Shown here: piece after piece, positions 1 through 64,000 of the stretch
How the letters are laid out: every line of letters starts with the position of its first letter
How positions within the stretch are numbered: the stretch's first letter is position 1
Source: a virus
Taxonomy: Duplodnaviria; Caudoviricetes
Direction: 5' to 3' (one strand)
Length of the DNA stretch: 64,000 nt
Virus record (IMG/VR): IMGVR_UViG_2524614764_000005
Span: 40,462 to 104,461 of that record
Notes under the pieces: generated by a model
The model's database searches: none
The model's input: only the letters and a program-made list of their open reading frames with translations
What the model was told of the DNA's origin: nothing
Translations under genes and position numbers: made by a program

Positions 1-911
1 TTTACTCCTGAGTGGATTTTTTGTTTGATAGGCTTAGGGAGTTTTTGGTTGCTGTATTCTCCATTATTTTTATCAGTACCAATTGTCAATACCGCAACCG
101 CATTAATGATTTTATTCGCAATGGATTGCTCAACATCTTTAAGCTTTTTCTTATGGAGAACATCATAGAGACCAGGAGCAACCCAAGACGTACCTAAACC
201 CTGATTTCTCTTAAGAGTCCCAGTTCTAAGACAGAATGTTCTATTTTGAGGAAGCTCTTTATATTTATATTGAACGGAATCTTTTTTGAAATTTTGATAA
301 TCTTGATATGTAATATAGGGGTGGAAATTCAAAATGAGGTCTTTGCGGTAGGAATCATTATCTGAAATATTGTCAAAAAAACTCATATCCAACGTACATA
401 CCCATTCGCCATTTCTACGATAAGAGGGCTGAGCATATTCCGATCCATCGAAGATGAAGGGGTAGGGGGATTTTTTATCACCTAACCAAATACCAATTAA
501 AATACCCGCAGCTGCAGTTTGTTTCAACAAATCTCTAGTTAATCGCTTGTGCTTATTTTTGTGCAAAACTTTTTTTATTGTTTTAACATGGCTCTCTGAA
601 GCATCGGGATTTTCAAAGGAATCTATTTTAAAATTTAATGTGGGTAAAGCTTCAATTAGTTCGAAAAGTTGATGGATTTCTCCAGTGGACACATAAAAAT
701 AATTGGCTAAATCTTCGATTTCTCTTTGATACGCATCAGGTGAGGAGAAATATTCTTTTAACTGTTCCGCTGTTACGTCATTTATAATTCCTTTTGAAAA
801 CAAGTTTGAAACGAAACCAGTCGCAAAAGTAGATGCGTACGTTTCAAGATCATTCAACATTTGCTTATGTTCCTCAGATTCAATATCAACTTGCTTAATT
901 TTTTTCGCCAC
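1..911 (-). CDS. yonE: Phage portal protein, N-terminal part (runs off the window edge; absent from the ORF track)
   Basis: GTG at 911 after SD GAGGTG; MAKKIKQVDIESEEHKQMLNDLETYASTFATGFVSNLFSKG resembles SPbeta YonE; lies directly downstream of the terminase. Confidence 0.8.
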   Translation of the reverse strand, partial: MAKKIKQVDIESEEHKQMLNDLETYASTFATGFVSNLFSKGIINDVTAEQLKEYFSSPDAYQREIEDLANYFYVSTGEIHQLFELIEALPTLNFKIDSFENPDASESHVKTIKKVLHKNKHKRLTRDLLKQTAAAGILIGIWLGDKKSPYPFIFDGSEYAQPSYRRNGEWVCTLDMSFFDNISDNDSYRKDLILNFHPYITYQDYQNFKKDSVQYKYKELPQNRTFCLRTGTLKRNQGLGTSWVAPGLYDVLHKKKLKDVEQSIANKIINAVAVLTIGTDKNNGEYSNQKLPKPIKQKIHSGV

Positions 912-929
912 TTTTTCACCTCAATTCTT

Positions 930-2702
930 TTAGAAATATACTAAATCATCTTCTTCGTCAAAATTGTTTTTGGTCAGGCGCTCACTCTCTAAGTGTCTCG
1001 CCAAATAATTCCCATATGCCAATGAGGAGTATCTGTCTTTCCTCTTGCCAGATTTCTCTTTAATCTTTATAAAACCACCAACAATTTCGTGGTTCAAGTT
1101 AACCAATTCGTTTACAAGAAGAGTTGTTTGTATGTAAGGGGTTTTCATTCTGACTTTATCTTCAATATCAGCATTTTTGTATGAGGATTTATCCGAGAGG
1201 AAGTCACTACCTTCAATTTCACTAATTAACAACTCGATATTCGAACTTTGAAGATTCACACGTAATGCAGAGGCGATTTCGTGGTTTAATTTAGTGTTTC
1301 CTTTAATTGAATATACAACAGGTAATGGATTGGGAGTCTTTGCTCTTTTTCTCATTTCTTCATCATTAAAAGCACACCAAGCCTCGTATTCAACATCTCG
1401 CTCTTCATCATAGTTTACTTTTGCTAGAGCATCATAAACTGACATTCCGTTTCCGTGGGTATCTAAAGCAACGTAGCTTGCTTGAAAATCTTCAAATAAC
1501 TGCTTGATTCTGATTGCTTGATCCTCAGTGTGGTTTCCCTCTAAAGTTTCTATGTAAGGAACCTTACGTTGGTATTTATCACCATTAGGCAATAGTCTCA
1601 TACACGTTATAACGGTGTTATCATTTGCATCTCCACCCATTAACGCCACATCGACGCTAAGTATTCTAATTTCTCCATCTTTAAGCTTTTCTTTTCTTTT
1701 TTGTTTTTGAGTGGAATATTCAATATTGGTGATAGGATAGAAAGGCTTTTTGAGCGTTCTGTTTTTTGTTATATCATCTAGTTTATATAGGGCGTTTGAG
1801 TTTTGACCATACATTAGATTTTCATATTCCATAGTGAATGAAATTTCGTCAAAATCAGAACTTTCTCGGTCTTTGTCAATTCTTTCTTTTGAAAGTAAGC
1901 CATGATAAATTGAGGTTAAGTAGTCCAGCGAGAAAATCATTGTGTCTCTACCTTTTAACATCGCATCTCTTGCAGCCTGCATAGATTTCCACATCCAGTT
2001 TGATGTGTAATGAGCCGAAGATATGTAAACTTCGATATTTTCCTCTGTAAGATGACGATACTTCTCTTTCTTGAGATAGGGAGGCTGTCTATACACATTT
2101 AAGAAAGGTTTCAAAACAGTTTTGAGGACATTTTCATCAATCATTCTAAATTCTTCAAGAATTAGGATGTTTCCACGATAACCACGAGAATTTTCATTAG
2201 ATGTAACGGCTTCAATTGTGGATCCGTTGTGAAAAACAACCATTGCTTCATTTGAGGAGGATCTTATTTGTTTTATTTCTCTACTTAAGTTAGGGTATTG
2301 CATTAATTCCTTCTCGATTTTTTCGGTAATAATTAATTTTGCTTGTTTTTTAACACCAGAAGCAATCACAACTTTTGTGTTTGGGTAAAGCACACATCTC
2401 GCACATGCAAAGATTGCAATCATAAATGATTTAGATAAACCCCTTGCAGCTACTAACATAAAATAAGTGTTGATATTCATGAAATACAATAAAATTTTTT
2501 GGAACAAAAAAAGGTCTATACCAAAGTAATGTTCAACAAATCTGTGGGTGTTGAGTCTATAGAAAGTTGTCCATTTTTTAATCTGCTGACGCATATGATT
2601 GTCTGAACTTTGATTTTCTGATAACTTTGAAACACTTGTGGTTTGTTCGAGGTAGTTTTGTCCTTTAGATTCTTTGTTTCTCTTAATTTGAAAATTTCCC
2701 AT
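930..2702 (-). CDS. yonF: Terminase large subunit
   Basis: Walker A-like AARGLSKS, Walker B ILILEEF, RNase H-like nuclease motifs SVDVA...DNT and KDRYSS. Confidence 0.9.
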   Translation of the reverse strand: MGNFQIKRNKESKGQNYLEQTTSVSKLSENQSSDNHMRQQIKKWTTFYRLNTHRFVEHYFGIDLFLFQKILLYFMNINTYFMLVAARGLSKSFMIAIFACARCVLYPNTKVVIASGVKKQAKLIITEKIEKELMQYPNLSREIKQIRSSSNEAMVVFHNGSTIEAVTSNENSRGYRGNILILEEFRMIDENVLKTVLKPFLNVYRQPPYLKKEKYRHLTEENIEVYISSAHYTSNWMWKSMQAARDAMLKGRDTMIFSLDYLTSIYHGLLSKERIDKDRESSDFDEISFTMEYENLMYGQNSNALYKLDDITKNRTLKKPFYPITNIEYSTQKQKRKEKLKDGEIRILSVDVALMGGDANDNTVITCMRLLPNGDKYQRKVPYIETLEGNHTEDQAIRIKQLFEDFQASYVALDTHGNGMSVYDALAKVNYDEERDVEYEAWCAFNDEEMRKRAKTPNPLPVVYSIKGNTKLNHEIASALRVNLQSSNIELLISEIEGSDFLSDKSSYKNADIEDKVRMKTPYIQTTLLVNELVNLNHEIVGGFIKIKEKSGKRKDRYSSLAYGNYLARHLESERLTKNNFDEEDDLVYF

Positions 2703-3529
2703 TAATCTTTCACATCAAAATCTTTAGATATATTGAATATGTTTTTGAAAGGACGGACAAACCATTTTTGAATATACTTGTTAAACTGATCGAAGTCTTC
2801 ATATTCTTTCTTGTTTTCAAATGCTTCGCAAGGCTCTGTTTGTTCAACAGATTTAATCCACAAACCATAAGCGGAGAGACCCTTGTCATCATTTGCTCCT
2901 GTGGACTGTATGGGTTTTATATTCCCGTCATTGTGTAATTTGGAAGAAAGTTCAAGTAAATCCTTGTATTGCTTAACATTTCCGTTAGCTAATTCTTTAT
3001 CAGCCTGCAGGTGAACCTTTGCAATGTTTCTGTATAAATTTATTTGGACAGGGGTGTCAGTCGCATAGTTTTCACTATAAGAGCGGTAAAAGTTAATCAA
3101 ATAATCTAGATCCTGTCCACTGTAGCCATTTCCCCATATCTTATCTTCATTAACTGATGATGTTTCGATGTCTTCGTCAACAGAGACGGTTTCTTTCACG
3201 CTAAATTCACTGTCAGACCAATTCTTACTCTTATAATCTTTCATCCCTATGTTTTTCATGTATATACCTAGCACATTTCCAGTTGCCTTCTTTTTAGCCT
3301 CATTCAATGATGAAATCCATAAATCATAAATAAATGGACGATCAATCATTCTGAGAACGTGTTGCAGACTTTCCATTTTACTACCAGATTTTTTAAATTC
3401 ATCAACTAGACATTTCTTACAAACAGATAGTTTTCCAGTAGAAAGGTGGAAAGGGGATTCTGACAAGTAAAATTGTGTTTGCAATTGCTGCTTTCCGCAA
3501 CATGTACAGGTTAATTTACTAGTAGCCAT
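2702..3529 (-). CDS. yonG: YonG-like Zn-finger protein (putative terminase small subunit/packaging accessory)
   Basis: N-terminal CxCC...CKKC; coupled directly upstream of the terminase as in SPbeta. Confidence 0.65.
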   Translation of the reverse strand: MATSKLTCTCCGKQQLQTQFYLSESPFHLSTGKLSVCKKCLVDEFKKSGSKMESLQHVLRMIDRPFIYDLWISSLNEAKKKATGNVLGIYMKNIGMKDYKSKNWSDSEFSVKETVSVDEDIETSSVNEDKIWGNGYSGQDLDYLINFYRSYSENYATDTPVQINLYRNIAKVHLQADKELANGNVKQYKDLLELSSKLHNDGNIKPIQSTGANDDKGLSAYGLWIKSVEQTEPCEAFENKKEYEDFDQFNKYIQKWFVRPFKNIFNISKDFDVKD

Positions 3530-3608
3530 TGCTTCAGTTCACCTCCAATTAAAAATAAAAACACATTTTACGAAACGCCCAGATTGACTAGACGTTTTAA
3601 AAATGTGT

Positions 3609-4199
3609 TTAAGCAGTATAGAATCCGCCTAAAATTTCAATGTTTTTATTTTCTTTGATATACTGCAATTGTTTTTCACTGACAGATTCATCAATTAATA
3701 TCTTTCCTCTTCTACCATTAAGTTGATCAGCTGTTAATATGAACTCTGTTGTTGTATCTTTGAGTTGCCAGATACCGCTTTTCTCAAGAAGAGCTCGGTA
3801 TAATTCACGATATAATTTAGCGATAGTTGCATTTCCCACCACAATCAGCGCACTATCATCGTAGCAGCAGTTGAGAAGAATAGTGGTTTTACCTTTGCCC
3901 CTGTCAACTTTAGCGTTAACTTGTGCCAATTTTGGCTGTGCTTCCCTAAACCTTTTATTTAATTCAGAGTCCACTAAACCAAATCGGAGCTTATCTGTTG
4001 CATTTTCTACATTCGAGAAAAAGTTATTGTCACCGAATCTAATGATAGGTTTTTGTTTAAAAACAATTCCATGTAATTTTGATAGAACATCATTGATTTC
4101 ACGGTCGCATCTATACCCAGTTTCCTTCAGCCTAGTAAGTACTTCTAAGTGTTCACGCAAGAATTCAATATGTTCTTTGTTTTGGTTCTCGATCATCAT
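3609..4199 (-). CDS. Hypothetical protein with degenerate P-loop (RGKGKTT...LIDE)
   Basis: 196-aa ORF in operon orientation. Confidence 0.6.
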   Translation of the reverse strand: MMIENQNKEHIEFLREHLEVLTRLKETGYRCDREINDVLSKLHGIVFKQKPIIRFGDNNFFSNVENATDKLRFGLVDSELNKRFREAQPKLAQVNAKVDRGKGKTTILLNCCYDDSALIVVGNATIAKLYRELYRALLEKSGIWQLKDTTTEFILTADQLNGRRGKILIDESVSEKQLQYIKENKNIEILGGFYTA

Positions 4200-4243
4200 T
4201 CATCATCCTCATCAATAAATTAAGTTAAAATTAAAGTTTTATA

Positions 4244-4339
4244 TCAATTAGCAATCATTAGTGACAGTACGTTCTTGCTATCATCAGATAAATCGTGCCA
4301 ATGTTCTGCTAAGATACGAATAAATTCATTACCAGACAT
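4244..4339 (-). CDS. Small hypothetical protein (31 aa, MSGNEFIRILAEHWHDLSDDSKNVLSLMIAN)
   Basis: SD AAAGGGATG before ATG; fills the gap in the operon. Confidence 0.5.
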   Translation of the reverse strand: MSGNEFIRILAEHWHDLSDDSKNVLSLMIAN

Positions 4340-4352
4340 TTAATCATCCCTT

Positions 4353-5552
4353 TCACTTACTGTTATTGAAACGAATTATGTATGTAGCTTCAATACCTTC
4401 TTCATCAAATACCATGAATTTCTGTGAAGGCTTAGTTCCAAAACGTCCTTGCATAGCGTAGTCATCAGCGCCTACCAAAGCTCCGTTTACAACTACAGTA
4501 GTGCTGCCGTATTCTTTTTCGTAATTGTGGTGAACATGTCCACCGAATATGTAAGAAGGAATATAACCAAGTAATTGAGGTAATCGTGTCACGCATTGAT
4601 CAACACGATCATAGTGACCATGCACAAACACCACTTCTTGATTTTTAATTTTTGTAGGGATGAAACCGTCTTGTTCTTGTTCGAAAGTGATATTTGGAAA
4701 GTGGCTGAGGCGTGCTTTTAAGTACCAGTTGATGAAATACTCAAAGTTCTCTTTGATTCCAACATCATTTTTCGAAGGGGATAAGCGACCATGGTTTCCT
4801 GCTACGCTATAGAATTTAACATGCTCAAACTCACTAGCGAATGCCGCTAAAATTTCAGCTAATGTTTCAGTAACATACTGAGTTTGCTCAACAGAGTCAG
4901 TATTAGCTTGAACTCGTGTTGAAACATGAATCAATCCACCGATCAAATCACCAAGGTTGGCTACATGCAGAGTTGAAATTCCGTTTGTTTTTCCATGTTT
5001 AATAACGTCCTGTGCTAATTTTTGAACTCTTTCATTGAAAACTTGTTCGTTGAAGGTGTTAATACGATTATCGATATCCATTCCAAAATGCCAGTCACTG
5101 AATAATGCTAGACCGTGCTTATCAGAAGTTGAAGGGGGAGGTGGAGAGAATGTAAGAGGGCGCTTTTTCTCTAATTCCAAAATTGCTTCAGTCATATCAT
5201 CACGAATACGATCGAAGCGAGCAGAGTTTCTAATCTTCTTTGTGAACTCTCTATTCTGATCACGTCTACGGACTTCCGCTTTAGCAGCTTCAATTTTAAT
5301 CTCATCATATTTGTCAACAATTTCTTGTTCAAGATTCTTGTTTACATGGTAATCAGCCCATCTGCGGTATTGAGCAAAGTCTTTACGCCATTTACTTTCT
5401 CCATAGTTCTCACCAGATTCTTCATTTAGCAAATCTCTAATAACAAACTTGTCGATTTTATAATCGTGTTTATTTGTATGTAATCTAATAAAATAGTCGT
5501 CAAAGCTTTCGTCTTTTCCACGTTGTAATTCTGGATTTGTAATTACGCTCAT
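4353..5552 (-). CDS. yonJ: Calcineurin-like metallophosphoesterase/nuclease
   Basis: SDWHFG, GDLIGG, GNHGR, HGH and GHVHH motifs; synteny. Confidence 0.8.
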   Translation of the reverse strand: MSVITNPELQRGKDESFDDYFIRLHTNKHDYKIDKFVIRDLLNEESGENYGESKWRKDFAQYRRWADYHVNKNLEQEIVDKYDEIKIEAAKAEVRRRDQNREFTKKIRNSARFDRIRDDMTEAILELEKKRPLTFSPPPPSTSDKHGLALFSDWHFGMDIDNRINTFNEQVFNERVQKLAQDVIKHGKTNGISTLHVANLGDLIGGLIHVSTRVQANTDSVEQTQYVTETLAEILAAFASEFEHVKFYSVAGNHGRLSPSKNDVGIKENFEYFINWYLKARLSHFPNITFEQEQDGFIPTKIKNQEVVFVHGHYDRVDQCVTRLPQLLGYIPSYIFGGHVHHNYEKEYGSTTVVVNGALVGADDYAMQGRFGTKPSQKFMVFDEEGIEATYIIRFNNSK

Positions 5553-5566
5553 TAACTCACCAACCT

Positions 5567-5758
5567 TTACTCTTTGTCTTTAACAGGCAAATCATTTTCT
5601 TCCTTAATTATAATGCTGACCTGTTTTCCATTAAATTCAGATAAAATTTCTTTGAAGTCGTATGGAAGTTCCTCGTTACTTTTAACTTCGATGACTTCCA
5701 TAACATCCATATCGAAGAATCCTTTTAAATTAACTTGATTAGTCTTTTTACTTGCCAT
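5567..5758 (-). CDS. yonK: YonK family protein
   Basis: MASKK...KGFFDMDVMEV...YDFKEILSEFNGK closely matches SPbeta YonK. Confidence 0.9.
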   Translation of the reverse strand: MASKKTNQVNLKGFFDMDVMEVIEVKSNEELPYDFKEILSEFNGKQVSIIIKEENDLPVKDKE

Positions 5759-5789
5759 GTTAATACCTCCAAAATATATGTAATTTTAT

Positions 5790-6710
5790 TTAAACCGAAT
5801 AAATTCCTTCGGATGTCCAATGCCGACACATTGGAACACCCGAAAAAGGAGAGAAGAAGGGGGATAAAAAGAAATGTCGGAAGGGTGCTGGGGAAACACC
5901 CGAAGGAATTTACTAACAAAAATAACCTCATCTTTATAAGGTAGGGCTGTACGCTGATTGCGGGTTCAGCGATTGAAACCTTTGTAGTCGACAGACTTTA
6001 AGTAAGTCGATAGGATAGTAGCTAGTGAAGCACACTTTCTGGCACGTATTTTAACTCCCCGCCAGCGGAGAAATCATCGCTACTTGATGATTTGATATTC
6101 TGTGGGATTTCTTTTTTTAACGTGGGGCAGTCCCTACCACCAATACATAATTATCAATAGAAAGGTAAGACCCATGATAATCCTTCCTGAGACAAATTCT
6201 GTTGCACTTGTCAGGTCACACGCCCTTATCTACATACATTGCGTGTAGATCGCCAGTCTCTTATTCTGCATGGTTTTTCCTTACCTTGTGTGAGAAGGTA
6301 CATGCTTGGGGAAAATTTAGTTTAAAAGAAGATCGGACGCATCCAATCACCTTAAGTGAAGGCCTAAGCACAACACTTCAATTAGTTTTAATTGTCGAGC
6401 AAAACGCCTCCTATAATAAGCCCCTGCTAGGATACAGTCGCATTTATTTGAGCGTAAAGACTTATTGGCATTTGTAGCCCGATAATATTCATTTGGTATA
6501 AGTTGAAGAAGGGGGTGTCCAAACCTATATAAATGAATATTATCCGACTCAGGAGTAGCCATCTCCTATAAACAGAGTCAGACCTATCTTAAGAAAGGGA
6601 GTGAGACAGTTTGGAGAACAAAATTGTACAGGGTAGTCAACCCACTAATGACTATTATCCTATTAATAATCATTAGTCAGCCACGAATACCCCCATATTC
6701 GTGATAGACC
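5790..6710 (-). ncRNA. Candidate long structured non-coding RNA/leader between yonN and yonK
   Basis: About 950 bp with no credible ORF, higher GC than flanks and many long hairpins (5800-5912, 6228-6250, 6481-6544, 6644-6703). Confidence 0.4.
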
Positions 6711-6748
6711 TCTAATATTGAAGAAGTGTGTAATTTATTTAGATAAAA

Positions 6749-7024
6749 TTAACCTTTTACAGCATCTTTAAGTGCTTTTGCAGCTTTAAACTTCGGTGCT
6801 TTAGTTTCAGGAATATCGATTTCTTCACCTGTTGAAGGGTTTCGGCCTTTGCGAGCTGCACGAGTTGTTGATTCAAAACCACCAAAACCTGCGATCTTAA
6901 CTTGTCCACCTTCTTTTAACACAGATGTGATTTCATCTAAAGTCGTTTCAATTACCGAAAGTACTTCTTTCTTAGTAAATCCTGTCTTCTCAACCACAGC
7001 TGAGACTAATTCTGTTTTATTCAT
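6749..7024 (-). CDS. yonN: HU-family DNA-binding protein
   Basis: MNKTELV...GFGGF...RAARKGRNPSTGEEIDIP...PKFKAAKALKDAVK. Confidence 0.95.
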   Translation of the reverse strand: MNKTELVSAVVEKTGFTKKEVLSVIETTLDEITSVLKEGGQVKIAGFGGFESTTRAARKGRNPSTGEEIDIPETKAPKFKAAKALKDAVKG

Positions 7025-7153
7025 TCTTATTCCTCCTGATTATATGTGTAATTTGTATTTTGAAAATTGGGGAGGGGAGATATACTAACCTTTTTAATTT
7101 GGATATTTGCTTTTTACCTCCCTTATGACGATTATCTCCAAAAGTGGTCTAAA

Positions 7154-7246
7154 CCCTTGTGGTTGTAGGGCTGAAGCCACTTTTTATTAGTGTTATTTTT
7201 GCACAAAAACGCTGTATCCCTTGTGGCTCTAAGGCTGAAGCCACTT
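7154..7246. repeat. 29-bp direct repeat x2 (CCCTTGTGGnTnTAnGGCTGAAGCCACTT), 64 bp apart
   Basis: 7154-7182 and 7218-7246, 3 mismatches. Confidence 0.9.
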
Positions 7247-7247
7247 C

Positions 7248-9779
7248 CTAAACCGTCATTTTTGTTCTGGATGTATATGATTTCTGTCTTTTTCTATGTT
7301 TTTCTTTTTCAATTGCGACTGAACACTTTGAACAAAAACTAGAGTTGTTTGAGGTAGGCTTATACATTTGTCCACACTTTACGCAACCTTTGAAAGTTTT
7401 TAAATTCCTTTTTAGATTATTTAGTATGGTCTCACCAAAACATTCCCACAACGTTGCTTTATACCTGCTTTTCTTTTTGTATAGATGTTTCACAAGAACA
7501 TCCACAACATACTGTTCATCGCCATTTATTTCAAGTAGCTTTTCTCTAATGAGCTTATAAACGTACAATTTCTGATTCGGCTTAGTTTCTTCATTATTAG
7601 TAAGCCATTTTTTATTGCGATCAAGCTTTATGTATTCACTAACCAATTCTTCATCTTCTTTAATACGTTTGTTTTTTAATAAGAAGTTATAATCGAAATG
7701 TCCAGCAACGGCCTTGAAATTAATCCTATCAGTTGGAATGATTTCTTCTAGTTTATTTACTGTACTTTCATTAATAGACTGTACAGAAGAGATATCCTTA
7801 TCTTTAGCATGAACAAAGAAGAAAGGCACTTTGTCTTTTATGTAATTTTTAATTTGTTTGTCAACATTGTCTGGTCTTGTAGGCATAAACAAGGTTTTTG
7901 CATAATCAATAGCGAAGTTATTTTCAGCGCATAGCCATTTGATAACATTAATATTAACTGAAGAACTGTTCCAGATCTTCGTTATATTGTTACTATACTC
8001 GCCAATATTAACTGCATAGGCATTTGTCAAAGATTCATAAATATTTTCACTATTAATAATCTGTTTGTTTGCAACACCCATTTCATAATAAAGGGGGACG
8101 ATGTCAGCAACATGCTTCTTTGCAATATTAACAAAGAATGTATCTGATATGATCAGCGCTTTATCTCCGTCATTGTCAAACTGGAGCAATTTTGAGATTG
8201 GATCATGAACACTTGTATAAACTCCTTTAGTGATAAACCAGTCATCTAAAAGCTCATTTCTAACATTCTTTCTAATACCATGCTCACGATAAAGATGAGG
8301 GGAGCGAAGTACATCAATTTCTCCTTCATCATAAAGCGCACAGTAAACATTGCTACCATCCAACAAACCATTTGGATGTTCAATTCCCAGAAAAAGTTTT
8401 TCACAAAAAGCGTATAAATCAGGGCAGAGATATGTGTACTTGGAGTTTTCAATTTGCAGCTTGCCTGATTTTGCGTCTTTTACAAGACTCTTTTTCTTAT
8501 TCTTAATGGTTTCTTTGACATGATCATCATTCAATAGTTGAGGATAGAGAAGTAATGCATTTTGCAAAGGCGATCTGAATTTTCGATTCTCAGTAGCCCC
8601 CATAATTTTTAACATAATATCTTTATCATTACCAATAGCCTTTATTTCCTCAACAGTTTTGTTACTAATAGACTTGAGCTCATCATGAGTAATATCAGTA
8701 AGGGTTTGAAGCATTTGATATGTAAGTTTCCCCTCAACTGAAGGATCTTCTTCATTTAATTTTGCACCTAGACAACCGTACAGAACAAATTTTTCTTGAT
8801 ATTCGCTCCAGGACTTATAATATTTCCACATCTTAAATTGTGATTTAGTGAAAATAATCTGGATATCATCTTTCTTAATATCCCATACCTTACCGTATAT
8901 GTCAGTAATTTGTGTTTTGTTATGTGTTTCTGCAAAACGATGAAAGTCGAAGGGCACTAACAGTCCTTTAACCCACGGCAGTCTGACCATAAAGCTTTTA
9001 CTACTGAGCTTAGGTGATATAATTCCACAACCATCAGTATGTTCAATAGGAATGTTCATTGTCTTTCTAGTAATCTCATATGTATTTCTATCAATGTAAT
9101 CAACTTCACTCATTACATTAGTCTCTAAGTCATCAACAACAACAGTTTTACTGATATCAATATCCCAATGGCTGCTGGCACTATTCGATAAAGCGAGGTA
9201 AGCATTCCATTTATTGATATTCATCCCACCATTAGAATTGATATCTTCAAGACTGAGGCCACATGTTAAAGCATTTTCAAATTTATCGTATGTAGACTTC
9301 TTAATAAAACAAGCTTTTTTCGTTCGTATTTGCCCAGCTGAACTCGTAAAGTAAACATAAAGTTCATTATTATGTACAAAACCTTTATCAAGAATACTCT
9401 TGAACACCTGGAAATGGTATACCTGAACCACAATTACATCATCAGAGAAATTGTTTTCTTTTATACCTAGAGTTCGAGTCATAACTGAATCAAACATAGC
9501 GATCTTTTTATTATCAGTTAATGTATCGGCTCTAAGCATTCGTACACTTTCATGTTCACTGAAGGCTTGATTTAACTCCTGTTTTAATTTAGCGATTCTG
9601 TTTTTTATGTATTTCTTATTTTTTTTGGTATCCCCATTATGTGTTTTAAGCAAATCTCTATATCTATAAGACTTTAAAATCTTTCTATGTAATAAATTTT
9701 CCCGATCATTATAAAAACTCGAAGTATCGAGACTATAAATAAACACTTGTTTGCTTAAATCATTTGTTTTTCTCCCCAA
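7248..9779 (-). CDS. yonO: YonO single-subunit two-barrel DNA-dependent RNA polymerase (late transcription)
   Basis: 843 aa; TDGCG, LRSPH, catalytic QFDNDGD (DxDGD) motif, C-terminal Zn finger. Confidence 0.93.
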
Positions 9780-9791
9780 AAGCGCTCTCCT

Positions 9792-9971
9792 CTATTTGTT
9801 ATTTTGTCTTTCAATATGTAATGCCAATCTTTTAAATAGGGTAGAAGACTCGTCCATTTTGCCAAACCATTTGAAGTCTTCGTAAAATGTGTTCTCTTCT
9901 TGAGAAGCAATACCATTAACAATCCGATACTCAAGAAGTTCAATAATGTCCTGCTTGTTACATGATCCCAA
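9792..9971 (-). CDS. yonP: YonP-position small protein (MGSCNKQDIIELLEYRIVNGIASQEENTFYEDF...)
   Basis: TTG at 9971 after SD GAGGTG; stops just before the yonO SD. This is a different frame from the 9755..9979 track ORF. Confidence 0.6.
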   Translation of the reverse strand: MGSCNKQDIIELLEYRIVNGIASQEENTFYEDFKWFGKMDESSTLFKRLALHIERQNNK

Positions 9972-10003
9972 TAAATCACCTCATTTCAATTTGATATAAG
10001 GTG

Positions 10004-10032
10004 ATTTTATATGTAATTTGTATTTTAGTCAA
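10004..10032 (-). promoter_or_regulatory. SPBRE sigma-A promoter (TTGACT-AAAATACAAATTACATA-TAAAAT) driving yonP-yonO
   Basis: 17-bp spacer equals the SPbeta repeated element core (MrpR operator). Confidence 0.8.
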
Positions 10033-10078
10033 TATAAAAATATATGTTATTTGTATTTTATTAAGAGAGACTGATTAC

Positions 10079-10318
10079 TCAGTCTTCAATAATGGAGAAG
10101 AGATCATGTATTTCGCATTCCAACGTTTTGCATAATGCTATAGCGTAAGGAAGTGATGGGGGATTGGAACAGAAACCTTCATCATTATTAGCACACCAAA
10201 TAGAAATTCTACTGGAGTTAGTGCCTATTTGGTCAGCAAGCCACTTCTGTTTAATACCTTTAGAGTTTAGGTAGTCCTTTAAATTGCTTCTAACCTTATA
10301 TTTCATAATATCACCCAA
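10079..10318 (-). CDS. yonR: XRE-family HTH regulator
   Basis: SNLKDYLNSKGIKQKWLADQIG...CEIHDLF; synteny. Confidence 0.75.
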   Translation of the reverse strand: MGDIMKYKVRSNLKDYLNSKGIKQKWLADQIGTNSSRISIWCANNDEGFCSNPPSLPYAIALCKTLECEIHDLFSIIED

Positions 10319-10434
10319 TGAGAATTTTATATTATGTGTTGTCTTTATTCAAATGTTCAATTAAATTCACTTAAATAGATAAAAAAAGTTGTCTATATGG
10401 ATAACTTTTGTTACTCTATCAGTGGAGGTGCAGT

Positions 10435-10731
10435 ATGACATATTTTGATGAAGTCGTTGCCAGATTAAATATTGATGATGTATCACTGTTAACATTGCTG
10501 CAAGAATGCGGAGCGAACAGGCTAATAAAAGGAATGACAAAAGAAGACTTCAAGATCGAATCAGTTAAGTTAGACACTCAATTTTCAGAAGCGACTATAA
10601 GATCAGCTTTAAGTAAATTAGAGGCACTGCTGCTTATTGAAAGAGACTCGTCAAGTAAGCACCATAAATTCATAATTACTTCATATGGAATTATGGCCTT
10701 AGAATATCATTTGGAAGGGGAAATGATTTAA
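10435..10731 (+). CDS. Winged-helix DNA-binding protein, TubR-like adaptor
   Basis: ATG after SD GGAGGTG; SEATIRSALSKLE...FIITSYG wHTH; translationally coupled to the tubulin gene. Confidence 0.65.
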   Translation: MTYFDEVVARLNIDDVSLLTLLQECGANRLIKGMTKEDFKIESVKLDTQFSEATIRSALSKLEALLLIERDSSSKHHKFIITSYGIMALEYHLEGEMI

Positions 10732-11843
10732 TGTACGGATTTGTGGGAATTGGTCAATGTGGTGGGAGCATTGCAGATGAAGCAATGAAAAGAGGATATT
10801 TCAGTATTGCTGTCAATTACTCTAGCTCAGATTTAAATAGTTTAGAAGTTGTTGAAGACAAACTAAAGCTAGTTGGATCCGAAGGAGTAGGCAAGGATAG
10901 GGAAGCAGCTATAAATTACTTTAAAAATAACTGGGAATCATCTGTTGAATTCATCAAAGAAGCAATGGAAAAGCCATCGATTCAAGTAGTGTTCGTAGTC
11001 TTTTCAACAGCTGGAGGTACAGGATCAGGAATTGCACCGACATTAATAGAATTATTAGATGAATATTTGGATAACAAAACCGTAGTTGCTGTACCAGTCA
11101 TACCCGATAAAAGTGAAGTAATATTGAATCAACTAAACACCGTTGAATGCCTTCAGGAACTGTCAGAAAAACAATTGAATGTAATTCCCCTAGACAATTT
11201 TAAAGTGTCTCAAAAGGGCATTAAATCGTTCTCAGAGCCTATCCTATATCAAAAGGTAAATAAACAATTTATTGATATGCTTGAAGAGGTTGAAGGGTAT
11301 ACAAACCTTCCGTCTAGCTACAGTACATTAGACAAGAAGGACTTAAATCAAATTTTCAATACTCCAGGTGTGACAGTGTTATCAAAAATGGATTTATCTG
11401 ATTATAACAAAGGAAAATTCGCAAACACTCTACATGACGATATTAAACAGTCATGGCAGCAATCCATTTTTAGCGCAGACACTTTTGATTCATTAGTTAA
11501 AGCTGGTGTTATTATAGACGGTAATGCAGATTTAACTGATCAGATTAGCTTTAAGAGACTTTTCAGTGAGGGTGAGCCATTAGATTTATTTAAAGGATAT
11601 TATGATACTGGTAAGAATCAAGTGATTTCAATTTTAAGTGGACTAGGATGGATTAACGACAGAATGAAGCAATTAGATGACCTGATTGAATCAAGAAAAG
11701 TTGAACCAGTAAAAGAAGAGGTATATGTTCCAAAATTTAATTCAAAGTCAGCATTTTTAAAGCAGCAGACTAACACCAAAAGGGACGTAAAGCAGGTAAG
11801 TAAGGGGAGTTTCTTAGATAAACTTAAATCATTAAAGGGATAA
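10731..11843 (+). CDS. Tubulin/FtsZ-family GTPase (TubZ-like)
   Basis: GIGQCGGSIA, EGVGKD, AGGTGSG signature, PLDN, T7-like LDKKD, basic C-terminal tail. Confidence 0.9.
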   Translation: MYGFVGIGQCGGSIADEAMKRGYFSIAVNYSSSDLNSLEVVEDKLKLVGSEGVGKDREAAINYFKNNWESSVEFIKEAMEKPSIQVVFVVFSTAGGTGSGIAPTLIELLDEYLDNKTVVAVPVIPDKSEVILNQLNTVECLQELSEKQLNVIPLDNFKVSQKGIKSFSEPILYQKVNKQFIDMLEEVEGYTNLPSSYSTLDKKDLNQIFNTPGVTVLSKMDLSDYNKGKFANTLHDDIKQSWQQSIFSADTFDSLVKAGVIIDGNADLTDQISFKRLFSEGEPLDLFKGYYDTGKNQVISILSGLGWINDRMKQLDDLIESRKVEPVKEEVYVPKFNSKSAFLKQQTNTKRDVKQVSKGSFLDKLKSLKG

Positions 11844-11848
11844 AACCA

Positions 11849-11882
11849 GGTGAGATGGTCAATTGACTGTCTCATTTTTTTG
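11849..11882 (+). terminator. Intrinsic terminator after the tubulin gene
   Basis: TGAGATGGTC-AATT-GACTGTCTCA followed by a T-run. Confidence 0.8.
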
Positions 11883-12745
11883 TTATCGTAAATTTTTGAG
11901 GACGATATCGTAAAATTGATAAAATGGAGAAAAAACAGAGTAATAGCAATAGGTTTGATGATATTTTAATGAATATGAGGGAGATGTAATCGTAAAGTCG
12001 TTGTGGGAGTAAGGAAAAGTGGGTAAATCTGATGAAAATCAGGAAAAATGGGTGAGTAGGGGAAGGGATTAACGTTGATATATAAGGCTTTTACGATAGC
12101 AAGTACGATAGAAAATAGGCTAAAATCGATAAAATTTATAGGGTGTGGAAATGGAAGTGCTATGGGCACATTTGTTCTTTGTTTTAGCGATTTGGATGTT
12201 AATATACCCCCCTCTAATGGTAATAGATGGTTATGAATGCGTCTTATAATTATAGTTATAATGCAGATTCCTTTGCGAGTCTGCTTTTTTATTTGTGGCC
12301 AATCCAATGCACAATTAATAAGAAAAATCAACACTTTATTGAACTAAATTTAAAAATTTTAAAAAATTGATGTGATTTTCAATATTTGTTCCATTATGCG
12401 GAACTCTTCGTATGAATAACAGGGGGCAGGAAATCGAAGTGTTATTTTTTTATATTTAATGTTTATTATTATATAGTCTTGGTACTGTAATCTTCTCACA
12501 TTATCCACCTTAACTAGTCTCATCACCTTATATCTACACACATTCACCATAATATACTCTAATCCTCACATCAATCACACATCACCAAATCAATCCTGAG
12601 CACACTCACATCCTCATACAAAGGTTTAATTTAATCACACAACCAATCTATCTAATCCTACTCAACACATCATACAGACGAATATAAGAACAAAAATAAA
12701 TATAAGTAAATCAAATTATTAAAACACAAATTACATACATTATCA

Positions 12746-12759
12746 CGAATATATGTTAT
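12746..12759 (+). promoter_or_regulatory. Degenerate LexA/DinR SOS box overlapping the yonT -10, next to an SPBRE-like element
   Basis: CGAATATATGTTAT versus consensus CGAAC-N4-GTTCG. Confidence 0.45.
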
Positions 12760-12787
12760 AATATAAGTATGGAAAGGAGGTGCAAAA

Positions 12788-12961
12788 GTGCTTGAAAAGG
12801 TGACTATAATAATGGCTTTACTTATCAGTCTTACTACAGTCTTAATCAATATGCTTGTGATTATTGAAAAGGTTGTCAGTATCACTAAAAGTATAAGCCA
12901 AAAGAAAAAGCGTACACGTAAGCGACCTAGGTCAAGGACACGCAAACGGATACGCCATTAA
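12788..12961 (+). CDS. yonT: YonT type I toxin (57 aa)
   Basis: MLEKVTIIMALLISLTTVLINMLVIIEKVVSITKSISQKKKRTRKRPRSRTRKRIRH: TM helix plus Arg/Lys tail; strong SD AAAGGAGGTG. Confidence 0.88.
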   Translation: MLEKVTIIMALLISLTTVLINMLVIIEKVVSITKSISQKKKRTRKRPRSRTRKRIRH

Positions 12962-12998
12962 ACATCATAAGACATTGGGAGATACTTCTCCCTTTGTC
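12900..12998 (-). ncRNA. SR6-like antisense antitoxin RNA (boundaries approximate)
   Basis: Minus-strand TGn-TATAAT at 13013-13005 and hairpin 12971-12998, convergent on the yonT 3' end, as for SR6 in SPbeta. Confidence 0.5.
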
Positions 12999-13037
12999 AC
13001 CTATATTATAGCACCTTGCAGCACTTTGTAAACATAT

Positions 13038-13223
13038 ATGCAGCATAAACAATTAAGGTACTCACTAATCACATTCGGTATTACATTCATTGTATTCTGG
13101 CTTATTAAAGGTTTATTCAGCAGCAGCACACAATCACATATTATGTGGACATATGCTATTGCTACATCGATCCTTATAATCACTTGGTTGTCTTACTTTG
13201 TGTATAAAGGTTTTAAACGGTGA
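13038..13223 (+). CDS. Small two-TM membrane protein (YoyJ-like)
   Basis: Hydrophobic 61 aa, directly after yonT. Confidence 0.55.
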   Translation: MQHKQLRYSLITFGITFIVFWLIKGLFSSSTQSHIMWTYAIATSILIITWLSYFVYKGFKR

Positions 13224-13271
13224 GCGGTAGCTCAGCTCGCCATACATATAATTTTGAATAGGGGAGAACCA

Positions 13272-14504
13272 ATGTCAAAAGTAAAAATTATTGATTCGAT
13301 TATGGGAAGCGGTAAAACAAGTCTAATGATTGATCACATGAATGAATCATCTTTAGATAAACATTTCATTTTTATCACCCCATACCTGGATGAAGTATCA
13401 AGGATTAAGAAGTCATGCAGCAACAGAAAGTTTCATGAGCCTAAGGTGCACACAGAAAAGGGAGAGGTATTATATAAAATTGATTCATTTCATAAGTTGC
13501 TGTCAGAAAACAAAGACATTGTTGCTACTCACGCATTATTTAGCATGTCTGACCAAACAACTAAAGATTTGATTTACTCAGGTAATTACACTTTGGTGCT
13601 AGACGAATCAATGGAAGTGATTAAAAAATTCAATATTTCCAAAGATGATTTAGATATGTTATTTAAAAACAAATGGATCATTAACAACAACGGTAAGATA
13701 TTGTGGAACTCTGAGAATGAAGAAAAATTGAATAGGGAATACAAAGGGGAGTTTCAGACATTAAAGAAGCTGGCCAAAAGTGATAATCTAATTTATCACA
13801 ATGAATCTGTTTTGTTCTGGGAATTTCCTAGCGATGTCTTTAATAAGTTTAACAACGTGTATGTATTGACATATTTGTTTAATGCTCAGATACAAAAGTA
13901 TTATTTTGACTTACACAAAATTGAATATGAATTATTATCAGTCGTAAAAGAAAATGGAAACTACAAATTAATTGCACATAATGAAAACTTGGATCAAAAG
14001 GTTAAAGCTGCTTTGAAAAATAAGATAAACATCTATGAAGGGGATTTGAACAAGGTAGGTGATGATTATTACGCATTGTCTAAGAATTGGTTTGAAAGTA
14101 GAACGGTTTTACATAAGCGATTAAAAAACAACATCTTAAACTATTATCAAAACATCATTAAGTCTAAATCAAACGAGAACTTATGGACAACCTTTAAATC
14201 ACATAAAGGGAAGTTGAGCGGTAAAGGATACACTAAAGGATTCCTAGCGTGTAATATTAAAGCAACAAACGAATACAGTCACAAGAAAACATTAGTTTAT
14301 TCAATAAATAGATTTGTTAATCCAGCAATTAAGGATTTATTTAAGCAGAATAACATAGTGATAGATCACGATATATACGCACTATCAGAGATGATTCAAT
14401 GGATTTGGAGATCAGCAATAAGAAATAATAAATCAATCAACATTTACATTCCATCGTCTAGAATGAGAAACCTTTTAATAAAGTGGTTAGAAAATGACCT
14501 ATGA
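13272..14504 (+). CDS. yonV: YonV-like SF2 helicase-like P-loop protein
   Basis: DSIMGSGKT, LDES, QWIWRSAIR (motif VI-like); SD GGGGAG before ATG 13272. Confidence 0.75.
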   Translation: MSKVKIIDSIMGSGKTSLMIDHMNESSLDKHFIFITPYLDEVSRIKKSCSNRKFHEPKVHTEKGEVLYKIDSFHKLLSENKDIVATHALFSMSDQTTKDLIYSGNYTLVLDESMEVIKKFNISKDDLDMLFKNKWIINNNGKILWNSENEEKLNREYKGEFQTLKKLAKSDNLIYHNESVLFWEFPSDVFNKFNNVYVLTYLFNAQIQKYYFDLHKIEYELLSVVKENGNYKLIAHNENLDQKVKAALKNKINIYEGDLNKVGDDYYALSKNWFESRTVLHKRLKNNILNYYQNIIKSKSNENLWTTFKSHKGKLSGKGYTKGFLACNIKATNEYSHKKTLVYSINRFVNPAIKDLFKQNNIVIDHDIYALSEMIQWIWRSAIRNNKSINIYIPSSRMRNLLIKWLENDL

Positions 14505-14739
14505 AAAAAAAAGCAATAAACCATTTTGAAAACTCAACTACCGCAACAGTTTTTAGATGTCTCCCGTAAAAGAAAAGAAGTTAAAATTATAAATAATATA
14601 TAGACTAAAAATAAGACCTTGGGGTGCTGACTTTGGTCACTTCAACAAGTTGAATTGCCCTTTCGTCCTACACCACCCCAAACCCCTCATAGGACGTAAT
14701 AAAATACTAAAAAAAATTAAAAATAACACACAAAAAATA

Positions 14740-14768
14740 TTGATTAAAATACAAATAACATATATAAT
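14740..14768 (+). promoter_or_regulatory. SPBRE sigma-A promoter
   Basis: TTGATT-AAAATACAAATAACATA-TATAAT with upstream AAAATAACAC half copy. Confidence 0.85.
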
Positions 14769-14816
14769 GAAGATATAGAAAAGAACGAAATAAAATGAAT
14801 ATTTTAAAGGGAGAGA

Positions 14817-17750
14817 TTGGATATGAAAAAAGAAAAACCGAACAACTGGGTATGGACTAAATTAACAGAAGAAAAGCATCCTGATAGAAAAGCTGGAACA
14901 CCTGTCCATACAGCTTATATGAGAGAGGGTGACGCTGAGTGGTCTCCTCACAGCTCATGGATTGCTAAAGGATATATCCAGCATGTTGATACGCTAAACT
15001 CGTCACAGTGAGTATAAACAAGCATTAGGCTGTGAGCGTCCTGGTCAATAGTGGCCAGGGGTTGTATCAAATGAAATTCTAATTTTATACAGAAGGAGAA
15101 TGAGATAATATGACAAAAGAAAATAGAAACTTAGATATGCTTGAAGCCGAAAGAAAGATTGCTAAAAATAGATTGCAAGAACAGATTATTAGTATTAAAA
15201 GAACCTTGGATGATCTTGAATTTAAGCTCAAGAAAGATGACAGGTATTTATTTTCATCTGATGGGCTTATGGGGAATAGTAATAGTATTGATATTTATTT
15301 AAATCAAGTTGTTGCATACGATCGAGCAATAGAATTAATGAAAAGTGAAAGTTAAATAAAATGTTGATTTTCTACAGAAGGGAGTGATTCTGTCTGAAAT
15401 ACTTAAACGAGGCTGAACAGCGTGAAATGTTGGAAGAAGAGGCTGAGAATTATTTGAGAAACCTCTACAATTCTAATCCAGTCGGCAGGGATGAAACCCC
15501 TAGCGTTTACCTGTCACAAGGAAAAATACAGGGTATGTGTAGAATATTTAATGCGACATTTACAGTAGAGCTTCGCAGAAAGATCACATTTTATAAATAC
15601 AATAAATATCTTGATGAGAAGTTTTGGTTTCATGTAGAGAGTGAATATTTAACAAAGGAAGAAGCAGAACGTTTAATTAGCCAGATAAACAGGGATAACA
15701 GAGAAATCATGCAAGGGCTGTTATGAGGAAGAGGGGGCAACCAATGAAATTTAAAAACAAATATGATGCTTTAAATTACATCAATGAAAAATACGATGTT
15801 GTAAGCCATGAGGTAACATCATTTGAAGAGATAGATGAGTTTTGGCATTGTCTTAAACAATTGAATTTCATGAATAAGATACATGGTGATGATTTTAAGT
15901 TGGCAGAAAAAATTTGTGTGTGATCTGTATAGAGGAGATTTATAAAATGAACAAAAAAGAAATGACGGAGCAGGAGTTAAATGATATAAAAACTGAAATA
16001 TTTCAATTAGAATCAGACAGAAATAATGTTGGTCATGCAGGCGTGATTGAATATATAGAGAAAAATTTGAAATTGTTGCGATTAGAAGAGGAGATGTATA
16101 AAAAAGAATTAGAAAGATTGAATGGATAGAATATTAATCTTCCACAGAAAGGAGTGATGAGATTGGGAAATGAAGTTGTGTTTCTTTGCAGAAAATGCAA
16201 TCATCACCTGTTTGCCGAAAATCCTACGATAAACACATTAAAAAGCATTTCAAAAATGGATTGCCCTGAATGTGGAGAAGAGGGTTATCATAATTGGATA
16301 CTCTCACATGTGGGTGATTCTGAGAAAGAGAACTATAATTGGAAATAGTTAAATTGTTTCTTGCAGGACGGAGTGGTAAATATGAGCAATGAAAACACTT
16401 GGGGATTAGCTTTTATCCAGATCGATGTCAAAGAGGATAGGTTCAATGAATTACTGTCACTAAACTTGGGTTCAGAACATAAGGCAAGGGAAGTTTTTAA
16501 TCGTGTTAAGAATGAGTTTAAGGAAAATGACGGAGAACCTGATGGTGTTATTGATCTTATAGATGAAAATGAAGAAATTATCGATGATTATGCACTTACT
16601 ACAAATCAATTGATTACAGTTGCCGCAATGCTTGGTCATGAAATCGGAAAATCAAAATAAAATGTTTCTTTTATACATAATGGAATTGTTTTTAATAAAG
16701 GAGGATGATTAGTATCGCAAACAAAGGAGATATTCTTGTATTCAAAGACGGTCAAGAATGTATGGTTGTCGAAAATAAAATAAGTCAAGGCAGCTACAAT
16801 GAAAAAGGCGAATACCATAGCTGGGATGACAGCAGGTGGATATTAGTGAATTTGGCAACAGGAAGTGTTGTATTACATTATCGATACAATATTCGATATG
16901 AAGATGGAATGCCTTATATACCTATGTGGGGCGGAGTAACAAAAGTTAAAAAAAAGGGATCAGAAGAAATAATACGTTTGAGTGAAAATAAGATAAAACA
17001 TGAGTTTTAAACAAATAAATAACACATATTAAAAAGGAGTAATAGTCATGTATGTTGTTAGATTAAATGGTGGTTACTTTAAAAAGGGATATATCAATAT
17101 TGCAGGATTAGAGTTAGATCCATCAACGCCATTGAAAAAAGATGCTAGGAAGTTTAAGAGCATGAAACAAGCTTATTTTTTCTCTTATAAAATGAATGGC
17201 AAAGTCGAGAAAGCATAATAAATATTCTTAAAGGAGTGTACCATGAATGAAAACAATCCAGGAGCGGTTATTAAAACGGCGAGATGATTTAATCAGTGTT
17301 GCTGTATTTAGTATATTGGCCATTATGCTGCTTTGTGCATTTGTTTATTCTGGATGAATTATAAATTACATATATTTGAGAGGTGAATAATATGCGAGAT
17401 CTAATTAAGAAAGAACTTTCAAAACCAAGTATACACAACATGTTTAAAGGTTGGGCAGATCAGGAACAAATTTTAGATGAACTTGAAGAAGGGTACGTAA
17501 GTTATGATGGCAGCGTAGAGGATTACTTAAGTAACAAATTAAACTACTGAGCTTCTACATAAAAAGGGGTATGACCAATGCCAATTGGAAAACAATTAAA
17601 ACAAAAATTAGCTAACACAAATGCTTTTGAGAAGAAACATAATGAATTCTTAATAGAAATTAAAGAATTTAAAAATAATAAAGAACTCCAAAATGAATAT
17701 AAACGTGTGCAGCATGTTCTGAAAGATTCAATTGATGGGAGAGAGTCTTA
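14817..17750 (+). other. Cluster of about 12 small hypothetical early genes (14817-15011, 15110-15355, 15394/15427-15726, 15744-15923, 15947-16129, 16154-16348 Zn-finger, 16382-16660, 16705-17010, 17048-17218, 17392-17550, 17578-17751)
   Basis: Tightly packed, SD-preceded ORFs; no recognisable families apart from a CxxC...CPEC finger. Confidence 0.7.
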
Positions 17751-18374
17751 ATGGAAAGCAGTGAAAGTGCATCACTTAAAGTGCCTAAACATATCATAAG
17801 AAATGATAAATTCTATATAACAAATCAGGAATTTCATCTATACGCTTACCTTTGCTATATGAATTTCAGAAATTTCAATGAAGAAGAGATGGAAGTAGAT
17901 CATCTCAAACTGAAAAATCTTCTTAAGATCAGTGACGCTAGGACATTGAAGAAGCGTTTAAACACCTTACATAAGCATAATCTTATAAGGAATAAAATCG
18001 ATAAACTTCCAACCAAGGGTACTATGAAAATTATCTTTAATGGAGATGTGAAAAAGGATCAAATGTTCTGCAAGATGAATCCAATCATATTTACATATTT
18101 TAAGAATGATCAAATAGACTCGAATGGAATTAGGTTGGCTTTTTATTACAAGAGTTTCTCACATGAAGGATACTGTACAGTGGGGTTTGAAACACTAAAA
18201 GAGAATTTGAAAATTGGGAATAGTACTATTTCCAATTCAAACAAATCTTTAGAGAGGTCAGAACTTCTGAAAATAAAATCACATAAGTTAGAAACGTATG
18301 GTTACAACCAAAAAGATGCGTTGGTTATCGATAGTTGGAGTAATCATTACCAAATCTTAGAACCATTACGTTAA
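17751..18374 (+). CDS. Tandem wHTH DNA-binding protein (paralog 1)
   Basis: Two HTH-like repeats (EFHLYAYL...TLKKRLNTL; GFETLKENLKIGNSTISNSNKSLE). Confidence 0.6.
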   Translation: MESSESASLKVPKHIIRNDKFYITNQEFHLYAYLCYMNFRNFNEEEMEVDHLKLKNLLKISDARTLKKRLNTLHKHNLIRNKIDKLPTKGTMKIIFNGDVKKDQMFCKMNPIIFTYFKNDQIDSNGIRLAFYYKSFSHEGYCTVGFETLKENLKIGNSTISNSNKSLERSELLKIKSHKLETYGYNQKDALVIDSWSNHYQILEPLR

Positions 18375-18432
18375 TTATTGAAAAAACAGTAATAAATTTC
18401 AATAGTTTAAAATAAGAGATAGGAGAGGTTTT

Positions 18433-19119
18433 TTGAGTAATAACTCTGAATTACTAATTGCAAATGATGTCATCAGAGATCCGAATTTATCCAGTGAAGA
18501 ATTTTCAGTTTACGCCGTTCTGATAAGGCTTTACTTCTCTAAAAAAGAGAAAGTGAATCCGATTCAAGTTAACCATAAACGAATTAGTGAACGGTTGGGA
18601 ATACCAAAGAACGAGACTTTGAAAAAATACATAAATGGGCTTTATGAGAAGAAATTGATACTTAATAAGGTTGATGCTTTACCAAGAAAAGGCTTAATAG
18701 ACATAACGTTAAATGAATCTCGACTACCTGTAAAGGGTAGCAATATAACTTTCACTCAAACCACTGAGAGCATTATATCATCCGAATGTGTGTCGCAAAT
18801 TAAAATGAAGGGTATAAGGCTCTACTTCTATTTAAAGAGCTACATGGACACAAGGCACACTCCTTCATTTGCTTATCCAGGGATGGATAGAATTTCCGCC
18901 GAAACGGGAGTTGCAAAAAACACCATTAGAAAACATTTATCTCTAATGAAAAACAAAAGGTTTATTGATATTCAACATTCGGATAAGCAAAGTTCCAAAG
19001 AGTCTTATTATGGTGAAGACGATCAAGTTATTACCACTGGATATCAGAACAAGTACATTTTATATGATCATCACATCAATGAATATGCAAGAAAGAATAG
19101 CGGTTTATCATGTGGTTGA
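18433..19119 (+). CDS. Tandem wHTH DNA-binding protein (paralog 2; replication-initiator-like HTH)
   Basis: AYPGMDRISAETGVAKNTIRKHLSLMKNKRFI; similar along its length to paralog 1. Confidence 0.65.
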   Translation: MSNNSELLIANDVIRDPNLSSEEFSVYAVLIRLYFSKKEKVNPIQVNHKRISERLGIPKNETLKKYINGLYEKKLILNKVDALPRKGLIDITLNESRLPVKGSNITFTQTTESIISSECVSQIKMKGIRLYFYLKSYMDTRHTPSFAYPGMDRISAETGVAKNTIRKHLSLMKNKRFIDIQHSDKQSSKESYYGEDDQVITTGYQNKYILYDHHINEYARKNSGLSCG

Positions 19120-19685
19120 AACCCAGTGTTCATACGAAGTGCAAAAATGTTGCGATATGGCAGCAAATAAAATACTCAAGTAAAATGGTGCTTGTGTTAC
19201 TATCATTTCAAATGAGAGTATTTATTCATCACAGATGACGGGCTATGTTAAACATAGGGCTTAGTTTCAACCGACACTCTCACAGCGCAATTTTGAGCTG
19301 TCAACTCATGAAGTAGTAATAAGCTGATGTCATTTGAAACGACGGGAGATGCCGTCACGAATCGTTACGTCATCAATAAACAAATACTCACTCACCACAA
19401 AATTGTGGTCAGTAAAAAATTTATGGAATAGGGTGTAGTAAACAGAGTGTGTAGAAGGAGATTTTTCACTCAGTAATCTTTCCGAGTGAAAACATGAAAT
19501 GAGCTTAATTTTGAGCCGGTGTCATTTCAAATGAGACCGGCTTCTGAATAAAATGATGTTTTTATTAATAAAATAATAATGTTGAAACTGATATCCTACT
19601 AAACTAACAATATGTTACAATGCCAATATAAGGATAACTTTAAAAGTAACTCACAAATGACAGCTGCTGAAAGGTTTGTTGAAAA

Positions 19686-20312
19686 ATGACAATGTTGATA
19701 GTTATGGCAACAGATAACAGTATTATTATGACTGCCGATAAAAGAGTTACAAGAACAGATGGTTATGGGAAAGTTATAAAGATTGTGTCGGATGATTATA
19801 AAAAAATAAAAATAATAAAAGGGAAGTATATTGTTTCTTTTGCTGGCAGAACAGCAATTGCGGAAAAAGCATTCAAATTTATTGATGAAAAAATTGTATC
19901 GTTGGAATATGACATTCATTTGTTTTTTAAAAATGCATTTCAATACGGAAAAGCCTGTTTTGAAAACAGTTTTCCAAATATAGAACCTACATCAGTATTC
20001 TTTCTGGGTTATATTAAAGATGATACGAGTTATTTAAAAGGCTACTCATCAGACGATGATTACAAAGGAATGCCTATCTCTGATAGTATAAAGGTTAGAG
20101 CGGAATCCCTTGTTGTGGAGAATCTCCTTTTTAATGAGACGCAAAATTTCCTATCAACCAAAATATCTAGTCGACCATCTTTTTATCAGTCCAATGAAAA
20201 CCTTTCAGTTCTTTTTTCTGAAGCAATTAAAAGAATGAATGATCAAATGATTGGAAAAACAACCTACTCTGTGGTTTTAACATCTAATGGTGCAACAGAA
20301 CTGCACAATTAA
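19686..20312 (+). CDS. Ntn-hydrolase, proteasome beta/HslV-like protein
   Basis: M-T start (Thr nucleophile), MTADKRVT, KI, SFAG motifs of the proteasome beta-fold. Confidence 0.65.
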   Translation: MTMLIVMATDNSIIMTADKRVTRTDGYGKVIKIVSDDYKKIKIIKGKYIVSFAGRTAIAEKAFKFIDEKIVSLEYDIHLFFKNAFQYGKACFENSFPNIEPTSVFFLGYIKDDTSYLKGYSSDDDYKGMPISDSIKVRAESLVVENLLFNETQNFLSTKISSRPSFYQSNENLSVLFSEAIKRMNDQMIGKTTYSVVLTSNGATELHN

Positions 20313-20408
20313 CTTATTGACTGTTATAAGAAACAATTGCAAAATGAGCTTCAGTGTTAGTAATAAAGATCAAATAAAATCATTCTTTTAAGGAGAGGTG
20401 ACAGTTAG

Positions 20409-21461
20409 TTGATTAACATTTTTATAGATACGAACATCTATGAGGCGAAGAATTTTAATTTTGATAATAGTAGTATTTCCAGGCTGCAAAATTTCATTGA
20501 GAATGAGCATGTTGAATTATTTATAACACCCGTAATAATAAAAGAAATCGAAGATCACATTGAACAAAAGGTTGAGGGGTCAGGGAAACAAATTAAGGAA
20601 TTTAAACAAAATGCGCCTATTATGATAAATTTTGAACCATTAAAAAAGATATGGGATCGCGACTTGATAAATCAAGCAAAATTGAAAATTTTAGACCGCT
20701 TTCATGAATTTTTAAGAATAAATAGAGTGTATACAGTTCCTATCAGTGTCACTTATGCAAATCAAATTATACAAAATTACCTTGAAGGCAGTGCGCCTTT
20801 TAGTAAAAAAAAGAAGAAAGAATTCCCAGACGCTTTTACTATGTATACTCTTTTGGAATGGGCTGAAAAAAATAACGAGATAATTTGTATAATTAGTAAT
20901 GATAAGGAAATTAGGGATTTTTGTGAGGGTAATTCTAGACTCTATTACATCAAGACATTGGAAGAGGCCTTTGATTATATAAACCAACAAGATGATGTTA
21001 AGTATCAACAAGCTCAAAACATTTATATGGATCATCTGGAACAATTTCTAGATGATATAGACAATGAAATTAATGAAGCATGCTTTGCTTTTAATATAGA
21101 GGTTTTTGATGTTGAAGATGTAAAAGTAAAAGACTTTTCTCTTGTGAGAGAAGGGGAATGCTACGATGAGCCTCGGGTTCTTGAATTAGAAGATAGTAAA
21201 CTTACATTTGTACTTGATGTTAATTTTGAGTTTACTATTGTAACCAGTAAAATTGACCCCACAAGATCTCCATACGATTCTGAGGAGGGAATGTACTTAT
21301 ACATAGAATATGAAGAAACAGAATATACAGAAATCGTTGAGCTACCGGTAGAACTTGAATTAAATGTTCAGGATTATGAGAAACAAGACTTTATTATCGA
21401 ATCAATAAAAATAAATAATGATGAAGCATATCTACATACTATTAATGATGATTATTTTTAA
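20409..21461 (+). CDS. PIN-domain protein (DUF4935-like) with acidic C-terminal domain
   Basis: IFIDTNIY, EIE, APF..KKKEFPDA, ISND motifs. Confidence 0.8.
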   Translation: MINIFIDTNIYEAKNFNFDNSSISRLQNFIENEHVELFITPVIIKEIEDHIEQKVEGSGKQIKEFKQNAPIMINFEPLKKIWDRDLINQAKLKILDRFHEFLRINRVYTVPISVTYANQIIQNYLEGSAPFSKKKKKEFPDAFTMYTLLEWAEKNNEIICIISNDKEIRDFCEGNSRLYYIKTLEEAFDYINQQDDVKYQQAQNIYMDHLEQFLDDIDNEINEACFAFNIEVFDVEDVKVKDFSLVREGECYDEPRVLELEDSKLTFVLDVNFEFTIVTSKIDPTRSPYDSEEGMYLYIEYEETEYTEIVELPVELELNVQDYEKQDFIIESIKINNDEAYLHTINDDYF

Positions 21462-21516
21462 AATTAAATGTGCTATTTTAAATAAAAGAAGTATTTCATT
21501 TAGAAGGTGATGAAAA

Positions 21517-21549
21517 ATGAATCTTGAAGCAATTAAAGTAGGAGGTTGA
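21517..21549 (+). CDS. Minigene MNLEAIKVGG
   Basis: SD AAGGTGA 6 nt before ATG. Confidence 0.45.
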   Translation: MNLEAIKVGG

Positions 21550-21553
21550 CAGT

Positions 21554-21595
21554 ATGGGAGGTGAGTTCATGGCTGATATTCGTCCAGGAGGATAA
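21554..21595 (+). CDS. Minigene MGGEFMADIRPGG (alternative start 21569: MADIRPGG)
   Basis: SDs AGGAGGT and GGAGGTG precede the two ATGs; followed by terminator GAGGG-ACTAAA-CCCTC-TTTTT. Confidence 0.5.
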   Translation: MGGEFMADIRPGG

Positions 21596-21925
21596 GAGTG
21601 GAGGAGGGACTAAACCCTCTTTTTCATTCCACATTTGGCACATTTGCGTATGAATTCGCCTTTAGATATAGTGGACTTAAATTGAGCTGTATCACAATTG
21701 TCGCAGCGGCCACTATTTTTATCAGGGTATTCTCGTATGTCGTAAATCTTTTCTAAATCAATTTCTTTCAACATGATTTAATTTCTCCTTAGAGCAAGTT
21801 TTTAAGTGTTTATTATAGTATATGATCAAACAAAATTAAACTCCCTTAAATAAACAACAAATTACATATATTGTGTTGACAATGAAATGAAATTATAGTA
21901 AATTTATAGTAGGGAGTGGGGTCAT

Positions 21926-23083
21926 ATGAATCTTAAAACATACATAAAAAATAAATGCGAAGATGATTCTTCATTGGCTATGAAATTAGCTAAAATAGCT
22001 GGCTATTCGGATAGAACTGGCCTTTATAAATTCTTAAATAGCCCTAACAAAGAGATGGATGATTTAAACAATCTTATTAATTTAGTTAGGGAAGTTGATC
22101 AAGAAAGAGAAATTGAAATAATTAGCACCTATATTACAACACTCGACCCTAACAAATCAGCTGCTAGACAAGCTGTAGAATATTTAGATGCTAATCAACT
22201 TGGCGACGAAACTGATGAGCTAGTTATTAAATTATGTAATGCCAGCAACGCAGTGAGCAAAGAGTGGGGGAATGTATATCGCATCCATAGATTGCTCACA
22301 AAAGGTGAAATTGATTTAACTTCTGCTATCAAAGAAACTGGAACTATTAAAATCAAGAGTGAGGAAATGTTTGTTTTTTCAAGAATGATGACATTATATG
22401 AATACCTAAACATTGGTGAGTTTGGTCTTATGAAAAGCACTTCAACATATATCGATCTATCTAATTTGAAAAAGGGATACGTTAAGGATTCCTTTAGCTC
22501 AAGGTATTTGTTGCTTATGGCCAACGTGTTTTTAAATGATAACAATTTAAAACCTCTTAGAGACTACTGTAATCAAATTATATCTGAAGAAGTTAAGGTG
22601 AATCGATTTCAAGTGTTTGCTCACCTCACTTGCGGGAATTCTTATGTGTTTGATGATTATGATAAAGCAAAAGCATATTACATCAACGGTATGAAATTCG
22701 CAAAAAACAGTTTTCATAAATATAAACTTAGATCTGCATTAGCATTCTTAGAAAACACATGGGGAATAAAAGAAAACAAATACCTGGAACAGGAACCTAA
22801 GAATGATTCTGATTTTATAGAACTCGCACATCATTTAATGCTTAATGATCAAACCGAAAAAATGATGGAGGTGTTTAATAAATTAGATTCATCTACTATG
22901 CATGACAATGATTTAGGTTTTCTCTACTACGTTAAAGGAATTTTCTATAAAGATAAGGCTTGCTATTTGAAATCAGTTAAACATTTTAAGAAATCAGATG
23001 ACAAGTATTTTATCAAGCTACCTCTAATTAAGTTAAAAACAATGGGCATAGATAGTGAGATTTTAGATTTATTGGCTATCTAA
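21926..23083 (+). CDS. aimR: Arbitrium receptor AimR (RRNPP family)
   Basis: 385 aa; N-terminal HTH, AARQAVEYLDAN, SKEWGNVY, SVKHFKKSDDKYFIKLPL; followed by a signal-peptide gene. Confidence 0.93.
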   Translation: MNLKTYIKNKCEDDSSLAMKLAKIAGYSDRTGLYKFLNSPNKEMDDLNNLINLVREVDQEREIEIISTYITTLDPNKSAARQAVEYLDANQLGDETDELVIKLCNASNAVSKEWGNVYRIHRLLTKGEIDLTSAIKETGTIKIKSEEMFVFSRMMTLYEYLNIGEFGLMKSTSTYIDLSNLKKGYVKDSFSSRYLLLMANVFLNDNNLKPLRDYCNQIISEEVKVNRFQVFAHLTCGNSYVFDDYDKAKAYYINGMKFAKNSFHKYKLRSALAFLENTWGIKENKYLEQEPKNDSDFIELAHHLMLNDQTEKMMEVFNKLDSSTMHDNDLGFLYYVKGIFYKDKACYLKSVKHFKKSDDKYFIKLPLIKLKTMGIDSEILDLLAI

Positions 23084-23112
23084 ATTATAAGACTTGAAGG
23101 GAGGTGACATAT

Positions 23113-23238
23113 ATGAAAAAATTAGTCATGGCTTTAGTTTTACTTGCAGCAGTGGCAGGTGTGTTCTCTGGAACACAACAATCAATTGCTTTGGATGATG
23201 AGAAAGTCTCTACATCATCTGCTTCTAGAGGTGCATAA
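23113..23238 (+). CDS. aimP: Arbitrium pre-pro-peptide AimP (mature peptide SASRGA)
   Basis: MKKLVMALVLLAAVAGVFSGTQQSIALDDEKVSTSSASRGA: Sec signal plus C-terminal xxxRGA hexapeptide. Confidence 0.93.
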   Translation: MKKLVMALVLLAAVAGVFSGTQQSIALDDEKVSTSSASRGA

Positions 23239-23255
23239 ATGCATAGTTGGAACTT

Positions 23256-23279
23256 AGGGATAGAAATATCCCCTTTTTC
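23256..23279 (+). terminator. Terminator after aimP
   Basis: GGGATA-GAAA-TATCCC followed by a T-run. Confidence 0.75.
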
Positions 23280-23376
23280 TTGATAATTCTAGAATTAAAG
23301 TATATAATTATTTGAATAATTGTTGTACATAATATGACGTATAACCCTTATGGGGTTTGCGTCATTTTGTATTTTT
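23280..23376 (+). promoter_or_regulatory. aimX-region promoter plus leader terminator (likely AimR-controlled)
   Basis: TTGATA-17-TATAAT (23280-23308), then hairpin ATGACG..AAACCC/GGGTTT..CGTCAT plus T-run. Confidence 0.7.
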
Positions 23377-23530
23377 ACGACAATATGCCAGTTTTCAAGA
23401 AAATGAATAATGATCTTACAAAAGCACATTAAAAATGTGCTATTTGTCGTGAAAAAAGCTTTACATATAGTTTTTTATCGATTAAACTATAAATAAGACA
23501 TACGGAAATTGAAGTTTGAGGAGGAATACC

Positions 23531-23716
23531 ATGTTAGCTGCTAGAAAAGACAATGTTATAAATTTTAATAAAACGGTTTATGCTCGTAAGATAGATAAAT
23601 TCGGGGGAGAATGGTTTAATCACCAAGAAAACAAAAATAACATAGATAAAGAAATCAAAAAAGAACAAATTAGAAGATCGATGATTTCAGGATATTTGAA
23701 ATTATTGAATAGTTAG
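23531..23716 (+). CDS. yopM: YopM/SroA-position small protein
   Basis: SD GAGGAGG; synteny. Confidence 0.55.
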   Translation: MLAARKDNVINFNKTVYARKIDKFGGEWFNHQENKNNIDKEIKKEQIRRSMISGYLKLLNS

Positions 23717-23728
23717 GAGGTAAGGCCA

Positions 23729-24037
23729 GTGATTGCATCACCAGAAAAAAGCTGTGCGGACATTGAGTATCAGTACGAAATTATAAAAAGCTTAGAAGAA
23801 GAGCTCACATATTTACGCAGTCTTAGTTTTTCAATTAATTCACCAGTTGATTTATATAGGGTTAAACAGGCTGTAGATGCATACTTAAGACAAATAGATG
23901 AGTTTTCTTTTAATCAAACCGTACTGACAAACACTTATACTGGAGATCTTCTCGCAGCCTATGAGCATAGAATGGAATTCATTATAGAACTTCGAAAATC
24001 TGTTGAATATGAATTCGAGTATTTTATCACTACATAA
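23729..24037 (+). CDS. yopN: YopN/SroB-position protein
   Basis: Synteny and size (102 aa). Confidence 0.5.
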   Translation: MIASPEKSCADIEYQYEIIKSLEEELTYLRSLSFSINSPVDLYRVKQAVDAYLRQIDEFSFNQTVLTNTYTGDLLAAYEHRMEFIIELRKSVEYEFEYFITT

Positions 24038-24089
24038 AATTAACATCAATGGCCAGGGCATCTAAGATACATAAGCATTCGAAGGAGAT

Positions 24090-24278
24090 GTGCCAGTGCC
24101 TAATAACTTAATTAATATTATAGAACAATCAAACAAAACTATTGAGAGTGTAGCTGCTGAATCAGGCATCTCAGTGAAAAGGCTAAACCAAATCATCTCT
24201 AATCCTGAAGAGGCTAGGCTAATTGAAATGGCAAAAATAGCGATTGTTCTTAACTCAACAATTGAAGAATTAATGTGA
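24090..24278 (+). CDS. yopO: XRE HTH protein (SroC)
   Basis: HTH pattern; synteny. Confidence 0.65.
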   Translation: MPVPNNLINIIEQSNKTIESVAAESGISVKRLNQIISNPEEARLIEMAKIAIVLNSTIEELM

Positions 24279-24291
24279 AGGAGGGAGAAAA

Positions 24292-25374
24292 ATGAATTCG
24301 AAAGCAGTCCCATTAAAGGAATACACTGTATATAACGATATAATGACCTATCTAAAAAAGATCGATGATGAAGGATCAGTAGGAAATATTGATGTTTTTT
24401 CTAAAACACAGCGGAGACATAAATTGTTTGAGACAAATACAGCAGTTAATTATTATGGTGACATTAAACAATTCTTTGGTTTTCTTAAACCCACTATTGG
24501 AATAGAGTTTTTAACTCCGAAAGATATTGAAATCACATCAATTGACCTGATAAATTTTAGGAAACATCTGAAAGAAAAAGGTTTGGCGAATTCAACTATC
24601 AACCGTAAAGTGATATCAGTTAAAGGCTTATACAAGTTTCTTAAGTCAGTTAGTACTTATTCTTCTTCAATTGATTTAAATCAATTTGGATCAACAAAGA
24701 AATTAAAAGAAATCTCTAAAAGTTACGGCAAAACTACACAAACTGAAGCAGAAAGAATTGCTGAAAACATGCTATTTGAGCGGGAGAATGGCTTAAAAAA
24801 GAAGCTACTAACAAAATTTCTAATTCGTACTTCTTTTAGGATCGAGTATGCACTTACTGTTAGATGGATGGATATCAAGAAAGTTGATGGTGAATTGTAT
24901 AAAGTTGAAGCTTTGAACAAAGGTTCGTATGTAGTTTCTACAGGACTACATGAAAATTTCTTAAATGAGTTGCGGCAATTAAGAAAACAAAACAGTATGG
25001 AGAATGATTTAGTGTTTGGTGGATTGACATCAAGATCTTACAGAGAATCGTTCAACAGAGCTTTGGATAGATTAGATATACCTGCATCAAGAAACCTTAA
25101 ACCTCACTCTTTAAAGGGAGTTGGGATTGATATAGCTTATGAAGAGTCTGGCAATGATATTCGAGTTGCTATGAATCAAGGGAACCATAAAGATCCTACG
25201 ACTCCATTGAGATATTTAACTAAAAATGACAACATCGAAAACTCTGCGGGTATATTGATGGATAAAGAAGTAGATTTTACATTGATTGAAAGTGCGACAA
25301 AAGAGGATTTTGTCAATTTTTTTCGTAAAGCAGATAGGGGAACTATGCAAAAGTTCCTAGATTTTGTGAGGTAA
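24292..25374 (+). CDS. yopP: Tyrosine-recombinase-fold protein (SroD)
   Basis: SAM-like domain (LANSTINRKVISVKGLYKFL); catalytic-type residues SFR, PHSLK, GNH...RY. Confidence 0.8.
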   Translation: MNSKAVPLKEYTVYNDIMTYLKKIDDEGSVGNIDVFSKTQRRHKLFETNTAVNYYGDIKQFFGFLKPTIGIEFLTPKDIEITSIDLINFRKHLKEKGLANSTINRKVISVKGLYKFLKSVSTYSSSIDLNQFGSTKKLKEISKSYGKTTQTEAERIAENMLFERENGLKKKLLTKFLIRTSFRIEYALTVRWMDIKKVDGELYKVEALNKGSYVVSTGLHENFLNELRQLRKQNSMENDLVFGGLTSRSYRESFNRALDRLDIPASRNLKPHSLKGVGIDIAYEESGNDIRVAMNQGNHKDPTTPLRYLTKNDNIENSAGILMDKEVDFTLIESATKEDFVNFFRKADRGTMQKFLDFVR

Positions 25375-25457
25375 GTTTACATTTAGATTAATTTTATGAC
25401 TATAAATTGATTTAATATAATTTGTTTGTTATTTTTGTTTTAGAAGAGGTGTGCTAT

Positions 25458-26846
25458 ATGAATAAGTTAGTTATTTTTGATAATGAAAAAGATGCTTTAC
25501 TAAATGAAACAATAGAAATGCTATTGCAAAAAAATAAACATGACAAACAATTTAGAGAAAGACTGCAAAATGCTCTTTCTCATAAAGGCGTTTCGCCAGG
25601 GGAAACGATGAATCTAATAATAAGATTTGGGAGACAGGAAGCGCTGCAGAAAGAAGAAAAATACCTACTAGCTTCAGGTATATACGAAGTAACTAAAGAT
25701 GAAAAGATTAATCCAATAAATTATTTTCCGGAAAGAATAATTCAAGAAATTGAAACAACGTGGGAAGGTTTCTCACAGAATAATGACAGTGAGCTGAATT
25801 TTCCCATAAAATTTGAGGATGTTACTAAAGTAGATGACAACAACTACACATTCTTACTTAAAAGAAGTGAAATAGCAAAGATGTATGAAAACCATTTGCT
25901 TCAATACAACCCAAGAACTCAAAGGACTAGTGAGACTAAAAATTTTGAGTTCTTAGGTGGTGAAATACCTATCCCTGAGCTAAATCAAAACGCAGTAGAA
26001 GAGATTTCACAAAAAACTATCTATGGTACCTTAATAAGCTCAACTTTAATACTTAACGCAAGATTTGGTTCATCTTCCGAAGGGATTGAGGTAGTTTATG
26101 ACCCCCATGAAAGAACTTTAACAGTTATGAGCGGCACTCTGCTAGATGTAATTGATGGTTATCATCGAATTGTAGGGATATCGAAAGCAGTAAGATCTGG
26201 CAGCTTTGATGATAAATTTATGAAAATAGACTTTTATAATGTAACTCAGAAAGTTGCAAGACAGTTATTTGGTCAGCATAATACAATGACTCCTGTAAGA
26301 CTTTCGAAGTTAAAAGAAATGAATGAAGAAAATCCTGTGAATAAAGTTGTTACTCATATAAGAGACAACAGTGTAATTGGACAGAGAATCAGTTTAGATA
26401 TTGATGTTATTACAACTCATTCAGATTATTTATATTCTTTAAATGACGTAGCAAATGCAGTTGAGGCTACAAAATTTCCTAAGCTGCTTAAAGATCAGAT
26501 TGCTGTAAGAAAAATAGGGGTTTATTTGGTAGAATTTTTTGATGAAGTGACTGAGTTTTATTATGAAGAGTTTCTGGGTGACAAATTTGAGCAGGCGCAA
26601 AAAACAATTGTAATAAATAAAAATATTTTAGTTGGATTGATGGAAATAGCGTATTATATGTACACTTCTGGAATTAGCGCAAAAATGGCGCAACAAATAA
26701 TTATAAAAAAGGGATTTAACTTCAACAGAAATAATCCAGAATTAACAAAATACAAAATATTGAATAAAAAAAATGAAGTAACTCACAGTAAGAATCATAT
26801 TTTAAAATATGTTAAAGACAAATTGAATGAAGTAGAAGGTGTATAG
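25458..26846 (+). CDS. yopQ: DndB/ParB-like protein (SroE)
   Basis: QYNPRTQR and IDGYHR motifs; synteny. Confidence 0.75.
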   Translation: MNKLVIFDNEKDALLNETIEMLLQKNKHDKQFRERLQNALSHKGVSPGETMNLIIRFGRQEALQKEEKYLLASGIYEVTKDEKINPINYFPERIIQEIETTWEGFSQNNDSELNFPIKFEDVTKVDDNNYTFLLKRSEIAKMYENHLLQYNPRTQRTSETKNFEFLGGEIPIPELNQNAVEEISQKTIYGTLISSTLILNARFGSSSEGIEVVYDPHERTLTVMSGTLLDVIDGYHRIVGISKAVRSGSFDDKFMKIDFYNVTQKVARQLFGQHNTMTPVRLSKLKEMNEENPVNKVVTHIRDNSVIGQRISLDIDVITTHSDYLYSLNDVANAVEATKFPKLLKDQIAVRKIGVYLVEFFDEVTEFYYEEFLGDKFEQAQKTIVINKNILVGLMEIAYYMYTSGISAKMAQQIIIKKGFNFNRNNPELTKYKILNKKNEVTHSKNHILKYVKDKLNEVEGV

Positions 26847-26848
26847 CT

Positions 26849-27838
26849 TTGTGGTATAACTCACAGTTTAAAAAAACTTATTTAGATACATTAAGTAGTG
26901 ATAGCCAGCAAAAGCAAGTATCACTGTTGTTCAATCACTCTCAAAAAGAGGAAGAAATAAGAGAAAAAGACTTATTTGATTTTACAACGGATGAAATTTT
27001 GAATGTGCTAAGAGCAATGTATTCAACTTCTCTTGCATCTTTGGAAACATTTTTATATAACATGATAAGCTATATAGATTGGTCAATTGCAAATGGTGTT
27101 ACAAAGGGTAGTAATAATTTGGCTAGGTTGATAAAAACCAATGATTTATTGTCATGTATAGATTCTTCATTAAAATTATATATAACTAAAAATGAATTAG
27201 AGAAAATGTGTGCAGAATTAATTAATGCCCAAGATAGAGCATTGTTTAGATTGCTTTTTGAGGGAATATTGGGCTTTGAGGCAAGTGAAATGACCAGTCT
27301 TAAAAGAAGTGATATTGAAAAAGCGTTGAATAATAATAATATGCTAACTGTGCATGATTCTAAATTTGGCGAAAGAACTGTAAAAGTAGACAAAATAACT
27401 TTGCAAGACTGTCTTGAAGCAAACCGACAAACAGAATATAAACCATTGAATGGGAAACCAGGGCTAAGAAAGCCATCATTAAGTTTAGTTGATAATGAAT
27501 ATGTAATAAAAACAAAACAGACTAATGCGATTGGACAAGGACAAGCTTCGAGAACTGTAGTAAGTTCTACTTTTAGAAACCTTAAAGAAATTTTTGGTTT
27601 TTCATTTTTAAGACCTATAGGTATAGTTAAGTCAGGCCTTCTATATGAGGGTTATAAGCTGATATTAAAAGGGGAAGAGTTGGACAGAAAAGCTCTTAAT
27701 GAAATATATGAAGATAGGAAAGTCCAAACAACGGACTTGAACCAAAAGATCATTTCAGATCGAAGAGAATTTATGAATGAGGAAACCATAAGAAAATATT
27801 ACGCAGATGAACTTAAAGAAGAAGGCAAATCTAAATGA
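26849..27838 (+). CDS. yopR: Master repressor MrpR (SroF), catalytically degenerate recombinase fold
   Basis: EKDLFDFT, LINAQD...LLFEG, IVKSG; lacks HxxR; synteny. Confidence 0.8.
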   Translation: MWYNSQFKKTYLDTLSSDSQQKQVSLLFNHSQKEEEIREKDLFDFTTDEILNVLRAMYSTSLASLETFLYNMISYIDWSIANGVTKGSNNLARLIKTNDLLSCIDSSLKLYITKNELEKMCAELINAQDRALFRLLFEGILGFEASEMTSLKRSDIEKALNNNNMLTVHDSKFGERTVKVDKITLQDCLEANRQTEYKPLNGKPGLRKPSLSLVDNEYVIKTKQTNAIGQGQASRTVVSSTFRNLKEIFGFSFLRPIGIVKSGLLYEGYKLILKGEELDRKALNEIYEDRKVQTTDLNQKIISDRREFMNEETIRKYYADELKEEGKSK

Positions 27839-27992
27839 TTTGTCTTCTTTTTATGAAAAATTCTAAATAATTTCCCTATTCGACAAAAAAAGACAAAATA
27901 TTGTGTATACAACCTGTTATGCTTATAGTAGTATAGTCTTATCAGCGAATTCGCTGATAACGGAGGTGTACTGAGACCATTGTCTCAGTTAA

Positions 27993-28211
27993 TCAATGCC
28001 GTATCCTAAACTCAAACAAATCATCAATCCTGCATCCAATAGCCATAGCGATCTTAGCTGCCGTTTTAATACGGATGTCTACAGGTTTATTGATTATTTG
28101 AAAGATGGTTTGTGGCGTCAGGCCTGTGGCACGTGCCAAGTCAGCTTGAGTCCAGTTTTTTTCTTTCAATAGTTTAGGAATATGACATTGCCCGATCTCT
28201 ACATTTAACAT
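27993..28211 (-). CDS. yopS: XRE HTH regulator
   Basis: VEIGQCHIPKLL...TAAKIAMAIGCRIDDLF. Confidence 0.8.
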   Translation of the reverse strand: MLNVEIGQCHIPKLLKEKNWTQADLARATGLTPQTIFQIINKPVDIRIKTAAKIAMAIGCRIDDLFEFRIRH

Positions 28212-28342
28212 CGGACAACCTCCAGTTTTGTTGTTAAAATGTACAAGCTCTATTACATATCATACCAACTTAACCACAATAAAAAAAGAAAAAAATATTG
28301 TAGCCAATATTAGAGCTAAGATGTATAATTAGAACAAGAAAC

Positions 28343-28356
28343 AGAACACACGTTCC
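28343..28356 (+). promoter_or_regulatory. LexA/DinR SOS box downstream of a TATAAT -10
   Basis: AGAAC-ACAC-GTTCC, in the yopS/yopT intergenic region. Confidence 0.75.
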
Positions 28357-28391
28357 TTTTATGTTGCAGGAGACTAATTAGATAGGGAGAA

Positions 28392-28616
28392 ATGAGTATG
28401 GCTAATAAGTTTAGAGCCTGCTTCGTTATAAGCGCTGATACATTCTTAGAAATTGAAGATGTTGAAAATACTGAGGCTGCGTATAAAAAAGCGGATTTGG
28501 TTATGACACCTTATGAATTAACAACAGATATCATATTAAAAATTGGTGATAGGGAAATAAAATTAGAATCTGGATGTCTGGATATTACATTAGAGAATGT
28601 TGAAGAGATAGATTAA
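28392..28616 (+). CDS. YopT-position small protein
   Basis: ORF after the SOS promoter. Confidence 0.6.
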   Translation: MSMANKFRACFVISADTFLEIEDVENTEAAYKKADLVMTPYELTTDIILKIGDREIKLESGCLDITLENVEEID

Positions 28617-28690
28617 ACCTAAAATAACATAAATCCTACATCTAAGATTGTAATCAACTTGCTTTCGGATTGGAAAGAAGATAGCTAAAT

Positions 28691-28888
28691 ATGGCAAATG
28701 TCATTATTAAGAGAAAAGACTACCAGGATATTAATCTAAAAATCAATGTGGACAAACTAAGTGACATGGAAATCGCCTTTGAGCTCGTATTATCAGGGAA
28801 AAACAATAATATTGCGATAACAATGAATCCCTCAGACTTGATACAGCTGAGGGATAAAATTAATGAAACAATTTTTAAGCTGTCATAA
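28691..28888 (+). CDS. Hypothetical protein
   Basis: Followed by terminator ATAAGAGC-ATTATTT-GCTCTTAT-TTTT. Confidence 0.6.
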   Translation: MANVIIKRKDYQDINLKINVDKLSDMEIAFELVLSGKNNNIAITMNPSDLIQLRDKINETIFKLS

Positions 28889-29213
28889 GAGCATTATTTG
28901 CTCTTATTTTTATGTAAATAAAACAAAATAACAATTATCTATTGACATGGAATGGAAGAGTATCGTAACATTAAAATACAAATAACATATATATTAACGG
29001 AAGGAGTTATGATTGGAAATATTAGAATCAAAGTTAGAAAAGATTGAGGGTTCGATTTCTAATTTCAAAAGAAACTTAGAAAAAGGTAAGACTGAAGCAA
29101 TTGGTGATATTCATTCAATAATAGAGTACGGCTATGAATTGCTCTACATATATGAAGCAGCAAGATATGATGATAAAATGTAAGTTTTATTTAGAATAGG
29201 AGGTAAAGGCCAT

Positions 29214-29540
29214 ATCGTAAATGATCAATCATTTGAAATTAAAAATACAAATTACAAGCATACTATAGACTTATTGTCAGACATGTTTAACATTACAAAT
29301 GGTGTAGTTGAAAGTGGAAATACATTGATTAAGTCAATTAGATTTCTTGATGAGGGTGTCTCATATTCCATTGGAGATAGTGTGGAGGGCTTCTCGGAAG
29401 CTAAGATATATTTCATCTATGACTATCGAGAAGAGCCTGAGAAAGCATTCTGGATTTATCTAGATAGCGGTGATCAGTTCTTTGTGAACAAGGGGAAAGT
29501 AATTGTAGAGTATTATAAAGGAGGAGAGTATATCGACTAA
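29214..29540 (+). CDS. Hypothetical protein (possible ATC start; track start 29274)
   Basis: Strong SD AGGAGGT precedes an in-frame ATC. Confidence 0.55.
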   Translation: MVNDQSFEIKNTNYKHTIDLLSDMFNITNGVVESGNTLIKSIRFLDEGVSYSIGDSVEGFSEAKIYFIYDYREEPEKAFWIYLDSGDQFFVNKGKVIVEYYKGGEYID

Positions 29541-30711
29541 GAGATTTGAGTTATCAGAGATGCAACAGGAAGCTGTAAGAATTATTGAAGACTGGTTTAA
29601 AAATTCAAAAAAGAAATCTTTTTTCCTTGCAGGGTATGCTGGCACAGGAAAAACAACACTTGTCGAATACATAATAGAAAAATTACATATAAAAGACAGT
29701 GAAGTAGCTTTTGCTTGTTATACAGGTAAAGCCTCATTGGTGGTAACAAGAAAAGCAAATGGAAAGTATACAGCAAGTACAATACATAAACTTATATATA
29801 ATGTAAGAACAGACAGAAATGGTGACTTACATTCTGAGAAAAAATCTAAGGATGAGTTATCTCATTTAAAACTGATTGTGATTGATGAAGCTTCAATGGT
29901 GGATGGTAAGATCATGAAAGATCTGAAGTCATTCGGTATCAAAATTCTATTTATTGGAGATACAGGACAATTACCACCCGTATCACAAGATGGAATTGAA
30001 GATTTCATGACTATGTTTAACAATCCAGATTTCACCCTAACTGAGATTCATAGACAGGCAGCTGAAAACCCTATAATTAAATTGTCCATGATGGCTAGAA
30101 CAAAGCAGGAAATTGCTACTGGGGTATATGGAGAGAACAAAGAAGTTGTTGTCATTGATAAAGTAACGTGGGAATCACACAAAAAAAGATTATATAAAAC
30201 TGCTGATCAAATCATTTGCGGGTTCAATAAAACAAGGTCACATATTAACGATGAGATTAGGGAGCTTTTGGGTTTCGACTCAATTTATCCAATGATCGGC
30301 GATAAAATGATATGCCTGAAGAATGATTGGGATAAATCAGTTAACGATTATTCTCTAGTTAATGGAATGACTGGTTATGTACATAAAGTATATAGCAGTG
30401 ATGAAATTAAAAGGGATCCTAAATATGAGTCAACAGTTATTGATTTTAGACCAGACTTTACAGATGAATTTTTCAAGGAGCTTTATATCCCAAATGATTC
30501 AATTGGGAATCCAGGATTCAAATTATTGCCCTATGATGAATCTGATTACAATCGTTTTGATTTCGGATATGCAATCACTTGTCATAAATCTCAAGGATCA
30601 CAATGGGACAATGTTGTGGTACTTAACGAAGTGCTAAATCATGAAACGCATCACAGATGGCTCTATACAGCTATCACTAGAGCAGCAGAAAAGCTTATAC
30701 TTGTTGTTTAA
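29530..30711 (+). CDS. RecD2/Dda-like SF1B 5'-3' helicase (possible ATA start; first ATG 29560)
   Basis: GYAGTGKTT, IDEASM, GDTGQLPPV, HRQ, YAITCHKSQGS, LYTAITRA. Confidence 0.9.
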   Translation: MSTKRFELSEMQQEAVRIIEDWFKNSKKKSFFLAGYAGTGKTTLVEYIIEKLHIKDSEVAFACYTGKASLVVTRKANGKYTASTIHKLIYNVRTDRNGDLHSEKKSKDELSHLKLIVIDEASMVDGKIMKDLKSFGIKILFIGDTGQLPPVSQDGIEDFMTMFNNPDFTLTEIHRQAAENPIIKLSMMARTKQEIATGVYGENKEVVVIDKVTWESHKKRLYKTADQIICGFNKTRSHINDEIRELLGFDSIYPMIGDKMICLKNDWDKSVNDYSLVNGMTGYVHKVYSSDEIKRDPKYESTVIDFRPDFTDEFFKELYIPNDSIGNPGFKLLPYDESDYNRFDFGYAITCHKSQGSQWDNVVVLNEVLNHETHHRWLYTAITRAAEKLILVV

Positions 30712-30726
30712 ATAAGGAGGAGAGTT

Positions 30727-31176
30727 ATGGAAAAGGTAATCATATACACTGATGGTGGTTGTAGAGGAAATCAAAATGATACAAATGTTGGTGGCTGGGG
30801 AGCTGTTTTAACATATAAAGGTAAAGAAATCGAATTGAAAGGCGGCAAACTAAACACAACAAACAATGTGATGGAACTGAGAGGTGCAATTGAAGCTTTA
30901 AAGCATATAAAGACAAATAACATACATATTGAAGTTTATGCTGACTCTACATACGTGGTTGATGGCATGAATAGCTGGGTGAAGAATTGGATTAAAAACA
31001 ATTGGCGTAAATCGAACAAGAAACCAGTTGAAAATAAGGAACTCTGGATGGAATTAAACGAGCTTGTTAAGAATCAAGCATCAGTCACATTCTTAAAAGT
31101 AAAAGGACATAGTGGAGATGTAGGGAATGAAAAGGCAGATGAGTTGGCCAACAAAGCAATGGATGAGCTTGAATAG
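30727..31176 (+). CDS. rnhA: Ribonuclease HI
   Basis: YTDGGC, TNNVMEL, DSTYV, KVKGH, NEKADELA. Confidence 0.95.
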   Translation: MEKVIIYTDGGCRGNQNDTNVGGWGAVLTYKGKEIELKGGKLNTTNNVMELRGAIEALKHIKTNNIHIEVYADSTYVVDGMNSWVKNWIKNNWRKSNKKPVENKELWMELNELVKNQASVTFLKVKGHSGDVGNEKADELANKAMDELE

Positions 31177-31213
31177 CAAATAAAAAATAAGCTTTCACAA
31201 AAAAAGAGGAGAT

Positions 31214-31480
31214 ATGGCTGTGGCAAACAGGATATATATTATAAGGATTGACGTTGCGTATGCAGGTGACTTTATTGTTATTCCCCATACTAGCAAAAAG
31301 AAAGCCATGCTAGATTTCTATGAACGAATTAAATGGTGGGAAGATAGCTTAAAGATAAGTTCGAAAAAGCTTTCGGAAACAAAAACAGAAATTGAAGTTG
31401 ACGTTAGAGATCCTATAAGCGAAGAAGGTGCAAGTCTGTATTTCAATGCAGTCCAATCTGGAGAAGAGCTGGTTTTGTAA
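31214..31480 (+). CDS. Hypothetical protein
   Basis: SD GAGGAG; 88 aa. Confidence 0.6.
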   Translation: MAVANRIYIIRIDVAYAGDFIVIPHTSKKKAMLDFYERIKWWEDSLKISSKKLSETKTEIEVDVRDPISEEGASLYFNAVQSGEELVL

Positions 31481-31522
31481 CAAAATAAAAGATAGTTTTT
31501 AAGGGGTTATGTAACGGAGAGA

Positions 31523-32335
31523 TCAAGCTCTCCATGATTCGAAGGATGGTATACGGAGTTTTCCGTTCTTGGTCTTATATCTGTGCTTAACCTTACATAT
31601 AATAGGTTCGATTAATACATAATCGCCAGATTCAGACTTTACTTGTTTCATAGCGTGGAATCTATTACGTTCTACAGATGGCATGAATTCCATAAGCCCA
31701 GCTGCAGTTCCATCAGGATAGGTTAGAAGAAACTTTATATCCTTTTTGGTGTAGCCAGTAATAAGAACTTCAGTGTAATCATAATTAATCACTTTAAGCC
31801 AATTATGAGAACGTTTATTGATTTGATAAAGGGAGTCAGCTTTCTTGAGTACGATTCCTTCTAAGTTCTTTTCTTTGGCCAAATTGAAATATGCAAGGCC
31901 GTTACCTGGAATTCCCCCGACAGTGCATATATTCGGATGATTTAGTTCAAGTAAGTTTAGTGCTGTCTTTCGTTCAGTGAGTGTCTTAGTTGCTATTGAC
32001 TTACCGTTTTTATAGATAACATCAAAAACACAGTAAACAATACTATGAGCAGTTTTATTGGACATAAAACGTTCCATCACAGCATCAAAATTAGGAGCGC
32101 CGTCTGGGGCAGCTACAATAACTTCACCATCGAGAACTGTTCCATTTGGGATATCTAAATCTAAAAGCTCAGGAAACTTATTTGTAACTTCATTATTGTG
32201 CCGAGTATAAAGCTTTATCTGATCATTAAACTTGGAAAGGATAAGCCTTAACCCATCAAATTTAAGCTCTGTAATGTACCTATCATCATCGAATGGTTCT
32301 CTAATTGAATGCAACAACATTGGCGATACAAACAA
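31523..32335 (-). CDS. ligB: ATP-dependent DNA ligase
   Basis: ELKFDG, LDGEV, EGIVLK, WLKV motifs; resembles SPbeta YoqV. Confidence 0.92.
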   Translation of the reverse strand: MFVSPMLLHSIREPFDDDRYITELKFDGLRLILSKFNDQIKLYTRHNNEVTNKFPELLDLDIPNGTVLDGEVIVAAPDGAPNFDAVMERFMSNKTAHSIVYCVFDVIYKNGKSIATKTLTERKTALNLLELNHPNICTVGGIPGNGLAYFNLAKEKNLEGIVLKKADSLYQINKRSHNWLKVINYDYTEVLITGYTKKDIKFLLTYPDGTAAGLMEFMPSVERNRFHAMKQVKSESGDYVLIEPIICKVKHRYKTKNGKLRIPSFESWRA

Positions 32336-32404
32336 AATATCACCTCCTACCTATTACATAATAACGAAGTGAAGGTGATATATAAAGCGAAAGAACAGTG
32401 GTAC

Positions 32405-33079
32405 TTAATGGGATTGTATGAGCTCTGGTGAATTGTTTTTAGGCGAGTTTACTAAAGATGAAACCTGGTATGCCTCCATGTCATGAGCAGCATAAGGTTT
32501 TAGCAAACTCTTTAGATAATCAGTGTCGGAATTTTTAGGGTTGAGCCATTCTTTTTCACTCCCCTGAGTCAGGATTACTGGCATACGATCATGAATATCT
32601 TCCATAAGCTCATTGGGCTTTGTCGTAATGATTGTGCAAGTGAATAACGTATTGCCATCTTGCGTGTTCCATTTTTCATATAATCCTGCAAAAGCAAAAA
32701 GGCTAGATGATTTAAGCTTAATCCGCATAGGAATTTTAGTCTTTGGATCGAGGCGTTTCCATTCATAAAAACTGTCAGCTGGTATGATACAACGTTTGTT
32801 TATGAGTGGTTTTCGAAAGCTAGGTTTTTCGGTTAATGTTTCAGAGCGGGCATTAATCATTTTATAACCAATTTTTTCGTCTTTAGCCCAAGGAGGGATA
32901 AGACCCCATCTTAGTTTGCCAAGACGGTTATTTGATCCATCGTTGATAACTGTCAGGATATTTTGAGAAGGAGCAATATTATAGCTCGGTTGATATTCAT
33001 CTTCGGGCAAGAACTCATCAATACTGAAATGCTTAATAATTTCATCAAATTCAGAGAATAAAGTAAATCTACCACACAT
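32405..33079 (-). CDS. yoqW: SRAP/YedK abasic-site protecting protein
   Basis: MCGRF start, INARSE, FYEW, IHDRMP. Confidence 0.95.
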   Translation of the reverse strand: MCGRFTLFSEFDEIIKHFSIDEFLPEDEYQPSYNIAPSQNILTVINDGSNNRLGKLRWGLIPPWAKDEKIGYKMINARSETLTEKPSFRKPLINKRCIIPADSFYEWKRLDPKTKIPMRIKLKSSSLFAFAGLYEKWNTQDGNTLFTCTIITTKPNELMEDIHDRMPVILTQGSEKEWLNPKNSDTDYLKSLLKPYAAHDMEAYQVSSLVNSPKNNSPELIQSH

Positions 33080-33154
33080 GTTCATCATCCTTTAGGAGTT
33101 TTGAACATTGTACAAGGTTGACAAGGGAAAATCAAAAAGATAGGTGGTGACGCA

Positions 33155-36100
33155 ATGTCCGTAATAGGAACAGAGCAAGTTCAAGTATATGTTGAAGGCG
33201 TATGGACACAACAACCTTTTAGTGAATTAAGCTGTGGCCAGGTATTCAAAATGTTGCATGAAGAAGGCATTGGAATTTATGCAGCAATTAGCGATGCATG
33301 GTACGACGAGCTGTATGAACAGTGGATGGTACATATTAAAGAAGATCACGGCGGATTAATTAAAAAATAACATATATATGAGGTGTTTATTTGAGGGTTT
33401 TGGTCAGAGACATAAAGTACCTTATGAAGGCAGGAGTATTAAAGCAGCCTTTGGCAGGACTAATCTTTGTAAATTTGTTTATTTATCTCTTATCCAAAAG
33501 TAATGGCAATGGTGAATTCGTGAATATGGAATTCTTATCGGGATTGATAAATATATCATTCATTACAGCAGGTGTTATAGGTTATATAAAGTATTGGAAA
33601 CCGATGATTCAAGAAGAAATTGATGCGGTCGAATTAGAAATTACAAATAACAAAAAGTTGATGAGGCATGTCAGATTAAGAAGAAAATTCGATAAGTAAG
33701 GATAAAACAGAGATTTCATATAGATTGAGGAGGATTGAAATGGACTATTTTTATGAGGAAGAATTTTATAATGAGCCAAATGAGTTTGAAAAACAAATCA
33801 ATGAATTTAAGGAAAGTTTGTTGAAATCAGTAAAACAAGAATATTTGAGTGAAATGGAGCAACTGAAGAAGGAAAATAAAGAACTCCAAGTAGTAAGAGA
33901 GAATTTAGATACTATTGAAAAAGAATACAAAGAGAAATCAAGAAGGTTAGACAGGGAACGCCACAACATGGAAATGGAGTTGAAAAACAAAAGACTCTCA
34001 GAACTTATGAATGGTTCTGAAGTTATTATGTACAAAGCTTACCCATCAGAAGTAGCCCAAGATAAGTGTTCTCAGTGTAATGAAAATAGGCAAATAGAAT
34101 ATGTTACGCCACTTGGCAATAAAGCATTTGAAAAAAAAAGAGTTTATGTCCCAGAAGAATACATGCGCTATTCTTTTTCACTTGTGAACTCAGGTGGCCG
34201 TCGATATGTAAATGCTTTTTACAGAAAGAACGGAAGTGATCGTGATGAGTACTTCTCTTATGATGATAAAATTCGAGCCGAAAATATTTATAGCTTAGAG
34301 ATGAAGTTTGATCAATTGAATAGTTATAATACGTTTTTCAAAACTGTTGATGAGTGTCAAAGCTATTGTGATTTTTTAAATAAAACTCAATAAAAGTAAT
34401 TTTTTATTCAGTTTAAAAGGAGCGAGGGAATGTCCAACAACGAACAAATCAAGCGATTGAATGATATAAACGAGCTGATCAAGCTCATTGCAACCATAGA
34501 TAGACGTACTTTCTACTGTAAATCAAAGGATCGGATAGCGTATTTCAGATTTAAGAAAAAACTGTTCTTCGTCGATGATTACACAGGCGATGATGTTTAC
34601 CCGTATGAATTGGGGTACGGTCGAGCAAACGGATTTTCACACGGAGGGAACATGTGGGAGCTGGTCAACAGTTTTAGGAAATTTATCATCACTGGTAAAT
34701 GTGGTGCTCTCAGAGATTACAAGGAGATCTGGGCGTATAGTCGTGAAGGCTGTGAAAGGATTCGGCAGAAGGCAAAGGAAATCGGTTTTATCAAAACAGT
34801 AGACTACCCATACAGTTTCAGAGAATGGCAGAAAGCAAAATAATGGTATAGGGGGAAATGGCATGAAAGAAGCTATTCAATTTCTAAAAGAATTGCAACA
34901 AGAATTGAAAACACAGGATGTTGATTGTCAGGCTGCACCACGATTTTGGGTCGTAGGTGACTATGAGTGGGTTGAAGCAAATGAAGGAAACGCTGAGCGA
35001 TATTCTGTGCACTTACCTAATGCAGCAGAATCTTATCCTGTTAAAGATTACATCGAAAGTGCAAAAGAAGACGGTGAATTCAGTGATGAACAATTAAAGG
35101 AACTGGATGAATGCCAAAATGACTACGATGAAATTTTAAAATGGATACAAAAATACGAAGATGAAGGTGCGGAACTCTTTCCTGAGAAAAAAGTACATAT
35201 AAAAAAAGACAACACATTCTTTATTACAAAAAAAGAAGCCAAAAAACATATTAAGGCGAACAGTCATCATTACACTAGTGAAGCGCACACTTACGCAATG
35301 ACAGCATGGAGAGCGGCAAAAGTCGCTAAGTTGTGGGAGTTACTAAAAGAATTTGATTGGGATAGTGTGGAGATTAAAAAGGAGGAAGTGATGTGAGCCT
35401 CAATATTAATATGCAAAGGTGGTCTGAGCGATTTTACCAAAGGAAAATGGACATGGAGCCTATAGAGAAATATTTAAAAATGATACAGAAGGAAAAAGAA
35501 CAAACTTTTCAAAAGCGATACGACTACCATATCTCACAAAAATATGAAGCGATGGCAGGTTTTTATGATGGATGGAGCAGCAGTACAGATGCCCGAAATC
35601 ATCATGCATTAAGTGCAAGCCTAGTTTATCAAGATGCATTAACCGAAGGTATTAGGTTGAAAGCGGAGGGTGACTGATGGCAAAGGTATTGTTGAATCAA
35701 ACACTCTATCAATGTGAACTTTGTGGGAAACGGCTTCTCACACCGCATGGTGCTAAGTTACACGAAACTAAGTATTGTTCAGTTGTTATACAGAGAGAAG
35801 CAATGATTGAACGTAAGAAACGTCAGGAGTTCTGTGAACACAAACATATGGAAATGAGCTATATTACGCCATTGGGAGAAGATCATTTGCAGATACCCGA
35901 CTTTAAATGCTGTGCAGACTGCGGCATGACAGAAATGGATATTGAGAAGAAAAACAAGGGGGAATTAGAGTGAACGAAACATTTCCATGTATTCAATGTG
36001 GAAAAGTAACAACTAAAGATATTGAGTTTTGCTGTGATGGTTATGAGTGTGGATGTCAAGGTCTTCCTATCCACCCACCAACATGTTGTAAGGAATGTGA

Positions 36101-37881
36101 TGAAAAATTCTTTGGCGGAGGTGAAAATAAATAAAGAAAATTGAAAAATCATTATTTGAATCAGTAGACATAGTAAAGAAAACTAATATAACCATGAAAA
36201 ACTGGAAAAGACAACATTTCATACTTACATTACTTAATTTAAGCGCACTTGCTGTTATAGGCACCCTAATTATCATACATAACTTCAAATAAAAACAACC
36301 TTTTAACGAAAGTGAGGAATTTAATGTTAAGCGAATTAAAACAGTCCACATTAAACAAACAAGCTGATCTAGATTACTTATTCAATGCGTACTCAATCAT
36401 TCTTCAAGAAAAAGATAATGTTTTAAGTAATCTAAATACATACTTAGCAAGTCTGACCATTGCCCAAAAGAATTTATTTAATGTTTTAGACAAGGAAGCA
36501 AAGAGTAAGTTTTCAATAGATATTAGACAGCGAGTTTTGCAGCTACTTAATGACTATGTGGCAAACATATACGATGGATGTAGTGTCAAAATATCTGCTG
36601 TAAACTTAAACCCCTTCGCAATTATCACCGATAAAGGCAGCGTTATTAGAGTAAATTGGGAATCAAAAACATACGGCCGAACAGTTGAATGGTCTTCAGA
36701 AAAGTATTACGAGAGAGTGAATCAAGACCTTGAAAGTGGAATTCGAGAGTCTAAAGCTGCTATTAACCGGTACACCGAAGTTTTAAAAAGACCTTTAATT
36801 GGACTTTTAAAAGATAACAATCGATTTATCAAGAATCCAATTTGTTATATAGCAAAACAGTGTTCTACCTTGCTGGTTCATCCATTTAAAAAGAAAGAAT
36901 ACATAAATATACTTACACAATTGATTAAAAACTATGAAGATGGAATTAAATCTAGTCACAAAGAAATCAAAAGGAATCAAGAGAAATGGAAAAAAAAACG
37001 AGAGTTAAAGCCTGAAATAGACAAGATATTTAAAGTTTGGGAAGAACATTTAAAAGGGCTGGGTTTTAGAGAGATTAAGTCTAACTCACCTGAACTTTAT
37101 TAGGAGGAGAAGTGTTGAACGCTGAAGCATTAATTAACAAATTACAAGCAGATAATAAACTATTGAGAATCGAAAATGAAAAACTGAAACAACTTCTAAG
37201 CAATATTGAACATCGTGGAATGGAAAATGATATCAAATTAAAAAGAAAACAAATTTATTGAGGGGGAATTATATTGACTAAAATTAAGTTTAAGACTGAA
37301 CGTAAGGAGGCTGAATGCGAATGAGTAGTGTTCTTAGAGATACAATTGAAGGTCACAAAGAAACGGCCAAAGCAATTCAGTCGTTTATGTGGGAAGGGAA
37401 GCCATTTAAAAGTAGCAAAAAGGAACGGACAACGGAAGAATTAGAGGAGTTTTTGGAGATGATTCGAAGAAGTTCTTCTAGATTGTACGATGATGGGGCA
37501 AGTGAGTTAGGTTGGAAATAGGAAGGAGTTAATTAAATGAAACCTAAAATTACAAAAGAGCAGGCGAAAGCGATTGAGGTTCTACGGAGTGTTCATAACG
37601 ATAGTAGAATACTAGAAATGTACGTTGAAGACAGTGTCGGACATAATTGTGCCTCTATACGTGATCTTAATCTAATTGAACTCGCCACTGCTTTAATTAA
37701 CGGATATGAAGTTGAAAAGTTGCCTGAGGAAAAGGTTCGGGAATTTTACGATTATAATCACGCAAAACATGAGCAATCGGAGGCATTAAGTCCAGAGGAT
37801 CATTACACCGCAGGAACAGAATGGGGAATCAGACACACGCTGTGTCTATTGGACATCAAAATCGAAGGGATAAGCACATGA
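33155..37881 (+). other. Cluster of hypothetical early genes (33155-33370, 33391-33699, 33740-34393, 34430-34843, 34863-35396, 35393-35677, 35677-35973 Zn-finger, 36193-36292, 36324-37103, 37315-37521, 37537-37881 DUF1642-like)
   Basis: Co-oriented ORFs with SDs. Confidence 0.7.
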
Positions 37882-38591
37882 AATACGATAAAACATTCGT
37901 TTTAAGTGATATACACGGTGAATTGGCAAAGTTTAAGGAGCTGCTCCAGTATTGGAAACCGAATGAAGAAAACCTGGTTATCCTTGGTGATCTAATTGAT
38001 AGAGGTGAACACTCTCTAGAGGTCGTCCAACTGGCTATGGATCTAAAGAACACATACAATGAGCAGGTTGTTGTGTTAAAAGGAAATCACGAAGACATGC
38101 TTTCGATTTTCTTATCTGAAAAAGACTATCAAACAGGAGATTGGTATTTTAATAATGGTGGGAATAGAACATGCGAAAGCTTCACGCAGTATAGTTTCCC
38201 ATTGTATTTCCACAGTTATGAAGAGAGAGCTAATAAGATGCTGCAAGTGTCTAACAAGGAAATTCAATTCCTTAAGCAGTTGCCTCTGCATTATGAATTT
38301 GGAGATATGCTTTTTGTACATGCAGGGATTAATCCTCATTTAAACGATTGGAGAAAATCAGTTGAGAAAGATTTCCTGTGGACTAGAGGTCATTGGAACC
38401 ATCCAAATGAAACAGGGAAGGCAGTCATTTTTGGCCATACTCCAGTTAGACATATTCATGATAGTGATGAAGTATGGGTTAGTAAATGCAAGTCTTACAT
38501 AGGCATTGATGGTGGAGCAGTTTTTAAGGGTCAACTAAACGGCATTGTGATTGATAAAAAAGGACAGATTTTAGAAAAATATAAAGTGTAG
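37878..38591 (+). CDS. PPP-family Ser/Thr protein phosphatase
   Basis: SDIHG, GDLIDRG, GNHE, VHAG, FGHTP, IDGG. Confidence 0.9.
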   Translation: MKYDKTFVLSDIHGELAKFKELLQYWKPNEENLVILGDLIDRGEHSLEVVQLAMDLKNTYNEQVVVLKGNHEDMLSIFLSEKDYQTGDWYFNNGGNRTCESFTQYSFPLYFHSYEERANKMLQVSNKEIQFLKQLPLHYEFGDMLFVHAGINPHLNDWRKSVEKDFLWTRGHWNHPNETGKAVIFGHTPVRHIHDSDEVWVSKCKSYIGIDGGAVFKGQLNGIVIDKKGQILEKYKV

Positions 38592-38601
38592 GGGTGGAAA
38601 A

Positions 38602-38994
38602 ATGACAGTTGTTTTAAGTCCAGAGATTCATGACGCAGTAGATTTCTTTAAGAAAAATCTTGGATATTCAGATAAGCATCTTTACTTGGGGTTAGTTCAA
38701 TTTGATGTAATGAAAGATAAGAACCATGAGTTTGCGGATGTGATTTACAATTTCTATAAAGAAAAGCCTGAAAGCTTTATTGCAGCTTTTAAGCATGGAT
38801 ATGTGGTCGAGCGACCAATCGAGTTCAACCAGGCTATTGTTAGATTCTTCAACAAGGAAGAATTAAGCGTCAAACATAAAAATACAGGTAAGCGTTATAA
38901 AGTTCATCTGGAGATGAAGAAATATCCTGCAGGTTTTGAACTGAGAACGTTGGACATGTGGAATTGGAGTGAGGTTACAGCAAGTAATGAATAA
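38602..38994 (+). CDS. Hypothetical protein
   Basis: 130-aa ORF in the operon. Confidence 0.6.
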   Translation: MTVVLSPEIHDAVDFFKKNLGYSDKHLYLGLVQFDVMKDKNHEFADVIYNFYKEKPESFIAAFKHGYVVERPIEFNQAIVRFFNKEELSVKHKNTGKRYKVHLEMKKYPAGFELRTLDMWNWSEVTASNE

Positions 38995-39559
38995 ACTAAT
39001 AGTGTTATCAGGTCATAGCGGTGGCGGTAAAACATCCTTAATGCGTCAAATCATGAAAAATGAAGTTGTATCATTTACTACGAGGTCACCAAGAAAAGGT
39101 GAAATTGATGGCGTGGACTATAAATTTATTAGCCTTGAGAAATTCAAGGAGTTAAAGGAACAGGGCAAGCTAATCGAACAAGTTGAATACAGTGGACATT
39201 ATTATGGAATTGATCAAGAAGAATTTGAAAATAAGATGAGTTTAGGAAATGCATTTGTTATTGTTGATTATCATGGAATGCAGCAGATCAAAAAGTTCTA
39301 TTCTAATTGCGTTACCTTGTTTTTATACACTTCTTACGACCAAGCATACAAGCAAATGGTTGAGAGAGGAGATGCATTAGAAAAGGTTGAACAAAGGTTG
39401 AGCACATATCACGAAGAGATTGGGAATAGAAAGAATTATGACTATGTAATAAGAAACAATAATAGCATGTTTAGTGTAACAAAAGAAATTATTGAAAAAA
39501 TTTTAGAGTCAGAACATCTAAAATTAGATGAAAGTGGACGTATAAACAAAATAGAATAG
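38987..39559 (+). CDS. gmk: Guanylate kinase
   Basis: SGHSGGGKTS, TTRSPRKGEIDGVDYKF, YYG. Confidence 0.9.
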   Translation: MNKLIVLSGHSGGGKTSLMRQIMKNEVVSFTTRSPRKGEIDGVDYKFISLEKFKELKEQGKLIEQVEYSGHYYGIDQEEFENKMSLGNAFVIVDYHGMQQIKKFYSNCVTLFLYTSYDQAYKQMVERGDALEKVEQRLSTYHEEIGNRKNYDYVIRNNNSMFSVTKEIIEKILESEHLKLDESGRINKIE

Positions 39560-39688
39560 CTTAATTTATCTTGTCCTAGAAAAAACAGGTTCATTACCAA
39601 CTAAGCTAAGAGACAAACAACCAAAAAATGTATTGCATTTTTCTTTCGGTTTAGTGAAAAGTATACACAAATCGAAAGGAGGATAAAA

Positions 39689-41299
39689 ATGTCTTGCATT
39701 GAAATAATGAAGGAGATTAACGGTATTTTGCAACAAGGAATAATAAACAGAATAGTTACAAATGATTCTGTAAACGTCCAGACTAATTTGATTGAATGGT
39801 TTAAAAAAGCTAGTTATGAAGAGGTTAGAAGAGAAGTCGCTAGAGGTTTTAAATTAAACTTTACCTTACCAATAGTAGGAGAACTAACTCCATTTGATTT
39901 TGGGGCAAGCGATAGTGAACAAAAATTTAATGAATTAAAAAGTTATATAAATCAAGGGAAAGTTACTAGAATGAGCATAGCCAGCACACGCAACTTTTTA
40001 AGTGAGAATATTGATGCAAACACAGTTGCAGCTTGGGAACGGTCAATAGCTAGAGCAATGAGTGTATGCACATTGGAGCAATTGACGACTATTCAAACTA
40101 ATGCTTCAGATACAGGTACTTCAGATACAGGTACTTCTGATGGGGACACACATCAACCTCCACCGCCACCTTTTAATTATGGGCTAAGATATACGATTGA
40201 CAACTCAGATGGAAATACTGTAATAAAGATTTTATATCATCCACAAAACAGAAATGATACTTACCCTAAAGTTGAATCATTCTCGGTGATTGGTGGAGAG
40301 TGCATACAAGGAGCTCTTACAGCAGGAGAAAGTATAGATAATGAAAAAACAATAATATTAAAACAAACCTCATCCGATAGTGCACTATTGTTAATATCAA
40401 CTGATAAACAGGATCTAGATATTAAATTTTCAACAAATGTATTGAATACGCTTTTGATGAAAATTTTCGTATACAAGATACCAATTAATCCTTTTCAACA
40501 TATATATACGCAAAAAGTTCCTGAAGGTTATAAAATTATTGGAGCTGGATTTAATTTAGGTTTTGGTAATGGAAATGTCGCCAATAAACCTAATATTATT
40601 CCAACATCGTCATATCCATTGAGCAATAATGAATGGTCAGTAAAATTTTCAAGTAAAATTGAAAATCAAAGCGAGCAAAATCTATTTTTAGCATTAACGA
40701 CAGTATATGACCCACATAACACTTGGGATATTAAAATTTTTAGCAATAAACAAAGGAATGTTAGCAAAGTGAGTAGTTCCCCTAATGAAGATTTCATATT
40801 AGTTGGAGGAGGATGTAATTTTAATGTTATAGGGGCAAATGATTCATCTGATTATTTTAATATGGAAGACTTTAGAGTGGGATTAAGGTCACTTTATCCA
40901 AAAAACTCAAGTACATGGGAAGTTAGTCTTGGCGAGTCTGATATTCAAAGAGTGGGGAACTGGGAGTTAACATGTTATTCAATAGGAATAAAAAACAATG
41001 GTAATATTGAAAACTTTGTAAAGCAAGAGAACTCTAAAAATAATGCCTATCTTTCAGATGGTATTTATTACACAAGCTCCGGTGGGGGTGTTTTAAATGA
41101 AGCTGATAGAAATAAATCTATATCCGTAAACATTCATTATTTCAAATCAATTGGTGGTGGAACAGCAACAGATCAATCGACTCCAATAGGATGGTTCTGC
41201 AGTTCTAGCAATGGTATGCTTTCAAGTGAGTTAAACACATACGCTCTTGGTATAAGACATTCAGGTATTCAATTTTTACCGATTGAGTTCAAATATTAA
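39689..41299 (+). CDS. Moron-like 536-aa protein of unknown function with a triplicated C-terminal beta-rich motif
   Basis: Own SD AAAGGAGG and strong terminator; Ser/Thr/Pro linker; repeats VPEGYKIIGAG, PNEDFILVGGG, YYTSSGGG. Confidence 0.7.
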   Translation: MSCIEIMKEINGILQQGIINRIVTNDSVNVQTNLIEWFKKASYEEVRREVARGFKLNFTLPIVGELTPFDFGASDSEQKFNELKSYINQGKVTRMSIASTRNFLSENIDANTVAAWERSIARAMSVCTLEQLTTIQTNASDTGTSDTGTSDGDTHQPPPPPFNYGLRYTIDNSDGNTVIKILYHPQNRNDTYPKVESFSVIGGECIQGALTAGESIDNEKTIILKQTSSDSALLLISTDKQDLDIKFSTNVLNTLLMKIFVYKIPINPFQHIYTQKVPEGYKIIGAGFNLGFGNGNVANKPNIIPTSSYPLSNNEWSVKFSSKIENQSEQNLFLALTTVYDPHNTWDIKIFSNKQRNVSKVSSSPNEDFILVGGGCNFNVIGANDSSDYFNMEDFRVGLRSLYPKNSSTWEVSLGESDIQRVGNWELTCYSIGIKNNGNIENFVKQENSKNNAYLSDGIYYTSSGGGVLNEADRNKSISVNIHYFKSIGGGTATDQSTPIGWFCSSSNGMLSSELNTYALGIRHSGIQFLPIEFKY

Positions 41300-41307
41300 A
41301 AACACAA

Positions 41308-41344
41308 AAAGTTAGCAGCAGTGTACTCATCTGCTGCTAACTTT
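41308..41344 (+). terminator. Strong hairpin terminator
   Basis: AAAGTTAGCAGCAG...CTGCTGCTAACTTT. Confidence 0.85.
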
Positions 41345-41389
41345 AGAATAAAACTGTCATTTTAATTTAAAAATAACATACAAAAAGTA

Positions 41390-41418
41390 TTGACTAAAAT
41401 ACAAATTACATATATTAT
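41390..41418 (+). promoter_or_regulatory. SPBRE sigma-A promoter of the replication operon
   Basis: TTGACT-AAAATACAAATTACATA-TATTAT. Confidence 0.85.
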
Positions 41419-41447
41419 AGAGTTACAGTTAAAGAGGAGGTGAGCAT

Positions 41448-41759
41448 ATGAAGCTATTGAAAGTAAGTAAAACAGCTGCTGATACATACAGAAAGACAGT
41501 TAAAGGACGAAGTAAATTCTCTGACGAGAAGATTCAAAAGAAACTTAATCGACACATTATCTGCTTAAAGGAAAGAGAGCCTGATAGAATTATTAAACAA
41601 GGGCTGCTGGGCAAGGTTTATCTTTATGGCAATTTAATGATTAAAGTGCGGTGGGGAAAGATTGTAGAAGTTATTAATCTGCCTCACAAACTAAGAATCG
41701 AAAAACGCTTAGAGGATAGTGTATTCCAGGCAATTGAAAACCAATTAAATAACAAATAA
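41448..41759 (+). CDS. Hypothetical basic protein (YorE position)
   Basis: SD GAGGAGGTG. Confidence 0.65.
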   Translation: MKLLKVSKTAADTYRKTVKGRSKFSDEKIQKKLNRHIICLKEREPDRIIKQGLLGKVYLYGNLMIKVRWGKIVEVINLPHKLRIEKRLEDSVFQAIENQLNNK

Positions 41760-41787
41760 CATACATAAAGGAGATTTAACTATACTT

Positions 41788-43122
41788 ATGGCAAAAAAGA
41801 AAAGTGATATTAAAATCAATAAAAATCATGAAGGTAAAGAATTTAGCAATTTTTTCAGATTTGTAGGTAAAGTAAAACCTGTTATGAAAAAGGACGATGC
41901 AACTGATAGTTGGGTAGAAGCAGCGATTTCTGAATTAACGCAAACGAAAACAGGCAAAGATCGTAAAGTAGTTCAGTTTATTGTAGAAACAGCTAATAGA
42001 AATGAGCTAAAAGTCGAGCTTGCTGGAATGGAACAGTCTTTTGTTTATCCTTATAGCTCTAAACATAAAAATTCTTTTAAACTAGAGTGGGAACATAGAT
42101 TCGACAAAACCAAGTTTCCAGACGAATCTTATAAAGTAATTGCGACCGATTGGGACTTATGTGATGAACTAGCTGAACTTATTAAACCTGGTATGTGGGT
42201 TGATGTAAGAGGAGTGTATGAATTTAGTTCGTTTCAGAACGATGAAGGCGAAACAGTAAATGTAGTTAAGAGAACAATTAAACAAGTTTATCCATTAAAG
42301 AATGGGCAAGTTGAAATCAACAATGTTAATTCGGGTGATGAGTACAGAGTATATGATTCAGAAGAAAATGGGTCATTACTTGGTTATGGTAAAGCAAAAG
42401 AAGAAGTCATTAAAATCAATGTAGGGTGGCTTTCGCCAGAAGGCGGAGATATCTTTATTACTAAATTAAGTAATGGGGAAGAAGGTAAAAGAGCCAAAGC
42501 CACATATAACGAAAATGTTAGTGAATCCGATCGAATTAAAGTCATTAATAATGTAGAAAGTTCAATTAGAATTAACAAAGAAGATGGTTCATATGAGTAT
42601 ATTCCATATATCAGAGACTTTAAATCAGAGAATTTTATTGAAATCAATGAATTTGAAATGCAAATCGGCATTAAGAGCGTTTATCAACCTGAAGATTCTA
42701 AAGATACGAAGGTGAATGCTGCATTTCTCGGTTATGGTAAAGAAAGAAGTGCAGTATATGACGTTGAATTAACTGTATTTCACAGAGAACCAGAGGAAGG
42801 GAAAAGATCGATTGCCGAAGCTTTTGCTAACTTAAACAGATTGGATTTTCTTGTAGTACATGGCATCGATAACAACAGAGCCGAATTTGCTACAGTCGAG
42901 GTCGAAGAACCAGAAGAAGACAATCCGTTTGCTGATGTTGCAGAAAAAGTGAAATCCTATGAACAAGTTTCATCTGGGACAAAAAAGGGTCTAGAAATTC
43001 AGAATGTATTTGCAGGGACATATGTAAAAGGATTGCTTACTGAAGAAGAGATCACAGGAGAGTCAGATGAACAAGATCCTTTCTCTAATGTTTCAGTTTC
43101 AGACGACGATCTCCCATTTTAA
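41788..43122 (+). CDS. Putative single-stranded DNA-binding protein (YorF position)
   Basis: OB-like beta pattern; acidic tail ending DDDLPF. Confidence 0.7.
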   Translation: MAKKKSDIKINKNHEGKEFSNFFRFVGKVKPVMKKDDATDSWVEAAISELTQTKTGKDRKVVQFIVETANRNELKVELAGMEQSFVYPYSSKHKNSFKLEWEHRFDKTKFPDESYKVIATDWDLCDELAELIKPGMWVDVRGVYEFSSFQNDEGETVNVVKRTIKQVYPLKNGQVEINNVNSGDEYRVYDSEENGSLLGYGKAKEEVIKINVGWLSPEGGDIFITKLSNGEEGKRAKATYNENVSESDRIKVINNVESSIRINKEDGSYEYIPYIRDFKSENFIEINEFEMQIGIKSVYQPEDSKDTKVNAAFLGYGKERSAVYDVELTVFHREPEEGKRSIAEAFANLNRLDFLVVHGIDNNRAEFATVEVEEPEEDNPFADVAEKVKSYEQVSSGTKKGLEIQNVFAGTYVKGLLTEEEITGESDEQDPFSNVSVSDDDLPF

Positions 43123-43179
43123 TTTAAATACATAAGAAAATAAAATACAAATTACATATAAAGAGAGGTCGGGAATTAT

Positions 43180-44310
43180 ATGAGTTTCAGAAAAACAGTT
43201 AAGAACATTGTACCTAAAGTCGATTTGCAATCCTATATGCTTGGGATTGCTGGGGGCTATAAATCAGGAAAAACGAGATTGTATAAAGAGTTAATCGAAA
43301 ATTTTTATCCAGGAGATCCAGATGCAGGACTTCTATTAGCTTTTGAGCCAGGATATAACACTTGGGAGTTAGATTCAGTTATTCCTATGCATGACTATGA
43401 TTGGGAATTCTTTAAAGGCGAAGTAGTAAAAGGGCTGCTCGATGAAGCAAAAAATGGCAGAGTAACAAAGGTTCTTGGAATTGATACAGCAGATAGAATG
43501 ATGGATATGGCCACAGATTACATTTTGAAGAAATTAAACCAAAAGTACGCAAAAAAAATGAAAACACTTCAGGAAGTCTCTGAAAATGTTAAGGGACTGA
43601 ACGGCTACATGCTATTAAAGAAAGAAGTTTGGGATCAATTAGATTTGTTGAAAAATGCAGGATACGGCATCATTTGGTTGGCTTGGACTAAAGAAAAAGA
43701 AACTACTACCAGAGATGATCTTAAATACAACTCAATTGAATTGAAGATGAGTAAAACAGGAGCCGATATCTTTGAATCTCAAGTTGATTTAATGTGCACT
43801 CTGCATAATGAAGTAAAAGTGATGGATAAGAACGGAAATGAACTTGAAGAGAACTTAAAAACTAAAAGTGGCAAAGAACAAGCAGCTAAGTTTCATTCTA
43901 CAGAAGCGTACATGTACTTCCTCCCTTCAAGTTATATCGGAATTGGAGGAGGGAGATTTACAGATCTCCCTGAGAAGGTTCCGTACGGTGTAGAAAACTA
44001 CTTAGAAGTCTTTGAGAATGCGGTCAAAGGTCAACTTAAAAAAACTACTAAATCAATTAAAGAACTCAAAAGTGAAGAAGATCAAGTTAGAGAAGAGAAG
44101 GCTAAAGAGTTTGTAGATAAAGTAAACGAACCCGACCCTAATAAAATTATTGAAGAGATTAATTCTCTTGTTTCAGATATTCAGCGGGATAAGAAACTTG
44201 AGCTATCAGAAAGATTTAAAGAGGCATTCGGTGAAGGTAACTATAAACAGCTTAAAACTGTTGAAGAATTGAACAAAGCTCTTGAAATTGTTAGATCATT
44301 CTTAAATTAA
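43180..44310 (+). CDS. yorG: AAA_24/Sak4-like ATPase (recombination)
   Basis: GGYKSGKT, LLAFEPG, IDT. Confidence 0.7.
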   Translation: MSFRKTVKNIVPKVDLQSYMLGIAGGYKSGKTRLYKELIENFYPGDPDAGLLLAFEPGYNTWELDSVIPMHDYDWEFFKGEVVKGLLDEAKNGRVTKVLGIDTADRMMDMATDYILKKLNQKYAKKMKTLQEVSENVKGLNGYMLLKKEVWDQLDLLKNAGYGIIWLAWTKEKETTTRDDLKYNSIELKMSKTGADIFESQVDLMCTLHNEVKVMDKNGNELEENLKTKSGKEQAAKFHSTEAYMYFLPSSYIGIGGGRFTDLPEKVPYGVENYLEVFENAVKGQLKKTTKSIKELKSEEDQVREEKAKEFVDKVNEPDPNKIIEEINSLVSDIQRDKKLELSERFKEAFGEGNYKQLKTVEELNKALEIVRSFLN

Positions 44311-44349
44311 GAGGGGATATCCCCTCTTCAATGTACAAGAGGTGACTGT

Positions 44350-44967
44350 ATGAAAGGCTATAAATGTAGATTCTGTGGTTTGAAAAATGACCATATGCAA
44401 ATGAAGTGTTATTCAAAACCAACGGGTAAGTTTAACAAAAACGGTTCTGAAAAGATGGCGAGAAAATATGTCCATTTAAAATGTGACGAAGAATATAAGA
44501 AGAATGAAGCATTTAAAGAAAAAGAATTAAAAGAATTAGATGAATTGTTTACATATCTTAAGAAGTTACACAGAATTGATACTCTTGATGGTCGAATGAT
44601 GGAGAAAATCCAAGATCTTAGAAACGGAACTGTGGTGTTTAATAAGAAAAAAATTAAAAGGTATAAAGAAGGAGTGCCTTTTAGAGACATTTTATATACA
44701 TACGAGGTCAATGAAACCTACATAAACGAAACTATAAGTAACATGGTTTTCGCTGCAAAGTGGAATGAGTTTTCATATGTGTTTGCAATTGTTATAAACA
44801 ACATTAACGATTCAATTGGCGCTACTTCAAATAAAGAAATTGTGATGAATCGTAGAGAGGCGATTATTGATAGTAATCTAGTTGAACAGACCTCCTATTC
44901 TATCGATGAACCGACACAATACAACAATAACAAAAAAGATGTCTTGGATATCTCGGAATTTTTATAG
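44350..44967 (+). CDS. yorH: YorH-like Zn-finger protein (possible helicase loader)
   Basis: CRFC...HxxC, QDLRNG; synteny. Confidence 0.6.
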   Translation: MKGYKCRFCGLKNDHMQMKCYSKPTGKFNKNGSEKMARKYVHLKCDEEYKKNEAFKEKELKELDELFTYLKKLHRIDTLDGRMMEKIQDLRNGTVVFNKKKIKRYKEGVPFRDILYTYEVNETYINETISNMVFAAKWNEFSYVFAIVINNINDSIGATSNKEIVMNRREAIIDSNLVEQTSYSIDEPTQYNNNKKDVLDISEFL

Positions 44968-44976
44968 GAGGGTTAA

Positions 44977-46500
44977 ATGGGAAAACACTTAGCTGAATTT
45001 GTGGATCCTTCTCAGGTGCATGAGGCTTTATTTGTGGGATATCTTTGGAGAAACCCTGCGTTGTATCAAAGGTATAAGACACATAAAATAACAAATAAAA
45101 GTTTCACAGAACAAACATGGTATTTTTACTACACTGTCGGGCTCCAAATGTTTGATAATGGGATTCGTGACTTCGATGATAAAACAGTTTACTCATTCGT
45201 TGTCTCCAGACCAAAAGAAAAAAACAAAAAAAGCTATATTGATGCATATAACGATTTCGGTGCATTTCAAACGGTAGAAGAAATAATGAATGAGTGTCAG
45301 AAAGATACTCAAAATGAAGAATATCACTTATCTGAGATTCAAAAATTTGAAGTGCTTAGAAATATGCAATCTATAGGTTTAATTGATGTAAGTAATGAAG
45401 ATCAAATAGTTAAATTAACTCGAATGAATTTAAAGCAGCTGCAGATGTATATTCAATTTAAGCAAAAGGAAATGTTTGCTCATGTTAATGCAGGAGAAGT
45501 TATCGAGCATGACTTAGTGGACGATTTAACTGAAACCATTGAAGAATTGGATTCTGGCGAATCTATGGGTATCCCACTACATGACTCACCAAGACTTAGT
45601 AGGAAAATAAAAGGCTGGAAAGACGGTTCTCTATATTATCTTGTATTAGCTTCTGGGGTTGGAAAAAGTTCGATTGCAATGGAAAAATTTATACTTTCTT
45701 TATTTGAAAATCAAGAAAAAGCAATCTTGGCCATTAATGAGGAGAGTGTTAAGAAATGGAGATCACTCCTGTTGGCTACTATTTGTTCTAAGATATTAAA
45801 GACACCCTTAAATAGAGAGAAGATGTACGAGGGCAAATTTGATAAAGATACTCTCCAGAAACTTAACAACGCTAAAGAATGGGCAGTCGAAAAAGGACAA
45901 GGCTTAATTAAAACACTTGAATTAAAGAAATATAGAATTGAAGATGTTTTGAGTAGAGTTGAATTATACAGACCTAAAGGATACAAAAAATTAATACTCG
46001 ATACTTTTAAACCAGATAGGTCTTCAAAAGATAAAGCTCGATGGGAGGCGTTTTCTGATTCAGCACAAGAACTACACGATTTAATTAAAGAAGATAATCA
46101 GAATGTAGGCACCTTGGCTACTGTACAGTTAAAGCTAGGTAAGGAATCAAGGTTCTTGGATTTAGACGCAACAGGGAAGAGTATGGAGATAAATGAAGTG
46201 GCTGCGGTTGTAATGATGGGAAGATTGCTTTATGACGATGAATACCCAGGAGCTAAAACAGCTAACGGTAAAAACAGTCCATACATATTGCACCCTTACA
46301 ATTACAAAAAAGACGAGTTCGATGGTACGTATTACAAAGAGGATTACAAACTTGATCCTAAAAAGACATACTTAGTTTTATTTCTAGCTAAAAATCGATT
46401 TGGAAGTGAAGAAGAGCAGATATTATTTGAAGTTAGCTATGGAATAAATACATTTAAAGAGGTTGCATTAGTTCAAGTCCCACGAATTGGAACGCATTAA
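44977..46500 (+). CDS. yorI: DnaB-like replicative helicase
   Basis: SGVGKS, NEE, LDTFK, TVQL, KNRFG. Confidence 0.85.
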   Translation: MGKHLAEFVDPSQVHEALFVGYLWRNPALYQRYKTHKITNKSFTEQTWYFYYTVGLQMFDNGIRDFDDKTVYSFVVSRPKEKNKKSYIDAYNDFGAFQTVEEIMNECQKDTQNEEYHLSEIQKFEVLRNMQSIGLIDVSNEDQIVKLTRMNLKQLQMYIQFKQKEMFAHVNAGEVIEHDLVDDLTETIEELDSGESMGIPLHDSPRLSRKIKGWKDGSLYYLVLASGVGKSSIAMEKFILSLFENQEKAILAINEESVKKWRSLLLATICSKILKTPLNREKMYEGKFDKDTLQKLNNAKEWAVEKGQGLIKTLELKKYRIEDVLSRVELYRPKGYKKLILDTFKPDRSSKDKARWEAFSDSAQELHDLIKEDNQNVGTLATVQLKLGKESRFLDLDATGKSMEINEVAAVVMMGRLLYDDEYPGAKTANGKNSPYILHPYNYKKDEFDGTYYKEDYKLDPKKTYLVLFLAKNRFGSEEEQILFEVSYGINTFKEVALVQVPRIGTH

Positions 46501-46514
46501 AAGGAAGATGACAT

Positions 46515-47573
46515 ATGTCTGAACTTAAGGCAATTAAAGAGCGTATTTTTGATGAGGGTCTAATCAAGCAAATATTATCTGATATTGGGTGCTGGAACAT
46601 TCAAAACGAACAAAAAGGAAAGTTGATTGTCGCCGGTTTGCCTGATGGTGATAATGAGAGGAGCGTGCAGATTAAAAACACACCTGCTCTTGCAGCTAAC
46701 ATTAGATCTAAGGGTATAACTGGAGATATTTATGATGTTATTTCATACATAGTATTTGAGGCTCAGTCAGATGAAGAGAGAGTAAAATCATTAAATAAAA
46801 GTAAGTTTTGGATATGTAAGAAGTATGGTTATTTAGAATACATAGATGAATTTTACAAAACAACTTTAAAAGAACAAAGACCAAATCTAAATAAATGGCT
46901 AAACACTTTAAAAAACAAAAGGAAAGAAACTCCTCTTCCTTTGGAGAATAATACAATTGAGATTTCATATGAGAATCAATTTGGAATACTGCCATATTTA
47001 GATTGGTATAAAAGTGGACTGTTTCTAAGTACTCAAAAACACTTTGAAATTGGGTTTGATATTAGATCAGAAAGAGTGACCTTTCCAATACATAATGCTG
47101 CAGGACAATTAATCGGTGTTAAAGGGCGGTATTGTGGACAGGATTCAAAAATTGAAGAAAAGTATAAATACCTTTATGTTCTTCCATGCAATAAATCAAT
47201 AGAGTTGTTTAATTATCATAGGGCTCTACCGCACATAAAGGAAAATCAAGAAGTAATTGTTGTTGAGGGTGCCAAAACAACAATGTTTTTAACACAGTGG
47301 GGATATAAAAATTGTGTATCTATTGAAGGAGATACTTTATCTGAAGAACAGATAAACTTGTTAAAAGAACTTGGTTTAAATGTAACCTATACATTTGCTT
47401 TTGATAAAGATAAGATGCCAGATTTTGTACTTGCAGAAGCGAATAAACTTAAAGGAAGAGTTAAATACGGCATATATGATACTGAATCTTTACTAGAGGA
47501 CAAAGACTCCCCTACTGATCGAGGAAAAGCGGTTTGGAATAAGCTTTACTCAAATAAATATAAAATTTCTTAG
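46515..47573 (+). CDS. yorJ: DNA primase (TOPRIM)
   Basis: FPIHN..G..KGR, VVEG, FDKD, KDSPTD. Confidence 0.85.
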   Translation: MSELKAIKERIFDEGLIKQILSDIGCWNIQNEQKGKLIVAGLPDGDNERSVQIKNTPALAANIRSKGITGDIYDVISYIVFEAQSDEERVKSLNKSKFWICKKYGYLEYIDEFYKTTLKEQRPNLNKWLNTLKNKRKETPLPLENNTIEISYENQFGILPYLDWYKSGLFLSTQKHFEIGFDIRSERVTFPIHNAAGQLIGVKGRYCGQDSKIEEKYKYLYVLPCNKSIELFNYHRALPHIKENQEVIVVEGAKTTMFLTQWGYKNCVSIEGDTLSEEQINLLKELGLNVTYTFAFDKDKMPDFVLAEANKLKGRVKYGIYDTESLLEDKDSPTDRGKAVWNKLYSNKYKIS

Positions 47574-47580
47574 AGGTGAA

Positions 47581-49284
47581 ATGTTGGAATATAGGCTAAT
47601 AGGAAAAAATGATTTTGAACAAGATATCGTCAAAAATATTCTAAGCAATAGAGGTATTTATAGCTCTGAGATGAGTTCTGTTTTAAGCCCAACAGCAGTT
47701 AATGAGGAACCTTATTCTTTATTATGTAACATAAATAAAGCTTCTGAATTGCTAATAGAACATATGAAGAAAAACAGCAATATTTTTATCCAAATTGATA
47801 GTGATACTGATGGCATCACTTCTTCTATAATTTTAATAAAGTACATAAAGAAAATGTTTCCTAAATCCAAAATTACATATAGGATGCATGAAGGGAAAGA
47901 GCATGGGATTATTCTCGATACAGTGCCTGATAACACTGATTTAGTGATAATTCCAGATGCGGGTTCTAATCAATACGAAATCCATAAGGAGCTTAAGGAA
48001 AGAGGCTGTGATGTATTAGTCATTGACCATCATGAATGTGAAGATGAGTCGCAGTATGCAATAGTTGTTAATAATCAGCTTTCACCCAATTATTTAAACA
48101 AGTCACTAACGGGGGCTGGAATGGCTTACAAAGTATGCCAGGCTCTTGATGATAAGCTCGGAAAAAATTATGCTGAAGAGCTGCTTGATTTAGTTGCGAT
48201 TGGCAATATTGCCGATTCTGCAGATTCAAGAAATTTAGAAACAAGATATTACATATTAAAAGGGTTAGATTGTGTTAAAAATCCACTTTTGAAAAAGCTG
48301 TTTAAAAAGCAGGAGTTTTCAACAAATGGTGTTAAAACAATTCAGAATACTCAATTCTATATCAACCCACTTATAAATGCTGCGATTAGAGTAGGTTCGA
48401 AAAAAGAAAAAGACCAGTTGATTAAATCATTTCTTGGTTCAAGAGAAAAGGTTCTATATAAAAAGCGTGGATCTGCAGTTGAAGAATCAATTTCAATTCA
48501 AGATGATACTGTAAGAGTTCTAACAAATTTAAAGAATAAACAAAAGAGATTAGTTGATAAAGCAACTGATGAAATTGTCCAAAAGATATACCAAGAAAAT
48601 TTGTTAGAAAACAAGATACTCTCTGTAAATATTGAAGGTATTCTCGAAAAGAACCTAACAGGCTTAGTCGCAAATAAACTAGCCGATAGGTTTAAAAGGC
48701 CAGTTTTACTTGCTAGGGATGCAGAAAACGATGAGTTTCTAATAGGTTCAATAAGAGGATATGATAAAGGAGGAGTTAAAAACTTTAAAGAGTTACTGAT
48801 ATCAACGGGTCTATTTGAATTTGTTGAAGGGCATGCGAATGCAGCTGGATTTTGTATCAAAAAAAATAGTTTTAATAAAATGAATACAGCGCTTAACGAT
48901 TTGTTAAAAGATATTGAACACAAGACAGTTCTTGATGTCGATTTTGAAATTCCATTTAAACTTCTTAAAGAGAATTTTATTTTAGAGATTGGTAATCTAA
49001 GAGAACTATGGGGTTACAAATTAGAAGAGCCTTTAGTTGCATTCACGGATATTCATGTGAGCAGAAGTGAAATAGAGTTAATTAAAAAAAGAACGACTAC
49101 TCTGAAGATAAGTTCAACACAGGCAGAGTTCAAAAAGCAATTTTATAAAAATGAATTCCCTCAGCTGTTAGATGAAAGCGAAAGTTATGTGTTGAATTGT
49201 ATAGGGAAATGCAAGCTATCTGCCGATAATAAACCCTATATTGAAATTGTAGACTTGAAAGTGGTTCATAGTTTTCTGTTTTAG
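47581..49284 (+). CDS. yorK: RecJ-like DHH ssDNA exonuclease
   Basis: DSDTDG, DHH, GSIRG, GHANAAG. Confidence 0.9.
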   Translation: MLEYRLIGKNDFEQDIVKNILSNRGIYSSEMSSVLSPTAVNEEPYSLLCNINKASELLIEHMKKNSNIFIQIDSDTDGITSSIILIKYIKKMFPKSKITYRMHEGKEHGIILDTVPDNTDLVIIPDAGSNQYEIHKELKERGCDVLVIDHHECEDESQYAIVVNNQLSPNYLNKSLTGAGMAYKVCQALDDKLGKNYAEELLDLVAIGNIADSADSRNLETRYYILKGLDCVKNPLLKKLFKKQEFSTNGVKTIQNTQFYINPLINAAIRVGSKKEKDQLIKSFLGSREKVLYKKRGSAVEESISIQDDTVRVLTNLKNKQKRLVDKATDEIVQKIYQENLLENKILSVNIEGILEKNLTGLVANKLADRFKRPVLLARDAENDEFLIGSIRGYDKGGVKNFKELLISTGLFEFVEGHANAAGFCIKKNSFNKMNTALNDLLKDIEHKTVLDVDFEIPFKLLKENFILEIGNLRELWGYKLEEPLVAFTDIHVSRSEIELIKKRTTTLKISSTQAEFKKQFYKNEFPQLLDESESYVLNCIGKCKLSADNKPYIEIVDLKVVHSFLF

Positions 49285-49293
49285 AAAGGAGGA

Positions 49294-51594
49294 ATGCTCT
49301 TGATCATAAAGCCAAAACTCGAAACAGAAGTGACTAAAAGATATGAAAAACACTGGGTAGAGAACTTTGAAGAAATCAAAAAGATTTTTGATAAAGACCA
49401 ACCTAAGTTATGTGTGATTGATTCTGAAACCACTGGGTTGCATATTATTAACGACAAGCCTTTTATGTGGGTATTTGCTTATAAGTTACCAAAAGAGAAA
49501 AGGAAAGAAGGATTAGAGGGCAGAAGCTTTGCTTTTAACTCTAATAAAGAAATACTCCATCAAGTTTTACAATTGACTAAAAAATGCCTTATGACTGTTG
49601 GGCACAACGTTAAATATGACTTACATATGTTAATTAATGGGGGAGTAGAAGAAGAAGAGGTATATAATTTAACTAACATTACAGATACTATGGGATTATG
49701 CAGACTTACATTTGATGCAGTTTCTGCTAGAGACGGAGGCGATATGTTAGGGCTGAAAAAAGTTTCTGAAAAATATATTGATCATAGGGCTGCGGAATTT
49801 GAAAAGGAGGTAAAAAAAGAACTTAGAAGAATAAACGATCAAAAAAGAAACCTTTTAAAAGAATTACTAAAGCCATATAAAGATATCGGTTGGGGTATCG
49901 GAAAAATTAAAGATGCTTATAAAGTAAAAAAGAGAAATGATATGGATCAGTTTACAACCGAAAGGAAGCAGCGATGGATCACCATTCCTGCTGAAATAGA
50001 CAGGCTTTATCGAAACTGGTTAAAAGAAAATCCTTTTGCAAATTATTCAGAAGTTGACAGGAATATCATGATGGAATATGTCCATAGTGATGGAATCTAC
50101 ACTCTTGAAATAGTCGAGATGACTTACCCTACAGTTTTAAAACGAAAACAGAAAGCGATACTTGAGCACGAAAATAAGTTGATTATGGAATTATTGAGAA
50201 TGGAACGAGTAGGGATGAAGGTTGATATGCCTTACTTAAACGAATGCTTCAAAAAATGTGAAGGTGAAATTCAAAGTCATTACGAAGAACTGTGGAGTAT
50301 CGTCGGAGAAAATTTTACTGCCTCACAGGCATCTGTAATACAGGATTATTTTGAAAAAAAGTTAGGGGAAAGGCCTCCTACTACAGATAAAGCGTTTTTA
50401 AAAAAGCATAAAGATGATAGGCTATCTCAACTGATTACTCGGCTAAGAAGATTAGAAAAATGGCAGTCCACGTATATTTCTAGAATTATCGAAGTAGCTC
50501 AATATGATGAGCATTTTTATACTCAATACGGACAATTCAATACAGTATCTGGACGCTTAGGTTCTGATGCACAGCAGTTTCCTAAAGAGAGAATTCTGAC
50601 AGAAGAAGGTGAAAAATACGAAAAGGAACACGGAGAAGGAAAAGCCCCCGCAAGCTTTGAAATTTTCTCACCAAGAAAAGCTTTTATTGTAGAGGGAGGA
50701 GATTACGATCAAATTGCATACTTTGACTTATCGCAAATAGAATTACGAGCCCAGGCAAACTATACAGTCTTACTAAATAGGCCTGATTTAAACCTTTGTA
50801 GAGCTTATATGCCATTTAAATGCAAGCACTATTTAACTGGAGAAGAGTACAGTTTTACAAGGAAAGAGGACAGGATAAGATGGTCTGAAAAGAAAGAAGA
50901 CGGTAGTTCAGTATGGCTTTTAGAGGATGGAGAAAGTTGGACTCCTACTGACGTTCATAGCGAAACATCCCACAATACACTCATCGCATTAGCGTTTGAA
51001 TGTGAAGAGAAATATAAACAATACATACATAAGTCAGATTCTCCAGTCGATGAAAAATCATTTAAAAAATTTTGGAGATACATAGGGAAAATGTTTAATT
51101 TTATGAGGAACTATGGCGGTGGAGCAGCTAAAGCCTCTGAAGCTTTGGAAGTTTCTATGGAAATTGCAAATGCTTTAGTATCAGGCTGGTCAAACACATT
51201 CCCTGAGGTATCGCATTACCAAAAACAAGTTGCTAAAAAGGTACAGAAGGATAAGCATGCCACCAACATGTATGGACGTGTTTACTATCTGAGCAATACG
51301 GAAAAGGCATATAAGGTTGGGAACTATCTTGTGCAAGGTTCTTGTGCGGATATGTTAAAAGCATATGTAATAAAGATAGGGGAATTTTTAAGGGAAAACA
51401 ATTGCAAATCATTACCACTAGCTAATATTCATGACGAATTACAATTTCTAATTTACAAAGGAGAGGAATGGATTTTCCCTCACATTAAGAGAATTATGGA
51501 AGATGTAGATTGGATGCAGGTACCTGTAGTTGTGGATCTAGAGATCACTAATACAACTTGGGCAGATAAAAAAGAAGTAGAATGTATTGCATGA
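49294..51594 (+). CDS. DNA polymerase family A with 3'-5' exonuclease
   Basis: DSETTG, HNVKYD, motif A DLSQIELR, motif B RYIGKMFNF..YG, motif C HDE. Confidence 0.92.
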   Translation: MLLIIKPKLETEVTKRYEKHWVENFEEIKKIFDKDQPKLCVIDSETTGLHIINDKPFMWVFAYKLPKEKRKEGLEGRSFAFNSNKEILHQVLQLTKKCLMTVGHNVKYDLHMLINGGVEEEEVYNLTNITDTMGLCRLTFDAVSARDGGDMLGLKKVSEKYIDHRAAEFEKEVKKELRRINDQKRNLLKELLKPYKDIGWGIGKIKDAYKVKKRNDMDQFTTERKQRWITIPAEIDRLYRNWLKENPFANYSEVDRNIMMEYVHSDGIYTLEIVEMTYPTVLKRKQKAILEHENKLIMELLRMERVGMKVDMPYLNECFKKCEGEIQSHYEELWSIVGENFTASQASVIQDYFEKKLGERPPTTDKAFLKKHKDDRLSQLITRLRRLEKWQSTYISRIIEVAQYDEHFYTQYGQFNTVSGRLGSDAQQFPKERILTEEGEKYEKEHGEGKAPASFEIFSPRKAFIVEGGDYDQIAYFDLSQIELRAQANYTVLLNRPDLNLCRAYMPFKCKHYLTGEEYSFTRKEDRIRWSEKKEDGSSVWLLEDGESWTPTDVHSETSHNTLIALAFECEEKYKQYIHKSDSPVDEKSFKKFWRYIGKMFNFMRNYGGGAAKASEALEVSMEIANALVSGWSNTFPEVSHYQKQVAKKVQKDKHATNMYGRVYYLSNTEKAYKVGNYLVQGSCADMLKAYVIKIGEFLRENNCKSLPLANIHDELQFLIYKGEEWIFPHIKRIMEDVDWMQVPVVVDLEITNTTWADKKEVECIA

Positions 51595-52282
51595 AGGAGT
51601 GATGAGAATTATCAAAAAATTTGTAGACAAAAATACAAATAACATATATTATAAAGTTAACTCGAAGGTCTTAATAGTTTTAACAGGATGGCTGCTAACA
51701 TTCTCGTTTATTAAGATGGAAGCGAGTTTAATCAAGGACAACCCGAGCGAAAAGGTAAATAAGACAAAGGTATCTGAAGATTTTCCAACGAAATATATCC
51801 AGTTACATGCACCATTACCAAAGCAAGATAGCAAAAAAGAAATAACTGAGAAATTACAAAAGAAATATCTGAAAATCAAAGTTGAACCAGTTCAAGAGAA
51901 AGCTAAAAAAGTTAAAAAGAAGAAAGGAGATAAAAATGACAAGCATACAAAGAAAACTGTGGAACAAAAGAGTCAAACACGCAAAATGGTTGTTACAGCT
52001 TACACAAATGGTTACGAAAGCACAGGTAAACATCCAGGACACGCTGATTATGGAACAACAGCAAGCGGTGTGACTACAAAGCAAGGCATTACAATTGCTT
52101 GTCCACCATATATGAAATTTGGAACAAAATTATACATAGAAGATGTTGGACTAAGAGTATGTCAGGATAGAGGTGGAGACATAAAAGGAAATAGATTAGA
52201 TGTCTTCATTGAAAATCTCCAAAAGGCAAGAGAGTTCGGCAGGCAAACACTAACAGTTAAAGAAATTAAAAATAACACATAA
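51587..52282 (+). CDS. yorM: 3D-domain cell-wall/lytic transglycosylase-like protein
   Basis: N-terminal TM; VTAY, GTTASG, DRGGDIKGNRLDVF. Confidence 0.8.
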   Translation: MHEGVMRIIKKFVDKNTNNIYYKVNSKVLIVLTGWLLTFSFIKMEASLIKDNPSEKVNKTKVSEDFPTKYIQLHAPLPKQDSKKEITEKLQKKYLKIKVEPVQEKAKKVKKKKGDKNDKHTKKTVEQKSQTRKMVVTAYTNGYESTGKHPGHADYGTTASGVTTKQGITIACPPYMKFGTKLYIEDVGLRVCQDRGGDIKGNRLDVFIENLQKAREFGRQTLTVKEIKNNT

Positions 52283-52614
52283 AGAAGAGAGTGACTTGAT
52301 TGAGCAAGCTTACTTTAGGACAAAGAGTATTAACCTTATATGGGGAAGGAACAGTAGTGGAAGTACATAAGAACAATCAATATGGAGTTGCTGATGATGA
52401 GTACAACCTGGTCGAACTTTATGACAGAAGTGAATTAGCTGAATTAAGGAGGTGATATCATGTTTGAGGTAAACGACACAGTAATAGTTAACCATAATAA
52501 AGAAAGGGCAGTAGTGGCTACAGTGTCAACTCGATACTCACAACTTGAAGTGCGATATGAGGACGGATCTCATGAAGTAATGGGATTTCACAAAGTTACA
52601 AAGGAGGATGATAA

Positions 52615-53121
52615 ATGATCATTATTTTAGAGGGGTGTGACTGCTGCTATAAATCTACAGTAGCAAAGCAGCTGTCAAAAAAGCTAGATTACAAAATACT
52701 ACGAGGTTCGTCGTTTGAATTAGCTAAAGGAAGTCAGGACAGCCTATATGATTATTGTTTTGAACTTACAAAACATGAAAACTTGATTATCGATAGATAC
52801 ATATATTCTAACCTTGTTTATGCAACGATGTTTCCCGGTCATGCAAAGCTTTCAGATGAGCAAGTAAGCAATATCGAGAACAAAATACTGAGTAAGGCCA
52901 AGTTAATCTATCTTCATGCAAGACCTGAAGTAATAAAAGAAAGGATTCTTAACAGAGGAGATGATCAGGTTAACACAAAAGACATTGAACCAATTGTGGA
53001 ACTCTATAACGAAGTGATACCAAAGTCGAAATTACATACATATTCGTTTGATACAGAGATCTATGGCAGCGGTGAAATTGTTGAGGATATAATCTACTTG
53101 GTCAGTGAGGAAGGCTCATGA
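52615..53121 (+). CDS. yorR: Deoxynucleotide monophosphate kinase
   Basis: EGCDCCYKST, IIDR. Confidence 0.85.
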   Translation: MIIILEGCDCCYKSTVAKQLSKKLDYKILRGSSFELAKGSQDSLYDYCFELTKHENLIIDRYIYSNLVYATMFPGHAKLSDEQVSNIENKILSKAKLIYLHARPEVIKERILNRGDDQVNTKDIEPIVELYNEVIPKSKLHTYSFDTEIYGSGEIVEDIIYLVSEEGS

Positions 53122-53639
53122 AAAGAAAAGTTATTGCAATTGATATGGATGATGTATTAGCAGATTTCTTACCAGCTTGGGTAAAAGCAATCAATCAACA
53201 TGATGACCCATCATTAAAATGTGAAAACATAAAGTCTTGGAGCATCTTAGATTACGTGAATACAAAAAATGATGTGTTTAGGCATTTAACGTATGACTTC
53301 TTTAAGGGTTTAACAGAAAAAAAAGACAGCCAGAAAGTTGTTAAGAATCTATGTGATCTCTACGAAGTGTATGTTGTTACTACTGCAACAGCACATCCAG
53401 AATCATTAAAAGCTAAATTAGAATGGTTGCAGGAACACTTTCCATTTTTCTCATATGACCATGTTGTTCTTTGTGGAAATAAAAAGATCATTAAAGCTGA
53501 TTACATGATTGATGATGGAATACATAACTTGGAGAAATTTGAAGGCGTGGGCATAGTGTTTGATGCACCTCACAATGAAGATGATAAAAGATTTGTCCGT
53601 GTTAAGAATTGGGAAGAAATCGGTCAGAAATTACTTTAA
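53118..53639 (+). CDS. yorS: 5'(3')-deoxyribonucleotidase (HAD)
   Basis: IDMDDVLAD, MIDDG. Confidence 0.9.
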   Translation: MKRKVIAIDMDDVLADFLPAWVKAINQHDDPSLKCENIKSWSILDYVNTKNDVFRHLTYDFFKGLTEKKDSQKVVKNLCDLYEVYVVTTATAHPESLKAKLEWLQEHFPFFSYDHVVLCGNKKIIKADYMIDDGIHNLEKFEGVGIVFDAPHNEDDKRFVRVKNWEEIGQKLL

Positions 53640-53681
53640 AATATCTCTTTTATAGAAAATTAATATTAGGAAGGTGTCTGA

Positions 53682-54482
53682 ATGGCGAGTAAAATTAAAA
53701 GCCCGCTTCGGTGGGTTGGTGGAAAAAGCAAGTTATTAAATAAAATAATACCTCTTATCCCTGAGCACAAGGGATTTGTTGAAGTCTTTGGGGGTTCTGC
53801 CGTTGTATTATTGAACAAAGAAGAGGCGAAATGGGAAGTTCTAAATGATTATGATAGCAATTTAGCTAATTTCTGGTCAGTGATTCAAAATGCAAAAGAG
53901 CAATTTTTGAGAGCTTTTGATTATGAAATCGTAAGCAGAGAAAGGTTTAATGAGTACAAAATAAAATATAAGAATAACGAATTTGAAGATGCGATTGAAA
54001 GGGCAAAAATATTTTATTATTTAGTTCGATCTTGTTTTGGGAGCGACATGAAAAGTCCAGTGTTTGGAGCATCTAAAGACAGAAATAGGTTAAGAATTGA
54101 TAAGATACAAGACGATATCGATGCTGTTTATAAAAGATTTGTTGGAGTTACAGTTGAAAATAAATCTTTTGAGGATATTTTTAAAATTTACGATAGTGAA
54201 AACACTTTTTTCTATCTAGATCCACCTTACAGAAACACAAAACAATACGCAACTGGAAAATTCACAGACGATCAATATAGAATGCTTAGGGATTGCTGTC
54301 TAAAAGCGAAGGGCAAATGGTTATTAACAATCAACAATGATCCTTATATTAGAGAATTGTTTAAGGATTTTTATATAGTTGATCACAGCGTTTGGTACAG
54401 TGTATCCAAAACAGCTGATGGTAGAGGGGATTTCAAGGAGTTGTTAATATCCAATTATAACTTTAACGATCTTATAAGTTAA
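53682..54482 (+). CDS. Dam-like (D12 class) DNA adenine methyltransferase
   Basis: PLRWVGGKS, VEVFGGS, YLDPPY. Confidence 0.92.
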   Translation: MASKIKSPLRWVGGKSKLLNKIIPLIPEHKGFVEVFGGSAVVLLNKEEAKWEVLNDYDSNLANFWSVIQNAKEQFLRAFDYEIVSRERFNEYKIKYKNNEFEDAIERAKIFYYLVRSCFGSDMKSPVFGASKDRNRLRIDKIQDDIDAVYKRFVGVTVENKSFEDIFKIYDSENTFFYLDPPYRNTKQYATGKFTDDQYRMLRDCCLKAKGKWLLTINNDPYIRELFKDFYIVDHSVWYSVSKTADGRGDFKELLISNYNFNDLIS

Positions 54483-54563
54483 TAAATTGAAGGAACATAG
54501 TAAAACTAGAGTTTTTGGAATCAAAATAAAAGATCAATTTCAATCAGAAAGGGAAGGTGAAAT

Positions 54564-57500
54564 ATGACAGAAAGTGAAATTATTATTACAAACTTTAAAA
54601 AGAGTGTTGAAGAATTTCGTATTAAACTGGCCTCTGGTAGAGAAGCGCACCCTGAAAAATTTATTCAATATTTAGCTACTGAAATCCAGGCTTTAAATAA
54701 TTTAAAGGAAGCATACCAAGAAGGTATGAACATTATTAACGCCGACTTGAAAAAACACGGTCTAGGAAAATGAAAAGTATCCTAGAGCAAATCAACTCAT
54801 TGAAAGTCGTACATATTGATTTAGACAACTACGCAATTTACGTTAAGCAAAACAAGCAAGTGATTCATATATTGCATACATTGATTAAGGATATGACAGT
54901 AGAGGAATACATACATAGCTTCAGTAAAGATGGTTTAATCGATCTAATTCCAGCAGTAATTGGAACAGGGGTTGCTGATGGATATAAACAAGGCAAGGGA
55001 TTTGTATCTGAACCTAAACAGTTCTACATGCAACGGTGTTTAGAGTTGAACAACAAAATTGAATTCCTTGAGAATATGATTGTGTCACTTGGTGGCCATC
55101 CTAAAATGCAAATTGTTGATAAGAATAATCTAATTCACTAGAGAGGAAGAAAGGAATGAAATTTAAAATTGGGCAGAGCGTTCTGATTTCATCTAGGGGT
55201 GTTGTTGGTAAAGTTATTAAAGCAACACACCATGTATCAATTGAAAAAGGAAAAGAACTGAATGTTATTAAGTATAAGGTTGAAGTAGACGGGCTTTTGT
55301 ACGCCCAGGAATTTGATGAATCATTACTTACATATGAAGATAAAGAATCTAGGAAGATTAAAATAGCTGAGATAAATTCACTAATTGACCAAGCATTAGA
55401 TACAAAAGATAAGGATTGGTTTGATGATTTAATTCAACAAAGAAAAACTTTAGAAGAAGGGTTAGTGGAGTAGATAGAGAATTATTTTAGAGTATTATGG
55501 AACGGAACAAGAGTTCCAAAGAAGTTTGATACCAAAGCAAAAGCAGAAGTGTTTGTTAGACGAAGAAAAGGTTTCACCTGTGAGATACAAGAACGTACAT
55601 ATGATAATAAGTTTATAGACAGCTGGACATACCATATTCCATTGCATTAAGGCGGTGAAACAATTCTGAAAGAACGTGATAAAGCTATGATGGAAGATGA
55701 TTTGGAGGCCGTACATAACAACCTGGATTTTATACATAAGACTCTGGAGGATGCTGCTTCAATTGACGAGGAAACGTGGCACTTAATAGAACCTAAGATT
55801 GTTAAGTCATGGGTATTGTTAGAGGAAGTAAAGAAGAACATAGTATCACAATAAATTAAAAATAACATATAAAAATTGTTGATTAAAATACAAATTACAT
55901 ATATAATCGATATAACAGCTAAGGAGAATCAATGGACTACATATGCGAGATTTGCAACGAAGGGGTTGAGAAATACCCCTTATGTTTAAGATTAACAGAA
56001 GAGAACGCAAAAAGCATGGAAGACAGAATTGAATTCAATTGCTGCAGCAAATGTGTTGATGATTTGAGCAAGAAAATTCGAGAAAAGTGTGAGGGGATGA
56101 ATGTAAAGAAAACATTGAAAGTTCTTGGGATTGATGATATTAAGCCTTATAAAGATTAAAAATGAAAAGGGAGAGATGTTAATGTCAAAAGTTAAATTCA
56201 CAGGAAAAGTGGGAACTACGAGAATGAATTTTATGAAAGAAGGTTGTAAGGATCTACACTCTGCATACTACACGACTGTTGAAACCACCTGTGGGCAAAA
56301 ACTCACTGTAAAGGATGCGGATGCCCCTTTTGGATTAATGGAGGCTCCTACTCGTTCTGAAGCAATTAAAAAGGGAAAACAGTTTTTAGATCGTGTGGGT
56401 TTAACATAAAAAAAAATTAAAGGAAAGTGTAAACTGTGAAAAACATAGATGAATCAAAATGGTTTGGTGTAATTGGTAACGTTGGAATGTTTGTACTTGC
56501 TATCCTGGGAGAAATATTTAAATAAAATTCAAGTTTTATAGAGAATGGAAAAGGTGAAAACAAGCTTTTTCAAATAGTAAATTTTCAGGAGGTTTAAAAA
56601 ATGAAATACGCCATCCCTTATGAACATCTTGAGGAAGAGCTTGTGGCAGAAGGTACGGAGTACACACTTGAACTTAGTAAGTTACTCTTTCATTTTAATA
56701 AAGTTAAAGAGAGTGCGAATAAGTACAGATTGGAATTGTCGGATGAAAACTTTAAGCGCTTTTTTAGACTTCACGTATCCGGTACAGATATAGATTGGAT
56801 AATGCATATAATGACTACTTATAAAAATTCGTTCACAGACACATTGGTTCAATACATTACTTCATGATTTAGGAAGGGGAACGCTATTGAAAAAGAATAA
56901 GCAGTTTGATAAGACATTCTGGCTAACATTAATCAAATGGGCAGCACCAACATTCTTAGTTGGATACTTAATTGGTTTTCTGCTGCCAAACATAGTTTTA
57001 TCTCAATAAGATACAAATTACATATATGCAAAGGGGAATAATAGATGACTATTAACGCAACTGTTAATAAACATGTGCCAGAGGCTGTCAGATTTATAAA
57101 TGTTGAACATAACGACTTAATTGTTTTTGGAGAGAATAAGGAAAAAGCATGGATTATTAAAAATGATGGTGCAAGTATATGGTCAATTATTGACACCAAA
57201 TCTTTTAGCTTTGTTGGTGGGGGCGATAAATTAAATATTGCAAGAGTGTTAAAGCAATGTGTACCTCATGATAGTTACACCGTCTACAAAACTAACCAAT
57301 ACACTATTGAAATTGCTGTTAAGTGGGGAGTTACTGAATAAAAGTTTTATTTCATTGTAAGGAGTGTTGAATGATGGAAGTATTTGAAAAGGCGGTTGTA
57401 ATTGATGATTACACTCTAGGAATCACTTTTTTTGCTAAAAAAAGTAGTTTGGGTTGGTCGATAACTCAAGTTAGTGTGAAAAATCATCAAACAAATAAAA

Positions 57501-59235
57501 TTGTTTATCGAAGTAACAACCTATTTAATGGAACTACACAATTATCGCTTAAAGGTGTTTTTAAGAAAATTGCTATTACAGTTAAGGATCATTTAATGAG
57601 TAACAGAGAAATTAATAAAGAAATTGAAGAATTAGAAGAATGGGATGGGGTTGTTAATTTTTAAAAGAAAGGCAGGTCAATAATTGAGTTATAAAAATAT
57701 GAGATATGAAACAATCAAAAAAACTATAGTACTAAATGGATTCGAACATTCATTGAAGATTCTTGCTGATCGTCTTTCAAATGGATGGAGAGTATGGGGA
57801 TTTGCTATTACTGGGGAACAATATAATGGACTGTTCTGGTATGGCGAGTGCACAGACTATGAGGATATGAAAATTAAAGAAGTAGTATTAAGGCTTGTTG
57901 AAAAGATGAAAGCTCAAGTGGAAAACAATAAAAAAGAAAAAGAAGAAATGGAAGAGTTCAATAATTGGGACGGAGTCATCAATTTTAAATAAAAATTAAT
58001 TGGAGGTCTATTAATATGTCAAAATTATTCGATTTTAATGTGGGTCAAGAGGTTATTATGTTTGTTCAGGGAGCAGGGACTATTGCAGAAGAACTGCACA
58101 CTGTTGAAGAGGTTAATAACGGTGTAGTTAAAGTAGATGACTGTGCCAAAGAGTTTGGATTAGATGGAAAATGGCTTGGTATTGATACTTTCTTTGGATT
58201 CAATTTCTGGATTAAACCAGCTACTAAATAAAAGGATGATTTCAAAGAGAAATCAGATGAGGAGGATAGGATGCAATACACCAAGCATGGAAATTCAGTA
58301 GAAGGTTACATAACATTTAATCTTTATTTTCATTCATTTGATTATAAAGAGGATAGCATATTGGAACAAGTAAGATTCACCACAGTTAACGAGCTATTCA
58401 ACATGATGCAGCCTGATTATATTGAGCAACTAAAACAAGAAAATGGTGCAGAGCAGGTTGAACTTCACGATATCACTTTCAGTGCTAAAGATGACGACAC
58501 GGAGGCTTTCATCATAATGTATGACAACTCAGGAAGTTATCGAATCTCAACAAATCTTGATGTAAGTGGATTAGATAGTGAGTATAAAGAAACTTTAAAA
58601 AGTATTAAAGATATTCTAGATAAGAAGATGTAAAACAAAAGGAGGAAATTCTAAATGGCATATGATGAGTTTAAAGGAAAGCTAAGTAAGCCCAAAGTAA
58701 GTGATGTAATCAAAGCATTACAAGATCAACTTGATTTTAACGGAGACACAAGAGTTAGTTTCAGAATTGATGGAGAAGAGACAAGCGATGAAATTCAACT
58801 AGATCCATATAAAAATGTTCTTGTGTTGAATTTAGAGGAAAATTAAGGAGGTATCTCATGTACTTTATAACAGAACCAACTGATTTAATTGACAAAGAGG
58901 TTGGGTTCATTCATGCTAATCAATTTTACGATGCAACTACAATCGTGACTAAAGATGGTGGCATATTAATTGTTAAACAAGTTTTTGATTTTGAAGAAGA
59001 GCCAAGCACTATTGTTTATAACGAGCACCAAGCCAAAAAAAAGATTTATGAGGATAGCTATGTAAAGAATGAGCTTGATAAGTTGGGAATAATTACTGAG
59101 AATGACTGGGCTGAATATGAGCTGCAACTTAAGGAAGCAGAAGAAGCTCGTAGGATTGAGTTCCGGAAGGAAAAAGAAGAGCGAGAAAGACTTGACTATG
59201 AACGATTGAAATTGAAGTTTGAGGGGGAGAATTAA
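54564..59235 (+). other. Cluster of about 15 small hypothetical genes
   Basis: Co-oriented SD-preceded ORFs (e.g. 54564-54773, 54770-55141, 55156-55473, 55932-56159, 56601-56867, 57045-57341, 57371-57664, 57684-57992, 58016-58231, 58271-58633, 58655-58846, 58858-59235). Confidence 0.7.
55879..55907 (+). promoter_or_regulatory. SPBRE sigma-A promoter
   Basis: TTGATT-AAAATACAAATTACATA-TATAAT. Confidence 0.85.
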
Positions 59236-59256
59236 ATAGACATATTTGAGCATATC

Positions 59257-59460
59257 ATGTGCGACTTCAAACATTATAAGGGCGGAACCTATAAACTCGT
59301 TGGAGAAGTCATTCATACAGAAACAGAAGAAGAGCTTGTTGTTTACCATGATATGGACGGCACTGTATTATGGGCAAGACCTAAAGAGATGTTCTTTGGA
59401 AAAGTTGTTGTTGATGGGGAAGAGATCGACAGGTTCACAAAAATCAATAAGAAGATATGA
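59257..59460 (+). CDS. DUF1653 family protein
   Basis: FKHYKGGTY...HTETEEELVVY...WARPKEMF. Confidence 0.8.
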   Translation: MCDFKHYKGGTYKLVGEVIHTETEEELVVYHDMDGTVLWARPKEMFFGKVVVDGEEIDRFTKINKKI

Positions 59461-59510
59461 AGGATTGAAGATGACTTAAGCCATCTCCTAACCAACATAC
59501 CTCAATACAG

Positions 59511-59654
59511 TTACTTTCTTTTAGCCTTTGCTTGAGAAAGAACTGATCCAGCTAAACTCTTAGCTGTCTTACTTGAAGATTTAGAATTAAGTACTTTAGA
59601 AGCTTTGGTTGCAAGTTTTGAAGATGAAACTCTTCTGCTGCTAGACTTTGCCAA
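59511..59654 (-). CDS. Small, very basic Ser/Lys/Ala-rich protein (47 aa)
   Basis: TTG after SD AGGTGGTG; MAKSSSRRVSSSKLATKASKVLNSKSSSKTAKSLAGSVLSQAKAKRK. Confidence 0.7.
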   Translation of the reverse strand: MAKSSSRRVSSSKLATKASKVLNSKSSSKTAKSLAGSVLSQAKAKRK

Positions 59655-59766
59655 GGGAATCACCACCTATCGAGGGAAAGTGTGTTCTATATAACTAAAT
59701 ATAGTATATAGATTTATCTCAAGAATACAAGATATTGATCAAATTTTATTTTCGGATGATAAACTG

Positions 59767-60033
59767 ATGAAATTTTTTGAAGTAAATGAACCTTACAGTG
59801 CTTTAATTAAAGCGAGAACAAAAGAAAAAGCAATGGAGATTTACACAGATACCGTCGCTGATGATGATGGTAATCTATCTGAAGAAATCACTGAAGTAAC
59901 AGATTTATATTCAGCAGTTTTTCATAGTCGTACAGTAGATTATAATGGGAAACAGTTGTCTGCTAATGAAGTATTTGAACAACTAACAAACGATGAAGAA
60001 ATGTTGCTGTCAATGGATCAGAGTTTACAATAA
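59767..60033 (+). CDS. Hypothetical protein
   Basis: 88-aa ORF. Confidence 0.6.
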   Translation: MKFFEVNEPYSALIKARTKEKAMEIYTDTVADDDGNLSEEITEVTDLYSAVFHSRTVDYNGKQLSANEVFEQLTNDEEMLLSMDQSLQ

Positions 60034-60072
60034 AATCACAGTTTCATATAAATAAAAATTGGGGGAAATACA

Positions 60073-60429
60073 ATGGGAGCTGTAAAGAAATTAAAAAAAC
60101 CTTATGTACATAGCAGACATCTGGTGGATCTTGAAGTAGTTGAAACAGCGTCAACTATTCATAATCCAGACGGTACGTCATACACCGTAGAACCTGGAGA
60201 TGTCCTATCAGTTAATGAATTTGGGGAAAAGAATCTCGTGCCAGAAAATCATTTGCCGTATTACTTTAAGGTGGAGAAGCTTGCGGATACCAATTTCTAT
60301 GATCGAATGGCCAAAGGGTATGAAGATATGGGGCAGATTAATCTAGAAGAAGCGAATGTTGGTCACAATGCAAATAATCGTGCAGAAATGTTAACAGCTC
60401 AATTGTTAGCAGGTAAGAATAATCTTTAA
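60073..60429 (+). CDS. YosL-position protein
   Basis: C-terminal MAKGYEDMGQINLEEA; directly upstream of nrdI. Confidence 0.55.
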   Translation: MGAVKKLKKPYVHSRHLVDLEVVETASTIHNPDGTSYTVEPGDVLSVNEFGEKNLVPENHLPYYFKVEKLADTNFYDRMAKGYEDMGQINLEEANVGHNANNRAEMLTAQLLAGKNNL

Positions 60430-60815
60430 TGTTAATCACATACGATACTTTGACAGGAAACGTTCAACGATTCGTTGATAAAATTACAAATAACATGTAT
60501 TTAAACGTAGAGAAGATAACTGAGGATACGATGATAACTGAACCATTCATACATATTACATACACAATCGGTTTTGGCGAAGTACCGAAGTTGACTCAGG
60601 TATTCATACATAACAACAGAGAATTGCTAAGAGGAATATGTTCAAGTGGTAATAAGAATTGGGGCAATAATTTTGGACTGGCTGCAAATAAGATAGCAAG
60701 CCAATACAGTGTTCCAATCTTACTCAAGTTTGAATTGGCTGGGACAGATTCTGATGTAGCTAAGTTTTTACAGGAGGTTAAATTTATTGACAATCAGCAC
60801 AAACAATATTCCTAA
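60429..60815 (+). CDS. nrdI: NrdI flavodoxin
   Basis: TGNVQRF, SGNKNWG, KFELAG. Confidence 0.95.
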   Translation: MLITYDTLTGNVQRFVDKITNNMYLNVEKITEDTMITEPFIHITYTIGFGEVPKLTQVFIHNNRELLRGICSSGNKNWGNNFGLAANKIASQYSVPILLKFELAGTDSDVAKFLQEVKFIDNQHKQYS

Positions 60816-62895
60816 GTGGATTCAATTGAATAACGAGATCATGATTCAGAAGGATGGGAAGTTTCAATTTGAAAAAGACAAGGAAGCCGTAAAGAGTTAC
60901 TTTATTGATTATGTGAATCAAAATATGGTTTTCTTTCATGATCTTGAGGAGAAATTAGATTACTTAAAGGAACATGATTATTACGAAGAAGAGTTTTTAA
61001 GTCTATACAGCAAAGAAGATATCAAAAAAGTATTCAAGTTTGCTTACAGTTTTAAATTTAGATTCCCATCATTCATGAGTGCGTTTAAGTTTTACAATGA
61101 CTACGCATTAAAGACCAACGATAAAATGAAAATCCTAGAGCGTTATGAAGATCGTATCTCTATTGTTGCTTTGTTTTTGGCTGAGGGAAATACTGATAAA
61201 GCTATTGGATATGTTGAATCCATGATAAAGCAAGAATACCAGCCAGCTACGCCTACATTTATGAATGCTGGACGAAAGCGAAGAGGTGAAATGGTAAGCT
61301 GCTTCTTAATTGAAGTTGGAGATAGCTTGAATGACATTTCAAGAGCTATTGATATTTCAATGCAGCTCTCTAAGTTAGGTGGTGGAGTAGCACTCAATTT
61401 AAGTAAGATTAGAGCTAAAGGGGAAGCAATTAAAGGTATAGAGAATGTAACAAAAGGTGTTGTGGGTGTTATGAAACTTCTCGATAATGCTTTTAGATAT
61501 GCAGATCAGATGGGTAGTCGTACTGGAAGCGGAGCAACATATTTAACAGTATTTCATCCTGATATTAATGATTTCTTAGATACAAAGAAAATATCAGCAG
61601 ATGAAGATGTGAGAGCTAAAACTTTATCAATCGGAGTAGTTGTTCCTGATAAATTCATTGAGCTTGCTAGGGAAGACAAAGATTACTATATGTTCTATCC
61701 TCATTCAGTCTATAAAGAATACGGGCAACATTTAGACGAGATGAACATTAATGATATGTACGATGAATTAGTGGATAATCCCAATGTCAGAAAAGCTAAG
61801 GGAAGTGCTCGGAAACTTCTTGAGAAACTGGCCATCCTTAGATACGAATCAGGCTATCCATATATCATGTTCCAGGATAATGTGAACAATGAACATGCCA
61901 ACAATCATATTTCTGTGGTAAAATTTTCAAATTTGTGTTCTGAAGTCCTTCAGGCTTCTGAAATATCAACTTACACAGACTATGACCAAGAAGATGAAAT
62001 TGGTCTTGATATTTCATGTAATTTAGGCTCAATGAACATCTTAAATGTCATGAATAATCAATCAATCGAGAAGACGGTTAGAACAGCAGTAGACGCTCTT
62101 ACAAGGGTTTCTGATGCGACTAATATTGTTAATGCACCAGCAGTTAATAAAGCTAATAAAACAATGAAATCAATTGGATTGGGACAGATGAATTTACATG
62201 GATATCTAGCTCAAAACGGTATCCCCTATGAATCAGAAGCAGCGATTGATTTTGCTAATACATACTTTATGATGATCAACTATTATTCTCTGAAGCGTTC
62301 AATGGAAATCGCTAAGGAAACTGGTGAAACGTATTACAAGTTTGAAGGATCTACATATAAATCAGGAAGTTACTTTGATAAGTATCTAAGAAATGATTAT
62401 TCACCGAAGCTTGAGAAGGTAGCCAAATTGTTTAAAGATCAGCATATCCCTTCAATTGATGACTGGAAACAGTTAAAGGGCGATGTACAGAAATATGGGC
62501 TCTATCACAGTTATAGACAAGCTGTAGCACCTACTGGAAGCATCTCATATGTACAGTCATCTACCGCAGGTGTAATGCCTATCATGGAGAGAATTGAGGA
62601 AAGAACTTATGGGAACAGTAAGACTTATTATCCTATGCCTGGACTGTCTCCAAATAACTGGTTCCTATACAAAGAAGCATATGACATGGATATGTTCAAA
62701 GTTATTGATTTAATTTCAACTATTCAAACTCATGTTGATCAAGGCATCTCGTTTACATTGTTCCTCAAAGACACTATGACAACACGAGATTTGAATAGAA
62801 TTGATCTATATGCACATCACAAAGGTATCAAAACACTTTACTATGCAAGAACTAAGGATACAACACAAGAGGGCTGCCTTAGCTGCGTTGTTTAA
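60787..62895 (+). CDS. nrdE: Class Ib ribonucleotide reductase alpha subunit, uninterrupted
   Basis: PATPT, VSCF, SNLCSE, APTGS, TLYY, C-terminal CLSC. Confidence 0.97.
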   Translation: MTISTNNIPKWIQLNNEIMIQKDGKFQFEKDKEAVKSYFIDYVNQNMVFFHDLEEKLDYLKEHDYYEEEFLSLYSKEDIKKVFKFAYSFKFRFPSFMSAFKFYNDYALKTNDKMKILERYEDRISIVALFLAEGNTDKAIGYVESMIKQEYQPATPTFMNAGRKRRGEMVSCFLIEVGDSLNDISRAIDISMQLSKLGGGVALNLSKIRAKGEAIKGIENVTKGVVGVMKLLDNAFRYADQMGSRTGSGATYLTVFHPDINDFLDTKKISADEDVRAKTLSIGVVVPDKFIELAREDKDYYMFYPHSVYKEYGQHLDEMNINDMYDELVDNPNVRKAKGSARKLLEKLAILRYESGYPYIMFQDNVNNEHANNHISVVKFSNLCSEVLQASEISTYTDYDQEDEIGLDISCNLGSMNILNVMNNQSIEKTVRTAVDALTRVSDATNIVNAPAVNKANKTMKSIGLGQMNLHGYLAQNGIPYESEAAIDFANTYFMMINYYSLKRSMEIAKETGETYYKFEGSTYKSGSYFDKYLRNDYSPKLEKVAKLFKDQHIPSIDDWKQLKGDVQKYGLYHSYRQAVAPTGSISYVQSSTAGVMPIMERIEERTYGNSKTYYPMPGLSPNNWFLYKEAYDMDMFKVIDLISTIQTHVDQGISFTLFLKDTMTTRDLNRIDLYAHHKGIKTLYYARTKDTTQEGCLSCVV

Positions 62896-63044
62896 TCCTC
62901 TTTTTTTAGATACCCGAAACCAAACCTAATAAAAAAAGCTACAGACATCTGTAGCATGAACTGATTAAAGTTGTTACTTGTAAGTACAATTAACCCTAAT
63001 TCAAAAACTATCTCTACCATCTCAACAATTGTTTTTCCACTCAA
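62892..63044 (-). CDS. Small hydrophobic protein (50 aa), antisense between nrdE and nrdF
   Basis: TTG after SD GAGGTG; MSGKTIVEMVEIVFELGLIVLTSNNFNQFMLQMSVAFFIRFGFGYLKKED. Confidence 0.5.
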   Translation of the reverse strand: MSGKTIVEMVEIVFELGLIVLTSNNFNQFMLQMSVAFFIRFGFGYLKKED

Positions 63045-63169
63045 TATTAGTCACCTCTATTATTTTTTTGAGGCTTAAAGACCACCTTGTATATAGGGGC
63101 AACAAATGTAGGTGTTTTACAAGTACTGAAACCAAACTTTTTTAATTTTTTCGTCTGGAGGAGTAAAAA

Positions 63170-64000
63170 ATAACAAATTTAAACAAAAATTCAACATACA
63201 CAGCTGCAGATTGGTCAAAACACGAAGACGATTTTACACAAATGTTCTACAACCAAAATGTGAAGCAGTTCTGGCTACCTGAGGAGATCTCATTACAAGG
63301 AGACCTGTTAGCTTGGAGAATGCTTGATGAAAAAGAGCGAGATACGTATATGAAGGTACTTGCTGGACTGACTTTACTTGATACAGAACAAGGAAATACA
63401 GGGATGCCGATTGTGGCTGAACATGTAGAAGGCCATCAGCGCAAAGCGGTATTAAACTTTATGGCGATGATGGAAAATGCGGTACATGCGAAATCATACT
63501 CAAATATCTTCATGACACTCGCACCAACTGAAACGATCAATGAAGTGTTTGAATGGACTAAAAATAACAAATATCTTCAGAAGAAGGCAGACCTAATTGT
63601 ATCTGAATATAGAAATATTAAGAAAGGTGATCCCATTTCTCTTTACAAGGGAATGGTTGCATCAGTAATGCTTGAAAGCTTTCTGTTCTATAGCGGCTTT
63701 TATTACCCTCTATACTTTTATGGTCAGGGTAAGTTAATGCAATCAGGGGAAATTATCAACTTAATTTTAAGAGATGAGGCTATTCATGGAGTATATGTAG
63801 GTTTGCTCGCTCAGGAAATTTATAATAAGCAACCTGCCAATGCACAAGATGAATTACATAAGTGGACTATTAATCTATTGAGTGCTCTATATGAAAATGA
63901 ATGCGACTATACAGAGGATGTATACGATCAAGTAGGACTATCAAGCGATGTGAAAAAGTTCATTCGTTACAATGCCAATAAAGCGTTAATGAACCTTGGA
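63170..64000 (+). CDS. nrdF: Class Ib RNR beta subunit (truncated by window end; apparent ATA start)
   Basis: [52 protein letters not shown]. Confidence 0.95.

What the first reader, a model, noticed from the sequence alone, without database searches (positions are those of the whole stretch)
4226..60046. Candidate integron-like gene-cassette system: TAAAA-N6-TTT(T/C)A dyads punctuate the accessory genes
Seen in sequence: I found 13 copies of TAAAA-N6-TTTTA (4226, 14791, 16658, 16994, 19549, 20375, 29174, 31486, 34391, 36290, 41349, 53637, 56523), 6 of TAAAA-N6-TTTCA (21483, 33703, 54527, 57339, 58229, 60031), one inverted copy (15072) and several degenerate ones. All 20 six-bp cores differ. 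Nearly all lie at or just after a gene end, usually shortly before the next SD, and in 8 cases the TAA is the upstream stop codon. They bracket foreign-looking single genes: Ntn-hydrolase (19549/20375), PIN (20375/21465-21483), MTase (53637/54501-54527) and the 33740 ORF (33703/34391). Tandem doublets (21465+21483, 54501+54527, 56523+56555) look like empty-cassette scars. I saw none at junctions of the conserved packaging, sro or replication operons. A rough estimate (about (1/3)^10 x 64 kb per variant) gives only 1-3 chance hits. Established knowledge: inverted arms around a 6-bp core is tyrosine-recombinase geometry (XerCD/dif), and Tn916-type integrases tolerate heterologous 6-bp coupling cores. 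Inference: these are recombination sites through which the phage gains, loses and shuffles one-gene cassettes. A 5-bp A/U stem is too weak to be a terminator. The alternative is a dispersed repressor operator; the SPBRE core TAAAA-TACAAA-TTACA has the same 5+6+5 geometry. I am not aware of such a system being described for SPbeta-like phages.
Basis: partly seen in the sequence, partly recalled or inferred. Interest (0 to 1): 0.92.

Follow-up and report, generated by a model that had tools for sequence, protein, structure and literature searches.

The report
Addressed crossover palindromes between phage genes
A strict 16-base palindrome (TAAAA, any six bases, TTTTA) sits between the small genes of this SPbeta-like Bacillus prophage; related phages keep each copy's own six-base centre while the genes beside it are swapped, so the copies look like fixed joints for exchanging genes, though the enzyme is not shown.

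Summary
TAAAA-N6-TTTTA occurs 16 times in the window (1.4 expected), the TTTCA variant 8 times, and only the 6-base spacing is enriched. In intergenic DNA there are 16 copies against 0.29 expected. The core extends to a 28-bp imperfect palindrome (11-6-11) whose mirrored positions do not covary, so it fits protein half-sites better than a hairpin.

The motif is present 17-40 times in nine other phages of the SPbeta supergroup, weakly in Lactococcus phage 949 (7 against 3), and not enriched in six unrelated phages.

Homology blocks between relatives start and stop at the motif edges. 18 "slots" have the same two six-base centres flanking unrelated cargo. The window shares 9 centres, in nearly the same order, with SPbeta (about 1 expected), mostly without flank similarity.

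Best reading (about 0.5): lox/dif-like recombination joints whose spacer acts as an address. The best candidate enzyme is the highly conserved Cre/Xer-fold protein YomM, rather than YopP. It is not an integron. The main rival is a protein-binding site with another primary role, where crossovers are a by-product. No binding or catalysis is shown. This scan has noted the same motif before on other SPbeta-like DNA; I found no published description.

The parts
4226..4241 (.). Motif copy, centre TTAAAG, between the yonH-like gene and the next late gene
   Evidence: The same centre is at SPbeta 57148 and PJN02 139175, with no flank similarity.
6744..6759 (.). Motif copy, centre TTAACC; the stop codon of the HU-like gene (6749-7024, - strand) lies in the centre
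14791..14806 (.). Motif copy, centre TGAATA, 16 nt before the start of ORF 14823
15072..15087 (-). Motif copy (TTTCA arm on the - strand), centre TTCTAA as read on the + strand; left joint of a one-gene slot
   Evidence: With 15357 it forms the address pair TTCTAA/TGTTGA. That pair flanks yotC in SPbeta, phi3T and PJN02 but a different gene here and in Goe11.
15357..15372 (.). One-mismatch copy (TTTTC arm), centre TGTTGA; right joint of the same slot
16658..16673 (.). Motif copy, centre TGTTTC; its TAA is the stop codon of ORF 16382-16660
   Evidence: The same centre is at PJN02 153968.
16994..17009 (.). Motif copy, centre CATGAG, before ORF 17048
19549..19564 (.). Motif copy, centre TGATGT, upstream of ORF 19686-20312
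20375..20390 (.). Motif copy, centre TCATTC, 18 nt before ORF 20409-21461
21465..21480 (.). One-mismatch copy (TAAAT arm), directly before 21483
21483..21498 (+). Motif copy (TTTCA arm), centre GAAGTA
   Evidence: The orthologous SPbeta and L4 site has centre GAAGTG.
26221..26236 (-). Copy inside the YopQ/SroE-like ORF; probably a chance match
29174..29189 (.). Motif copy, centre TGTAAG
   Evidence: The same centre is at SPbeta 83688, where a 99.97% SPbeta/phi3T block starts at position 1 of the motif.
31486..31501 (.). Motif copy, centre GATAGT
   Evidence: The same centre is found in SPbeta, phi3T, Goe11, L4 and PJN02, without flank similarity.
33703..33718 (+). Motif copy (TTTCA arm), centre CAGAGA; left joint of ORF 33740-34393
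   Evidence: The same centre is at L4 107440; the slot CAGAGA/GTAATT holds unrelated cargo in L4.
34391..34406 (.). Motif copy, centre GTAATT; its TAA is the stop codon of ORF 33740-34393
36290..36305 (.). Motif copy, centre ACAACC, between divergent ORFs
37889..37904 (.). Copy inside ORF 37821-38591; probably a chance match
41349..41364 (.). Motif copy, centre CTGTCA, 46 nt upstream of a promoter/operator box
48693..48708 (.). Copy inside ORF 47581-49284; probably a chance match
53637..53652 (.). Motif copy, centre TATCTC; its TAA is the stop codon of ORF 53118-53639; left joint of the methyltransferase slot
   Evidence: Contigs of relatives stop fitting at 53620 and 53632 and resume at 54524 and 54529; in X5, 465 other letters replace the cargo.
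54501..54516 (.). One-mismatch copy (TTTTT arm), centre CTAGAG, 10 nt before 54527
54527..54542 (+). Motif copy (TTTCA arm), centre GATCAA; right joint of the methyltransferase slot
   Evidence: Five phages carry this centre with five different upstream flanks. The slot TATCTC/GATCAA holds 874 (here), 1059 (phi3T) and 135 (SPbeta) unalignable bases.
56523..56538 (.). Motif copy, centre TTCAAG
   Evidence: A contig piece of a relative ends at 56549.
57339..57354 (+). Motif copy (TTTCA arm), centre GTTTTA; its TAA is the stop codon of ORF 57045-57341
   Evidence: A relative's contig starts to fit at 57337. The slot GTTTTA/GGATGA holds four unrelated cargos in four phages.
58229..58244 (+). Motif copy (TTTCA arm), centre GGATGA; its TAA is the stop codon of ORF 58016-58231
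   Evidence: Relatives' contigs start to fit at 58227 and stop at 58252.
60031..60046 (+). Motif copy (TTTCA arm), centre TCACAG; its TAA is the stop codon of ORF 59767-60033
   Evidence: The same centre is at L4 3915. A relative's contig resumes at 60029.
24292..25374 (+).
   Evidence: PF02899 and PF00589 above the Pfam cut-offs. The Tyr and HxxK motifs are kept, but it is only 23-45% identical among motif-bearing phages.
26849..27838 (+).
   Evidence: PF22823 and PF22822; PMC10516654; bioRxiv 10.1101/2025.11.27.690993.

Best explanation
The TAAAA-N6-TTTTA copies are recombination joints of the lox/dif kind. Two inverted arms (the full half-site is about 11 bp, T-Y-W-R-A-A-TAAAA) would bind a phage tyrosine recombinase. 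The 6-bp centre would be the strand-exchange region, which must match between the two partners. Every copy in a genome has a different, non-palindromic centre, so copies within one genome would not recombine with each other. A copy can pair only with the copy carrying the same centre in another, related genome (a co-infecting phage or a resident prophage). Two such exchanges swap the gene or genes lying between two joints without changing gene order. The best candidate enzyme is the YomM-family protein, encoded in the late/structural region about 11 kb upstream of the window (G000:C1:28415-29416, - strand). Shown: the motif is real; it sits between cistrons; it is shared across genera; homology blocks break at its edges; and the same centres flank unrelated cargo. 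Inferred: that the crossover occurs inside the 16-mer, that a tyrosine recombinase performs it, and that this enzyme is YomM.
For: 1. Real and spacing-specific. 2. The extended motif is an 11-6-11 imperfect palindrome whose mirrored positions show the same preferences but no covariation, so it fits independent protein half-sites. 3. N6-specific enrichment in SPbeta 34, phi3T 30, Goe11 34, SPbetaL4 40, PJN02 31, Geobacillus E3 30, Perkons 17, Tsamsa 23 and Staphylococcus SPbeta-like 17. Lactococcus phage 949, which also has a YomM homolog, gives only 7 against a control of 3. No enrichment in SPO1 0, phage K 4 (control 4), AR9 9 (control 10), 0305phi8-36 0, SPP1 0, EZ-2018a 1. 4. Among four Spbetaviruses, 13-20 of 128-150 BLAST block ends per genome lie within 15 bp of a motif centre, against about 5% of random intergenic positions. 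Starts cluster at positions -9 to +1 and ends at 14 to 23, with almost none in the centre. Junctions with the motif carry a breakpoint 63% of the time against 31% without. 5. A 3,213-bp SPbeta/phi3T block of 99.97% identity starts at position 1 of one copy and ends at position 14 of another, with unrelated DNA outside. The yotC gene is 98% identical between SPbeta/phi3T and PJN02, which otherwise share almost no nucleotide similarity, and is bounded by two copies. 6. Of 195 adjacent shared centre pairs, 42 have unalignable cargo, giving 18 distinct slots. 7. The window shares 9 centres with SPbeta (permutation mean 1.0, p<0.0005) in nearly the same order; 7 have no flank similarity and several have no protein homology on either side. 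It shares 4 with PJN02 (p=0.006). 8. Contigs of close relatives laid on 50000-64000 break at 53632|54529, 53620|54524, 57337, 58227, 60029, 54549 and 58252. 9. YomM is 86% identical to the SPbeta protein, against 45% for YopP, 39% for YopR and 43% for the terminase. It is 60-98% identical across Bacillales. It keeps R180, K211, H281, H309 and Y319 invariant. Its model matches XerA, Cre, Tn1549 Int and XerH over the full length.
Against: No binding, cleavage or recombination is shown for any protein. YomM has an invariant Lys where the second catalytic Arg should be, and Pfam's PF00589 did not match this copy at E<=0.01. YomM, YopP and YopR all travel with the same phage lineage, so co-occurrence does not single out one of them. 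Where both flanks are homologous, the centre diverges about as fast as the flanks: 5.9% against 7-11%, with arms at 0-3%. Laboratory phi3Ts x SPbeta hybrids have their crossovers in long identical blocks, and one maps to a 40-bp interval with no motif, so ordinary homologous recombination also shuffles these phages. Most block ends (about 85%) are not at the motif. BLAST extends through any conserved island, which pulls apparent ends towards its edges. The genome comparisons are not independent events.
Confidence: 0.5

Rival explanations
1. The palindrome is the binding site of a dimeric phage DNA-binding protein whose main job is something else. Candidates include read-through control or silencing between cistrons (like the stoperators of mycobacteriophage L5), or DNA architecture (for example the HU-like YonN homolog). 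The crossovers at the sites would then be a by-product: these short conserved islands are the only homology left between diverged genomes, as proposed for the PeSL cassettes of T4-type phages.
For: The site has dyad symmetry with independent half-sites. It is placed between cistrons across the whole genome. The arms are under much stronger constraint than the centre where flanks are homologous. Short-homology joints also occur between the repeated promoter boxes at about 51650 and 55879. An HU-family gene lies at 6749-7024.
Against: A protein that reads only the arms does not explain why individual centres persist, in order, when both flanking genes are replaced. Sixteen identical bases is very short for homology-driven exchange. 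MrpR/SroF, the known dispersed binder, gives peaks only at SPBRE and binds as a monomer (PMC10516654; bioRxiv 10.1101/2025.11.27.690993). No promoter-like or terminator-like signal coincides with the sites.
Confidence: 0.27
2. The sites are used by the host Xer recombinases (CodV/RipX in Bacillus), as pdif sites on Acinetobacter plasmids are thought to be. The phage recombinase-like proteins would play no part.
For: The 11-6-11 geometry, with an A-rich inner left arm and a T-rich inner right arm, is that of dif sites (comparison with dif is from memory). pdif modules are a precedent for genes flanked by Xer sites (PMC6449649).
Against: The motif tracks one phage lineage across hosts as different as Bacillus, Geobacillus, Psychrobacillus and Staphylococcus, and is absent from unrelated phages of the same hosts. 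The arms are symmetric, whereas XerC/XerD sites have two different arms. Similarity to the host dif site was not tested here.
Confidence: 0.07
3. The motif acts in the mRNA: a small intercistronic hairpin, or a protein-binding RNA element just upstream of the Shine-Dalgarno sequence, that sets processing, stability or translational coupling.
For: It always lies between a stop codon (often its own TAA) and the next ribosome-binding site, 3-30 nt upstream of it. The flanks are partly asymmetric with respect to the direction of transcription: A-A before the left arm, and TTTCA variants on the coding strand in 6 of 8 cases.
Against: The predicted folding energy is negligible (mean -2.0 kcal/mol against -1.05 for shuffles; the 16-mer alone does not fold). 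The TTTCA variant breaks a pair without compensation, and the outer mirrored positions do not covary. An RNA role does not explain conserved centres or block boundaries. No RNA reads were available for this phage.
Confidence: 0.06

Closest known systems
Heterospecific lox/FRT sites (Cre/loxP of phage P1, Flp/FRT), as used for recombinase-mediated cassette exchange (established knowledge)
   Same: Inverted arms around a short asymmetric spacer. A simple two-domain recombinase without arm-type sites: the YomM model matches Cre over its full length. Only sites with the same spacer exchange, so two different sites flanking a cargo give an ordered swap.
   Different: P1 has a single natural lox site, and cassette exchange with variant spacers is a laboratory design. 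Here 20-45 natural sites with different centres are spread over one genome and shared among phages. The arms are about 11 bp with a 6-bp centre, against 13 and 8. Activity is unproven, and the second catalytic Arg is Lys.
pdif sites and dif modules of Acinetobacter plasmids (PMC6449649)
   Same: Many 28-bp 11-6-11 sites lie in accessory regions and flank single adaptive genes, and the same module is found in different backbones. In both cases the mechanism is inferred from comparative data.
   Different: pdif sites have distinct XerC and XerD arms and are thought to use the host enzymes. Here the arms are symmetric, the sites lie in a phage, each has a position-specific centre kept in order, and a phage-encoded enzyme is the likelier actor.
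PeSL cassettes of T4-type phages (PMC2839356, PMC4122927)
   Same: A repeated short motif lies between small accessory genes in plastic regions, and insertions, deletions and replacements between relatives end at the motif.
   Different: PeSLs are an early promoter plus a stem-loop terminator, and shuffle by homologous recombination between copies. Here no promoter or terminator signal coincides with the sites, the motif is a 16-28-bp palindrome, and each copy has its own centre.
Integron attC/attI system
   Same: A tyrosine recombinase is suspected, and one-gene cassettes are delimited by imperfect palindromes.
   Different: There are no attC sites (57-141 bp, folded single strand, GTTRRRY core), no attI or Pc, and no array beside the integrase. 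Cassettes here carry their own ribosome-binding sites within long operons on both strands.
Stoperators of mycobacteriophage L5 (repressor gp71; from memory)
   Same: About 30 copies of a short site lie in short intergenic regions throughout a temperate phage genome.
   Different: Stoperators are asymmetric 13-mers, oriented with transcription and bound by the immunity repressor. Here the site is a palindrome with a variable centre, and the known repressor binds elsewhere.
SPBRE / SroF boxes of SPbeta-like phages (PMC10516654; bioRxiv 10.1101/2025.11.27.690993)
   Same: A-tract-rich repeats read by a tyrosine-recombinase-fold protein. This window's box contains TAAAA-TACAAA-TTACA, which is one mismatch from the TTTCA form.
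   Different: The boxes have a fixed centre and lie inside sigma-A-type promoters, with 13 copies in the window. They are bound by a monomer and differ between phages. The dispersed motif has invariant arms, a free centre and no promoter.

Membership tests
Integron (IntI, attI, attC cassette array) | attC sites: 57-141-bp imperfect palindromes with R/L boxes and a GTTRRRY core, recombined as folded single strands | tested here: not met
   The conserved unit is 16-28 bp, purely A/T in its arms, with no GTTRRRY core. Its predicted single-strand folding is negligible (RNA parameters).
Integron (IntI, attI, attC cassette array) | One array next to intI, with attI and the promoter Pc | tested here: not met
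   The sites are spread over the whole 104-kb provirus, among genes of both orientations. None of the three recombinase-like genes heads an array.
Integron (IntI, attI, attC cassette array) | Integron-type integrase with the IntI-specific extra domain | not tested
   Only general Pfam families were scanned; no IntI-specific model was run.
Simple tyrosine-recombinase core site (lox, FRT, dif type) | Two inverted recombinase-binding arms of about 11-13 bp around a 6-8-bp spacer | tested here: met
   The consensus is T-Y-W-R-A-A-TAAAA-N6-TTTTA-W-N-B-A-R-A, and mirrored columns show matching preferences. Only a spacing of 6 is enriched.
Simple tyrosine-recombinase core site (lox, FRT, dif type) | A cognate recombinase with the catalytic residues R, K, H, R, H/W and Y | tested here: inconclusive
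   The YomM family keeps R180, K211, H281, H309 and Y319 invariant, but has K284 at the second Arg position. The fold matches XerA, Cre and XerH. YopP also has HxxK and keeps the Tyr. Residues were assigned by motif position, not by structural superposition.
Simple tyrosine-recombinase core site (lox, FRT, dif type) | Exchange occurs within the spacer and needs spacer identity between partners | tested here: inconclusive
   Blocks break at the motif edges and the whole 16-mer is shared on both sides of each break. That is what exchange between equal spacers predicts, but it cannot be told apart from crossovers just outside the site.
Simple tyrosine-recombinase core site (lox, FRT, dif type) | Binding and cleavage of the site by the enzyme | not testable with these tools
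   This needs EMSA, suicide-substrate or in vivo recombination assays.
pdif / dif modules (host XerC/XerD) | Sites made of one XerC arm and one XerD arm that resemble the host dif site | tested here: not met
   Both arms are the same sequence in inverted order. Similarity to the Bacillus dif site was not computed.
PeSL-type regulatory cassettes | An early promoter followed by a stem-loop terminator | tested here: not met
   No terminator-like hit coincides with a motif copy. Only two weak promoter-like hits (9 of 12 positions) touch one, with totals below the shuffle counts.
Stoperator / dispersed repressor operator | Bound by the phage's immunity repressor | tested here: not met
   From the literature only: MrpR ChAP-seq gives ten peaks, all at SPBRE (PMC10516654), and SroF binds a 26-bp asymmetric box as a monomer. 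Other phage DNA-binding proteins remain untested.

The most novel reading that the evidence does not exclude
SPbeta-like phages of several genera carry a genome-wide address system. A highly conserved Cre-like recombinase (the YomM family, encoded among the late genes) recognises 20-45 lox-like sites per genome, each with a unique 6-bp centre. Phages that meet in the same hosts share the same set of centres in the same order. Co-replicating genomes can therefore swap any accessory gene slot precisely, without scrambling gene order. This would be programmed mosaicism, and not the usual accidental recombination followed by selection.
Probability: 0.33. Interest if true: 0.9.

Novelty: new variant of a known kind. 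Interest (0 to 1): 0.78.

Why it matters
SPbeta is a model temperate phage studied for about 50 years, yet I found no description of this motif in the papers I could search. If the copies are recombinase-driven, address-matched joints, phage mosaicism in this group would be an encoded function and not an accident. That would explain how accessory genes move between phages that otherwise share no DNA; earlier scan notes name anti-defence genes among them, and here a methyltransferase slot and the yotC gene are examples. It would also give a natural multi-site cassette-exchange system that could serve as a tool. Finally, it would assign a function to YomM, one of the most conserved proteins of the lineage, which has none so far. 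The hypothesis is directly testable in Bacillus subtilis 168 with existing phages.

Tried and rejected
1. Chance or composition: rejected by shuffles and spacing controls.
2. YonO promoter: rejected. YonO has one mapped start upstream of yonK and drives only the late operon (PMC5467207).
3. MrpR/SroF operator: rejected from the literature.
4. Sigma-A promoter or intrinsic terminator: no coincidence with the sites.
5. RNA hairpin: negligible folding energy and no covariation.
6. RNA-seq evidence: no public run holds more than 28% of the stretch and no usable RNA run exists, so nothing can be said about transcript ends.
7. Laboratory phi3Ts x SPbeta hybrids as a direct test: the crossover intervals are long identical blocks (1.4-18 kb) whose ends coincide with motif copies. 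One 40-bp interval has no motif. These are uninformative about the motif.
8. Breakpoints at SPbeta's own SPBRE copies as a short-homology control: the box sequence taken from this window does not occur in SPbeta, phi3T, Goe11 or L4, so the test gave nothing.
9. Cyclisation of headful-packaged, terminally redundant DNA by many lox-like sites (P1 analogy; packaging mode from bioRxiv 10.1101/2021.11.22.469490): considered and set aside. The sites are sparse next to the pac region and dense in the early arm, far from the expected redundant ends.
10. Direct sequence matches of YomM and YopP to solved structures: none.
11. 'Empty-cassette scar' doublets: the partner centres were not found in the relatives examined, apart from one hit in Perkons, so this stays untested.

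Full report
WHAT IS THERE

The window is bases 40462-104461 of a 104-kb IMG/VR provirus. It is a distant relative of Bacillus phage SPbeta: megablast finds only short stretches of 74-91% identity. Its best protein matches point to the B. pumilus/altitudinis group.

TAAAA-N6-TTTTA occurs 16 times, against 1.38 in dinucleotide shuffles. TAAAA-N6-TTTCA occurs 8 times, six of them on the coding strand. Only a spacing of six is enriched: 16 copies against 0-3 for N0-N20. This also holds within intergenic DNA alone: 14 and 28 copies in the provirus and in SPbeta, against 0-2 at other spacings. Shuffling the window's intergenic segments gives 0.29 copies against 16 observed.

Most copies lie between a stop codon and the next ribosome-binding site. 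In six cases the stop codon is the motif's own TAA. Three copies lie inside long ORFs, which is about the chance number. All 24 centres differ and none is palindromic.

ANATOMY

I aligned 49 intergenic copies from the provirus and SPbeta in the direction of transcription. This extends the core to T-Y-W-R-A-A-TAAAA-N6-TTTTA-W-N-B-A-R-A, an 11-6-11 imperfect palindrome. Mirrored columns show matching preferences (T at -6 with A at 22; C/T at -5 with G/A at 21). Within single sites, however, they pair no more often than shuffled columns do.

The TTTCA variant breaks a pair without compensation. The RNA is predicted to fold at only -2.0 kcal/mol, against -1.05 for shuffles. The motif therefore looks like two protein half-sites on duplex DNA, not a hairpin. 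No promoter-like or terminator-like signal coincides with the copies. The good sigma-A-type promoters in the window carry a different repeat with a fixed centre.

DISTRIBUTION

The same motif, with the same N6 specificity, occurs as follows:
- SPbeta 34, phi3T 30, Goe11 34, SPbetaL4 40
- PJN02 31 (a different genus with almost no nucleotide similarity to SPbeta)
- Geobacillus virus E3 30, Psychrobacillus phage Perkons 17, Tsamsa 23, a Staphylococcus SPbeta-like phage 17
- Lactococcus phage 949: 7 against a control of 3, which is weak

It is not enriched in SPO1, phage K, AR9, 0305phi8-36, SPP1 or EZ-2018a. In PJN02 it again sits between a stop codon and the ribosome-binding site.

WHAT RELATIVES SHOW

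Among four Spbetaviruses, 13-20 of 128-150 BLAST block ends per genome fall within 15 bp of a motif centre, against about 5% of random intergenic positions. Junctions with a motif carry a break 63% of the time against 31% without. The difference persists within classes of gene size and gap length. Block starts cluster at positions -9 to +1 and block ends at 14 to 23. Almost none fall in the centre.

Three examples:
- A 3,213-bp SPbeta/phi3T block of 99.97% identity starts at position 1 of one copy and stops at position 14 of another, with unrelated DNA outside.
- The yotC gene is 98% identical between SPbeta/phi3T and PJN02 and is bounded by two copies.
- Contigs of close relatives laid on 50000-64000 stop and resume at motif edges. 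The methyltransferase gene between 53637 and 54527 is replaced by 465 other bases in one of them.

THE CENTRES BEHAVE LIKE ADDRESSES

The window shares nine centres with SPbeta (permutation mean 1.0, p<0.0005) and four with PJN02 (p=0.006), but none with E3. Apart from TTCTAA (window 15072, SPbeta 131162), the shared centres lie in the same order. Seven of the nine have no flank similarity. For 54527, 57339 and 58229, neither neighbouring gene has a protein homolog in the other phages.

Across six genomes there are 195 adjacent shared pairs of centres. Of these, 42 enclose unalignable cargo, which gives 18 distinct slots. One example is GTTTTA/GGATGA, which holds four unrelated cargos of 299-874 bp in four phages.

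This reading was suggested by earlier notes of this scan. I tested it independently and it holds on this window.

CAVEATS

Where both flanks are homologous, the centre diverges about as fast as the flanks (5.9% against 7-11%), while the arms are almost invariant. Laboratory phi3Ts x SPbeta hybrids have crossovers in long identical blocks, and one lies in a 40-bp interval without a motif, so ordinary homologous recombination is also at work. Most block ends are not at the motif. BLAST extension through any conserved island also biases apparent ends towards its edges.

WHICH PROTEIN

All motif-bearing phages share three tyrosine-recombinase-like proteins: YomM, YopP and YopR.
- YopR (MrpR/SroF) is the repressor. 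It binds its own boxes as a monomer.
- YopP belongs to PF00589 but is only 23-45% identical among these phages.
- YomM is encoded about 11 kb upstream of the window. It is 86% identical to the SPbeta protein and 60-98% identical across Bacillales, which makes it far more conserved than the terminase.

YomM keeps R, K, H, H and the nucleophile Y invariant, but has Lys at the second Arg position. Its model (pLDDT 78.5) matches XerA, Cre, Tn1549 Int and XerH over the full length. A reader of dozens of identical arms should be this conserved, but the assignment remains an inference.

VERDICT

Probabilities:
- About 0.5: lox/dif-like joints addressed by their centre.
- About 0.27: a binding site with another primary role, at which crossovers are a by-product.
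- Small remainders: host Xer enzymes, or an RNA element.

I found no published description of the motif.

Noticed in passing
window 7047, 10012, 10045, 12720, 14745, 21851, 28972, 29241, 41395, 43141, 51629, 55884, 57007 (16-mers): Thirteen copies of a second repeat with a fixed centre (TAAAATACAAATTACA, up to 2 mismatches). Several lie in the spacer of good sigma-A-type promoters (for example 14740-14768, 41390-41416, 55879-55907). These are this phage's counterpart of the SPBRE/SroF boxes. The exact sequence does not occur in SPbeta, phi3T, Goe11 or L4.
   Followed up: partly
window 51629-51652 and 55879-55907: Contigs of three relatives join about 51650 directly to about 55853-55879, skipping 4.2 kb. 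The two ends are copies of the promoter/operator box, so this repeat also serves as a deletion or insertion joint.
   Followed up: partly
G000:C1:28415-29416 (- strand), about 11 kb upstream of the window; locus L054:1416-2417: The YomM-family Cre/Xer-fold protein is the most conserved protein of the lineage (86% to SPbeta; homologs in Geobacillus, Psychrobacillus, Staphylococcus, Mammaliicoccus and Lactococcus 949-group phages, usually next to tail genes). It has an invariant Lys in place of the second catalytic Arg. Its stop codon lies in the right arm of a motif copy (centre GAGGGA) that the relatives also keep.
   Followed up: partly
window 25458-26846 (+): The YopQ/SroE-like protein of the repressor operon matches the DndB family (PF14072, DNA-sulfur-modification-associated), E=1.5e-8.
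   Followed up: no
window 16163-16348 (yotC-like ORF); SPbeta 131157-131418; PJN02 154715-154974: yotC is 98% identical in DNA between SPbeta/phi3T and PJN02, phages that otherwise share almost no nucleotide similarity. In this window the yotC-like gene sits elsewhere, without flanking motif copies, while yotC's usual slot (15072/15357) holds another gene.
   Followed up: partly
Staphylococcus phage K NC_005880.2, 8377-8392 and 148208-148223: Phage K shows no motif enrichment, but it carries TAAAAGAGGGATTTTA in each copy of its terminal repeat. This is the same 16-mer as the copy next to yomM in the Spbetaviruses. It may be coincidence.
   Followed up: no
window 6749-7024 (-): An HU-family DNA-binding protein (YonN-like, PF00216, E=1e-32) whose stop codon lies inside the centre of the motif copy at 6744.
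   Followed up: no

Follow-up and report, generated by a model that had tools for sequence, protein, structure and literature searches.

A tubR-tubZ cassette with a divergent Xre-type regulator beside yonO in SPbeta-like phages

We analysed a window of 64,000 nucleotides, covering positions 40,462 to 104,461 of IMG/VR record IMGVR_UViG_2524614764_000005. The record (104 kb) is a truncated provirus of an SPbeta-like phage with phage genes at both ends, and coordinates given below for the phage are those of the window. The locus under study contains the following features.

10004-10058, minus strand: yonP-yonO promoter (TTGACT-17-TAAAAT), context at the left edge of the cassette
10079-10306, minus strand: small Xre/Cro-type HTH regulator, 75 aa from ATG, divergent from tubR
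10307-10434, no strand assigned: divergent promoter/operator region with three related half-sites, a candidate TubR and/or Xre site
10435-10731, plus strand: tubR, winged-helix adaptor, predicted to be centromere-binding, 98 aa
10731-11843, plus strand: tubZ, tubulin/FtsZ-superfamily GTPase of the TubZ clade, 370 aa
11848-11877, plus strand: intrinsic terminator closing the tubRZ operon (13-bp stem, 4-nt loop, T-run)
11885-12222, no strand assigned: homologue of the SPbeta yonP-yonR intergenic (pac / genome-opening) region, context outside the module

The reading frames of tubR and tubZ overlap by a single base, within the sequence TAATG at 10729-10733; each gene has a separate Shine-Dalgarno sequence, and no terminator is found in their junction. 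The same arrangement, with tubR directly 5' of tubZ, was observed in all 30+ loci compared, and a hairpin with a T-run follows tubZ in loci L003, L004 and L005 alike. An earlier note on this DNA had described coupled genes for a winged-helix protein and a tubulin/FtsZ GTPase with a terminator of their own, and both the positions and the motifs are as it claimed. Together with the divergent Xre-type regulator and the short operator region, tubR-tubZ and the terminator make up a self-contained three-gene cassette, in our reading a cytomotive system of type III (TubZRC).

The gene order in the studied phage is yonO, yonP, the HTH gene, tubR, tubZ, the pac-like region and yonT, and the corresponding order in SPbeta is yonP, pac region, yonR, yonS and yonT. 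The cassette is flanked by the yonP promoter on one side and by the homologue of the SPbeta pac region on the other. This order places it outside the yonS slot, so that the site proposed in the earlier note, between yonR and yonT, was mistaken. The yonP-yonO promoter itself contains two SPBRE-like operators, exact copies of AAATACAAATWACATATA at 10008-10025 and 10041-10058 on the minus strand, and in SPbeta a ChAP-seq peak of MrpR has been mapped to the yonP promoter (PMC10516654). We identified 25 strand-consistent SPBRE-like (master-operator-like) sites in the phage, and none of them (0/25) falls between 10059 and 12721.

On the other side of the cassette, the word ATCGTAAA occurs at 11885, 11907 and 11989 and, in inverted orientation, at 12092 and 12104. 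SPbeta contains the same five words with identical spacing (22, 82, 103 and 12 nt), yet lacks tubRZ, and blastn aligns 12071-12222 to SPbeta 64424-64594. The genome-opening point of SPbeta has been mapped between yonR and yonP (bioRxiv 10.1101/2021.11.22.469490). We considered the array (11880-12130) as a possible tubC and rejected it, because its spacing is the same in SPbeta, which has no TubR, and because it lies inside the mapped pac/opening interval. The conservation of the array in TubR-less SPbeta likewise argues against this stretch as a target of the winged-helix protein, as had been suggested previously.

The HTH gene flanking tubR matches the Pfam family HTH_26 (2.3e-06) and its product is 41-93% identical to the divergent HTH protein of every tubRZ locus compared; a divergent HTH gene is also found in the distant loci L025, L026 and L028. 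Every relative examined has the Xre-type HTH gene, which makes it a constant third member of the cassette. It had been labelled yonR, which proved wrong: the gene runs in the opposite direction to yonR and precedes the pac-like region instead of following it, and blastp against SPbeta YonR returned E = 0.2, so that we rejected it as a yonR orthologue. TubY is a MerR-like HTH protein with a coiled coil and an amphipathic tail (PMC7762940). No TubY-like MerR/coiled-coil protein was detected near tubRZ, where the 75-aa Xre/HTH_26 protein is the sole neighbouring regulator.

By sequence and predicted fold, TubR is a winged-helix relative of the TubR proteins of plasmid pBM400 and phage c-st. A phmmer search with the single sequence matched pBM400 TubR (PDB 4asn) at 1.6e-10, and a profile built from seven TubR orthologues improved this to 6.9e-26 while also matching the TubR entry 6tey at 9e-05. 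The AF2 model (pLDDT 81) has 4asn as its best Foldseek match, with a TM score of 0.87 and an rmsd of 1.4 A.

TubZ matches the Pfam Tubulin family (PF00091) at 4.2e-20, with 73 bits and a cut-off of 33. The T1, T4 and T7 motifs are conserved: the T1 glycine loop GIGQCGG occupies residues 6-12, the G-box AGGTGSG residues 94-100 (GGTGSG at about nt 11013-11030), and T7, assigned by its position in the alignment and the model, contains D201 and D204 (LDKKD), which are invariant in 25 sequences; in this protein family, polymerisation-dependent GTP hydrolysis relies on acidic residues of the T7 loop. The G-box and T1 are kept across 25 homologues. Sequence matches in the PDB are led by c-st TubZ (8.5e-17), with RepX at 2.1e-10 and no PhuZ chain at E <= 0.01; the PHROG family 'tubulin PhuZ' matches at 3e-11. 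The AF2 model has a pLDDT of 87, falling below 50 in the tail from residue 336, and its best Foldseek match is again c-st TubZ (3v3t, TM 0.86). The C-terminus consists of a disordered linker followed by a conserved basic peptide, S-x-x-D-x-L-K-x-[YL]-K-[RG]; in TubZ proteins a flexible tail bearing basic residues contacts TubR-tubC.

The phylogeny that the earlier note had proposed for separating TubZ, PhuZ and FtsZ places the protein in the clade of pBM400 TubZ. Six SPbeta-like TubZ rows form a monophyletic clade (SH-aLRT 100), diverged internally down to 53-59% identity, which is nested in a 24-row clade containing pBM400 TubZ (SH-aLRT 99), and PhuZ falls outside on a very long branch. The NCBIfam FtsZ equivalog TIGR00065 scores 27.6 bits, far below its cut-off of 295.2. 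Sequence, modelled fold and tree all indicate that the protein is a member of the TubZ clade and neither FtsZ nor PhuZ, and the earlier note was right to recognise a TubR/TubZ pair in this SPbeta-like phage.

We then considered cis sites upstream of tubR. The divergent region contains the half-site GTTGTCTTTAT at 10338-10348 and the half-site GTTGTCTATAT at 10388-10398, the latter being half of a 22-bp palindrome (10386-10407), inside which the inverted GTTATCCATAT provides a third half-site. The word GTTGTCTWTAT occurs exactly twice in the 104-kb record, both times upstream of tubR, and the complete 124.5-kb relative W01 likewise has just two exact copies, confined to the tubR upstream region. 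Other lineages have a different word in a like layout, with one extra copy and a palindrome. On the minus strand, hexamers resembling a promoter (10360-10324) overlap the word at 10338, and a promoter scan found no convincing sigma-A / sigma-70-like plus-strand promoter in the spacer before tubR. A tubC comprises several repeated TubR sites, arranged in blocks 5' of tubR. Published tubC sites span 130-350 bp (PMC6009700). The studied region has three half-sites in 116 nt, as opposed to the dense 11-bp-spaced repeats that the same analysis recovered in c-st, and no c-st-like iteron array was found upstream of tubR. The words at 10338 and 10388 to which the earlier note had drawn attention are real and locally unique, and their sequence and placement make them a credible candidate operator or minimal centromere (tubC). 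The half-sites could belong to the Xre regulator instead of TubR, as a change of operator is accompanied by changes in the recognition helices of TubR and of the Xre protein alike.

Relatives of the cassette are present on 30 IMG/VR contigs, and a profile search of genome contigs recovered at least 4 loci. In Bacillus altitudinis, B. licheniformis, B. amyloliquefaciens, Cytobacillus and Anoxybacillus, the HTH / tubR-tubZ unit adjoins yonO and the genes for HU, yonK and yonJ, as it also does in a Niallia-like TubZ lineage from a sequencing-run assembly; the Pfam RdRP profile is too weak for reliable scoring of YonO in distant genomes. The cassette is found in none of about 24 canonical B. subtilis SPbeta-type isolates. 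The dN/dS ratios are 0.06-0.17 for tubR and 0.09-0.15 for tubZ; values of about 0.1 for both genes indicate purifying selection on the cassette, which is intact. Judged from these comparisons, the cassette is a long-term resident beside yonO in the SPbeta-like/YonO phage lineage.

Within the velezensis group, TubZ is 93-100% identical, while TubR (about 49% identity), the HTH protein (about 36%) and the operator have been exchanged as a unit, and DNA homology breaks 53 nt before the start of tubZ. Such joint exchange of TubR, HTH and operator around a constant TubZ matches what would be expected of a specific centromere/adaptor combined with a generic motor.

The closest characterised relative of the cassette is the TubR-TubZ-tubC system of the Priestia megaterium plasmid pBM400, with 37-38% identity in TubZ and 36-37% in TubR. 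The two systems have in common the order tubR then tubZ, a well-supported clade in the tree and the fold of TubR (TM 0.87). A similar TRTCYWTA core, with 5/10 of the copies of the locus lying within the 641-nt spacer upstream of tubR, is a weak lead; different words are found in other lineages, and we regard it as weak evidence of a common motif. By contrast, the pBM400 locus is carried by a plasmid (54 kb), its spacer measures 641 nt and the HTH protein encoded upstream, on the same strand, has 326 aa, whereas the studied cassette belongs to a ~125-kb integrating phage and has a 116-128-nt spacer and the divergent 75-aa Xre regulator.

The TubZ-TubR-TubY-tubC system of the Clostridium botulinum phage c-st is likewise phage-borne, and its TubZ is the best PDB match both in sequence and in fold. 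In c-st a YonO homologue lies about 10 kb from tubRZ, accompanied by an FtsK-like gene, as in the distant Bacillaceae relatives of the cassette, where an FtsK/SpoIIIE-like gene is located beside tubRZ; such a partner is absent from the studied record. However, c-st TubZ is only about 25% identical to the studied protein, and c-st is a plasmid prophage with a ~350-bp centromere of two iteron types (PMC6009700) and the MerR-like TubY, neither a c-st-like centromere nor TubY being found at the studied locus.

Two further comparisons involve phage tubulins. PhuZ and phiKZ TubZ of jumbo Pseudomonas phages resemble the studied protein in being phage tubulins, and PhuZ positions phage DNA. PhuZ acts without a TubR-type adaptor, whereas the studied cassette includes TubR; in the tree neither PhuZ nor phiKZ TubZ joins the clade, and their branch is very long. 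The adjacent gp137/gp138 pair of the Bacillus jumbo phage G consists of a TubR-like protein (98 aa) and a TubZ-like protein that is 33.5% identical to the studied TubZ and belongs to a neighbouring clade. Phage G, a jumbo phage of 497 kb, has no annotated divergent Xre gene next to this pair, which is uncharacterised.

A functional analogy is provided by AlpA/AlpC of the integrated prophage CGP3 of Corynebacterium glutamicum, which encodes a filament former together with a co-transcribed adaptor. The adaptor attaches to the promoter of the operon and connects circular phage DNA with the filaments, and efficient replication of CGP3 after induction depends on the pair (PMC4446434). The likeness goes no further than function, as the proteins are unrelated (an actin fold versus tubulin, and AlpA is not a TubR), and the studied cassette is known from sequence.

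Based on these observations, we propose that the TubR-TubZ cassette probably serves to move or position the DNA of the phage itself while this is outside the chromosome, a reading to which we assign a probability of roughly 0.6. According to this proposal, TubR dimers would bind the three half-sites in the promoter region of the cassette, which would both autoregulate the operon and mark the phage DNA. GTP-bound TubZ would polymerise into treadmilling filaments, which would capture the TubR-DNA complex via the conserved C-terminal tail of TubZ, so that TubR would tether extrachromosomal phage DNA to the filaments. The phage genome could then be moved or positioned by the filaments at any extrachromosomal stage, be it after infection, after excision or during episomal carriage. 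Because most carriers are integrating phages, our preference is for a role in positioning or segregating the genome once it is excised or replicating, for which AlpA/AlpC of CGP3 is the tested precedent; we consider permanent plasmid maintenance less likely.

The genomic state of these carriers bears directly on that preference. The earlier note had asked whether the genome is integrated; the studied record is a truncated provirus, and TubRZ-bearing relatives are mostly integrated proviruses with a terminal serine recombinase, among them G024 at 2.09 Mb, CP124831.1, a 1.6-Mb contig and G121 at 4.06 Mb, as well as 5/5 of the IMG/VR relatives checked. Two relatives, however, have entered the databases as circular plasmid records, namely B. 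pumilus FUA2116 (124,561 bp, TubZ 96% identical) and B. velezensis plaBV1 (122,487 bp, with the cassette). These whole SPbeta-like genomes are an argument for the view that the phage can exist as a plasmid prophage, a low-copy circular plasmid like c-st whose inheritance at division is ensured by TubZRC, integration and episome being alternative lysogenic states. This view also gains from the regulator that the cassette encodes and its lack of master-operator-like sites, which could allow expression during lysogeny, and from the resemblance between TubR/HTH/operator swapping and the diversification of partition incompatibility groups. The plasmid records are weakened as proof of episomal life by B. 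subtilis SH1, an SPbeta-like phage without tubRZ that is likewise deposited as a 118-kb circular plasmid, which means that the label may reflect only excised or induced DNA in culture. The FUA2116 element still has a large serine recombinase. The integration modules of the B. pumilus plasmid and of an integrated relative differ, so that attP of the one has no counterpart for comparison in attL/attR of the other. No plasmid-type replicon is common to the TubRZ carriers: we rejected a Rep/DnaD-like wHTH pair (17751-19119) as a replicon linked to the cassette, as it is unique to the studied phage, has no match in any deposited phage and is missing from five other TubRZ-bearing genomes or records. 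Episomal persistence is a possibility with weak support, and we consider plasmid-prophage maintenance an unlikely explanation of the cassette.

Host manipulation is a further explanation, in which TubZ might target the division machinery of the host, for instance co-polymerising with or displacing FtsZ, and so delay division or alter cell shape during infection or lysogeny, with TubR as a mere transcriptional regulator. Our analysis revealed nothing in favour of such interference, which the earlier note had raised, beyond general considerations: TubZ and FtsZ belong to one superfamily, the cassette lies outside master-repressor control in that it has no master-operator-like sites, and one publication reports that Spbetavirus lysogeny alters host morphology (PMC12361552). 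However, phi3T, the phage of that report, has no tubZ, the FtsZ equivalog score is an order of magnitude below its cut-off, and the nearest relatives of TubZ are DNA-segregating TubZ proteins; strict coupling to TubR and lineage-specific cis sites fit a DNA cargo better than interference with FtsZ. We therefore regard host manipulation as very improbable. Still less credence is due to the idea that the cassette is a plasmid-derived passenger in a variable region, now decaying or neutral and without a role. While its absence from B. subtilis SPbeta-type phages could be read in this way, both genes are under purifying selection with all motifs intact, the SPbeta-like clade is monophyletic in spite of its internal divergence, and synteny is kept in distant genera.

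Work on type III (tubulin) segregation has concerned virulence plasmids of Bacillus and the plasmid prophage c-st, and jumbo phages are known to encode tubulins that act in the lytic cycle; among the papers searched, none links TubZ to SPbeta-like phages. The presence of this tubulin machinery, under purifying selection, in ~125-kb integrating phages of a genetically tractable model family (SPbeta) makes it possible to ask how a filament that moves DNA serves a phage whose usual place is the chromosome, and bears on the existence of an episomal state in SPbeta-like phages. The natural TubR/operator swaps around a constant TubZ amount to a ready-made experiment on partition specificity. More speculatively, the tubulin cassette might be an ancestral and widely retained organelle-like device of the whole lineage of YonO-RNA-polymerase phages, from Clostridium c-st to the Bacillus SPbeta-like phages, located beside pac and equipped with exchangeable TubR/operator 'address' modules. 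In these temperate phages of ordinary size it might let the unintegrated genome be inherited like a plasmid, for instance while cells grow, form chains or sporulate, whether prior to integration or following excision. SPbeta-like phages would then have an episomal state as a third, hidden way of life, with incompatibility groups of the partition type. We put this broader reading forward only tentatively, as a possibility that is more doubtful than not.

PADLOC returned nothing meaningful and no signal of anti-phage defence. A weak hairpin (AGACTGA/TCAGTCT) overlaps the stop codon of the Xre-type HTH gene.

The tubulin-like gene and the small winged-helix gene that precedes it overlap by a single base (TAATG), and together with the divergent HTH gene on their left they form the cassette considered here.

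10079-10306, minus strand: gene for an Xre/HTH_26 protein of 75 aa, left of tubR
10435-10731, plus strand: tubR, an ORF of 98 aa with its own ribosome-binding site
10731-11843, plus strand: tubZ, an ORF of 370 aa with its own ribosome-binding site
11848-11877, plus strand: terminator after tubZ, with a 13-bp stem

TubZ matches the Pfam Tubulin/FtsZ GTPase domain (4.2e-20), AGGTGSG included, and its nearest solved structures by sequence are the TubZ of c-st, a Clostridium botulinum plasmid prophage (8.5e-17), CetZ (8.3e-14) and pXO1-type RepX/TubZ (2.1e-10), with FtsZ proteins ranking below all three. The AlphaFold model (pLDDT 87, disordered from residue 336) also superposes best on c-st TubZ (TM 0.86, rmsd 2.5 A). 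No Pfam family was found in the 98 aa of TubR, which matches the TubR of the Priestia megaterium plasmid pBM400 (PDB 4asn) at 1.6e-10 as a single sequence and at 6.9e-26 with a profile built from seven orthologues; the same profile reaches a second TubR structure, 6tey, at 9e-05, and the TubR model fits 4asn with a TM of 0.87 and an rmsd of 1.4 A. These results bear out the earlier note, which had read a GGTGSG GTPase gene coupled to a wHTH gene, with a terminator of its own, as a TubR/TubZ-like pair.

The phylogeny against TubZ, PhuZ and FtsZ proposed there was recovered by quick maximum likelihood with SH-aLRT support from 46 proteins. The TubZ of the window groups with SPbeta-like phage proteins in a clade of 6 rows (SH-aLRT 100), nested in a 24-row clade that holds pBM400 TubZ (SH-aLRT 99). 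The neighboring clades are those of phage G and c-st, the TubZ proteins of pXO1 and pBtoxis lie further off, and the branch leading to PhuZ is very long. The T1, T4 and T7 motifs of TubZ are conserved, D201 and D204 among them, and its disordered tail terminates in a conserved basic peptide. Comparison of four copies from the B. pumilus group gives dN/dS values of 0.09-0.15 (tubZ) and 0.06-0.17 (tubR). Judged by sequence, tubR and tubZ are working genes, and their products are ordinary members of the known TubR and TubZ families.

The window makes up the 64 kb at the right-hand end of a 104,461-bp IMG/VR provirus record; since the record starts in a Y-family polymerase-like ORF and ends in a ribonucleotide-reductase-like ORF, both within phage genes, it contains no host flank or integrase end. 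The phage is SPbeta-like, as had been recognized from the sequence: it encodes AimR and MrpR, homologues of yonP and YonV, and two further counterparts.

7248-9779, minus strand: YonO-type RdRP-like RNA polymerase (PHROG 8308, E = 0; 70% identity to SPbeta YonO)
about 12788-13000: yonT/SR6-like toxin-antitoxin locus, in which a yonT-like ORF of 57 aa, a hydrophobic/basic putative toxin, overlaps an antisense Rfam SR6 antitoxin match that at 42 bits falls short of the gathering score, 55

Downstream of aimR, genes for a tyrosine-integrase-like protein, a DndB-like protein and an MrpR homologue follow in series (24292-27838), an arrangement matched in a B. pumilus 'plasmid' relative. Two paralogous Rep/DnaD-like winged-helix proteins are encoded at 17751-19119 (PHROG 'replication initiation', 6e-08); they have no match in any deposited phage and are missing from other TubRZ-bearing SPbeta-like genomes. 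The pair is an accessory replicon-like module specific to this phage.

In SPbeta, yonO and yonP are followed by about 950 nt of non-coding DNA and then by yonR, yonS and yonT, whereas in the window yonO and yonP are followed by the HTH gene, tubR and tubZ, then by a homologue of that non-coding DNA, and then by yonT. The cassette therefore lies on the yonP side of the non-coding homologue, and this gene order rules out the yonS slot to which it had been assigned. The neighboring gene had been taken for yonR, which also fails: it is on the minus strand, encodes an Xre/HTH_26 protein and shows no orthology to SPbeta YonR (blastp E = 0.2). Its product shares 41-93% identity with the divergent HTH protein adjoining tubR in every other locus compared.

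The window has 25 copies of the word AAATACAAATWACATATA (7043-60499; for example at 10008-10025, 10041-10058, 14747-14764 and 41397-41414), against about one expected. All copies up to 10058 are on the minus strand and all from 12722 on the plus strand, with none between these positions in the window, which puts the cassette precisely where leftward and rightward transcription diverge, adjoining pac. In position and orientation, AAATACAAATWACATATA is probably the counterpart of SPBRE, the MrpR master-repressor site of SPbeta, and probably maps the promoters of the phage. Two copies overlap the yonP promoter (TTGACT-17-TAAAAT) immediately left of the HTH gene, in agreement with the MrpR ChAP-seq peak at SPbeta yonP (PMC10516654). 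The cassette, having its own regulator and terminators and no master-operator-like sites, appears to be regulated autonomously.

Downstream of tubZ, ATCGTAAA is present in three direct copies (11885, 11907, 11989) and two inverted ones (12092, 12104). The earlier note had offered 11880-12130 as a TubR target, and we reject this, as the yonP-yonR spacer of SPbeta, a phage lacking TubR, contains the same five words at identical 22/82/103/12-nt spacing. Positions 12071-12222 align with SPbeta 64424-64594, and the genome-opening point and pac site of SPbeta lie between yonR and yonP (Kohm et al., bioRxiv 10.1101/2021.11.22.469490). As part of the pac region, the repeats are therefore conserved independently of TubR, and the array (11885-12222) is likely a pac or terminase-recognition element common to SPbeta-like phages.

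The repeated GTTGTCT(T/A)TAT words seen upstream of tubR are real: the 116-nt spacer contains GTTGTCTTTAT at 10338, within the predicted HTH-gene promoter, and GTTGTCTATAT at 10388, one half of a palindrome at 10386-10407. Outside the tubR spacer, neither the 104-kb record nor a complete 124.5-kb relative contains GTTGTCTWTAT. Other lineages keep the layout of one extra copy plus palindrome with different words (ATTTGCAT or AATGATTAC). No good sigma-A promoter was found before tubR. Compared with the dense 11-bp-spaced iterons that the same analysis recovers in c-st, and with published tubC sites of about 130-350 bp (PMC6009700), these sites are at best a candidate minimal centromere or operator, for TubR or for the Xre protein. 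A TubY-like protein, by the criteria of PMC7762940, was not found in the phage.

We give a probability of about 60% to a reading in which TubR would mark the phage genome at operator sites and also autoregulate the tubRZ operon, and TubZ filaments would move or position the marked DNA whenever it is extrachromosomal. A tested precedent in an integrating phage is AlpA/AlpC of the Corynebacterium glutamicum prophage CGP3, a pair that includes an actin-like filament former, has an adaptor binding to its own promoter and is required for efficient replication after induction (PMC4446434). The pattern expected of a system recognizing its own DNA is a constant motor with exchangeable adaptor/site modules. 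In the velezensis group, TubZ is 93-100% identical, yet two alternative upstream modules occur, with TubR about 49% and HTH protein about 36% identical between them, different operators, and a break in DNA homology 53 nt before the tubZ start.

That the cassette is instead dedicated to maintaining a plasmid prophage seems to us rather unlikely. Two complete assemblies list a whole cassette-bearing SPbeta-like phage as a circular plasmid, in B. pumilus FUA2116 (124,561 bp, serine recombinase still present) and B. velezensis HMB26553 (plaBV1, 122,487 bp); an SPbeta-like element of 118 kb without TubRZ has also been deposited as a plasmid, and such records are suggestive of an episomal state, not decisive. 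Close relatives are integrated at 2.09 Mb of a 3.9-Mb chromosome, at 2.09 Mb and 4.06 Mb in the genomes G024:C1 and G121, and in a 1.6-Mb contig, and all five IMG/VR relatives checked are proviruses (completeness 93-100%), three with a terminal large serine recombinase. Interference with host FtsZ is very improbable; TubZ scores 27.6 bits with the NCBIfam FtsZ equivalog, whose cut-off is 295. Least credible of all is neutral cargo, with both genes under purifying selection.

Phage-borne TubZRC is already known from c-st. Relative to known systems, the carrier here is an integrating SPbeta-like element, the partner is an Xre protein rather than TubY, the operator is minimal, the position is next to pac and the specificity modules are swapped; the literature searched nowhere links TubZ to SPbeta-like phages.

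tubZ is absent from all of the roughly 24 deposited SPbeta-type phage isolates, and the only phage records with a TubZ match are phage G (33.5% identity) and c-st/D-1873 (about 25%). In Bacillus phage G, a 497-kb jumbo phage, the TubR-like gp137 (98 aa) adjoins the TubZ-like gp138 (2186-3613 of the compared locus, L024), a pair of the neighboring clade annotated merely as hypothetical or FtsZ-like. Prophages of B. altitudinis/pumilus (92-96%), B. licheniformis (59%) and B. amyloliquefaciens/velezensis (53%) have the cassette at the matching site next to yonO, as do, with identities of 38-45%, Cytobacillus, Anoxybacillus, a Niallia-like TubZ lineage and one more Bacillales species representative; 30 IMG/VR contigs contain a relative. 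YonO is encoded in 8 of 91 Bacillaceae species representatives, and two of these eight have a window-type TubZ. Given these positions in distant genera, and since c-st encodes a YonO homologue some 10 kb away from tubRZY, the cassette seems to be of long standing in the YonO phage lineage, and the B. subtilis SPbeta group seems to be a lineage that lacks it.

A phage-sized contig of 133,358 bp (NZ_JBHVTC010000023.1), from an assembly labelled 'Streptomyces sp.', contains a B. velezensis-type SPbeta-like phage including tubRZ, most likely as contamination. An FtsK/SpoIIIE-like ATPase is encoded close to tubRZ in distant relatives (loci L025, L026, L010 and L011, some 3-6 kb beyond tubZ on its downstream side) and in c-st (CST193), with none in the 104,461-bp record; RecD2/UvrD helicases are also found near tubRZ in many distant relatives. 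Small plasmids of C. perfringens (PLSDB, e.g. NZ_CP075986.1, 35-39 kb) encode full-length YonO-like RNA polymerases (about 41% identity over 92% of the protein) and may be phage-plasmids of the YonO lineage.

Follow-up and report, generated by a model that had tools for sequence, protein, structure and literature searches.

Leaderless minigenes upstream of aimR

The arbitrium system is a model for communication between viruses. In the SPbeta-like Bacillus phage considered here, two very short ORFs, both ending in Gly-Gly-stop, lie a little way upstream of the gene for the phage's own arbitrium receptor, AimR. Are these ORFs genes, and if so, for which receptor are their peptides meant? The stretch of DNA analysed (the window) covers 64,000 nucleotides of a 104-kb virus record (IMGVR_UViG_2524614764_000005, positions 40,462 to 104,461). 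A first-pass annotation had described in it a dyad, two SD-led mini-ORFs ending in GG-stop, and a hairpin with a T-run, situated about 330 bp before aimR. All of these were found where it had placed them, and aimR indeed starts 330 bp after the stop of the second ORF, with a DUF8096 gene in between. The features of the region are as follows.

Ends at 21461, plus strand: PIN_12 gene, upstream cargo
21483-21498, no strand: junction dyad TAAAAGAAGTATTTCA, one mismatch from the TAAAA-N6-TTTTA family
21502-21510, plus strand: SD sequence of ORF1, AGAAGGTGA
21517-21549, plus strand: minigene 1 (ORF1), MNLEAIKVGG; ATG at 21517, stop TGA ending at 21549
21556-21565, plus strand: SD sequence of ORF2, GGGAGGTGAG, 3 nt from the ATG at 21569
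21569-21595, plus strand: minigene 2 (ORF2), MADIRPGG; stop at 21593-21595
21596-21629, plus strand: hairpin and T-run (21620-21624); dG -15.4 kcal/mol, z -2.7
21610-21774, minus strand: DUF8096 gene, 54 aa, a CxxC...CxxC zinc ribbon; PF26372 label from precomputed hits
21926-23083, plus strand: aimR, the phage's own receptor; Pfam AimR 8e-82, NCBIfam lysogeny_AimR 239 bits
23113-23238, plus strand: aimP, the phage's own secreted propeptide, ending in SASRGA

Since the minigenes have only 10 and 8 codons (13 in a non-conserved long form of ORF2), there is no room in them for a signal peptide. No other tiny ORF in the 104-kb genome both has an SD sequence and ends in G plus G, A or M, and the same genome contains no AimR paralogue or second receptor. 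The start of ORF2 is the one point on which the first-pass annotation had to be revised: the form beginning MGGEF that it had read needs an ATG at 21554 that is present in only two of ten haplotypes (see below), whereas the MADIRPGG form, starting from the ATG at 21569, is conserved.

The hairpin core (GAGGG at 21604-21608, CCCTC at 21615-21619) is kept in all haplotypes, and its 3' arm lies inside the end of the DUF8096 gene, which is convergent to the minigenes, divergent from aimR, and part of the same conserved block. The hairpin is probably an intrinsic terminator that closes the upstream operon; a simple terminator scan did not include it among its calls. On the 3' side of aimP are yopM/N/O/P-like genes, among them genes for an HTH protein and a protein with a tyrosine-recombinase fold. 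About 185 nt past aimP, at 23423-23441, there is a perfect palindrome, AGCACATT-AAA-AATGTGCT, preceded by a promoter close to consensus (23280-23308); the palindrome may serve as an operator in the aimX region. Its right half recurs as a 13-nt copy, AAATGTGCTATTT, at 21467-21479, just 5' of the dyad, in this haplotype only.

Conservation and coding capacity

Relatives of the locus were gathered by scanning IMG/VR with AimR and with the peptide patterns, and from public contigs encoding the DUF8096 protein; the species-representative Bacillus genomes G021 and G022 supplied two more, at 76-79% nucleotide identity. The resulting 14 loci represent 10 distinct haplotypes, all from SPbeta-like phages and prophages of the B. 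pumilus group. Searched as DNA against the phage collection, the 531-bp region gave no match, and a scan of genome contigs with the AimR alignment returned only two B. rugosus loci. The DUF8096 homologs of B. rugosus (51-54% identity) are not accompanied by minigenes; one of them lies 2.2 kb from an aimR gene. In 91 Bacillaceae genomes, DIRPGG-stop was found elsewhere just once, out of frame inside a 342-aa gene.

Across the haplotypes ORF1 reads M-(NL/II/IV)-(EA/GE)-IKVGG, with ATG or TTG as start codon, and ORF2 reads M-(A/T)-DIRPGG. Every haplotype has an SD sequence before ORF1, and this is stronger (GAGGAGGTG) where the start codon is TTG. The C-terminal hexapeptide of ORF1 is AIKVGG in the window and EIKVGG in the G022 relative. 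Conservation among relatives, which had been put forward as a check on the minigenes, is thus seen in their last residues, which are invariant in all 10 haplotypes, amino acid changes being confined to the N-terminal residues of both.

The same residues vary in their codons. In IKVGG, V is encoded by GTA or GTT, the first G by GGA or GGT, and the second by any of the four glycine codons; in DIRPGG, I is ATT or ATC, R is CGT or CGC, and the two G codons are GGA or GGT and GGA or GGG. The 11 C-terminal codons thus show at least nine synonymous changes and no non-synonymous change among the 10 haplotypes (P about 8e-6, given that 27% of the possible single-base changes in these codons are synonymous). 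There are indels in the spacer between the ORFs and after the second stop, and these rule out a longer ORF on either strand. The distance from the ORF2 stop to the hairpin core varies from 0 to 9 nt.

A caveat raised at the outset was that the GG codons, as GGAGG, might act only as SD sequences. This is refuted by G021 and G022, in which the Gly-Gly codons are GGTGGG, GGAGGA, and GGTGGA: two of these lack the GGAGG word and still specify the same amino acids. Synonymous-only change, together with the retention of Gly-Gly where GGAGG is lost, indicates that the minigenes are coding genes and not SD-like RNA motifs.

Identity to the AimP ends of KLEB27-1-like phages

The first-pass annotation had noted a likeness between the minigene peptides and arbitrium signals, and had named EIKPGG as a signal of phages of the B. 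cereus group. EIKPGG is indeed such a signal: those of the Wbeta clade are EIKPGG and TIKPGG, and hexapeptides are the active form there (PMC8878798). The likeness proved to be closer than had been thought, because a search for DIRPGG and IKVGG at aimP C-termini uncovered exact matches in phages and prophages related to vB_BauS_KLEB27-1 (OM654379.1), a phage that is available in culture and whose host, B. australimaris, belongs to the pumilus group.

For ORF2, a pattern scan of IMG/VR for ADIRPGG-stop retrieved five phage contigs of about 60 kb. In all five, the match is the end of an ORF that bears a signal peptide (...EAEQPYKTADIRPGG) and overlaps the 3' end of an AimR gene. The adjoining AimR scores 161 bits against NCBIfam lysogeny_AimR and is 97% identical to the AimR of vB_BauS_KLEB27-1. 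The ORF2 hexapeptide is thus identical at six of six positions to the AimP end ...KTADIRPGG of this phage and of the five contigs. The aimP gene of KLEB27-1 itself (L087:3576-3758 of OM654379.1, ending in ADIRPGG) is unannotated in the public record. The AimR cluster to which KLEB27-1 belongs is 31-34% identical to the Wbeta-type AimRs with the signals EIKPGG and TIKPGG.

For ORF1, 49 genomes of the genus were searched with the KLEB27-1-type AimR. This revealed 391-aa AimRs (NCBIfam 178-223 bits), beside which are AimPs ending in ...IQTSAIKVGG (G019), ...HVSEIKVGG (G032), and ...QVSEIKVGG (G014). The ORF1 hexapeptide is again identical at six of six positions to such ends (...TSAIKVGG in L094, ...VSEIKVGG in L093 and L096), and its A/E polymorphism mirrors the natural AimP alleles AIKVGG and EIKVGG. 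On both sides of the G019 AimR gene the sequence is syntenic with that of KLEB27-1, and tblastx segments of these flanks are 63-96% identical to it, as against only 27-28% in the arbitrium cassette. Judged from these sequences, AimR and AimP of the KLEB27-1-like temperate siphoviruses (about 60-65 kb) fall into at least two allele groups, xIKVGG and DIRPGG, and each of these rival signal classes has its leaderless copy in the SPbeta-like phage.

Are the minigenes simply pieces of a KLEB27-1-like aimP? Their flanking DNA is unrelated to that of the KLEB27-1-like genes and the agreement is limited to the peptide-coding words, indicating that the copies were kept for their peptide and are not remnants of recent recombination. 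In sum, the minigenes are very probably selected coding genes that copy the signals of rivals. The hosts overlap as well: reports place the KLEB27-1-type AimR cluster in B. altitudinis, B. pumilus, and B. aerophilus, the first of which also carries the minigene block. Neither G021 nor G022, both of which have a minigene prophage, contains a KLEB27-1-type AimR, so that co-residence is not documented in these two genomes. Conversely, about 130 kb of KLEB27-like and phi105-like loci from partial genomes yielded no tiny SD-led ORF with a G-G, G-A or G-M end.

A constant block between variable cargo and exchangeable aimR-aimP alleles

Homology among the relatives starts exactly at the dyad, which is kept in 10 of 10 haplotypes and has the exact TTTTA arm in G022. 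On its 5' side are seven unrelated families of cargo genes, always co-directional with the minigenes; they include two divergent PIN_12 alleles, a family of proteins of about 200 aa, a membrane protein, and a MerR and SDR pair followed by an 81-aa ORF. Downstream of these differing cargos the block dyad-ORF1-ORF2-hairpin-DUF8096 is constant. The contents of this slot (19686-21461 in the window, and the corresponding regions of L009-L016, L027, and L028) change from relative to relative, examples being an Ntn-hydrolase-like gene with PIN_12, the MerR and SDR pair, and membrane proteins; such a slot fits a hotspot for accessory or defence genes. No promoter conserved among the relatives was found in the approximately 35 bases of conserved sequence that precede ORF1, and the minigenes are therefore most simply taken as the last cistrons of the variable upstream operon.

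The dyad itself belongs to a repeated family. TAAAA-N6-TTTTA occurs in 16 exact copies in the window, where 1.4 are expected, and in 21 in the 104-kb genome. Examples in the window are at 14791, 16994, 19549, 20375, 21483 (one mismatch), 34391, 36290, and 53637, and another is at L004:2368. These dyads usually precede an SD sequence and start codon by 8-40 nt and mark the places where one variable cargo cassette gives way to another; in SPbeta, too, the corresponding junction upstream of aimR has one. They could be cassette junctions, regulatory sites, or processing sites.

On the other side of the block, the aimR-aimP cassette occurs as three alleles on the same SPbeta-like backbone, with the predicted signals SASRGA (the window and most relatives), AIGNGG (L007, L015, and L016), and DPGRGG (G022). 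The AimR of the window is about 42% identical to the AimR beside AIGNGG, and the sequence between the DUF8096 start and aimR also differs (L007, L015, L016, and L028 compared with the window); these two differences together indicate that aimR-aimP has been exchanged as a cassette. The minigenes are unchanged across the three cognate alleles and the seven cargo families, and hence do not co-vary with the phage's own AimR or AimP. That the minigene peptides differ from the phage's own signal had been noticed from the start, and is borne out by the SASRGA end of its AimP.

A proposed function in forging the signals of rival phages

What might leaderless copies of another phage's signal be for? 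It is known that AimR without peptide drives lysis through AimX, and that peptide-bound AimR ceases its lysis-promoting activation; most outputs outside the SPbeta group are a small antirepressor, AimX, acting on a repressor, AimC (10.1101/2025.11.23.689978). Secreted non-cognate AimPs push rival phages into early lysogeny to the benefit of the emitter, and polylysogeny is common among arbitrium phages (bioRxiv 10.1101/2025.10.13.681967). Against this background we predict that the minigene peptides act as forged signals inside the cell that switch off the AimR of rivals, forcing lysogeny or blocking induction; from the sequence comparisons we put the probability of this at about 0.6.

Transcription of the minigenes would come from the variable cargo operon, which runs in the same direction and of which they would be the last cistrons; the operon would end at the hairpin, which would at the same time insulate aimR from it. 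Their peptides would accumulate in the cytoplasm of the cell that carries the SPbeta-like phage. The initiator Met of ORF2 should be removable because residue 2 is A or T, which would give (A/T)DIRPGG; the ORF1 product would be used as a 10-mer or trimmed. The peptides would then bind the AimR of a KLEB27-1-like phage infecting or residing in the same cell, and this AimR would stop activating its lysis-promoting output. The rival would be driven into lysogeny or held there, so that the cell and its SPbeta-like prophage survive, and the two minigenes would cover two classes of rival signal. Put another way, a KLEB27-1-like phage in an SPbeta-like lysogen would read 'hosts exhausted' from the first minute and go or stay dormant, a scenario that we consider somewhat more probable than its opposite.

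Certain points complicate this scheme. The products have 8 and 10 residues, not 6, and N-terminal extensions that stay untrimmed might block binding to AimR. Peptides this short are as a rule quickly degraded in the cytoplasm, which speaks against action there. Finally, at the ORF2 stop a terminating ribosome would sit over the 5' arm of the hairpin, which may have an effect in cis. The first-pass annotation had already proposed that signal-less peptides are aimed at the AimR of other elements; the identity to AimP ends and the lack of co-variation with the phage's own allele lend support to that proposal, although 'forged agonist' is probably a more apt term than the 'decoy' it used.

Alternative explanations

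Could the conserved feature be something other than a peptide signal? The minigenes might be cis-acting leader or arrest ORFs, in which pausing at I-(K/R)-x-G-G-stop masks the hairpin and so tunes read-through into the DUF8096 antisense and aimR. Arrest peptides do show the same pairing of conserved C-terminal with variable N-terminal residues, and 0-9 nt separate the ORF2 stop from the hairpin core. Yet it is just this distance that varies, and folding of both strands (z -0.43 and -0.01) gave one hairpin only and no alternative RNA fold; moreover, there is no co-directional ORF before the terminator, and the gene that follows the hairpin is convergent. Transcription and translation are in any case largely uncoupled in Bacillus, which also counts against arrest. 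Above all, arrest would reduce the six-of-six identity of both peptides to AimP ends, and the match of the ORF1 A/E polymorphism to those ends, to coincidence, and we regard this explanation as very improbable. Still less credit can be given to a non-coding origin, whether as a GGAGG-rich RNA sponge, as a CCUCC-rich 3' UTR of the DUF8096 gene, or as functionless chance ORFs or decayed aimP remnants. The region does contain five SD-like motifs of the GGAGG type within about 110 nt, and it is the 3' flank of the minus-strand DUF8096 gene. However, two GGAGG motifs are destroyed in G021 and G022 (GGAGGT to GGTGGG, GGAGGA to GGTGGA) with the amino acids kept, the variation has a period of three, and the spacer has indels. 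There is likewise no Rfam match and no structure on either folded strand in excess of the hairpin, and each minigene has an SD sequence and start of its own.

If the peptides are made, they might still act elsewhere than on a rival in the same cell. Their nearness to aimR, and the G-G C-terminus that they have in common with the sister alleles AIGNGG and DPGRGG, would suit a private, secretion-independent input to the carrier's own AimR, or to sister SPbeta-like alleles, that times the lysis-lysogeny switch; recognition of AimP by non-cognate AimRs is documented (10.1101/2025.10.13.681337). A cognate ligand should co-vary with its receptor, however, and the minigenes stay the same next to three AimR alleles that differ widely (42% identity), which makes action on the own AimR unlikely. 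Phages with the AIGNGG allele also carry AIKVGG and would jam their own receptor constitutively, and overall we judge a role in the carrier's own circuit improbable. A route resembling that of the leaderless peptides termed LCPs is also unlikely, if less so. Here the peptides would be released and re-imported via Opp, and would act on rival phages in neighbouring cells too. LCPs, RRNPP ligands of about eight residues, are made directly in their mature form, with no leader, and still act between cells (PMC10518010). The minigene peptides exactly copy signals that are normally imported, and phage lysis would free them from the cytoplasm anyway; on the other hand, the locus has no linked exporter gene, the peptides are hydrophilic, and outside the cell their N-terminal Met and extensions would still be attached. 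Forgery within the carrier cell is thus the explanation that we prefer.

Comparison with known peptide systems

The minigenes share with AimP their final hexapeptides (DIRPGG and AIKVGG/EIKVGG, identical to KLEB27-1-like AimP ends), a presumed AimR target, and a place in an arbitrium locus. They differ from it in size, route, and gene position. The precursor of AimP has about 40-60 aa (about 40-48 aa for the AimPs compared here) and begins with a signal peptide; the product is exported, processed, and taken up again, and its gene directly follows the cognate aimR (overlapping it in the KLEB27-1-like contigs). The minigenes, with 8-10 codons and no signal peptide, are found 330 bp before an aimR that is not cognate to them, from which the convergent DUF8096 gene separates them. 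A short interfering peptide encoded beside an RRNPP-type receptor gene of a mobile element is known from the Enterococcus plasmid pCF10, in the form of iCF10 (prgQ). That peptide, though, is processed from a precursor that is secreted, it works against a pheromone of the host, and its receptor, PrgX, is the plasmid's own.

Among published concepts, the closest are the LCP class and the cross-talk by secreted AimP described in two 2025 preprints. LCPs (SIP-RopB of Streptococcus pyogenes and relatives, PMC10518010) resemble the minigene peptides in having about eight residues in near-final form, encoded by a leaderless, SD-led tiny ORF. They bind cytosolic receptors of the RRNPP type, to which AimR, the apparent match of the minigene peptides, also belongs. 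But LCPs serve self-communication, each with a RopB/Rgg-type receptor gene of its own as partner, whereas the minigene peptides match the AimR of other phages and the adjoining AimR has a different cognate signal. In secreted-AimP cross-talk (10.1101/2025.10.13.681967, 10.1101/2025.10.13.681337), a foreign peptide represses AimR, leading the receiver to lysogeny, and the emitter benefits. There the manipulation arises as a side effect, since the AimP that the emitter secretes for itself resembles others of its clade; the minigenes, by contrast, are dedicated extra genes without an export signal that carry the signals of a different clade. A literature search found no description of leaderless or mimic arbitrium peptides; the strings DIRPGG and EAIKVGG were not found, and IKVGG appeared only in papers that are unrelated by title. 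The supplements of the RRNPP_Detector paper list none of the minigene peptides.

The locus therefore suggests a step beyond secreted cross-talk, namely genes kept only to counterfeit the signals of another phage family, inside the cell and with neither secretion nor processing. If this is true, it would represent a new mechanism of inter-phage competition and host protection, through protection from superinfection and control of one prophage by another. The resulting arms race would be a selective pressure that could help to explain the diversification of AimR/AimP alleles and their rapid turnover. It would also mean that genes of 8-10 codons, called by no annotation pipeline, can be functional.

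Related signals in phi105/phi106-like prophages

A second group of arbitrium loci has signals close to the minigene peptides. AimRs of about 370 aa, confirmed by Pfam and NCBIfam, occur in phi105/phi106-like (clade-1) prophages of the B. pumilus group, the prophage context being confirmed by PHROGs and gene order. The AimPs of this clade end in EIKVGM, EIKVGA, DVKVGM, EVRVGM, and DVRPGM. Clade-1 AimR was considered as the main target of the minigenes and rejected, since only four or five of six residues match and the last always differs; once the exact KLEB27-1-like matches had been found, these prophages were demoted to possible secondary targets of cross-talk. Sample lists of the clade-1 AimPs and of the minigene contigs did not overlap. 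The phages phi18-2 and 268TH002 were likewise set aside as a source of the peptides, because their signals end in INAIGG, which is not a minigene peptide.

In G022, the minigene prophage is accompanied by a phi105/106-like one with an AimP that ends in EIKVGM (L051/L057/L058; G022:C1, about 2.696-2.717 Mb). This is one residue off the ...EIKVGG of ORF1 in the same genome, which makes the phi105/106-like prophage a possible secondary target of cross-talk. In a phi106-type locus (L038:2591-2806) the AimP frame runs 17 codons past DPPVGM, the phi106 signal, to give a 71-aa ORF, and the AimR frame is extended as well; this may reflect a degraded system or a sequencing error. In the record named phi105 (KY197768.1; L059:1513-2754), aimR and an aimP ending in EVRVGM are both present but unannotated.
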